A model generated the notes under the pieces. That model worked only from the letters and a program-made list of their open reading frames with translations. It was not told where the DNA came from and searched no databases. Shown here piece by piece: positions 1-27,836 of a stretch of DNA of 27,836 nt. How positions within the stretch are numbered: the first letter of the stretch is position 1; each line of letters opens with the position of its first letter. The position numbers were made by a program, and so were the translations under genes. The DNA is from Candidatus Kuenenbacteria bacterium (GTDB lineage Bacteria > Patescibacteriota > Patescibacteriia > UBA2591 > PGYQ01): the NCBI GenBank assembly GCA_016209005.1, contig JACQWZ010000109.1:1-27836 (forward strand). The letters run 5' to 3'.

Positions 1-2
1 GT

Positions 3-1292
3 GGCATTCATATTTGTAAAGCAATGTTGGCTTATCAAAAATGGGGAGAAAATAAAACGCCAGAAAGCGAAAAAATAAAGAGCGATCATTTTATTGGAAA
101 TTTTTATGCGCTTTTTGAACAAGCGGCAAAAAAAGAACAAGGAGAAAAAAAATTAGAAAAAATTACAGAAACAAATTTTTACAAAGAAGCCTCTGAAATG
201 CTTAAAAAATGGGAGCAAGGAGATGAACAAGTTATAAAATTATGGGAAAAAATAAATCAATGGGTTTTAAACGGATTTGAAAAAACTTATCAGCGCATTG
301 GAATAAAATTTGATCAATGGTATTTTGAAAGTCAAACCTATAAAATTGGGCGAAAAATTATTTTAAAAGCTTTAAAAAAGGGGATTTGTTATCAAAGAAA
401 AGATAATGCAATAGAAATCGATTTAACTAAATATGGTTTAGATAAAAAAGTTTTATTGCGACCAAACGGAACAAGCGTTTATATTACTCAAGACATTGGT
501 GTAGCTAAATTAAAATTTGATCAATTTAAATTTGATCAATCAATTACTCTCACTGGAGTTGAACAAATTTATCATTTTCAAGTTTTATTTAAAATTTTAG
601 AACTGTTAAATTTTAAATGGGCGAAAAAATGCGTTCATTTAATTCATGAAATGGTTAATCTGCCAGAAGGAAAAATGAAATCGCGCGAAGGTAAAGTGGT
701 TGACTCTGATAATTTATTAGATGAAATGAAAAAAATAGCCCAAGAGGAAATTAAAAAAAGGGATCAAACTATTTCTTTTGAGGAATTAGATCAAAGAGCT
801 GAGAAAATTAGTTTGGCTGCGATAAAATTTCATTTATTAAAAGTAAATCCAAAACAAACTATTTGTTTTGATCCGCGAAAATCTCTTTCTTTTAAAGGAG
901 CGACTGGCCCATATTTACAGTATACTTACGCAAGAATTCAAAGTATTTTAAGAAAAATACAAAAGGATAATATTAAACAGTACCACGGACTAGTCCATGG
1001 TACTGTAAATTTTTCTTGCTTAAAAGAGGAAGGAGAATGGGAATTGGGGAAACGGATTTTTGAATTTTCTGATGTAATAAAAAAAGCGGCTCAAGATTAT
1101 AATCCGGCGCTTTTAGCTGAATATCTTTTAAGATTAGCCGCTAGTTTTAATAAATTTTATCATCAACATTCAATTCTTAAATCCGAATCTAAAGAACTGC
1201 AAAACGTTCGTCTAATTCTTATTCAATCCGTGGCAATTGTTTTAAAAAAAGGATTAAATTTGTTGGGTATTGAAGAAATAGAGAAAATGTAA
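3..1292 (+). CDS. argS: Arginyl-tRNA synthetase, 5'-truncated by the window edge
   Basis: The frame is open from position 3 (GIHICKAMLAY, typical ArgS). It has a KMKSREG KMSKS-like motif, the GATGPYLQYTYARIQSILRK motif and a DALR-type C-terminus ending IEKM. Confidence 0.96.
   Translation, partial: GIHICKAMLAYQKWGENKTPESEKIKSDHFIGNFYALFEQAAKKEQGEKKLEKITETNFYKEASEMLKKWEQGDEQVIKLWEKINQWVLNGFEKTYQRIGIKFDQWYFESQTYKIGRKIILKALKKGICYQRKDNAIEIDLTKYGLDKKVLLRPNGTSVYITQDIGVAKLKFDQFKFDQSITLTGVEQIYHFQVLFKILELLNFKWAKKCVHLIHEMVNLPEGKMKSREGKVVDSDNLLDEMKKIAQEEIKKRDQTISFEELDQRAEKISLAAIKFHLLKVNPKQTICFDPRKSLSFKGATGPYLQYTYARIQSILRKIQKDNIKQYHGLVHGTVNFSCLKEEGEWELGKRIFEFSDVIKKAAQDYNPALLAEYLLRLAASFNKFYHQHSILKSESKELQNVRLILIQSVAIVLKKGLNLLGIEEIEKM
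977..1006. repeat. 30-bp near-perfect palindrome (REP-like) translated in frame inside argS
   Basis: ACAGTACCACGGACT/AGTCCATGGTACTGT has one mismatch and lies within the KQYHGLVHGTV stretch. Confidence 0.8.
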
Positions 1293-1367
1293 AAATTTTA
1301 TTTTTAAATAATTTTATTGTATAATTTTATTCAATAATTAAATTTTTAATTTAAAATAATAAAAATT

Positions 1368-1420
1368 AGATTCCTCCACTTCGTTCGTTCACAGACTTAC
1401 TCTCTTCGGTCGGAATGACA
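1368..1420. repeat. REP-like half element (AGATTCC...GGAATGACA)
   Basis: GC-rich island in AT-rich intergenic DNA. Its ends resemble the right half of the GTCATTGCGAG...CTCGCAATGAC element at 15286-15401. Confidence 0.55.
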
Positions 1421-1486
1421 CATTTGTGAAAATTAATAAAATTTGCCAAAGTTTAGTTATTAAAAATTGATTAGAAATTAGAAATT

Positions 1487-1647
1487 CAGGACTTACGCAG
1501 TTTAATCAAAAAATGGCTAAAGTTAGCGAAAATTGAATTTTTGTTAATTTTTCATTTTTAGCTAATATTAGCCAAATGCACATTAATAGTGATTTTTCAT
1601 TTTTAGCTAATATTAGCCAAATGCACATTAATAGTGCGTAACTCCTG
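1487..1647 (-). mobile_element. 116-bp MITE copy 1 (reverse orientation) carrying an internal 45-bp tandem duplication
   Basis: TIR CAGGACTTACGCA / TGCGTAACTCCTG and AAATT on both flanks. Bases 1547-1591 are repeated at 1592-1636. Confidence 0.93.
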
Positions 1648-1696
1648 AAATTAGAAATTTATAAAAATTTTCTCTTAGAAAATTTTTGCCTATTTT

Positions 1697-4312
1697 ATGT
1701 TTAAAAAAGAAAATAAAATATTAGATTTAAGCGGTGAGAGAAAAAAAAGAGAAAAAGAGGTGGAAGAAATAAGGAGAAAAATGAGTTTAAAAAAAGATTT
1801 ACCCCTCACCTTTTTCAGAAAAAAGGTGAGGGGTAAATCCCCCTTATCAGGGGGACTTATTGAGAAACAGCAATCGCAAAAATTATTATCAAAATTAGCG
1901 TTAACGATTTGCGATTCTTTTATTTCCGCGCCTATTTATTTTTTGGTTTTTTTGATCCCCTTATTTTTTCTTCCTTTTACATTTGAAATTTTTGAATTTA
2001 ATAAACAATATCTACTTTGGTCTTTGATAGCCATAACTTTAATGGCTTGGTTAATTAAAATAGCGATCATAAAAAAAGAGTTTGAATTTTTAAAAAATCC
2101 TTTAAATATTCCAATTTTGATCTTAATGATAATTTTTACTTTAGCCGCTTTTCTTGGCATAGATTCTCATTCTTCAATTTGGGGATCCTATGGTTGGTCT
2201 TCGGGAAATCTTTTGGAAATGTTAAGTTTTGGAATATTGTTTTTTATAATCATTAATAATGTTAAAAAAACAAATTTATCCATTAATCGTTTATTAAATG
2301 TTTTTTTAATCTCTGGATTTTTTGTTGTTTTAATAAGCTGTCTTTCAATTTTTGGTTTTCTTTCGAAATGGACATCTCAAATTCCACAGTTTAATTTTTT
2401 ACAAGGAATTAATTTATCTAATTTTAACACAGTCGGATCATGGGAGGCTTTAAGTATTTATTTGGCAGTAATTATTATTTTAATTTTAGGACAAAATCAA
2501 TTAACAAATAACAGACAACAAATAACAAATATTTTTTTAAAAACGGAAAAATTTTTAATCACTGTTGGTTGTTGGTTGTTGATTGTTGGTTGTTTAGGTT
2601 TATTAGTAATTATTCATTTTACATTAGCCTGGATTATTTTATTAATTGCCACGGGATTATTGTTGTTTTTTAAAATAAGCGAAGCAAGAAATGAAAATTT
2701 GTTTAAAATTTATTTAATTATTATAACTTTTACTTTTTCTATTGTTTCTCTTTTTTTCCCTTTGAATAAATTTATTAAAATAGATTTACAAAAAGAAATA
2801 AGGCTTGATAATAAAATAAGTTGGCAAATTACTGGAAATGTTATACAACATCGTCCAATTTTAGGCGTTGGTCCGAGCGCTTTTATTTATAATTTTTCTA
2901 AATATCATTCAAAAGAATTTAATCAAAATGAAAATTGGCAAATTCGTTTTGGAAAAAGCGGAAATTATATTTCAGAATTAATTAGCAGTATTGGGATTTT
3001 AGGAATATTAATTTATTTAATTTTAATTGGAATTTTTTTAAGTTTGATTTGCCGTTTGCCATTCATTATTTATTATTTTCCAGTATTTTTTCTTTTTCTT
3101 TCTCAATTTTTTTATCGTGAAAACACAGTTTTAAATTTTTGTTTTTGGTTTTTTCTTAGTCTTTCAATAGCTAATTGGAAAAAAATAAAACCGGAAATTT
3201 TTAAAACTCAAAGGTTCGGACATAAAATTTTAAAAAATATTCCAGAATTTTCTGTTATTTTAAATTCTATTTTGGTTTTAATATTTTGCGGTTTGCTTGG
3301 AGTAGGTTATTTTGCTGTTCAAAATTATAAAGCGGAGGCGTTGATAAAATATGGATTGAATTTAAAACAACAAACAGAAAATTATTCAAATCAAAAAATA
3401 GAACTTTTTAATCAGGTTTTAAATTTAAATCCTAAGCAAATATATTATCAAATAGGTTTAATTCAGGCTTATTTAGATAAAGCCCTAACCGAATTTCCAA
3501 ATTTAAAAGATCAGAAATTTTTTGAGAAATTAAAAGAGATAGTTAATTTGGGTATTAATCAAATAAAAAAAATTCAAGAAATGGCTCCGTTTGATGTAAA
3601 AACAGCGGAAATTCAGGGACAATTTTATCGAGATATTAAAATTATAACAAGCGGCGCAACCCCTTTATCAATAGAAGGATTTATGAAAGCGATAAAATTA
3701 GAGCCAAATAATCCTCTTTTGCGCGCAGAATTGGGAATGGCGTATATGGATTTAGCGGAAATAAATAAAGAAAAAGATTTAGAAAAAAAATCTGAAGAAT
3801 CCATTTTAAATGAAAAATCTTTTATAGAAAAAATAAAAAAAATGAAATCATCTGAATTGATTAAATTAGGACAAAAAGAATTCAATGAAGTATTAGAATT
3901 AAAAAATGATTTTTGGTTGGCTAAATATAAGTTGGCTCTTTCTTATGAAAAGCAAGGAGATGTTAAAAAAGCGATAGCTGATTTAGAAAAAATTGTCATA
4001 GATTTAAACAAAGAAAAAAAAGATGATCCAACACTCTTTTTTGATCTCGGGAGACTTTATTTTAATCAAGACAGAGTGGATGAAGCGATTAAAATATTTC
4101 AAATGGCTATTCAATTATCGCCTGATTATTCCAACGCTCTTTATGGTTTAGCGATAGCTTATGAAAAGAAAAATCTTTATGATCAAACATTGCAAACTTT
4201 CCAAAAACTTCAACAATTAAATCCAGGACATGGGGAAATAGAAAGGAAGATTATTGAGTTGAAACAAAAAAACAATAAAACACAAAAACACAAAAACACA
4301 AAAACAAATTAA
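1697..4312 (+). CDS. Polytopic membrane protein with O-antigen-ligase-like region and C-terminal TPR repeats
   Basis: About a dozen hydrophobic segments and an HRPILGVGPSAF motif like Wzy_C/O-antigen ligase. The C-terminus has TPR-like repeats (LGRLYFNQDRVDEAIKIFQMAIQLSPDYSNALYGLA). Confidence 0.8.
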   Translation: MFKKENKILDLSGERKKREKEVEEIRRKMSLKKDLPLTFFRKKVRGKSPLSGGLIEKQQSQKLLSKLALTICDSFISAPIYFLVFLIPLFFLPFTFEIFEFNKQYLLWSLIAITLMAWLIKIAIIKKEFEFLKNPLNIPILILMIIFTLAAFLGIDSHSSIWGSYGWSSGNLLEMLSFGILFFIIINNVKKTNLSINRLLNVFLISGFFVVLISCLSIFGFLSKWTSQIPQFNFLQGINLSNFNTVGSWEALSIYLAVIIILILGQNQLTNNRQQITNIFLKTEKFLITVGCWLLIVGCLGLLVIIHFTLAWIILLIATGLLLFFKISEARNENLFKIYLIIITFTFSIVSLFFPLNKFIKIDLQKEIRLDNKISWQITGNVIQHRPILGVGPSAFIYNFSKYHSKEFNQNENWQIRFGKSGNYISELISSIGILGILIYLILIGIFLSLICRLPFIIYYFPVFFLFLSQFFYRENTVLNFCFWFFLSLSIANWKKIKPEIFKTQRFGHKILKNIPEFSVILNSILVLIFCGLLGVGYFAVQNYKAEALIKYGLNLKQQTENYSNQKIELFNQVLNLNPKQIYYQIGLIQAYLDKALTEFPNLKDQKFFEKLKEIVNLGINQIKKIQEMAPFDVKTAEIQGQFYRDIKIITSGATPLSIEGFMKAIKLEPNNPLLRAELGMAYMDLAEINKEKDLEKKSEESILNEKSFIEKIKKMKSSELIKLGQKEFNEVLELKNDFWLAKYKLALSYEKQGDVKKAIADLEKIVIDLNKEKKDDPTLFFDLGRLYFNQDRVDEAIKIFQMAIQLSPDYSNALYGLAIAYEKKNLYDQTLQTFQKLQQLNPGHGEIERKIIELKQKNNKTQKHKNTKTN
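1796..1855. repeat. Double hairpin (20-bp perfect stem plus 6-bp stem) within the 5' part of the TPR membrane protein ORF
   Basis: GATTTACCCCTCACCTTTTT-caga-AAAAAGGTGAGGGGTAAATC is followed by TCCCCC-ttatca-GGGGGA, which is related to the REP at 8341-8376. Confidence 0.85.
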
Positions 4313-4598
4313 CCTAATTGATCTAATTTTAATCAAAAAAAATCAAAAATTAAAAATCAAAATGTAAAATGACAATGCAAAATTAAAAAATAAATTTAAG
4401 AAAAAATTATATGATAAAGTAAAAAATAATTTTAACATTTTAATTTGTCATTTTGATCTCTCGACTTCACTCGGGACAAGCTTTTGATATTTACATTTTA
4501 ATTTTATATTTATTAGTGTTTATTCGTGTTAATAGATTAGTGGTTGACTATTTCATTATTAATTCCTAAAAAGCTAAAAGCTAAAAGCTGCTAATTTT

Positions 4599-5753
4599 AT
4601 GTTAAATAAAAATATAAAAATTAAAGCATTAACCGGAGCGCAAGCGGTGGCTGAGGCAATGAGACAAATAAATCCAGGGGTGGTTTCTATTTATCCAATT
4701 ACTCCCCAAACGCCAATTATAGAAAATTTTAGCCAATTTGCGGTTAATGGACAAGTAGATTCAGAGATAGTCAGAGTAGAATCTGAACATTCGGCTTTAA
4801 GTCTGGCAATTGGAGCTCAGGCGAGCGGAGTGAGAGCGATGACCGCTAGTTCTTCGCAGGGCTTAGCTTTAATGTGGGAAATTCTTAGCGTAGCTAGCGG
4901 ATTGCGTTTGCCAATTATTATGCCAGTGGTTAATAGAGCTTTGTCAGCGCCGATTAATATTCATTGCGATCATTCAGATTCTATGGGTTGTCGAGATTTA
5001 GGTTGGATACAAATTTATTCGGAAAATAATCAAGAAGTTTACGAAAATATTTTATTGGCAATCAAAGTGGCCGAACAAGTAAAATTGCCAGCGATGATTA
5101 TGCAAGACGGATTTATTACTTCCCATTGCCTGGAAGCGGTCAAAATTTTTTCAGATAAAATTGTTCAAAAATTTTTAGGGGAATATAAATCAGAATATTC
5201 TCTTTTAGACACAAAAAATCCAATTAGTTTTGGGCCGACTGTTTCTCAGCCAAATTATTTTATTGCAAAGTGTCAGCAAATTCAAGCGATGGAACAAGCG
5301 AAAAAAGTTTATTTAAAAATTGGCAAAGAATTTTCAAAAATTACCAAACGAAAATATGAATATTTTGAAAAATATAAATTAGACGACGCTGAAGTTGGAA
5401 TTGTGGTCATGAGTTCTACGGCCGGAACAGTTAAAGCGGTTGTTAATCAGATACGAAAAAAAGGATTTAAAGTTGGATTGTTAAAACCGATTTTATTCAG
5501 ACCATTTCCTTATCAAGAAATAGCTCAAGCTCTATCTCATCTTAAAGTAGTGGCTGTTTTAGATCGTTCCGCCTCTTTCGGCGCATCCCCTCCGCTTTAC
5601 ACTGAAATTGTCAATTCTTTTTCAGTTAAAAGCTATCAGCTAAAAGCTATCAGCTATATATTCGGTTTAGGCGGGCAAGATATTTTTGAAAAAGACATTG
5701 AAAAAGTTTTTAAAGATTTATTGGCCGGGAAAATTGATGAAAAAAAAGATTAA
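4599..5753 (+). CDS. porA: Pyruvate:ferredoxin oxidoreductase alpha subunit
   Basis: Motifs YPITPQT, VESEHSALS, TASSSQGL, VNRALSAPINIHCDHSD, FRPFP and GLGG. Confidence 0.93.
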   Translation: MLNKNIKIKALTGAQAVAEAMRQINPGVVSIYPITPQTPIIENFSQFAVNGQVDSEIVRVESEHSALSLAIGAQASGVRAMTASSSQGLALMWEILSVASGLRLPIIMPVVNRALSAPINIHCDHSDSMGCRDLGWIQIYSENNQEVYENILLAIKVAEQVKLPAMIMQDGFITSHCLEAVKIFSDKIVQKFLGEYKSEYSLLDTKNPISFGPTVSQPNYFIAKCQQIQAMEQAKKVYLKIGKEFSKITKRKYEYFEKYKLDDAEVGIVVMSSTAGTVKAVVNQIRKKGFKVGLLKPILFRPFPYQEIAQALSHLKVVAVLDRSASFGASPPLYTEIVNSFSVKSYQLKAISYIFGLGGQDIFEKDIEKVFKDLLAGKIDEKKD

Positions 5754-5839
5754 GTATATTATGTAGTTATGAATATGGAATATGGAATATGAAATAATTC
5801 CCTAAAAGCTAAAAGCTAAAAGCTAAAAGCTAATTCAGG

Positions 5840-5926
5840 GCCGAAGTGGTGAAATTGGTAGACACGCGGGTCTCAAAAACCCGTGAGCGAAAGCTCATGT
5901 CGGTTCAAGTCCGACCTTCGGCACCA
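5840..5926 (+). tRNA. tRNA-Leu (anticodon CAA), class II long variable arm, encoded CCA
   Basis: Acceptor GCCGAAG/CTTCGGC, anticodon arm CGGGT-CTCAAAA-ACCCG, variable arm TGAGC-GAAA-GCTCA, T-loop GGTTCAAGTCC and terminal ACCA. Confidence 0.96.
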
Positions 5927-6130
5927 AATGATAAAATATAATTTTTGAATTTAATTTTGAATTTAGAATTTTGAATAAAATTCGAATGTTTAAATGTGGT
6001 GTTTGACTCTTCTCCGAAAAAGTACAGTGACTTTTAGTCAAAAAAAATTAAAATTTTATTTAAAATTAGAGAAATTTGTATGATAAAATAATAAAACTAT
6101 TGATTATTTATTTTAAATTACAAAGCTTTC

Positions 6131-6228
6131 AAATTTTCCCTTTCCTTAATGAGAGAAGTTTCCCAAATTCTCCCCCTCCCTTGATGGGAAGGGTTTCTCT
6201 AATTTTCCCCTCCCTTGATGGGAGGGGA
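6131..6228. repeat. Three tandem REP-like units (CCCCTCCCTTGATGGGAGGGG family), progressively degenerate
   Basis: Each unit starts with AAATT(C/T)(T/C)CCC. The last unit has the same core as the REP at 8283-8304. Confidence 0.8.
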
Positions 6229-6406
6229 GTATGAAAGTGTCAGGGGATGGAAAAATCTAATTTATTGGAAAATCCATTCTCTGACACTCTGAATTATTTT
6301 TTCTATATTCTTTTATTTTTCAAATAAATCCAGAAGAAACAATTCACTTCACTTTTTCCCTTCCCTCCGCCGTGTTAACATAGTAGTTTTTTCTTGAAAA
6401 ATTTTT

Positions 6407-6470
6407 AAAATAAGTTATGATTAACTTAAGAAATTTTAAAAATAAGTTATGATTAACTTAAGAAATTTTA
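6407..6470. repeat. Perfect 32-bp tandem duplication, each unit containing TAAGTTA-N4-TAACTTA
   Basis: AAAATAAGTTATGATTAACTTAAGAAATTTTA occurs twice. Confidence 0.9.
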
Positions 6471-6507
6471 AATTTTAAATTTTAAATTTTAAATAAAGTT
6501 TGAATTA

Positions 6508-6623
6508 CAGGAGTTACGCACTATTAATGTGCATTTGGCTAATATTAGCTAAAAATGAAAAATTAACAAAAATTCAATTTTCGCTAACTTTAGCCATTTT
6601 TTGATTAAACTGCGTAAGTCCTG
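6508..6623 (+). mobile_element. 116-bp MITE copy 2
   Basis: CAGGAGTTACGCA...TGCGTAAGTCCTG flanked by a direct AATTA repeat. Confidence 0.95.
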
Positions 6624-6746
6624 AATTATTTAATTTTTTAAACTTAAATTGTTTGAAAATTAATCCGCCACCAGCTGGCGGACTTAAATTTTGCTTATTT
6701 TGTAATTTATTTTTTTCTAAAAGCTAAAAGCTACAAGCTAATTTTT

Positions 6747-7736
6747 ATGAAACTATTAATAACTGGCGGAGCTGGGTTTATTGGGTCTAATTTTATACAT
6801 TATTGGATAAAAAAATATCCAGACGACAAAATTGTCAATTTGGATGTTTTAACTTACGCTGGAAATTTGGAAAATTTAAGAGATATTGAAAATAATTCTA
6901 ATTATAAATTTGTAAAAGGCGATATTTGCGATTCCGCATTAGTAAATGATTTAGTAAAAGACATTGATCTAATTGTTCATTTTGCCGCTGAAACACATGT
7001 TGATCGATCAATTATAAATAGCCAAGATTTTATTAGAACTAATGTGGAAGGCACGCGAATCTTGCTTGACGCGGCAAAAAATAACAATATTAGATTTCAT
7101 CATATTTCCACTGATGAAGTTTTTGGCTCGCTCGGTTTTAATAACAAACCATTTAATGAAAAAACTTCTTATGATCCTCGCAGTCCTTATAGCGCTTCAA
7201 AAGCAGCCGCGGATCATTTAGTTCGAGCTTATTATCATACTTATAAATTGTCAATTACTATTTCCAATTGTTCTAATAATTACGGGCCATACCAATTTCC
7301 AGAAAAAATTATCTCGCTTTTTATCACTAATTTAATAGAAAATAAAAAAATTCCAGTCTATGGGGAAGGCAAAAATGTTCGCGATTGGATTTATGTTGAT
7401 GATCACAATGCTGGAGTTGAAGCGATTATTAAAAAAGGTAAAATTGGCGAAACCTATTGTCTTGGTGGAAATAGTGAATTATCAAATTTAGAATTAACAA
7501 AAAAAATTTTAAAATTAATGGACAAAGGAGAGGAAATGATTGAATATGTTAAAGATAGGTTGGGACATGATTTGCGTTATGCAATAGATTTTTCTAAAGC
7601 TAAAAATGAATTAGGTTGGGAATCAAAAATGAATTTTAAAGATGGATTAAGAGAAACAATTGAATGGTACAAAAATAATCAAGAATGGTGGAAAAAAATA
7701 AAGAGTGGAGAATATTTAGAATATTATAAAAAATAA
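6747..7736 (+). CDS. rfbB: dTDP-glucose 4,6-dehydratase
   Basis: Motifs GGAGFIG, HFAAETHVDRSI, STDEVFG, YSASK, NCSNNYGPYQFPEK, RDWIYVDDH and GHDLRYA. Confidence 0.96.
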   Translation: MKLLITGGAGFIGSNFIHYWIKKYPDDKIVNLDVLTYAGNLENLRDIENNSNYKFVKGDICDSALVNDLVKDIDLIVHFAAETHVDRSIINSQDFIRTNVEGTRILLDAAKNNNIRFHHISTDEVFGSLGFNNKPFNEKTSYDPRSPYSASKAAADHLVRAYYHTYKLSITISNCSNNYGPYQFPEKIISLFITNLIENKKIPVYGEGKNVRDWIYVDDHNAGVEAIIKKGKIGETYCLGGNSELSNLELTKKILKLMDKGEEMIEYVKDRLGHDLRYAIDFSKAKNELGWESKMNFKDGLRETIEWYKNNQEWWKKIKSGEYLEYYKK

Positions 7737-7837
7737 TATGGCGAATAAAAAAATTTTATTAGATAAGGGGTTTGTGAAAAATTATAAAAAAATAAATTCC
7801 CGAGAGGATTTAAGATTTTAAGATTTAAGATTTAAAA

Positions 7838-8104
7838 ACTCGGTATTCAATATTGGACGATCGTCATAAAATGAAACGTAAGGAAAATTTATTATTATTT
7901 TAGTTCTATCACTTTAATATTGCTATAGCAATATTAAAGTGATAATTTGTTTTTATTTTTATCACTGTAGAAGAATAGAAAGTAAAAATATGGTGTAAAT
8001 AATAAACAATGGCTAAACAATAGCTGGCTTTGTATGCCCCACCTTTGTATACTCAGTATTCAATATTGGACGATCGTCACAAATTGAAACGCAAGGAAAA
8101 TTTA
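7838..8104 (+). repeat. Pair of 54-bp direct repeats (7838-7891 and 8051-8104) bracketing a 38-bp perfect palindrome (7907-7944)
   Basis: ACTC(G/A)GTATTCAATATTGGACGATCGTCA(T/C)AAA(A/T)TGAAACG(T/C)AAGGAAAATTTA has 4 differences between copies. The palindrome is TATCACTTTAATATTGCTA/TAGCAATATTAAAGTGATA. Confidence 0.9.
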
Positions 8105-8212
8105 AGATTTATGATTTAAGATTTAGATTAGGATTTTAAAAAAAAAGTATCAACACTTTATACGATCGTGAGGAATGTTGATATAAAATTAATAAATCTT
8201 TTCAACCACAAT

Positions 8213-8249
8213 AAAAAATAAAGCGCGTTTAATTCGCGCTTTATTTTTT
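8213..8249. terminator. Probable bidirectional intrinsic terminator between convergent rfbB and the 8412-8999 gene
   Basis: 15-bp stem AAAAAATAAAGCGCG-tttaatt-CGCGCTTTATTTTTT, with an A-tract on one side and a T-tract on the other. Confidence 0.7.
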
Positions 8250-8275
8250 TATTTATTTTGAATTATAAAACTCTT

Positions 8276-8376
8276 AAATTCTCCCCCTCCCTTGATGGGA
8301 GGGGTTGGGGGAGGGTGAGGAATAACATAACATTTAAACACCCTCTCCTTAATCCTCCCCTATCAAGGGGGAGGAG
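8276..8376. repeat. Inverted pair of REP-like hairpins (BIME-like)
   Basis: CCCCTCCCTTGATGGGAGGGG-TTGGGGGAGGGTG ... CACCCTCTCCTTAA-TCCTCCCCTATCAAGGGGGAGGA. Confidence 0.8.
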
Positions 8377-8411
8377 ATGTGGATAAGGTATTTTATAATT
8401 CACGGTATTTA

Positions 8412-8999
8412 TTATTCAACTGGTGGTATTTCTGGAGTTGTTGGAACTGCTGGAGCTGTTGGAGCTGAAGTTGCTTTTTTTTCAGCTGCTGGTTTAGCTT
8501 CATATTCAGCAATAGCTTGAACAACTTTTCCATCTTTCTTTAAATCTTCTATAAATAATACCTGATTTCGATTTATTCTCATTAAATCTTTTGGTCCATG
8601 CAATTCTTCCCCTAATTTAATTAAAGAAATAGATTGCTCGGTTTGTGGCTCAGGATTTTTTGGATCTTGAGATTTTTGCAACACTTGTTTTACTTGAAGA
8701 TAATAAATATTTTCTAATACAACCTCATTGGCATTTTCTTTAACCACATGACCAAAATAAACTTGGCCATTAGTTAAAAATACTCCTTGCCATTCTCCTT
8801 GAGCGGATTTTGTTATCTCTAAACCTTTTTGGTTATTTAAAACAAAACCCACTACTCCGACAATAACTAAAACTAAAATAATCAATCCAATAATCAAACC
8901 AGTTGCCTTAGGTGGCGGGCAACATTTGCTTCCTTCAGAAGATTTTGTTTCTTCCAGATCAAAATCTTCCATAGGCGATTTTCTAATATCCATAGCCAT
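8412..8999 (-). CDS. Conserved hypothetical single-pass membrane protein (CPR-type, WQGVFLTNGQVYFG motif)
   Basis: One N-terminal TM helix, a soluble domain and a Pro/Ala-rich tail. AAGGAG lies upstream of the ATG. Confidence 0.75.
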   Translation of the reverse strand: MAMDIRKSPMEDFDLEETKSSEGSKCCPPPKATGLIIGLIILVLVIVGVVGFVLNNQKGLEITKSAQGEWQGVFLTNGQVYFGHVVKENANEVVLENIYYLQVKQVLQKSQDPKNPEPQTEQSISLIKLGEELHGPKDLMRINRNQVLFIEDLKKDGKVVQAIAEYEAKPAAEKKATSAPTAPAVPTTPEIPPVE

Positions 9000-9404
9000 A
9001 ATTTTCTCCTTTTTATTAATTGTTCATTAGCGCTAATTTCGCGCTATCTTTACAAATTAATAAATATAAAAAATAAAAATAGACAAAAATTTAAGAAAAT
9101 TTTTGCAAATCCTAAATCCCAATATCCAATGTCCAATAAAATCCCAAATCTCAAACCCCAAACAAAATACAATTAGGATTTAGGATTTGATTGGGCATTG
9201 GGGTTTGGGCATTGGGGTTTAATATAAATTATTATTAAGCATTTAAAAAATATTGTCAAAATTTTTCTGTGAATAACTTTGAATTGAGAGATGGGGGGTG
9301 GGAAGTTGGAAGTGGGAGAATTAAGAATACAGAATTATGTTAAACATCAATTGATTATTTTTATATTTACTAAAAAGCTAAGAAGCTACAAGCTAAAAAG
9401 CTAA

Positions 9405-10655
9405 TTAAATGTTTTTATAAACTTTTAGTGTTTCTTTGGCGCATTTTTCCCAAGAAAATTCTTTAGCTCTTTTAAATCCTTTTTCAATTAATTTAGTTCG
9501 TAAATTTACGTTGTTTAAAATTAATTCCAAGGCTTCGTTTATTTCTTGTTTTTTATGCGGATTAATTAAAATAGTTGATCCGGCTGTTATTTCTGGCAAA
9601 GATTCAATATTAGAAGTAATTACTGGTATTTTTTTTGCCATTGCTTCAATGACTGGCGTGCCAAATCCTTCATGAAACGATGGGAAAACAAACGTTTTTG
9701 CTTCGGAAAATAAACCGTTTAAATTCTCTGGACTAATATAACCCGTAAAAATAATTTCGTTTTTATAAGGAGAGCGCAAGGCTTTTTGATAAATTTTTTT
9801 AGCTTCCCATCCTTCTTTGCCGGCAATAACTAATTGGTATTTTATAGCGGAATTTTTTTGAAATAATTCAAACGCTTCAATCAATGTTTTAATATTTTTT
9901 CGCGGTTCAAGAGTGCCTAAAAATAAAATATAATTTTCTTTGATCTTATATTGGTTTTTAATTTTTTCTATTTCTAATTTTGGAAGTTCACTGAAGAGTT
10001 CTTTGTTGATTCCATTGTAAATCACTTCTATTTTATTCGCGGGAGTTTTAAATATTTTTATTAAGTCTTGTTTTATGCTTTGAGAAACAGCGATAATTTT
10101 TTTTGCCCTTTTTAAAGCATTAGGCGTTATCACTTTAACATTTAAAAATTGACCGGGCGGAAATAATTTTGGGAATTTATAAATACTTAAATCGTGAACA
10201 GTCACAATTGAGGGCTCATTATATGACAGGGGTAAATTTGGGGTGGGGGAATGCCAAATATTAAGATTTTCTCTTTTTAAAAAAGCGGAAGTTAAAAAAT
10301 GAGAATAAGCGATAGGTAAAAATTTTTTATATTGGCTAAAAGGAAAATATTTTATTTTTACCCAAGGTTTTGAAAATTTTGTTATATTTTTTTCAGCTAT
10401 TTCTTTGTCAAAAAATAAAACATACTCATTTTTTTCTTTATCCAGCATCTTTTCAGAATATCCCACAGTTTGCTGCGAAGATGAATGGATATTATATAAA
10501 TCTTTCTCACAGGATTTAATACCTTGTAGAAAGGCGCGGGATTTGTTTTCAAGACTAATCAAATGTTTTACCAATTGATAAGTATAGTGGGTTATTCCCA
10601 CCAAATCGTCTTTTTCCGGGTTTAAAATTGTTCGACAATCAATGCCTATCCTCAT
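9405..10655 (-). CDS. GT4 (group 1) glycosyltransferase with a ~35-aa internal insertion
   Basis: Motifs MRIGIDCR, TVHDL, VIYNG, FLGTLEPRKN and FVFPSFHEGFGTPVIEAMA (EX7E). Confidence 0.93.
   Translation of the reverse strand: MRIGIDCRTILNPEKDDLVGITHYTYQLVKHLISLENKSRAFLQGIKSCEKDLYNIHSSSQQTVGYSEKMLDKEKNEYVLFFDKEIAEKNITKFSKPWVKIKYFPFSQYKKFLPIAYSHFLTSAFLKRENLNIWHSPTPNLPLSYNEPSIVTVHDLSIYKFPKLFPPGQFLNVKVITPNALKRAKKIIAVSQSIKQDLIKIFKTPANKIEVIYNGINKELFSELPKLEIEKIKNQYKIKENYILFLGTLEPRKNIKTLIEAFELFQKNSAIKYQLVIAGKEGWEAKKIYQKALRSPYKNEIIFTGYISPENLNGLFSEAKTFVFPSFHEGFGTPVIEAMAKKIPVITSNIESLPEITAGSTILINPHKKQEINEALELILNNVNLRTKLIEKGFKRAKEFSWEKCAKETLKVYKNI
10437..10544 (-). repeat. In-frame coding repeat element, GT4 copy (KSRAFLQGIKSCEKDLYNIHSSSQQTVGYSEKMLDK)
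   Basis: Aligns without gaps to DnaE 23791-23868 (59/78 nt) and DnaE 25420-25527 (65/108 nt), counted by hand. Confidence 0.85.
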
Positions 10656-10773
10656 AAGAAAATAGCTTTTAGCTGTTAGCTTTTAGGGAAAAATAAAATA
10701 TGTTATACTAAGTGTAACATAGAACAATAAAAATACAAGAATAATAAATAGTTAAAATTTAAAAGTGCAAAGT

Positions 10774-10889
10774 CAGGAGTTACGCACTATTAATGTGCAT
10801 TTGGCTAATATTAGCTAAAAATGAAAAATTAACAAAAATTCAATTTTCGTTAACTTTAGCCATTTTTTGATTAAACTGCGTAAGTCCTG
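10774..10889 (+). mobile_element. 116-bp MITE copy 3
   Basis: Same TIRs, with direct AAAGT flanks. Confidence 0.95.
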
Positions 10890-11091
10890 AAAGTGTAAAG
10901 TCACAGTTTTGAGTTAAAAGTTTACCCATTCACTTTTTGATATTAATTAAAAAATATTTATTATTTTATTATTTTAAAATTATTTTCAGAAAATTTAAAA
11001 AGTGAGGGGTTTAATTTTGTCCGTCAGCTGGTGGATTTAACTTTGAATTTTTAACTTTAACTTTGAACTTTTAATTTTAAACTTTTAACTT

Positions 11092-11207
11092 CAGGAGTTA
11101 CGCACTATTAATGTGCATTTGGCTAATATTAGCTAAAAATGAAAAATTAACAAAAATTCAATTTTCGTTAACTTTAGCCATTTTTTGATTAAACTGCGTA
11201 AGTCCTG
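11092..11207 (+). mobile_element. 116-bp MITE copy 4
   Basis: Same TIRs, with direct AACTT flanks. It shares a TTCGTTAAC variant with copy 3. Confidence 0.95.
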
Positions 11208-11269
11208 AACTTATCTTTTATTCGCGTTAATAAATTAGTGGTTGATTTACTCATTATTAATTTTAATCT

Positions 11270-11764
11270 ATGGCTATTACTACAAACAAACACGCTTATC
11301 ATAATTATCAAATTTTAGAAACCTACGGAGTAGGAGTTGTTTTGACTGGACCAGAGGTTAAATCAATTAAAAAGGGGCAAATTAATCTTAAGGGAAGTTA
11401 TATTTCTTTGGATTTTAGAATTCCGGAAAAACCTTTCTCTAATGTTATTTCAAAATATTCTCTCCCCTTTGTGTGGCTAACTAATTGTCATATTTCACCA
11501 TATGCTCCAGCAGCTGGAGCACAACAAAATTATGAACCAACTCATTCCCGAAAACTTCTTTTGAAAAAGAAAGAAATTAAGTCTTTAATCGGTAAATTGA
11601 AAACCCCGGGCTTGACATTATTGCCAATAAAGGTATATACTAAGGGCAAGATAATTAAATTAGAAATTGCTTTATGCCGAGGAAAGAAAAAATACGACAA
11701 AAGAGAGGATATTAAAAAAAGAGAAGTAAAAAGAAAAATTGAAAGAGCCTTAAAAAATTTCTAA
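11270..11764 (+). CDS. smpB: SsrA-binding protein SmpB (with a ~14-aa insertion)
   Basis: Motifs NKHAYHNYQILETYGVGVVLTGPEVKSIK, HISPY, RKLLLKKKEI and RGKKKYDKRE. Confidence 0.96.
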   Translation: MAITTNKHAYHNYQILETYGVGVVLTGPEVKSIKKGQINLKGSYISLDFRIPEKPFSNVISKYSLPFVWLTNCHISPYAPAAGAQQNYEPTHSRKLLLKKKEIKSLIGKLKTPGLTLLPIKVYTKGKIIKLEIALCRGKKKYDKREDIKKREVKRKIERALKNF

Positions 11765-11831
11765 ACAATAGCTTAATGACAAAAATTTTAAACTTTTTTT
11801 GTCATTTTGATTTTTGGATTTAACATTTTTA

Positions 11832-12242
11832 ATGAATAATTTTAATAAACAAAAATTAAATAAAATTTTTAAAAAAAATCAAATTGTTTTAGTTTATCTT
11901 TTTGGTTCAGAGATAAAAGGAACTTCTCATAAAGAAAGCGATATTGATATTGGCGTTTTATTTGGGAAAAAAGTAATTTCTGAAGATTATTTAAAGTTAG
12001 AAGGAATGTTAATTGGAGTTTTTTCTGAAATTTTTCCTAAAAAAGAAATAAATATTGTTAATTTAAATCAATCCTCGCCTCTTTTAAAACAAACAGTAAT
12101 TTTAGAAGGGAAAGCGCTTTATATTAGAAGTGAAATTGAAAGAATTTTATTTCAAATTCAAACGCTTCATCAATATGAAGATTATTTGCACTTAGATAAT
12201 ATTTATAATCAATTTTTGAAATTAAAATTAAAAGCTATATGA
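11832..12242 (+). CDS. Minimal nucleotidyltransferase antitoxin (MntA-like, type VII TA)
   Basis: VYLFGS-X9-SDIDIGV Pol-beta NTase motif. ATG at 11832 is preferred to TTG at 11814. ATGA overlap with the HEPN gene. Confidence 0.88.
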   Translation: MNNFNKQKLNKIFKKNQIVLVYLFGSEIKGTSHKESDIDIGVLFGKKVISEDYLKLEGMLIGVFSEIFPKKEINIVNLNQSSPLLKQTVILEGKALYIRSEIERILFQIQTLHQYEDYLHLDNIYNQFLKLKLKAI

Positions 12243-12658
12243 CGAAAATAATTAAAAAACAGCTTCAAGAAAAAATAAATAATCTTCTTGAAATTTATCA
12301 AGGATTAAAACAGCTTCAAAGATTTAAATTAAATGATTTAAAAGAAAATATTGAAAATATTTGGGCAGTTACTTTCGGTTTGATAGCAGCAATCGAAGCA
12401 ACTTTGGATATTGCTCAATATATTTTAGCTGAAAAAGGAGTAAAAAGCGAAAGTTATGGCCAAATTCCTTTTAAATTATTTGAAGAGAAAATAATTAATC
12501 AAAAATTTAAAGAAGAAATGCAAAAAATGATTGGATTTAGAAATTGCGCTATTCATAATTATCCTTCTTTAGAAGAAGAACACCTTTACGAAATTTTACA
12601 AAAAGATGTTGAGGAATTTAAAAAGTTTTTAAAGATTGTGGTAAAGTTAAAAGTTTAA
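12239..12658 (+). CDS. HEPN/DUF86 RNase toxin (HepT-like)
   Basis: GFRNCAIHNY contains the RX4H HEPN motif followed by Tyr. The gene is coupled to the upstream MNT gene. Confidence 0.88.
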   Translation: MTKIIKKQLQEKINNLLEIYQGLKQLQRFKLNDLKENIENIWAVTFGLIAAIEATLDIAQYILAEKGVKSESYGQIPFKLFEEKIINQKFKEEMQKMIGFRNCAIHNYPSLEEEHLYEILQKDVEEFKKFLKIVVKLKV

Positions 12659-12695
12659 ATTTTAATTTTAATAAAAATGAAAGGGGGTGAGAAAT

Positions 12696-12830
12696 ATGAG
12701 AGAACAAGAAACAGAGAGACAACAAGAAATATCTGATTTTAATATGTATGTCAAAAATAATAATTATAAACTAAAAGGTGGAGACCATGATACATTATTT
12801 TTATGTGATGAAAAAGGGAACAAATGGTAA
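12696..12830 (+). CDS. Possible 44-aa small protein (frame continues 24 codons past the TAA)
   Basis: Strong SD-like AAGGGGGTGAG just upstream of the ATG. No homology recognised. Confidence 0.35.
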   Translation: MREQETERQQEISDFNMYVKNNNYKLKGGDHDTLFLCDEKGNKW

Positions 12831-13548
12831 GTGATAAATACTGACATTACTCTACTAATGAAAGGGGTAAGAGAGATAATTGAAGGAGAAAAAAATAAAA
12901 ATTAAAAATTGGAATTTTATTAAAAATTAAAAATTAAAAATTTTCCTCACCTTTTGTTAGTTAATTTAAATTTGTTTTGGATTTATAATTTTGGTCATTG
13001 TGATTTATTTAGGATTTGGGATTTGGATATTGAAATTTACAAAATTTTCTTTTAGAAAATTTTGTTTTGGGGATGCTTATAATCGACGGAAAAGTTCTTT
13101 AAAAGTTAGCTATTTGTCTCGGCAAGACAAAAAATTAGCCAAACATAATAAATGCTAAATTTATTACACAGGTCAAAGAAAAAGTTCTTGCTTTTGTAAG
13201 ATCCTTTACTTTAACACCTGTTTCCGTTGTAGCTTAATTTTTTTTAATCTGCAACCATCCACCTATTGATGTCTAATAAATAGATCTGGATGTCATTTTT
13301 AGACTAGATAATTTTTTTCGTTTTAAATTAAATTATTGAAATTCATTAAGACTAGAATAAGCGACATTTGTTTATTTTTTTTGCTTATTTCGAAATTTAA
13401 AATAAACTATACTAGTAGAAGGCTTTTAAATATTTTTTCAGACAGGGGTGAAAATCCCCTCATCTCCACCAAAAAATAATTTAAGATTTAAGATTTAAGA
13501 TTTATAATTTTCTAAAAGCTAAAAGCTAAAAGCTAAAAGCTAATTAGT

Positions 13549-14565
13549 ATGAAATTTCCTCGTTCAAAAAAACTTATTTTTGTAAATAATAAAGGCGGGG
13601 TTGGCAAGACAACATTGGCTTTTAATTGTGCGGTTTCATTTGCTAAATAAGGATATAAAATAGCTCTCATTGATTTAGATCCACAGTGCAATCTTTCTCG
13701 CCTTGCTATAGGAGAAGAATATTATGCGAAAAATCTTTTTTCTGAAACAGAAAAAACAATATATGATGTTTTACGCGGAGTGATTGAAGGCGGTAGTGAT
13801 ATAAATTTTGCTATAAAATTTCTTCCAGTCAAAGCAGATCAAAACCTTTTTCTTCTTAAGGGAGATATAAATCTTTCAGTTTATGAGGGTTTGCTTTCAA
13901 CCGCTTATGGACAAGCTGCTTCTGGTCAGCCAATTGGATATTTTCAAACAAGCGCTATTGATCGTTTTTTAAGAGAAAAAGGATTAAGCGAGCAAATAGA
14001 TATTTTTATTATTGATACCTCGCCAAGTTTAGGACTTTTAAATCAAATGATTTTACTTGGGGCTGATTATTTTATTGTGCCAATGATGCCTGATGCTTTT
14101 AGTGTTCAAGGTATTGAAAATTTAGGGATTATGTATGAAAAATGGAAAATACAATGGCGAAACTCCGCCAAAGCTCTCGCGGGAAATATAGAAACAAAAT
14201 TTGTGCTTCAAGCAGATCCGCTTTTCACTGGATATATTGTTAATTTTTATAATGTTTATGGCAAACAACTAATCGCTGATCATCGCGCTTGGATGGAAAA
14301 AATTCCAGATAAAGTGCGGACATATTTATCTGAAAAACATTATCGCAATGGGCTTGTGCAGGAAAGCTGGAAAAAGCCATTAAATATTATTCAGGATTAC
14401 GGCAGAATTCCTTCTAAGTGCCAAGAACTTGGGGTTGCGATTTTTGATCTTAATCCAGCATTGATAGCCGATAACCAGCTTGGCACAAAAGAAAATATTG
14501 AAAAATCAAAAGAGGAATTTACCAATCTTTCAAATAATATTTTAAAAATTATTTCGGTATATTAA
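13549..14565 (+). pseudogene. ParA/MinD-family ATPase interrupted by an in-frame TAA at codon 34
   Basis: ATG 13549 encodes NNKGGVGKTT (deviant Walker A), followed by FAK*GYKIALIDLDPQCN (TAA at 13648-13650). This is the same frame as ORF 13780-14565, which carries IIDTSP. Confidence 0.9.
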
Positions 14566-14585
14566 ATTTTAAAGTTTTATTTTAT

Positions 14586-14969
14586 ATGCCATTATTATTT
14601 AAATACAAATGTAGCTATTGTGGAACAAGAGAAGAAAATAATAAAATTATCACGGGAGAGTGTGATTTTATAATTGAAGATGATGGTGGGTCGTGTATAT
14701 ATGTGAAGATGGGTGATAAAGAAAAAGCCCTACCACATCCATGCGAGGAATTATTAGCTAAAGAATTAACAGGAAAAAATTTAGACGAACTTTTAAAAGA
14801 AAGACGTGTTTTTTTTAAAGAAAATAGAATTTGTTTAAAATGTTTTAAGCAAGAATATGAGTGTAAATGTGAAAAAGCTGATTTTATGGAAATTAAAAAA
14901 ATAGAGGGCTTGAGATGCCCAAAATGTAAAGAAGGAATAATAGAAAAAATTCCAGCAGGAATTTCTTAA
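14586..14969 (+). CDS. Cys-rich hypothetical protein, probable zinc-binding
   Basis: Contains CSYC, HPC, CLKC, CKC and CPKC clusters. Confidence 0.75.
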   Translation: MPLLFKYKCSYCGTREENNKIITGECDFIIEDDGGSCIYVKMGDKEKALPHPCEELLAKELTGKNLDELLKERRVFFKENRICLKCFKQEYECKCEKADFMEIKKIEGLRCPKCKEGIIEKIPAGIS

Positions 14970-15069
14970 TTTAAAATTTTTACTTATTTTACAATTATTT
15001 ATAAATTTGATATTCTTAAAATATAATTTTTTTATTTTTCTAAAAGCTAAAAGCTAAAAGCTAATTTTT

Positions 15070-15249
15070 ATGAAATCTCAAAAATCAATCACAAAACGTT
15101 TTAGCAAAACTAAAACAGGAAAAATTTTGCATCGCGCTTGCGGGCAAGATCATTTTAACTCGCGTGAAAAAGGTAAAACAACTCGTGGTAAACGTCGAGA
15201 TAAGGTATTATCTCCAGCCTTTCAAAAAGCCCTAAAAAAACTATTTTAA
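15070..15249 (+). CDS. rpmI: 50S ribosomal protein L35 (59 aa; absent from the ORF track)
   Basis: MKSQKSITKRFSKTKTGKILHRACGQDHFNSREKGKTTRGKRRDK matches the bL35 pattern KRF-X2-T-X2-GK...H. Confidence 0.88.
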   Translation: MKSQKSITKRFSKTKTGKILHRACGQDHFNSREKGKTTRGKRRDKVLSPAFQKALKKLF

Positions 15250-15285
15250 TTTGTAGTTTGTTTTAATTTTTTTGAATTACACAAT

Positions 15286-15401
15286 GTCATTGCGAGCCTT
15301 GTACTCAAGGCGAAGCAATCTAAAATCAATATTAATTAAGATTGCGGAGCTTGTCCCGAGTAAATGCGAGGGATCCGCGTTCGCAGACTCCTCGCAATGA
15401 C
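15286..15401. repeat. REP-like palindromic element with GTCATTGCGAG / CTCGCAATGAC ends
   Basis: 11-bp perfect terminal inverted repeat, plus inner GCAATCT...AGATTGC arms. Confidence 0.85.
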
Positions 15402-15445
15402 GAAAAAACCGCATTTATAATTTCTAAAAGCTAAAAGCTATTTTT

Positions 15446-15991
15446 ATGAGAACTTATCGTAATAAATACGCCGCTTATAAAAGGCGCAAAAAATTTTATT
15501 ATAAAAATGAAAAAATATTTGCTCCGCAAGTTAGACTTATTGATGAACAAGGCCAATTTGTTGGAATTTTTCCAACCAGAGAAGCGCTTGCGATGGCGCG
15601 AGAAAGAGGATATGATTTGGTAGAAATTTCTCCCAAAGAAAATCCTCCAGTGGCGAAATTTTTAGATTTTGGGCAACTTCAATATGAAGAACAAAAAAAG
15701 AGACAAAAGCAAAAAATTAAATTAAAGACAGTGGAAACAAAAGGAATGAGATTAAGTTTTCGAATTAGTCAACATGATTTAGAGGTAAGATTAAATCAAG
15801 CAAAAAAATTTTTAAGCAAAAAACATAAAATAAAAATAGATATGAATTTAAGAGGAAGAGAGAAAAAGCACATAGATTTAGCTTTGGAGATTATGCAGAA
15901 ATTTATTGAGCAATTAGGCGAAAAGATTGTTATTGAACAACCAATTACAAGACTAGGCGGCAATTTATCCGTTTTAATAAAAGGAGAATAA
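15446..15991 (+). CDS. infC: Translation initiation factor IF-3
   Basis: Motifs NEKIFAPQVRLID, GYDLVEISP..NPPVAKFLDFG and LRGRE. Confidence 0.95.
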   Translation: MRTYRNKYAAYKRRKKFYYKNEKIFAPQVRLIDEQGQFVGIFPTREALAMARERGYDLVEISPKENPPVAKFLDFGQLQYEEQKKRQKQKIKLKTVETKGMRLSFRISQHDLEVRLNQAKKFLSKKHKIKIDMNLRGREKKHIDLALEIMQKFIEQLGEKIVIEQPITRLGGNLSVLIKGE

Positions 15992-15994
15992 TTT

Positions 15995-16828
15995 ATGCCA
16001 GAATTACCGGAGGTTGAAACAATTAAAATAGAATTAGAAAAAATTATAAAGGGTAAAAAAATAAAAAACATAGATATTAAATTGCCAAAAATTATCAATG
16101 TTCCACCCGCTCAATTTAAAAAAATTTTAATTGATTCAAATATAATCAATATTAAACGTCGAGCTAAAATTTTAATCTTTGAATTATCAAATGGATATAA
16201 TTTATTTATTCATTTAAAATTAACCGGTCAATTTTTTTATCAGTCAACAATTAACAAACAGCAACCAACAATAAAAAAAGGTCAGGTAATTTTTAATTTT
16301 ATTGATGGATCAAAACTTTTTTATAATGATTTTAGAAAATTTGGCTGGTTAAAATTAATGAATAATAAAGAAGCGGAAGAATTTTTAGAAAAGGAAAATT
16401 TTGGACCCGAACCCTTGAAGCAAGAATTTACTTTAACTGTTTTTAAAAAAATATTAGGAAAAAAGAAAAGAAGCAAGATAAAGCCTCTTTTGATGGATCA
16501 AAAATTTATTGCTGGAATTGGCAATATTTACGCGACAGAAATTTGTTTTTACGCTAAAATTAATCCATTGCGGATTATTTCAACTTTGCGAGAGAAAGAA
16601 ATTGATGAACTTTATAAAGGAATTAAAAAAATCCTATCAACAGCAATTAAGTTAAAAGGATCGTCAATAGACATCTATTTAGATATTTACGGACAACAAG
16701 GAAAATATATTTCTTTTTTGAAAGTTTACGATCGAGCGGGGGAGTTGTGTTTAAAATGTAAAACAAAAATTGAAGAAATTACACTTGCTGGACGCAACAC
16801 ATATTTTTGTCCCAAATGCCAAAATTAG
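15995..16828 (+). CDS. mutM: Formamidopyrimidine-DNA glycosylase (Fpg)
   Basis: MPELPEVET N-terminus, RRAK, HLKLTG, H2TH motif GIGNIYATE and C-terminal CLKC...CPKCQ zinc finger. Confidence 0.97.
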   Translation: MPELPEVETIKIELEKIIKGKKIKNIDIKLPKIINVPPAQFKKILIDSNIINIKRRAKILIFELSNGYNLFIHLKLTGQFFYQSTINKQQPTIKKGQVIFNFIDGSKLFYNDFRKFGWLKLMNNKEAEEFLEKENFGPEPLKQEFTLTVFKKILGKKKRSKIKPLLMDQKFIAGIGNIYATEICFYAKINPLRIISTLREKEIDELYKGIKKILSTAIKLKGSSIDIYLDIYGQQGKYISFLKVYDRAGELCLKCKTKIEEITLAGRNTYFCPKCQN

Positions 16829-16892
16829 CTTGGTAGCTTGTAGCTTGTAGGCAATCCTTAATTTCTAATTTGAAGAGCGTAGAACAATGTTT

Positions 16893-16980
16893 TTCTACCG
16901 CTTTTTAAAGCGGGTTGTGCGACTTTAGTCGCCAAGTTTACAGGCTAAAGCCTGTAAACCCGAACTAAAGTTCGGTAGAA
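16893..16980. repeat. Cluster of four REP-like hairpins with CTTTAG/CTAAAG-type cores
   Basis: CCGCTTTTTAAAGCGG, GCGACTTTAGTCGC, GTTTACAGGCTAAAGCCTGTAAAC and CCGAACTAAAGTTCGG, enclosed by outer TTCTACCG...CGGTAGAA. Confidence 0.85.
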
Positions 16981-17202
16981 ATGTTTATTCTTTTACAGTC
17001 TAAATTTTTAATTTCTTAATTTTTTTATTTTTATTTCTATAATATTTTTTTGACGATCGTCCAAAATGTACTATCGTTTTTTATTTTCTATCCCCCACCG
17101 TGTTAACACGGTGAATTTTAAATATTATAACTGCTCACAATCCACTCTTTTTTAATTTTTGACCTTTCTTATACTCCTCTATAAAAAACTTATCAAGCAA
17201 GA

Positions 17203-17430
17203 TCATAATAATTTTAAAAGTTCTCCTAAAGATAAATTGATTTTATTAAGAATATTTTTTAAAGTTCCCTTTCTTATTACTTTATGATTTGGAATAACTA
17301 TGGTTTCTTTTCCATAAATAGTCTTTTTTCTTAATTTAATATGACTTCCTCTTTGACTATAAATTTTAAAGCCTAATCTTGTTAAAATTTTTATTAATTC
17401 TTTTGCTGAAAAAACTGGTAATTTAGGCAT
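17203..17430 (-). CDS. hicA: HicA-family mRNA interferase toxin
   Basis: LGFKIYSQRGSHIKL...VIPNH...GTLKNIL dsRBD-like HicA pattern. Confidence 0.92.
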   Translation of the reverse strand: MPKLPVFSAKELIKILTRLGFKIYSQRGSHIKLRKKTIYGKETIVIPNHKVIRKGTLKNILNKINLSLGELLKLL

Positions 17431-17707
17431 ATTGTAATTTTTTTAATTTTTCTATTTCTATTGAAATAGGAACCATAAATTCTCTTTCAATAAAAAGGGG
17501 GATTTCTTCTTTTTCATCTTCTAAATATAATTTAATCGCCTCTTGTATATTTTTTATGGCTTCCTCAAAAGTATCTCCTTGAGAATAACAACCAGAAAGA
17601 GAAGGGACAGAAACACAAAATCCTCCATCTTTTTCTTTTTCAAAAACTGCATTAAAAATTAAAGATTTATTATTAGTTATAAATTTTTTGATTTTGTAGT
17701 TTTTCAT
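17423..17707 (-). CDS. hicB: Short HicB-family antitoxin, upstream of hicA
   Basis: EKDGGFCVSVPSLSGCYSQGDTFEEAIKNIQEAIKLYL HicB N-domain, with no obvious C-terminal HTH/RHH. Confidence 0.9.
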   Translation of the reverse strand: MKNYKIKKFITNNKSLIFNAVFEKEKDGGFCVSVPSLSGCYSQGDTFEEAIKNIQEAIKLYLEDEKEEIPLFIEREFMVPISIEIEKLKKLQYA

Positions 17708-17761
17708 AAAACATTCTATAAAATAAATTAAATTTTATTAATTTTTGACCTTTTTGATTGT

Positions 17762-17789
17762 ATTATATTCTTTTAAAAAATCTTGTCAA
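17762..17789 (-). promoter_or_regulatory. Sigma70-type promoter for hicB-hicA
   Basis: Minus strand TTGACA-N16-TATAAT, about 55 nt upstream of the hicB ATG. Confidence 0.75.
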
Positions 17790-17794
17790 ATTTT

Positions 17795-18919
17795 TTAATT
17801 TAATAAAATAATTATTTCAACGTGATCTTTTATTTTGGGCGTTCTTGTTGTCCAAAAAGGAGAAAATTTTATTTCTGCTTTTTGGATTTCATTAAATTGG
17901 CTGAAATATTCTTCAAGTTCCTTCTTTTTTAAACCAACCAGTTTATTTTTATTTAAAATTTCCGTTTTTGAATTTAAAGTCGCCATTCCTTCCAAATGAA
18001 CTTTAATTATCGCTTCTTTGGTTTGAGAATTATATTTTTCAATTGAATAAGTAAAATTTTGCAGAGGACTAATTAATTCTTGATTAGAAGAAATTTTTTC
18101 TAAAAGTTTAGACTTGGCAATTGCTAATAATTTTTCTTTATCAAAATTAATGCCGGTAATTTTTAATTTAATTCCTAAATTAAATTCATCTTTTTGTTCT
18201 TTTATTTCTGTGTCTTTTATTATTTCCACAATTTCAGAAACAAAAAGAGAGGGGATTGAATTATTTTTTTCATATTCAGACGATTCATCAATTCCTTTTT
18301 GAATTTTTTCTAAAACTTTTTCTTTTAATTTATTTGTCGCGCTTTCAATATATTTTTCCGTGATAATTTTATTTTTTTTAATCCCTCCAGTCATTGGTTC
18401 AAAACTTTGAGCGTAAATTTTATCTTGCGTTTGTTTTTGAAGGCCGGGAATAATAAAATAAACTCCTTTAGAAATTTCATTTTCTTTTCCGGGTTGATCG
18501 GCGTAAACTTCGGCTTCGGTTTTTCCATTAGCCGGAATAAACGCTCTTTCTTTGAGGCGATATAAAATATTATCCGGAGAGAGCAGGCGAGTGGTTACAA
18601 CAAGGCGGCGATTTTCTGATGTAAGATTAAAAATTGTTACTTTTCCAGTCGCTTGCGTTTTTATTTCTGAATTAGTTTCCTGAGCTGGAAAAGTATCTTG
18701 TTCCTCTTCAAAAGTTTCAGAAAAAGTAGATGAAATTATATTTGGATTTTGAGATTCAAAAGTTTCTTTCGCTAAAATAGTAAAATTCGTTTCAACTTTT
18801 TTAAAATTAGGAACAATGGAAATTATCGCTTTACTAAAAGAAAAATAGACAACAGTTAAAGCTAGAATTGTTGTGAAAATAATAAAAGTGAGACTTATTT
18901 TTTTAAGAAGAGAGTTCAT
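17795..18919 (-). CDS. Membrane-anchored hypothetical protein, possibly baseplate-J-like fold as often annotated in Parcubacteria
   Basis: N-terminal TM helix and the segment ATGKVTIFN...LVVTTRL...YRLKERAFIPA. The family call is from recall, not a search. Confidence 0.55.
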   Translation of the reverse strand: MNSLLKKISLTFIIFTTILALTVVYFSFSKAIISIVPNFKKVETNFTILAKETFESQNPNIISSTFSETFEEEQDTFPAQETNSEIKTQATGKVTIFNLTSENRRLVVTTRLLSPDNILYRLKERAFIPANGKTEAEVYADQPGKENEISKGVYFIIPGLQKQTQDKIYAQSFEPMTGGIKKNKIITEKYIESATNKLKEKVLEKIQKGIDESSEYEKNNSIPSLFVSEIVEIIKDTEIKEQKDEFNLGIKLKITGINFDKEKLLAIAKSKLLEKISSNQELISPLQNFTYSIEKYNSQTKEAIIKVHLEGMATLNSKTEILNKNKLVGLKKKELEEYFSQFNEIQKAEIKFSPFWTTRTPKIKDHVEIIILLN

Positions 18920-19061
18920 AAAAATGGAGGTTAGAGATTAGAAGTTGGAGGTTAGATGAGTAGAATGCAGAATTATTTAAATGATAAAAATGCAAAAATA
19001 TAAAAAAATAAAACCAAAACACAAAAACATTAAAACAAAAAAACAATAAAACAAAAAAACA

Positions 19062-19118
19062 ATAAAATATTGAAATTCCGATACTATAAAATATTGAAAT
19101 TCCGATACTATAAAATAT
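19062..19118. repeat. 24-bp tandem repeat (2.4 copies) at the truncation point of the AlkD remnant
   Basis: ATAAAATATTGAAATTCCGATACT occurs twice, followed by ATAAAATAT. Confidence 0.9.
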
Positions 19119-19269
19119 GATCTCTCCCGATTTCTTTGGCAAGTTTTCTTAAATTAGGAATAGAGACGTTAAAAGCTTTTTTAGGATTAATTCCAAATCG
19201 CGCCATTCCCTCAATATTTTTATGGCTGGATAATTTTTTAAGTTTCTTCAAAATATCATCAGATTGTAT
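19108..19269 (-). pseudogene. N-terminal remnant of a DNA alkylation repair (AlkD-like) protein
   Basis: (I)QSDDILKKLKKLSSHKNIEGMARFGINPKKAFNVSIPNLRKLAKEIGRDH followed by TAG. The rest of the domain is missing. Confidence 0.75.
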
Positions 19270-19308
19270 TTTTATAGTTTTTTTATTTATTTTACACCTA
19301 ACCATTTT

Positions 19309-19337
19309 GTAGAGACGTTTTGACAAAACGTCTCTAC
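19309..19337. repeat. GTAG-type REP hairpin that supplies the stop codon of the peptidase gene
   Basis: GTAGAGACGTTTT-gac-AAAACGTCTCTAC, a 13-bp perfect stem overlapping the TAG at 19334-19336. Confidence 0.85.
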
Positions 19338-19957
19338 GACAAAATCACTTCCTTTCCATCACCACAAAAAATATTTTTATCATTTTCAACCAATATCCCT
19401 TGCCCATCACGTAAAACACGAAGCGGGAATTTTAAATTTTTCATTTTCTCTTTCACTTCTATTTCTTGCTCGTCTGTGTAGTGAACTTTCAAGACAAAAG
19501 AAACATAATTAAGCGCGGAAAAATCAGTAACGCTCCACCTGTCTGTTGTTTTATCTTTCCAATTAGATACTTCAATCGTTGGGCGCATAATATACGCTCC
19601 AGCGCTTACACCAATATAAATTTTCCCCTCACTTAATAACTCTTTTAGAATTTTATCAAATCCTGTTTCCTTTATTGCTTTAAGTAAATAAAAAGTATTG
19701 CCTCCTTCAATATAAATTATGTTTTTATCTTTAAAAAAGTTTTTTAATTCTTCTTTATTTTTTTCTTCAATATCTATTTCATCAATAGGATATCCTTCGC
19801 CTCGAATAGTGGATTTCAATTTTTGATTAAAATCAGTTTTTGTTCCTTTTAACGCAGTTGTAATATAACCAATTTTCATTTGATCTTTTGGAATGCCAGT
19901 TAAATTATAACCATATTTCAAAAGAAAACTTAAATCTGAAGCAAGAATGAGTTTTAT
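19334..19957 (-). CDS. Peptidase S51 (dipeptidase E-like, class I GATase fold)
   Basis: Motifs IYIEGGNTFYLL, YIGVSAGA (nucleophile Ser) and VHY. The frame extends to ATA-AAA-CTC-ATT-CTT-GCT-TCA (xKLILAS) at 19957, with an upstream TAA at 19966. Confidence 0.85.
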   Translation of the reverse strand: MKLILASDLSFLLKYGYNLTGIPKDQMKIGYITTALKGTKTDFNQKLKSTIRGEGYPIDEIDIEEKNKEELKNFFKDKNIIYIEGGNTFYLLKAIKETGFDKILKELLSEGKIYIGVSAGAYIMRPTIEVSNWKDKTTDRWSVTDFSALNYVSFVLKVHYTDEQEIEVKEKMKNLKFPLRVLRDGQGILVENDKNIFCGDGKEVILS

Positions 19958-19970
19958 ATATTTTTAATAA

Positions 19971-21126
19971 TTATTTTTTCTTTTTAGAATTTAATAATTT
20001 TTTTACTTCCCGATCAAAGTCGGATTCAAACATGTGGTCTTGAATAACCCGGTATTTTTCAAATTCGCTTTCGGCTAATGCTATTGCCACTTTATGACTA
20101 ATTTGACCGCTATCCTGCAATATCAGGAGTTACGCATTATTAATGTGCATTTGGCTAATATTAGCTAAAAATGAAAAATTAACAAAAATTCAATTTTCGC
20201 TAACTTTAGCCATTTTTTGATTAAACTGCGTAAGTCCTGAATATTGCATTTTCGCTAAATTGTAAAAAACTATCTAATTTTTCTACCCAATCTTTCATAT
20301 ACATTATTTTGCCTTTACGCGCCTGACTTTCTGCAAAAACCAAATACATTTCCACAATTCTATTTAATTCGTCCATCTCATACTTATTCAAATAATTTTT
20401 GGCAATCACTGCATCAGTTTTTCTAATTGCTCCCTTAGGTGAGTTTTTCCAATTCGTAAGTCCCATATTTTGTTTTTCGCTGTTTACCCTGTTATGAATA
20501 ATTTCCGCTGTGGTTTGGTTAGTTATTGCCCAGTGAAGTTTGTTTTGTACGGTAGCAAAAAATTGTTTGGTAATTTTTTCATTTGGGTTATAATCAGCGC
20601 TACACTGTGCGTAAATGTCGGTAATTTTTTGATAGAATCTACGCTCGCTGGAACGAATATCGCGAATACGCGCCAGTTGTTCTTCAAAATAATCTTTACC
20701 AAAAATAGTATTTGGATTTTTCAGCCGTTCATCATCCATAGCAAAGCCTTTGATGATATATTCTTTCAAAATCTGTGTTGCCCAAATGCGAAATCGTGTG
20801 GCTTGAGAACTATTTACTCGATAACCAACTGAGAGAATCGCATCAAGATTATAAAACTTTGTGTTATATTTTTTCCCATCATCGGCAGTTAGTTCCAAAA
20901 TGGAACTAACTGAATTTTCATGCAATTCTCCACTTTCAAAAATATTTTTAAGATGTTTAGTAATAGCTGGTCTTTGCACACCAAACAAAAGAGCTATTTT
21001 GTCTTGTGTAAGCCAAATATTTTCATCACGCAAAAATATCTCCACTTTCACCTTGCCGTTTGGCGTGGTATAGAATAGAAATTCTGTAAATATGTTCTGT
21101 TTTTCAATCTGTTTATTCTTTTTCAT
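19971..21126 (-). pseudogene. RhuM-family (virulence RhuM-like) protein disrupted by MITE copy 5
   Basis: Motifs WLTQDKIALLF, YRVNSSQATRFRIWAT and RDIRSSERRFYQKITDIYA. Removing 121 bp restores ...FSENAILQDSGQISHKVAIALAESEFEKYRVIQDHMFESDFDREVKK (344 aa). Confidence 0.9.
20124..20239 (+). mobile_element. 116-bp MITE copy 5, inserted in rhuM
   Basis: Same TIRs, with direct AATAT flanks. Confidence 0.96.
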
Positions 21127-21847
21127 AGTTTTTAATTTCTTTTTTTAATAGATTTTTAAAATCTTTTAAAATCATTTGATGATTAACTGGTAAAAATTCT
21201 TTTAGCTCTTTTCTTATGTCTCCACGGTAATTTTTAAATTTTTCTAAAATTATTGGCAATAGTTTTTTTTGCTTGTTATTTAAATAATTATTTTTTAGCA
21301 AAAAATATAAATCATACCAATCGCGCGGTTTGCTTCTTGACAATAAAGCGGTTAATTTACCTTCGATAATTTCTTCTTGCGACAAATGAATAATATCATA
21401 AGTTGGTAAAAAATCAGTTTTAATTTGGCTGATTTCTTTCTTTATTTTTTTATTGCTTTGCCTAAATGAAATTTCAATTTTTAAATTAATTTTATAGTTA
21501 TAAAAAGAAAAAATAGTTTTAGCTAAATAACCGCCAGTTGTTTGTTTGGCTTCTTCAATATCTAAAATAAATCCCCAACTATTAAGAGTTGAATAAATAT
21601 CTATTAGCAAATTTTTTATTTCTTGATAACTGATATTTTTCATTGCTGTAAAATCCAAGTCTTCGGAAAATCTGGGACTATTATAAATAATACGCAAGGC
21701 AGTTCCTCCCTTAAATAACAACCTGTCAGATCCAACTTGTTTATATAATTCAGACAAAAAACTGTGTTGCAAATATTCTCTGGCAACGGTTAATTCATCC
21801 GTTTGTATTCTAATAGATAATCTCTTTATTTCGTCTTGATTTATCAT
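21113..21847 (-). CDS. AbiEii-family nucleotidyltransferase toxin (type IV TA)
   Basis: Motifs LLFKGGTALR, RFSEDLDF, KLTALLSR and PRDWYDL. Confidence 0.92.
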   Translation of the reverse strand: MINQDEIKRLSIRIQTDELTVAREYLQHSFLSELYKQVGSDRLLFKGGTALRIIYNSPRFSEDLDFTAMKNISYQEIKNLLIDIYSTLNSWGFILDIEEAKQTTGGYLAKTIFSFYNYKINLKIEISFRQSNKKIKKEISQIKTDFLPTYDIIHLSQEEIIEGKLTALLSRSKPRDWYDLYFLLKNNYLNNKQKKLLPIILEKFKNYRGDIRKELKEFLPVNHQMILKDFKNLLKKEIKNYEKE

Positions 21848-22439
21848 AAATTTTTTGAGCTAATTCTTTTAATGAAGCTCTGTTAAAAAGTTTAATAAAA
21901 TTCATTAGTTTTTTATAATTTATTTTATTTACATTAATTCTGTCATATAAAGATTTTTTCTTTAAATCAACAAAATAAAAATAATCAGCCAAAGCTTTTT
22001 CCGGTTCAGCCAAATATACTAGCTGGCCTTCAATATTTTTTTTAATATAACCTGTGAACACTTCTTTTTTAATATGGCAAAAACTGTAATTTATATTTTC
22101 AACAATAAAGTTTCGCGTTGTTTTAGAAGTAGCTGATGTTATGGAATATACGGTCTCTGGAATTATTCCGTAAAACATAAGGGCATATTCAAAAGAAACA
22201 TAAGAAGGATAATATAATTTATTAGCAATTTCTAATTCAGACGGTTTAAAGTTTTTATCAAAATATAGCCCTCTTTTTATTTTCGCGTAAATATCCTTTG
22301 TTATATTTCTTAAAATAAATTTTCTAGCTGATTCACAGTTAACACTAAAATACCTTTGTAAATCCAAAGGAGTAAAAATATATTTACGCTTTTCTCTAAT
22401 AAAATTTTGTACCCCGATAATGTTTAATTTTTTCTTCAT
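21810..22439 (-). CDS. AbiEi-family antitoxin / transcriptional regulator (type IV TA)
   Basis: N-terminal wHTH-like segment and motifs KIKRGLY, PSYVSFEYALMFYGIIPE and AEPEKALAD. ATG at 22439 is preferred to TTG at 22463. Confidence 0.9.
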   Translation of the reverse strand: MKKKLNIIGVQNFIREKRKYIFTPLDLQRYFSVNCESARKFILRNITKDIYAKIKRGLYFDKNFKPSELEIANKLYYPSYVSFEYALMFYGIIPETVYSITSATSKTTRNFIVENINYSFCHIKKEVFTGYIKKNIEGQLVYLAEPEKALADYFYFVDLKKKSLYDRINVNKINYKKLMNFIKLFNRASLKELAQKIYDKSRRNKEIIY

Positions 22440-22493
22440 AGTATGATTTATGTTATGGGACAATTATGTCCTAAAAATGAATTATCTATTTTT

Positions 22494-22522
22494 AGTATAA
22501 ATAATATTCATAAAACCGTCAA
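22494..22522 (-). promoter_or_regulatory. Sigma70-type promoter for the abiEi-abiEii-rhuM operon
   Basis: Minus strand TTGACG-N17-TATACT. An inverted repeat GGACA-N4-TGTCC lies between it and the start codon. Confidence 0.7.
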
Positions 22523-22665
22523 GTTTAATTTTTTTTTACTTAAAAATAATCAAAAAATAACCAAGATTACTCTCAGTTATTTTTTAAAAATGTATAAACC
22601 AGACACTGCTTAATATTTTTCTAATTGATTTGTTGTTTTGTTTTTTTATATTATTTTTTTAAATT

Positions 22666-25600
22666 TTAAATTAATAATTTTTTAATTTCTTCTTTTATTT
22701 CCTCATTATAATTAATAAATAAATTCGTGGCAATTTTTTGATCCCGACCATTATTTTTATAATTAAAATAAACTTGTTGTTTTCCGGGATGGTTAATTAA
22801 AATATTTTTTAATTTTTGAATTAAATCTTGATCAACAGTGGAAGATAAATTAATGCAAATGGAATTAATGGGCTTTTGTTTCTCAACTGGTTCGTTATTT
22901 TTTTGTTGCTCCATTGGATAGCGAGGTGTTTCTAATGGAATAGACCACTCATGGGAAAAACTTTTTGGTTTAGGAATAAAATTTTTATATTTTTTTATTA
23001 ATGATTGAATATTTTCTTCTGTTATTTCTTCCGCTTCATCAACTAATAATTTAACACTTTCATCTTTGTTGGACAATTTTCCTCGAATTAAAACCATTTT
23101 ATTTTCTTGCCAAATTTCAGAATTTCTTTTTAAAATCGAGGGAAATATTAAAATTTCCAAAGAACTGATTCCATCTTCTATTGTTACAAAAAGCATTAAT
23201 TCTTTTAATTGGCGAGTGAAAACTTTTTGTATTTTAGTGATTAGTCCGGCTGTTTGAATATAATTATTTTTAGAATTATAATTTTTAAGTTTAGAATAAG
23301 GAGAAATAATTTCTTTAAATAAAATCCTAATTTTTTCAAAAGGATGTTTTGAAACATAAAAACCAAGCAATTCTTTTTCCCAAGCAAGATTTTGATTTTC
23401 ATCTATTGGTTTTGTTGTTTTTTCGTCAGAGGTGTTATGCCCATCTTTGGCCGAATATCCGCCTTTGGCGGATAAATTTAATTTTGGCAAGGTGCCTAAA
23501 GAAAGAAAATCGAATAAATTAACTTGATCCGAGTTTTCTATTTTATTAATTTTTCGATTGTAATTTAAAATTTCTTCAGAATTTTCTAAAAATTGAGAAC
23601 GTTCTCCAAATTGATCAAATGCTCCGCATTTAATTAAACTTTCCAATGATTTTTTATTTAAATCTTTATGATTAATTCGTTGGGCAAAATCTTCCATACT
23701 TTTAAATTTTCCCTTTTCTTTTCGCTTTTCAATAATTACTTCAATAATTTTATCTCCAACATTTTTTATAGCCGACAAACCAAAACGAATAATTTGTTGC
23801 GGGAATGAATGGATATTTAAAAGATTTTTCTCTTTGGACTTAATATCTCGCAGGAAGGCGCTGGATTTGCCTTGATGTATCGCCGTGAAATTAGCAAAAC
23901 TTTCATTAATATCCGGCGATAAAATTTTAATTTTCATTTCTTTGCATTCATTAATTTCAATGGCGATTCTGTCAATATTATTTTGATCGGACGTCAAAAG
24001 GCTGGCCATAAATTCGCAAGGAAAATGAGTCTTTAAATAAGCGGTCCAATATCCAATTAAAGCGTAACAAGTCGCGTGGCTTTTATTAAATCCATAATCT
24101 GCGAAAGGTTCAATAATAAAAACAAAAACTTCTTCGGCAATTTTTTGAGAAATGCCGTTTGAAACACAGCCCTGAATAAATTTTTCTTTTTGTTCAATTA
24201 AAAGCGCGTGAATTTTTTTTCCAACCGCTTTTCTTAAAATATCCGCTTTTGCTAAACTAAATCCAGCTAATGTTTTAGCAATTTCCATAACTTGTTCTTG
24301 GTAAATGCAAATTCCGTAAGTCTTTTTTAAAATAGGTTCTAATTTTGGATGAAGATAAGACATTTTTTTTCTTCCATGTTTTCCGGCAATGTAGTCCGGA
24401 ATCCATTCCATTGGTCCCGGCCGATAAAGAGAAACCATAGCGATAATATCTTCGAAATTATTTGGCTTAAGTTGCTTTAAACATCGTTTCATTCCGCTAC
24501 TTTCAAGTTGGAACACGCCAGTTGTTTTTCCTTCTTTAAAAAGTTCGAAAGTTTTTTTATCATCAAGAGGAATTTGGTTAAGATCAATTTTTACACTGTG
24601 GTTTAATTCAATTAATTTAATTGTTTTTTGTAAAATAGTCAGATTTTTTAAACCTAAAATATCTATTTTAAGCAATCCTAAATTTTCAACGATATTCATG
24701 GAATATTGAGTGACAATTGTTTTATCGTCTTGAGTTGGATGTTGCAACGGAACATAATTATCAAGAGAATTTTTAGTAATCACAATGCCGCAAGCGTGAG
24801 TGGAAATATGTCTGGCGACCCCTTCTAATTTTTTGGAAATTTCAAGCAGTTTTTTAACTCCAGAATCAGTGTTAAATAAATTTTTTAATTCTGGCGCATT
24901 ATCAATTGAATCTTGAATAGAAGATCCAATAATCATTTTTGCTATTTTATCGCAAAAATTATATTCCATGCTTAAAACTCGACCGCAATCGCGAATAGAC
25001 GCTCGAGCGGCCATTGTTCCAAAAGTGGCTATTTGAGCGACATGATTTTTCCCATATTTTTCTTCTATATATTTTATAACTTCATTTCGACGATCATCGG
25101 CAAAATCTAAATCTATATCAGGCATACTAATTCTTTCTGGATTTAGAAATCTTTCAAATAATAGATTATATTTAATTGGATCAATCTCTGTGATATTAAG
25201 AACATAAGAAACCAAACTTCCCGGAGCCGAGCCACGACCTGGACCGACAACGATTTTATTTTTTTTTGCCCAGTTGACAAAATCTTGAACAATAAGAAGA
25301 TAAGAAGCAAAACCAGTGCGTTCTATAGTTTCTAATTCATATTTCAAACGAGATAAAATTTCTTCTTTGCATTCAGGAAATTTTTGTTTTAATCCTTGAT
25401 AGCAAAGTTTTTCAAGATATTTATCCAGCGCATTCTTAGAGTCTGGCATTAATTTAGCGCTTTGTGAATTGATGTCTAATAAATTTTTTTTATGTGATTC
25501 AGCATCTTGTAAGAAGGCGCTGGATAAATTCGCGTCAAGATTATCCGGCACATCAAAATGCGGCAAAAGAATTTCTTTAAGAGGAATTTCTAAATTGCAC

Positions 25601-26412
25601 ATTTCAACTATTTTACGGGTATTTTCAATAGCCTCGGGAATATCTTTAAAAGAATTTATCATTTGTTCTTGGGAGCGCATTGAATAATCTTCGCCAACAA
25701 AAGTCATTCTATTTGTATCGGCCATTTTTTTTTGAGTTTGAAGGCAAATTAAAATATCTTGAGCTTCCGCATCCTCCTTATGTAAATAATGAACATCATT
25801 GGTGGCGATTAATGGAATATTTAATTTTTTTGACAGTTTTATTATTTCTTGATTGGCGATTATTTGATTTGGCAAATTTGGATGATCTTGAATTTCTAAA
25901 TAAAAACCATCTTGGCCAAATAATTCTTGATATTCTAAACAAAGTTTTTTTGTCTTTTCATAATCTTTAGCCAAAATAGCCTGTGGAATAGCGCCCTTTA
26001 AACATCCGCTTAAACAAATTAAACCTTGGCTATGTTTTTTTAATAATTCATGATCAATTCGAGGTTTATAATAAAATCCCTCTAACCAAGCTTGGGTTGT
26101 GAGTTTAATTAAATTTTTATAGCCTTGCAGATTTTTAGCCAAGAGAACGAGATGATATTGTTTGTTGTCAATATTAGGTCTTCTATTCTGCATTCCATCG
26201 GTCGCTAAATAAAATTCAACTCCAATAATTGGTTTGATTCCTTGGGCTTTCGCTTTTTGATAAAATTCCACCACGCCGTACATATTTCCATGATCAGTCA
26301 AAGCCAAAGAATCCATATTTAATTTTTTCGCCCAATCTAAAAGTTCATCGATTTTAGGCAGACCATCGAGCAGACTGTAATGGCTATGAATATGGAGATG
26401 GGAGAAGCGCAT
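22666..26412 (-). CDS. dnaE: DNA polymerase III alpha subunit with three short repeat-derived insertions
   Basis: PHP motif HLHIHSHYSLLDG, GRGSAPGS, PDIDLDF, FNKSHA and an OB fold. ATG at 26412 is preferred. Confidence 0.97.
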   Translation of the reverse strand: MRFSHLHIHSHYSLLDGLPKIDELLDWAKKLNMDSLALTDHGNMYGVVEFYQKAKAQGIKPIIGVEFYLATDGMQNRRPNIDNKQYHLVLLAKNLQGYKNLIKLTTQAWLEGFYYKPRIDHELLKKHSQGLICLSGCLKGAIPQAILAKDYEKTKKLCLEYQELFGQDGFYLEIQDHPNLPNQIIANQEIIKLSKKLNIPLIATNDVHYLHKEDAEAQDILICLQTQKKMADTNRMTFVGEDYSMRSQEQMINSFKDIPEAIENTRKIVEMCNLEIPLKEILLPHFDVPDNLDANLSSAFLQDAESHKKNLLDINSQSAKLMPDSKNALDKYLEKLCYQGLKQKFPECKEEILSRLKYELETIERTGFASYLLIVQDFVNWAKKNKIVVGPGRGSAPGSLVSYVLNITEIDPIKYNLLFERFLNPERISMPDIDLDFADDRRNEVIKYIEEKYGKNHVAQIATFGTMAARASIRDCGRVLSMEYNFCDKIAKMIIGSSIQDSIDNAPELKNLFNTDSGVKKLLEISKKLEGVARHISTHACGIVITKNSLDNYVPLQHPTQDDKTIVTQYSMNIVENLGLLKIDILGLKNLTILQKTIKLIELNHSVKIDLNQIPLDDKKTFELFKEGKTTGVFQLESSGMKRCLKQLKPNNFEDIIAMVSLYRPGPMEWIPDYIAGKHGRKKMSYLHPKLEPILKKTYGICIYQEQVMEIAKTLAGFSLAKADILRKAVGKKIHALLIEQKEKFIQGCVSNGISQKIAEEVFVFIIEPFADYGFNKSHATCYALIGYWTAYLKTHFPCEFMASLLTSDQNNIDRIAIEINECKEMKIKILSPDINESFANFTAIHQGKSSAFLRDIKSKEKNLLNIHSFPQQIIRFGLSAIKNVGDKIIEVIIEKRKEKGKFKSMEDFAQRINHKDLNKKSLESLIKCGAFDQFGERSQFLENSEEILNYNRKINKIENSDQVNLFDFLSLGTLPKLNLSAKGGYSAKDGHNTSDEKTTKPIDENQNLAWEKELLGFYVSKHPFEKIRILFKEIISPYSKLKNYNSKNNYIQTAGLITKIQKVFTRQLKELMLFVTIEDGISSLEILIFPSILKRNSEIWQENKMVLIRGKLSNKDESVKLLVDEAEEITEENIQSLIKKYKNFIPKPKSFSHEWSIPLETPRYPMEQQKNNEPVEKQKPINSICINLSSTVDQDLIQKLKNILINHPGKQQVYFNYKNNGRDQKIATNLFINYNEEIKEEIKKLLI
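23434..23476 (-). repeat. Two tandem CCGCC-N3-GGCGG REP units translated in dnaE (LSAKGGYSAKDGHN)
   Basis: Perfect TATCCGCC-ttt-GGCGGATA at 23456-23474, plus an adjacent degenerate unit. The same family is intergenic at 6664, 11020, 26685, 26755 and 27648. Confidence 0.8.
23791..23868 (-). repeat. In-frame coding repeat element, truncated DnaE copy (KSSAFLRDIKSKEKNLLNIHSFPQQI)
   Basis: 59/78 nt identical to the GT4 copy without gaps. It sits between FTAI and IRFGLSAIK. Confidence 0.85.
25419..25529 (-). repeat. In-frame coding repeat element, full DnaE copy with 13-bp terminal inverted repeats
   Basis: ATTTATCCAGCGC (25419-25431) / GCGCTGGATAAAT (25517-25529). It encodes LSSAFLQDAESHKKNLLDINSQSAKLMPDSKNALDK. 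Confidence 0.88.
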
Positions 26413-26555
26413 AAAATCAATTAACAATTAACAATTAACAATCAATAATTAACAATGAATAATAAAATCAATTAACAATTAACAATCAACAATTAACAAT
26501 GAATAATAAAATCAATTAACAATTAACAATCAACAATTAACAATGAATAATAAAA
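26411..26555. repeat. Higher-order tandem repeat (51, 44 and 44 bp) built of AACAATT heptamers, abutting the dnaE start codon
   Basis: Unit ATAAAATCAATTAACAATTAACAATCAACAATTAACAATGAATA. The first unit has one extra heptamer. Confidence 0.9.
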
Positions 26556-26684
26556 AATAAATAGTTTTTAATGATAAATTTCCAATGTCAAAAAATGTCA
26601 AAAGTTAAAACTCAAATCTCAAAACCACAACTTAAAACTCAAAACTTAATCTACTATCTAACAAATTAAAGTACCAAATTCCAA

Positions 26685-26772
26685 TCCGCCAGCTGGCGGA
26701 CACAAATTCAAAGTTTAAATTCAAAACGTTTTGGATTTTAGATTTTGTGCTTTGATCCGCCAGCTGGCGGAT
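26685..26772. repeat. Two perfect TCCGCCAGCTGGCGGA palindromes
   Basis: Located at 26685-26700 and 26755-26772. Related copies at 6664-6682, 11020-11035 and 27648-27662. Confidence 0.9.
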
Positions 26773-26931
26773 TGTTATTTGTAATTTTAGATTTTGAATT
26801 TTTAAAATTTAGATTTGACATTTATGTTGTGGTTTTGAGTTTTGACATTTGAGTTTTGAGATTAAGGAAATATTTATTTGAAAATTGAGTCATTAAAAAT
26901 TGATTGAAAATTGAAAATTGAAAATTTTGAT

Positions 26932-27279
26932 TTACTTTTTAATTACTTTTATTTTAACTTCTTCATTGTTGTCTGTTAATTGTTGATTGTTAATTGATTT
27001 ATTTTCTTCTTTTTCTCTTTTTTCTTTAATGTGGTCAATGAGAGCGGAAATGCCGTGAGAAAATAATGTTAAAAAAGCGGCCATAGAAGATACTTTACTT
27101 TTTAAAGCTTCGATTAATTCTCCAAAGGCCTCAACTTTTTGATTGACATTTTTCGTGATTTTATAAGTATTGCGAAGCATCACCACTAAATAATACAATC
27201 CCCAACAAAGAAGAATTGTTATCCATAAAACGCAAAAAGCAAGAACAATAAATAATAAATCCTGACTTGTTTGAAGCAT
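26932..27279 (-). CDS. Small membrane protein (TM helix plus coiled-coil-like segment)
   Basis: MLQTSQDLLFIVLAFCVLWITILLCWGLYYLVVML. The longer track start only translates (TTTTGCA)n heptamers. Confidence 0.75.
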   Translation of the reverse strand: MLQTSQDLLFIVLAFCVLWITILLCWGLYYLVVMLRNTYKITKNVNQKVEAFGELIEALKSKVSSMAAFLTLFSHGISALIDHIKEKREKEENKSINNQQLTDNNEEVKIKVIKK

Positions 27280-27836
27280 AAAATGAAAAAATGCAAAAAT
27301 CAAAATGCAAAATGCAAAATGACAATGCAAAAATAAAAAAATAAAAAAATAAAATTATTAGGCAAAATTTTCAATAGTTCGACTTCGCTCACCACAAGCT
27401 TTCAATTATCAATTTTCATTAAATTTTCAATTTTCCAATTTTTAAAACAATAATTTTTTAAAGAAATTTATTTAGAAGCTTTATTATTTGATAATTATTT
27501 AAAAATTTTGTTATTGAAAATTCATTAGAAATTAGAAATTAAAAATTAGAAATTGCAAAAATTTTCTTAAATTTTTGTTTATTCTATTCTATCTCTTTTT
27601 TAAAAAAAATAAAGAGACTAAATTTTTTTAAAAAAATTTTCAATTTTTCCGCCAGAGGCGGATCAGTCTTTGACTGACAAATTTTTATTCACAAAAAAAA
27701 CCGTGTCAAGCAATTAAGGAATGTTGCCGAACTTTCATCGGCTCTGCAACTAAAAATGTTGCCAAAGGAGCAGATGATTTTTTAAAAATTTCGACCTTTT
27801 TTTGTGATACAATTGTTATATGCGATTGTTTTTTAC

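Follow-up and report, generated by a model that had tools for sequence, protein, structure and literature searches.

A recently amplified MITE at high density in a small groundwater genome, and the IS of the ISAba11 group that probably mobilizes it

Five copies of a short repeat in one stretch of DNA

The window considered here is the whole of the 27,836 nucleotides analysed (contig JACQWZ010000109.1). Within it lie genes for an epimerase/dehydratase, a glycosyltransferase and SmpB, as well as a RhuM-family gene in two pieces, and scattered amongst them are five copies of a short repeat, each bordered by a target-site duplication (TSD) of 5 bp (Table 1). An Rfam scan of the window found a tRNA-Leu and nothing else.

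Table 1. The MITE copies of the window, their TSDs, and neighboring or interrupted genes
Feature	Position	Strand	Remarks
MITE copy 1	1487-1647	-	161 bp; element positions 12-56 repeated in tandem (45 bp, internal)
Duplicated segment of copy 1	about 1547-1636		
TSD of copy 1	1482-1486 and 1648-1652		AAATT
ORF	1697-4312		begins 50 nt downstream of copy 1
MITE copy 2	6508-6623	+	116 bp; identical to genome consensus; intergenic
TSD of copy 2	6503-6507 and 6624-6628		AATTA
Epimerase/dehydratase gene	6747-7736		124 nt downstream of copy 2
Glycosyltransferase gene	9405-10655	-	copy 3 at its 5' side
MITE copy 3	10774-10889	+	116 bp; intergenic
TSD of copy 3	10769-10773 and 10890-10894		AAAGT
MITE copy 4	11092-11207	+	116 bp; within an (AACTTTN)n tract
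TSD of copy 4	11087-11091 and 11208-11212		AACTT
smpB	11270-11764		63 nt downstream of copy 4
RhuM-family gene, orphaned C-terminal 50 codons	19974-20123	-	Pfam PF13310 profile positions 221-248
MITE copy 5	20124-20239	+	116 bp; within the RhuM-family gene
TSD of copy 5	20119-20123 and 20240-20244		AATAT
RhuM-family gene, N-terminal 294 codons	20245-21126	-	Pfam PF13310 profile positions 4-219
ORF as called	20221-21126		ends inside copy 5, 19 nt in

[quoted passage not shown] A repeat search and a five-way alignment agree with those positions, and the five TSDs it named are exact at both flanks. The termini, CAGGAGTTACGCA and TGCGTAAGTCCTG, differ by the single mismatch that had been claimed, a G/C at position 6. 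The claim that the copies differ by only one or two substitutions is true of the four 116-bp copies. Copy 1 is inverted and lengthened to 161 bp by its internal duplication.

The repeat throughout the genome

The genome is a groundwater MAG of 810 kb in 131 contigs (29% GC), 92% complete as judged by marker genes. The reading from one window predicted many copies genome-wide, and the assembly does contain 128 copies of full length, with identities of at least 97%, besides about 20 partial pieces. A perfect 5-bp TSD borders 108 of the 128. With these numbers the five copies of the window are far beyond what chance would provide. The density amounts to 158 full copies per Mb, or 1.83% of the assembly.

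The repeat is a MITE: it is short (116 bp), contains no ORF, ends in terminal inverted repeats (TIRs), generates a 5-bp TSD, and is present in many copies. The 13-bp TIR, CAGGA(G/C)TTACGCA with its one mismatch, is conserved across 125 copies. An imperfect palindrome takes up nearly all of the element, which folds in its entirety into a single hairpin (-38 kcal/mol, z = -7). Pairs of copies diverge by 1.3% on average, and among the 125 copies of exact length 63 show no difference from the consensus, bearing out the view that amplification was recent.

The burst appears to be specific to this species. A congener (G004) possesses only a few copies of a diverged relative, roughly 117 bp long and about 80% identical, and exact scans of public genome and metagenome contig collections found the 28-mer core of the MITE nowhere outside this genome.

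Genes interrupted by the MITE

What did these insertions do to the genes they entered? When the MITE is excised in silico with one copy of its TSD, 20 sites regain an ORF of 100 amino acids or more. The RhuM-family gene of the window is one of them. Its N-terminal piece matches residues 1-292 of an intact homolog of 344 amino acids (P0017), and the alignment of the C-terminal piece begins at residue 295. Removing copy 5 and one TSD regains the frame, giving an ORF of 344 amino acids whose two parts abut exactly at residues 294|295 of the homolog. Elsewhere, four paralogous genes for Cys-rich proteins of one family are interrupted, and two of them align without a gap through the break points. 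The TSDs are exact, since excision restores genes. No secondary lesions were seen in the interrupted genes examined (RhuM and Cys-rich).

One must ask of any repeat in a MAG of 131 contigs whether assembly or binning has pasted it there or mixed organisms together, the more so when 32 of the 262 contig ends stop within the MITE or its partner IS (described below). This is scarcely credible. Artefacts do not account for 128 copies whose flanks are unique and whose TSDs are exact, nor for gene splits that coincide exactly with the boundaries of the element. Estimated contamination is 0.38%. The region is present in four sequencing runs, and an independent Logan contig (L050) leads from the peptidase gene into copy 5, of which, by coordinates, it takes in the first ~29 nt, though the run behind it belongs to the same study and may be a source sample.

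Choice of target sites

The sequence-only reading saw in five TSDs a preference for AA-N-N-W. The larger sample replaces it with AAWTT: AAATT or AATTT makes up 55 of 106 TSDs, as against 2.3% of genomic 5-mers. Sites occupied by the MITE are also enriched in A/T tandem tracts with a period of seven, the period-7 self-match being 0.52 around them and 0.35 at background AAWTT sites. With regard to genes, no clear bias was found between starts and ends (57 vs 50 copies within 150 nt).

An insertion sequence with the same ends

No ORF of the window has a Pfam match to a transposase, as had been claimed, and for that reason the MITE would have to be mobilized in trans. A search for a full-length IS with the same ends finds one in the same genome. 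This partner IS is 1230 bp long, with ends CAGGACTTACGCA and the same termini as the MITE. The assembly contains at least nine copies, every one of them broken at contig ends, and 17 contig ends start with CAGGACTTACGCACATT (8 left, 9 right). The interior of the IS is absent from the MAG and was supplied by Logan contigs belonging to the same study, contig L042 giving the total of 1230 bp. No single contig carries both ends, and the flanks of the IS are no more than consistent with a 5-bp TSD: for five of eight left-end flanks there is a right-end flank with an identical 5-mer, but these 5-mers are common targets. Joining left and right contig ends through a TSD restored no ORF.

The partner IS is placed by its sequence in the ISAba11 group of the IS701 family. 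Its ORF, open over 351 codons, scores 297.5 bits on the NCBIfam profile NF049921 (transpos_IS701_2; cut-off 250) in a match that extends over profile positions 2-317 of 318, and also matches NF033540, weakly. D73, D161 and E263 are invariant when the protein is aligned with ISAba11 and four further homologs. The closest relatives of the transposase in the genome collection, 42-44% identical, are in Parcubacteria and Moraniibacteriota MAGs.

How close are MITE and IS? The arms of the MITE resemble the left end of the IS over about 40 nt, with exact identity confined to the 13-14 terminal bp and patchy beyond. Position 6 of the left end is G in 111 of 125 MITE copies and C in the IS. So short an exact match, in a fragmented MAG, 92% complete, that might lack other types of IS, leaves room to imagine that some other, unassembled transposase moves the MITE and that the 13 bp shared with the IS are a resemblance at the level of the family. 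I consider this highly unlikely. The ends of the partner IS are the sole other sequences in the assembly with these termini, they are flanked by the same target 5-mers, and the entire ISAba11 clade keeps both the terminus and the 5-bp TSD.

A model for the amplification

I propose that the MITE is moved by the DDE transposase of the 1230-bp IS and has risen in a recent burst to at least 128 copies, a reading that is very probably correct. The transposase, encoded by the partner IS and acting in trans, would bind the ends that the two elements share. Integration would then occur through staggered cuts of 5 bp, preferentially at AAWTT within phased period-7 A/T tracts, and repair of the gaps would produce the 5-bp duplication. 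A recent burst of this process in the species would have led to the copies that now make up 1.8% of the assembly. That the transposase of this particular IS mobilizes the MITE is suggested by the shared ends. Both the mode by which copy number increased and activity at the present day are matters of inference.

An alternative view is that MITE and IS are both dead now, and that the copies are nearly identical as the result of a finished burst or of homogenization by gene conversion, not of continuing activity. The transposase gene has no canonical start codon: ATA stands where its homologs have ATG, and the first ATG is codon 62. One copy of the IS (C36) has lost 1 nt close to the 3' end of the gene. 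Neither Logan contigs nor the search for RhuM alleles revealed polymorphic empty sites. Logan contigs for smpB and for the S51 peptidase end at or just inside MITEs. No intact RhuM allele of 100% identity is in the protein collection, where intact homologs occur only at 87%, and the glycosyltransferase-smpB spacer of congener G002, without the MITE and about 270 nt shorter, has diverged so far that empty sites cannot be defined in it.

However, ATA is an accepted weak start in translation table 11, and here it is preceded, at a spacing like that in homologs, by a strong Shine-Dalgarno-like run, GGGGGTGA. The reading frame is open and its DDE residues intact, at least eight left ends of the IS are identical over 120-138 nt, and the interrupted genes have had no secondary lesions. 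Gene conversion would not give rise to exact TSDs. Extinction of the pair seems improbable. The repeat is a genuine MITE, amplified recently, and it belongs to the ISAba11 group of the IS701 family.

Significance

The CPR/Patescibacteria lineage generally counts as streamlined, with few mobile elements. The genome probably belongs to it, to judge from its size, relatives with genomes of 0.5-1.4 Mb, the groundwater source and the best protein hits. Reduced to 0.8 Mb, it bears a large transposon load of recent origin: at least 128 copies of the MITE and at least nine of the IS, together more than 3% of its DNA. As a MITE the element is ordinary in kind; what is noteworthy is its unusually high density in a probable CPR/Patescibacteria genome. 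At least 20 ORFs are interrupted, including the RhuM-family gene and the four Cys-rich paralogs. The MAG is itself partly broken up by these repeats, given the contig ends that stop inside them.

A larger claim can be offered only tentatively, and I would sooner bet against it than for it: that no active IS/MITE pair was documented before this one in an ultra-small genome of the CPR/Patescibacteria type, that no denser bacterial burst of a single MITE family has yet been seen, and that DNA shape guides integration into phased period-7 A/T tracts, here often just upstream of genes. If it were true, then the burst would rewire expression and pseudogenize accessory genes. Of more immediate use, an element with known ends, a 5-bp TSD, a target of AAWTT in heptamer tracts and a partner transposase suits studies of target choice by ISAba11-type elements, and the MITE could serve as a strain marker in groundwater time series.

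Comparison with known systems

The classical prokaryotic MITEs are Correia (of Neisseria), ERIC, Nezha, Chunjie, MITEAba12 and the Cardinium MITE (reviewed in PMC10969869). In common with them, the element described here is short and non-coding, with TIRs, a TSD and a long hairpin, is mostly intergenic, exists in tens to hundreds of copies, and depends (here presumably) on the transposase of an IS (PMC10969869). It differs in parent family, termini, length of TSD and host. A MITE of the Correia or IS630-Tc1 type was considered and ruled out: the TSD is 5 bp, AAWTT, not the dinucleotide TA. A census of 183,232 genomes gave top bacterial values of 123 MITEs per Mb and 1.23% of the genome (PMC11602168), both exceeded by this single family, although the census used a different method of detection. 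A literature search found no relevant paper on MITEs in CPR/Patescibacteria, and none was found in the literature searched that describes a MITE derived from the ISAba11 group.

The ISAba11-type group matters for antibiotic resistance in Acinetobacter. The ends of ISAba11, TAGGACTTACGCA, match the partner IS in terminal sequence. Termini of the form (T/C)AGGACTTACGC characterize the group, being found in ISAba11, in 69 of 80 related loci and in the partner IS; ISAba11 and those 69 related ISs have TAGGACTTACGC in common, and exact 5-bp TSDs accompany 30 of the 69. The TSD of ISAba11 is CATAT, and a 5-bp repeat has also been reported for it (PMC7885321); ISAba11 and the MITE described here share a 5-bp TSD in AT-rich targets. 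Each IS encodes one DDE transposase of about 330-350 amino acids, the two being about 30% identical. The partner IS differs in beginning with C, where ISAba11 begins with T, in having ATA at the start position, and in its length, since relatives in the ISAba11 clade, from both Bacteria and Archaea, are about 1.04-1.15 kb. IS701 proper has a DDE transposase homologous to that of the partner IS and is tabulated at 1400-1550 bp with direct repeats of 4 bp (PMC6352166, Table 2). Against that standard the partner IS is shorter and the MITE gives 5 bp, as in the ISAba11 group.

Copies in the window and in the genome

The 116-bp non-coding repeat (MITE) is real, has been amplified recently and has an identified partner, an insertion sequence (IS) of the ISAba11 group, IS701 family. 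A repeat search, with alignment of the five stretches and their flanks, bore out what the sequence-only reading had claimed for the window: the positions of five copies, their ends CAGGAGTTACGCA / TGCGTAAGTCCTG with one mismatch, and exact 5-bp direct repeats (target-site duplications, TSDs) on both sides of every copy (5/5). Copy 1 is longer because element positions 12-56 are tandemly duplicated. As also claimed, there is no transposase among the window's ORFs scanned against Pfam; the other genes are ordinary housekeeping and toxin-antitoxin genes (ArgRS, PFOR subunit, SmpB, IF-3, Fpg, DnaE, MNT/HepT, HicB, AbiEii).

Within these 28 kb of a 0.8-Mb genome there are three toxin-antitoxin-type pairs. 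One is MNT/HepT, another is a HicB-like antitoxin preceded by a small ORF, and the third is made up of AbiEii and a neighbouring ORF that carries no annotation. AbiEii also adjoins the RhuM-family gene broken by copy 5. A second repeat of about 105 nt, unrelated to the MITE (families D7 and D11 of the repeat search), occurs once in a glycosyltransferase gene and twice in dnaE. The orthologous glycosyltransferase gene of the congener G002 is missing about 108 nt (36 codons) exactly at this repeat, and an in-frame insertion in this species would fit.

The expectation of many copies genome-wide was right. The window corresponds to C91 among the 131 contigs of the assembly, which totals 809,891 bp, is 92% complete and has 29% GC (genomes of relatives in the same order are 0.5-1.4 Mb). 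The sequence occurs in only four runs, all groundwater metagenomes of one study. By BLASTN, the genome contains 128 full-length copies (identity 97% or more) and about 20 further pieces, partial or at contig ends. The flanking 5-mers match well beyond the window, with a perfect 5-bp TSD at 108 of the 128 copies; most others are at a contig end, adjoin another copy or have one mismatch. Among the 125 copies of exact length, 63 are identical to the consensus and pairs differ by 1.3% on average; four common variant positions mark sub-lineages.

The MITE makes up 1.83% of the assembly. Its 158 full copies per Mb can be set against a census of 183,232 genomes, where the bacterial maxima were 123 MITEs per Mb and a genome share of 1.23%, and a DPANN archaeon had 146 per Mb, but only as an indication, because the census detected MITEs by a different method (PMC11602168). 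The interest of the element lies in this very high density, and in the broken genes, within a very small genome of probable CPR/Patescibacteria type.

Some copies have the same flank on one side as another copy, and the flank after an IS right end in Logan contig L041 (same groundwater study) equals that of copies in contigs C39 and C80. Such common flanks suggest element-element recombination, duplicated loci or assembly-graph cross-overs.

In 40 relatives the MITE was not found beyond weak partial matches, and its 28-mer core is absent from the genome and metagenome contig collections. In the congener G004 there are a few copies, about 117 bp long and roughly 80% identical, that share the MITE's ends; the TSD of one has decayed. 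The family therefore predates the species, and the burst is species-specific.

Interrupted genes

At 20 sites, an ORF of 100 aa or longer reappears when the MITE and one copy of the TSD are excised in silico. The RhuM-family gene split by copy 5 becomes an ORF of 344 aa, the length of its intact homolog P0017 (87% identical). Its pieces align to residues 1-292 and 295 onward of P0017, and the junction is therefore exact; the protein collection contained no identical intact allele. Four paralogs of a Cys-rich family are broken by MITE copies, no two at the same position, and two of the four align without gaps across the break points. These paralogs are about 400-570 aa long, with an N-terminal CQNCQ..F.I...D..FY and many CxxC motifs. 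The restored genes fix the limits of the MITE and its 5-bp duplication without relying on the repeat alignment. Logan contigs end at the repeats. In G002 the orthologous spacer has no MITE and is shorter, but its divergence is too great for base-level empty sites.

Choice of target

The TSD consensus is A-A-W-T-T (W, A or T). AAATT or AATTT accounts for 55 of 106 TSDs, as against 2.3% of genomic 5-mers for both together. A and T runs occur in phase in the flanks: around insertion sites the period-7 self-similarity is 0.52, vs 0.35 at background AAWTT sites, and strong period-7/8 tandem tracts occur at 20% of AAWTT-type insertion sites vs 1.8% of background. Among heptamer tracts the MITE prefers those containing AAATT, and this preference for AAWTT within such tracts is of interest in itself. 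The window has many intergenic tandem heptamer tracts, e.g. (AAAAGCT)n, (AAAACAC)n and (AATTAAC)n, several of which stop just upstream of genes.

Of background AAWTT sites, 64% fall within ORFs of 100 aa or longer, but just 16% of MITE copies disrupt an ORF of that size. This depletion could reflect purifying selection, target preference or the two together. MITE copies are not clearly commoner near gene starts than near gene ends.

Locations of the features discussed (plain numbers, window; C, contigs of the assembly; L, Logan contigs; detail for MITE copies 1-5, the TSD)
Feature	Location	Form	Detail
MITE copy 1	1487-1647	inverted, 161 bp	AAATT
MITE copy 2	6508-6623	+, 116 bp	AATTA
MITE copy 3	10774-10889	+, 116 bp	AAAGT
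MITE copy 4	11092-11207	+, 116 bp	AACTT
MITE copy 5	20124-20239	+, 116 bp	AATAT
RhuM upstream piece	20245-21126	minus	PF13310 profile 4-219
RhuM downstream piece	19974-20123	minus	PF13310 profile 221-248
Broken Cys-rich paralogs	C26:2122-3961, C113:7240-8998, C22:3188-4745, C25:4631-5960
Heptamer tracts	4559-4600, 5794-5835, 6702-6752, 13504-13554, 15029-15075
Further heptamer tracts	4244-4321, 18983-19100, 26420-26576
Toxin-antitoxin-type pairs	11814-12658, 17203-17707, 21113-22463
105-nt repeat, glycosyltransferase gene	10436-10545
105-nt repeat, dnaE	23793-23869, 25465-25525
MITE pairs with a common flank	C59:9435-9550 and C92:6687-6802; C39:848-963 and C80:2798-2913
IS right end with the common flank	L041:1393-1458
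IS in Logan contigs	L041-L043
IS at contig ends (L038-L040), examples	C31:7530-7736, C36:3444-3717, C83:1-138
Shine-Dalgarno-like run and ATA	L042:57-77		IS positions about 57-77

The partner insertion sequence

A full-length IS with the MITE's ends, which the sequence-only reading had suggested looking for, does exist. The terminal 13-mer was sought in the genome outside MITE copies: 17 contig ends start with CAGGACTTACGCACATT and continue into one of two sequences, 8 "left" and 9 "right", each cut short after about 115-275 nt of the element. The two end sequences have about 52 nt in common at 85% identity, and therefore form a long imperfect terminal inverted repeat. The right end encodes a protein C-terminus, and a protein search with its product found a 100%-identical protein of 289 aa in Logan assemblies of the same study. 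Contig L042 (1210 nt) begins exactly at the left terminus and ends 20 nt before the right one; L041 supplies those 20 nt, giving an IS of 1230 bp with one ORF of 351 codons, stop to stop. The genome has at least 9 copies, whose interior is missing from the MAG. With 15 contig ends in the MITE, these repeats account for 32 of 262 contig ends.

The terminal 13-14 nt of both MITE arms are identical to the IS ends; over about 40 nt the arms show a patchy likeness to the IS left end. The whole MITE folds as a single long hairpin (-38 kcal/mol, z about -7). An origin of the MITE from IS ends, with divergence afterwards, fits. At left-end position 6, 111 of 125 MITE copies have G and the IS has C; related ISs have either base.

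The transposase ORF is open and has its catalytic residues, with ATA where homologs have ATG. A Shine-Dalgarno-like run, GGGGGTGA, precedes it by 6 nt, spaced as in the homologs; there is an in-frame TGA just upstream, and the first ATG is codon 62. I infer weak initiation at the ATA, a putative non-canonical start that may keep transposase levels low. ATA is present in every left end seen, and the IS therefore seems to have spread with it.

Family of the insertion sequence

The IS family, which the sequence-only reading could not assign, can now be named. The ORF matches NCBIfam NF049921 (IS701 family) with 297.5 bits (cut-off 250), as well as Pfam DDE_Tnp_1, DDE_5 and DDE_Tnp_2, and its D, D and E residues do not vary when it is aligned with ISAba11 and four further homologs. 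A plasmid search gave about 30% identity, over 89% of the length, to an annotated "IS701-like element ISAba11 family transposase". A search of 54 relatives in the order found the transposase only as a degraded copy in G002 and as a distant relative (32% identical) in G014. Related loci come from diverse Bacteria and Archaea, and 69 of 80 have TAGGACTTACGC-type ends, 1040-1150 bp apart (1681 bp in one), with exact 5-bp TSDs in 30 of the 69 and 6 bp in several others. The ends of ISAba11 are TAGGACTTACGCA and TGCGTAAGTCCTA, with the 5-bp repeat CATAT on either side in the copy used, and a 5-bp repeat is reported as characteristic of that element (PMC7885321). This places the partner in the ISAba11 group of the IS701 family. 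For IS701 proper, the tabulated values are 4-bp repeats and 1400-1550 bp (PMC6352166). ISAba11 is 1101 bp long and the partner IS 1230 bp.

Follow-up and report, generated by a model that had tools for sequence, protein, structure and literature searches.

The window analysed here is a stretch of 27,836 nucleotides from the genome (810 kb, 29% GC) of a groundwater bacterium, a Kuenenbacteria-like member of the CPR that is closest to Candidatus Kuenenbacteria. Two of its genes, both on the minus strand, carry segments related to one another. The first (9405-10655, 416 aa) encodes a GT4-family glycosyltransferase (Pfam Glycos_transf_1, 3.8e-37, and Glyco_transf_4, 1.3e-14), and the second (22666-26427, 1253 aa) encodes DnaE, the alpha subunit of DNA polymerase III, with PHP, DNA_pol3_alpha, finger, HHH_6 and OB domains. 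The glycosyltransferase gene holds one full element copy at 10437-10541 (minus strand; net insertion 105 nt, residues 39-73), made up of a 100-nt core at 10442-10541 and a right-hand ATAAA at 10437-10441. DnaE holds a full copy, DnaE-1, at 25420-25524 (minus strand; net 105 nt, about residues 301-336), between the PHP and palm domains, and a truncated copy, DnaE-2, at 23800-23865 (minus strand; 66 nt, residues 855-876), within the helix-hairpin-helix region. DnaE-2 lacks 39 nt at the right-hand end of the element and breaks off at 8 nt of microhomology (CARCAAA) shared by the element interior and the native flank.

An earlier, sequence-only reading of the window had described three homologous segments at these places, all minus-strand and in frame with the host gene, and in this it was right. 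Its limits were too wide: comparison with empty sites gives a net 105 nt (35 codons) for the full copies and 66 nt (22 codons) for the truncated one, whose leading K and trailing QQI are native DnaE. Its hand-counted ungapped identities were exact (65/108 for GT4 against DnaE-1 and 59/78 for GT4 against DnaE-2, to which we add 47/78 for DnaE-1 against DnaE-2), its count of five synonymous changes among the 14 codons differing between the GT4 and truncated DnaE copies was reproduced, and the perfect 13-bp inverted repeat that it gave for 25419-25529 was confirmed (ATTTATCCAGCGC with its complement). The homology of the three segments is borne out by an nhmmer profile to which only copies from other phyla contributed, and which recovers GT4 (2.9e-19), DnaE-2 (2.6e-9) and DnaE-1 (2.4e-6) and has no match at E<=10 in the shuffled genome. 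By blastn, GT4 matches DnaE-2 with an E value of 4e-10, and DnaE-1 matches the other two window copies weakly when taken alone (E 0.005-0.06); nhmmer and covariance-model matches to the element had E values between 1e-28 and 1e-6.

Filled alleles are present in the DNA assemblies of four samples, and no assembly joint was found at DnaE-1 in spanning contigs from these four independent samples; the glycosyltransferase protein with its insert has an exact match assembled independently in two public runs. AlphaFold models both DnaE inserts as loops of low confidence that link well-folded parts: pLDDT falls below 50 exactly over the DnaE-1 insert and likewise in the DnaE-2 loop, which lies between two strands. 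Such low values are in part to be expected, since the alignment offers no homologous columns at the inserts.

Empty sites and the ATAAA target

Clean empty sites were found in congeneric genomes for five insertions (DnaE-1, DnaE-2, GT4, GatB and FemAB); all five have one ATAAA, whereas the filled sites have ATAAA on both sides. The GT4 site is empty in three congeneric orthologues, with a single AATAAA there. Alignment of filled and empty DNA places its left target pentanucleotide at 10542-10546 (minus strand), which now reads ACAAA, one synonymous change from ATAAA. The DnaE-1 site is empty in five congeners and 24 further genomes of the same order, and the DnaE-2 site in 29 of 29 orthologues examined, three congeners having ATAAA directly before it. 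Orthologues without the segments, as the sequence-only reading had anticipated, thus include DnaE in 29 same-order genomes, GatB in 119 of its 119 best homologues, and GT4 and FemAB in congeners. Among copies from many genomes, 123 of 125 have ATAAA flanks on both sides.

The element integrates at the pentanucleotide ATAAA, which then borders it on both sides, a picture that target-site duplication and target-adjacent insertion without true duplication would give alike. With the 100-nt core and 5 further nt, a full insertion comes to 105 nt, equal to 35 codons. DnaE-1 departs from the target rule at its left flank (25525-25529, minus strand), which needs an extra step: this flank reads ATTTA where relatives have a single AATAAA at the same place. 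This ATTTA is the complement of the right-hand ATAAA and lengthens the terminal stem to 13 perfect bp; hairpin-templated correction may have been the step involved.

Structure, copies and distribution

The element encodes no protein of its own and exists as many copies of its 100-nt core. Across 36 copies the 14-bp terminal stem is 97% paired, with a compensatory swap from A-U to C-G in 15 of the 36, and two inner hairpins covary too; over stem and hairpins together 84% of cells are paired, compared with 37-46% in slid controls. Copies have 30-50% GC against 29% for the genome, and they depart from their consensus (50% GC) mainly by GC-to-AT changes, which together point to a foreign origin. 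In this genome the terminal stem is retained in most copies, and the inner hairpins have decayed towards AT. A search of ten copy-holding loci against Rfam at E<=1 gave no relevant match, intron and ribozyme families included, and a self-splicing intron or known ribozyme was rejected on this result. An intein would bring a Hint/splicing domain of some 130 aa or more, with conserved residues at the junctions; the inserts, of 22-35 aa, lie in host proteins with no intein or Hint match in Pfam, and this candidate was rejected as well.

Further copies do exist, as the sequence-only reading required: this genome has about 12 long ones, four of the five congeners hold 13, and at least 118 were found elsewhere. 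Ten of those in this genome lie in frame within genes (DnaE twice, GT4, GatB, FemAB, Wzy, a GlgA-like gene and others), and two are non-coding (C39:3198-3299 and C6:154-256), so that the earlier statement that the window has no intergenic copy holds for the window only. Close species differ in where the element is inserted and congeners in whether it is present, and its host genes are unrelated to one another. No near-identical pair of copies was found in this genome, and therefore no source copy can be named for the species-specific insertions.

A scan of a species collection for the termini pattern found at least 118 copies in about 45 MAGs from many CPR lineages, against ~0.5 copies expected by chance, a figure estimated from collection size and the 23 bases that the pattern specifies. 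Some of the copy-bearing MAGs are labelled Omnitrophota, Planctomycetota, Nitrospirota and 'Gammaproteobacteria' (labels as given). Copies per genome range from 0 to about 37, and in other genomes they are mostly intergenic, with some in frame in UvrC, FolD and an integrase. In one Doudnabacteria MAG the copies share identical termini and a uniform core length, which suggests, from sequence likeness, a recent burst. The covariance model had matches in 2 of 150 genomes drawn evenly from the phylum, a lower bound because the model was built from AT-drifted copies and the filters were strict. The spread of the family over CPR lineages is patchy. Carriage by phage was rejected as an explanation, the termini pattern having no match in 2.9 million viral contigs.

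An inverted-repeat scan of the genome gave 44 matches, against none in a reversed-genome control, and placed the element in a hairpin superfamily forming a graded series of 32, 58, 80 and 100 nt. The 58-83-nt members are stop-rich, and none of 17 lies in an ORF, all being intergenic. The in-gene family is the stop-free, multiple-of-three size class of this larger superfamily. The sequence-only reading had proposed a protein-invading repeat family; insertion in frame within genes stands, but the family is not specific to coding regions. Among the papers searched, none describes the element and none treats MITEs or palindromic repeats in Patescibacteria/CPR; the hairpin family is apparently undescribed.

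Reading frames and the predicted peptide

The family consensus is stop-free in three of the six frames, and host genes use exactly those three. All ten genic copies are stop-free in the host frame, and the genic length variants (105, 108 and 123 nt, together with the 66-nt insert) are all multiples of three; core lengths elsewhere range over 95-111 nt. We infer from these open frames that frame-compatible genic insertions are read through, adding a peptide of ~35 residues that in the commonest frame would read KS[S/R][T/A]FL...GK[V/M][L/R]DK. The three frames give three unrelated peptides. Selection on the peptide, hinted at earlier, finds support in one orthologous pair only, the FemAB insert, which shows 10 synonymous and 10 non-synonymous changes and a dN/dS of 0.15 (0.17 in the remainder of the gene); in a second orthologous insert constraint is relaxed (dN/dS 0.65, against 0.25 for the rest of the gene).

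Discussion

We regard it as probable that the three segments represent a hairpin-forming mobile element, non-autonomous and of the MITE or REPIN type. Our working model is that insertions in other frames, and those of other size classes, would have been purged from genes by selection, and that the copies in this Kuenenbacteria-like genome are old, having become fixed, drifted towards AT and partly lost their inner hairpins, while persisting as loops in DnaE (two sites), GT4, GatB, FemAB and other proteins. Insertion times would differ, that in FemAB probably preceding the split from the nearest congener and those in DnaE and GatB following it.

The closest behavioural parallel is that of the Rickettsia palindromic elements, in-frame palindromic repeats in housekeeping genes (Ogata et al., 2000, via PMC10969869). 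The analogy drawn in the sequence-only reading holds in this respect, the present element being palindromic, apparently read through in frame and tolerated in housekeeping proteins. As summarized in PMC10969869, the Rickettsia elements share with ours a short palindromic form, in-frame positions within housekeeping genes that have no relation to one another, a small host genome, a conserved added peptide, tolerance at sites that suit the protein fold, and further copies between genes; they are given there as about 150 nt, compared with about 105 nt here. They belong to one genus, whereas our element is found in CPR bacteria and has copies labelled as belonging to several phyla. It also has a defined ATAAA target on both sides, uses three reading frames and forms part of the graded series of 32, 58, 80 and 100 nt hairpins. 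The likeness, drawn from descriptions, is one of behaviour and not of membership, the host here being a Kuenenbacteria-like CPR bacterium; the element appears to be a new family.

REP sequences are flanked by a GTAG-type tetranucleotide, and the present element differs in its ATAAA motif. Palindrome-associated elements derived from IS200/IS605 insert beside a fixed tetra- or pentanucleotide and have subterminal hairpins; they lack terminal inverted repeats, and both end hairpins lie on the same strand. Target-adjacent insertion and subterminal hairpins are shared traits, and identical left and right cleavage motifs would mimic an ATAAA duplication, but ours is truly palindromic, its terminal stem being 14 bp long. 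With REPs and REPINs it shares hairpins in the form of single short or longer palindromes, a short conserved motif at the hairpin foot and tens of copies per genome (PMC3116915, PMC3337134). REPINs, however, are extragenic and described as vertically inherited in one lineage (PMC3116915, PMC3337134), whereas most long copies in this genome are intragenic; many-copy MAGs without a RAYT match, and RAYT-like genes in element-free relatives, are a further difference from REPIN-RAYT. ERIC, Coxiella QMITE1/2 and Correia elements resemble ours in being small and without a protein product, in ending in inverted repeats with direct repeats on either side, and in sometimes being fused in frame to host ORFs (PMC10969869, PMC5896051). 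Their flanking repeats vary in sequence where ours are fixed at ATAAA, and in-frame internal insertion into an essential enzyme is exceptional among them but accounts for most copies in this genome. As in MITEs generally, the element is below about 500 bp, without coding capacity of its own and multicopy, with terminal inverted repeats and an apparent flanking ATAAA duplication; among the matches listed for five copy-rich, incomplete MAGs no parent IS with the same ends was found.

Nor was there, among those matches, an autonomous partner with the same ends at IS-like distances, paired termini lying ~30-110 nt apart, and no transposase was found that correlates with the element. RAYT genes were sought in the copy-rich MAGs and 41 relatives with the Pfam Y1_Tnp and NCBIfam RAYT models and one RAYT protein. 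This genome has RAYT-like ORFs, one with short hairpins 0.8 kb upstream and 0.55 kb downstream. A Falkowbacteria MAG also has such ORFs: one reaches 84.6 bits (cut-off 80), and another is preceded by an element copy whose end lies 18 nt upstream of it. This nearness is suggestive in the two genomes. No RAYT match was found in the Doudnabacteria (37 copies) or Magasanikbacteria (17 copies) MAG. Y1 genes occur in 25 of 41 genomes of the order, with or without the element, and RAYT-like genes are common in relatives that lack it; their presence does not track the element. The mover may be a hairpin-recognizing single-strand transposase (HUH/Y1-type) cutting at ATAAA, the foremost candidate though one we would put below an even chance; a DDE transposase that duplicates 5 bp at a site it prefers would be somewhat less probable, and something else would take the remaining share. 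A more ambitious reading, which we regard as doubtful, is that the element is a hairpin replicator spreading horizontally across phyla, aimed at ATAAA and moved by neither a matching-ended IS transposase nor a resident RAYT, its 105-nt, three-frame-open form being an adaptation to coding sequence in gene-dense CPR genomes and not a by-product of copy survival.

It is improbable, to our mind, that the inserts arrived by transposition and were then kept for a functional loop, or for a hairpin in mRNA or DNA serving as a regulatory, pausing or stability signal. Purifying selection on the FemAB insert is as strong as elsewhere in that gene, most copies in this genome retain the terminal stem, and in the genus genic copies exceed intergenic ones (10 of 12), the reverse of what is seen elsewhere. 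Yet loss of frame-breaking copies from a compact genome suffices for the genic excess, and the unrelated host genes, insertion sites that differ between close species, AT-decayed inner hairpins, three unrelated peptides and relaxed constraint in the second orthologous insert all argue against retention for function. Removal at the RNA level, with the terminal stem joining the borders so that the element is cut from the mRNA like an intron and proteins lack the peptide, is more improbable by far. The strong conserved helix with its compensatory changes would indeed join the element ends, but excision needs neither an open frame nor a multiple-of-three length, and 10 of 10 genic copies have both at 29% GC; stop-containing size classes are missing from genes, Rfam intron and ribozyme families give no match, and the FemAB insert has a synonymous excess. 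We know of no bacterial mechanism for cutting and religating mRNA at such hairpins, which counts further against it. That the segments are not mobile at all, but native sequence, chance AT-rich similarity or an assembly artefact, is refuted, despite the weak pairwise blastn of DnaE-1, by sites empty in all orthologues examined, a significant independent profile with no match in shuffled sequence, identical sequence in the assemblies of four samples and termini conserved far beyond chance.

The preferred reading, a mobile hairpin element surviving in genes where it is in frame, bears on CPR genomes, which are small, gene-dense and thought to be poor in mobile elements. The consensus, three-helix structure, ATAAA target and dated insertions offer handles on insertion history and species-level markers, and tolerance of insertion becomes testable in essential enzymes (DnaE, GatB, UvrC and FolD). 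Patchy spread over lineages together with conserved sequence poses a concrete question of how hairpins move between and within genomes. For annotation, the element would account for lineage-specific 35-residue 'extra loops' in CPR proteins. In the window the inverted-repeat scan also located a short member of the superfamily, a 32-nt hairpin at 1802-1833 with CCCCTCACCTT termini and TTTA/TAAA flanks, which falls within an 871-aa ORF (1697-4312).

Results

Two genes of the window carry the element, a hairpin-forming palindromic repeat: the GT4 glycosyltransferase gene (9405-10655, minus strand) holds one full copy (10437-10541), and dnaE (22666-26427, minus strand) holds a full copy, DnaE-1 (25420-25524), and a shortened 66-nt copy, DnaE-2 (23800-23865). 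The sequence-only reading had described these three segments as homologous and in frame, and all three are present with the host frame kept. Its ungapped identities of 65/108 and 59/78 were reproduced (the third pair gives 47/78), the 13-bp inverted repeat that it reported bracketing DnaE-1 was confirmed, and our recount agrees with its 5 synonymous changes among 14 differing codons. About 12 long copies were found by blastn, nhmmer and a covariance model in the host assembly (810 kb, 29% GC, 131 contigs, the window being contig C91), 10 of them within long ORFs and free of stops in the host frame. The genes concerned encode DnaE (two sites), GT4, GatB, a FemAB-family protein, a Wzy-type ligase, a second glycosyltransferase, a GlgA-like starch synthase and two proteins with no Pfam match; non-coding long copies lie at C39:3198-3299 and C6:154-256. 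As an independent test of homology we used a profile made solely from copies in other phyla, which recovered the GT4 copy (E 2.9e-19), DnaE-2 (2.6e-9), DnaE-1 (2.4e-6) and likewise the remaining copies of the host genome, with zero matches in a shuffled genome. The copy in the GlgA-like gene (contig C129, 5722-5828) is a composite of a short and a long element, in which a perfect 32-nt short hairpin (5749-5780) stands in place of the long element's left half and the frame is still open.

That the segments are insertions was borne out by the orthologues. Both DnaE segments are exactly absent in five congeners, whose DnaE shares 76-92% identity across the main part of the alignment, and in 24 further genomes of the same order; the GatB segment is absent in 5/5 congeners and in 119/119 best database homologues, and the GT4 segment in all three congeners possessing the gene. 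The FemAB insertion is common to the host genome and its nearest congener and missing from three others, a pattern of empty and filled sites from which the insertions in this lineage appear to have occurred at different times. The host genome comes from a groundwater metagenome, and the exact GT4 protein was recovered in two other run assemblies while contigs of four samples cross both DnaE inserts with no joints there, which rules out an assembly artefact as the source of the filled alleles. The closest named GatB relatives belong to Candidatus Kuenenbacteria; GatB ranges from 525 to 558 aa in the genus, and one homologue from this group (P0009, 558 aa) equals the host protein in length yet lacks the insert, and therefore has extra residues elsewhere.

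At the DNA level ATAAA is present once in every empty site (as TTTAT where the FemAB copy is in reverse orientation), and filled sites consist of ATAAA, a 100-nt core that starts with TCC and ends with GG, and a second ATAAA, so that each full insertion adds a net 105 nt (35 codons). Of 125 copies gathered from many genomes, 123 have these flanks. DnaE-1 has as its left flank ATTTA, the complement of its right flank, whereby the stem reaches 13 perfect pairs; we infer that this flank arose via hairpin-templated correction. DnaE-2 is missing the right-hand 39 nt, and its break falls in an 8-nt microhomology shared by the element interior and native CAACAAA, which is indicative of a frame-preserving slippage deletion.

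A pattern specifying the two termini matched at least 118 stretches in a species-level genome collection, against a chance expectation of about 0.5 (our estimate from the 23 specified pattern bases and the collection size), and the interiors of the collected copies are homologous along their full length. Among the matches listed, the MAGs are labelled Doudna-, Moran-, Magasanik-, Falkow-, Levy-, Portnoy- and Buchananbacteria, Saccharibacteria and Parcubacteria, and also, as given, Omnitrophota, Planctomycetota, Nitrospirota, Nitrospinota, WOR-3 and Gammaproteobacteria. Copy number is as high as about 37 in one Doudnabacteria MAG, where identical termini and uniform core length suggest a burst of recent activity. 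The distribution is patchy: copies occur in 4/5 congeners, in two more genomes among 35 others of the order and in at least 2/150 genomes drawn evenly from the phylum, and none was found in viral contigs. Copies in other genomes are chiefly intergenic (54/71 by a strict test), with in-frame copies in UvrC, FolD, an XerC/D-type integrase, Wzy and others. In a Falkowbacteria MAG the same termini also occur in shorter forms, spaced about 49 nt, and in units that adjoin or overlap (e.g. C27:13207-13324, C29:3527-3644 and C49:42656-42773), which suggests that the element comes in size variants and in tandem. In at least 14 contigs of the host genome a same 20-nt match lies at a fixed distance from one end, about 23-45 nt (e.g. 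C127, C126, C114, C100, C96 and C59, and also C38, C33, C31, C13 and C8), suggesting that another repeat family breaks the assembly at these contig ends.

The element ends pair as a 14-bp stem, 97% paired in 36 copies from many lineages, in which one position pairs A with U in 19 copies and C with G in 15. Covariation extends to two inner hairpins (CUGCGGGG with CCCCGCAG, in both orders). Paired cells make up 84% of the total, compared with 37-46% with partners slid, and double-change cells number 83, compared with 46 in shuffles. Copies in the host genome fold more weakly, their inner hairpins being largely lost; they have 30-50% GC, the family consensus 50%. They differ from the consensus mostly by GC-to-AT changes (e.g. 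22 vs 2 to 4), which fits a foreign element drifting towards host base composition.

Discussion

The likeness to Rickettsia palindromic elements proposed from the sequence holds for behaviour (PMC10969869); in-frame MITE insertions are also reported for ERIC and Coxiella QMITEs (PMC5896051), and the hairpin architecture is shared with REPINs (PMC3116915). A search of Rfam gave no family match, and among the papers searched none dealt with such repeats in Patescibacteria/CPR. We file the element as a new family of an already known type, whose unusual traits are its strict ATAAA target, three reading frames, graded size series and many lineages.

Among the paired termini listed for five copy-rich MAGs, no long element sharing these ends was observed. 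The constant pentanucleotide at the base of a conserved hairpin is suggestive of a single-strand transposase that recognises hairpins; a DDE enzyme with a target preference would equally leave inverted ends and a 5-bp repeat behind. RAYT-like Y1 transposase genes are present in the host genome and in some carrier MAGs; one of those in a Falkowbacteria MAG starts 18 nt after the end of an element copy. A RAYT-like ORF of the host genome (contig C18, 1303-1992) falls short of the NF047646 cut-off (40.6 bits against 80) and is flanked by short hairpins of the element's superfamily, one 0.8 kb upstream and the other 0.55 kb downstream, the latter separated from the ORF by a pilin-like gene. The MAGs holding 37 and 17 copies yielded no RAYT-like match, and across the order Y1 genes are present in 25/41 genomes irrespective of the element.

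By our reading, only frames +0, +1 and -1 of the family consensus are free of stops, and the host genes use exactly these (seven, two and one copies, respectively). Genic length variants are all multiples of three; cores elsewhere measure 95 to 111 nt. Within the host genome, 44 hairpins that have related termini and TAAA/TTTA flanks make up a superfamily, with the element as its long class; a reversed-genome control gave 0 matches. Long hairpins lie in ORFs in 5/6 cases, 32-nt hairpins in 10/21, and the 58-83-nt classes, closed in almost all frames, in 0/17. If insertion were blind to reading frame, and selection then purged whichever insertions break a frame, this is the pattern that would be expected. 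A perfect 32-nt hairpin of the superfamily, with CCCCTCACCTT termini and TTTA/TAAA flanks, is located at 1802-1833 of the window, within an 871-aa ORF (1697-4312).

The orthologous FemAB insert shows a dN/dS of 0.15 (10 synonymous and 10 non-synonymous changes), similar to the 0.17 found outside it in the gene; constraint is relaxed in a second orthologous insert (0.65 vs 0.25). In AlphaFold models of the DnaE halves both inserts have pLDDT below 50, which is partly expected because the alignment has zero columns there, and are flanked by well-predicted parts; the second is placed between two strands. A third DnaE segment with pLDDT below 50 (23419-23466, residues about 988-1003) is separate from both copies.
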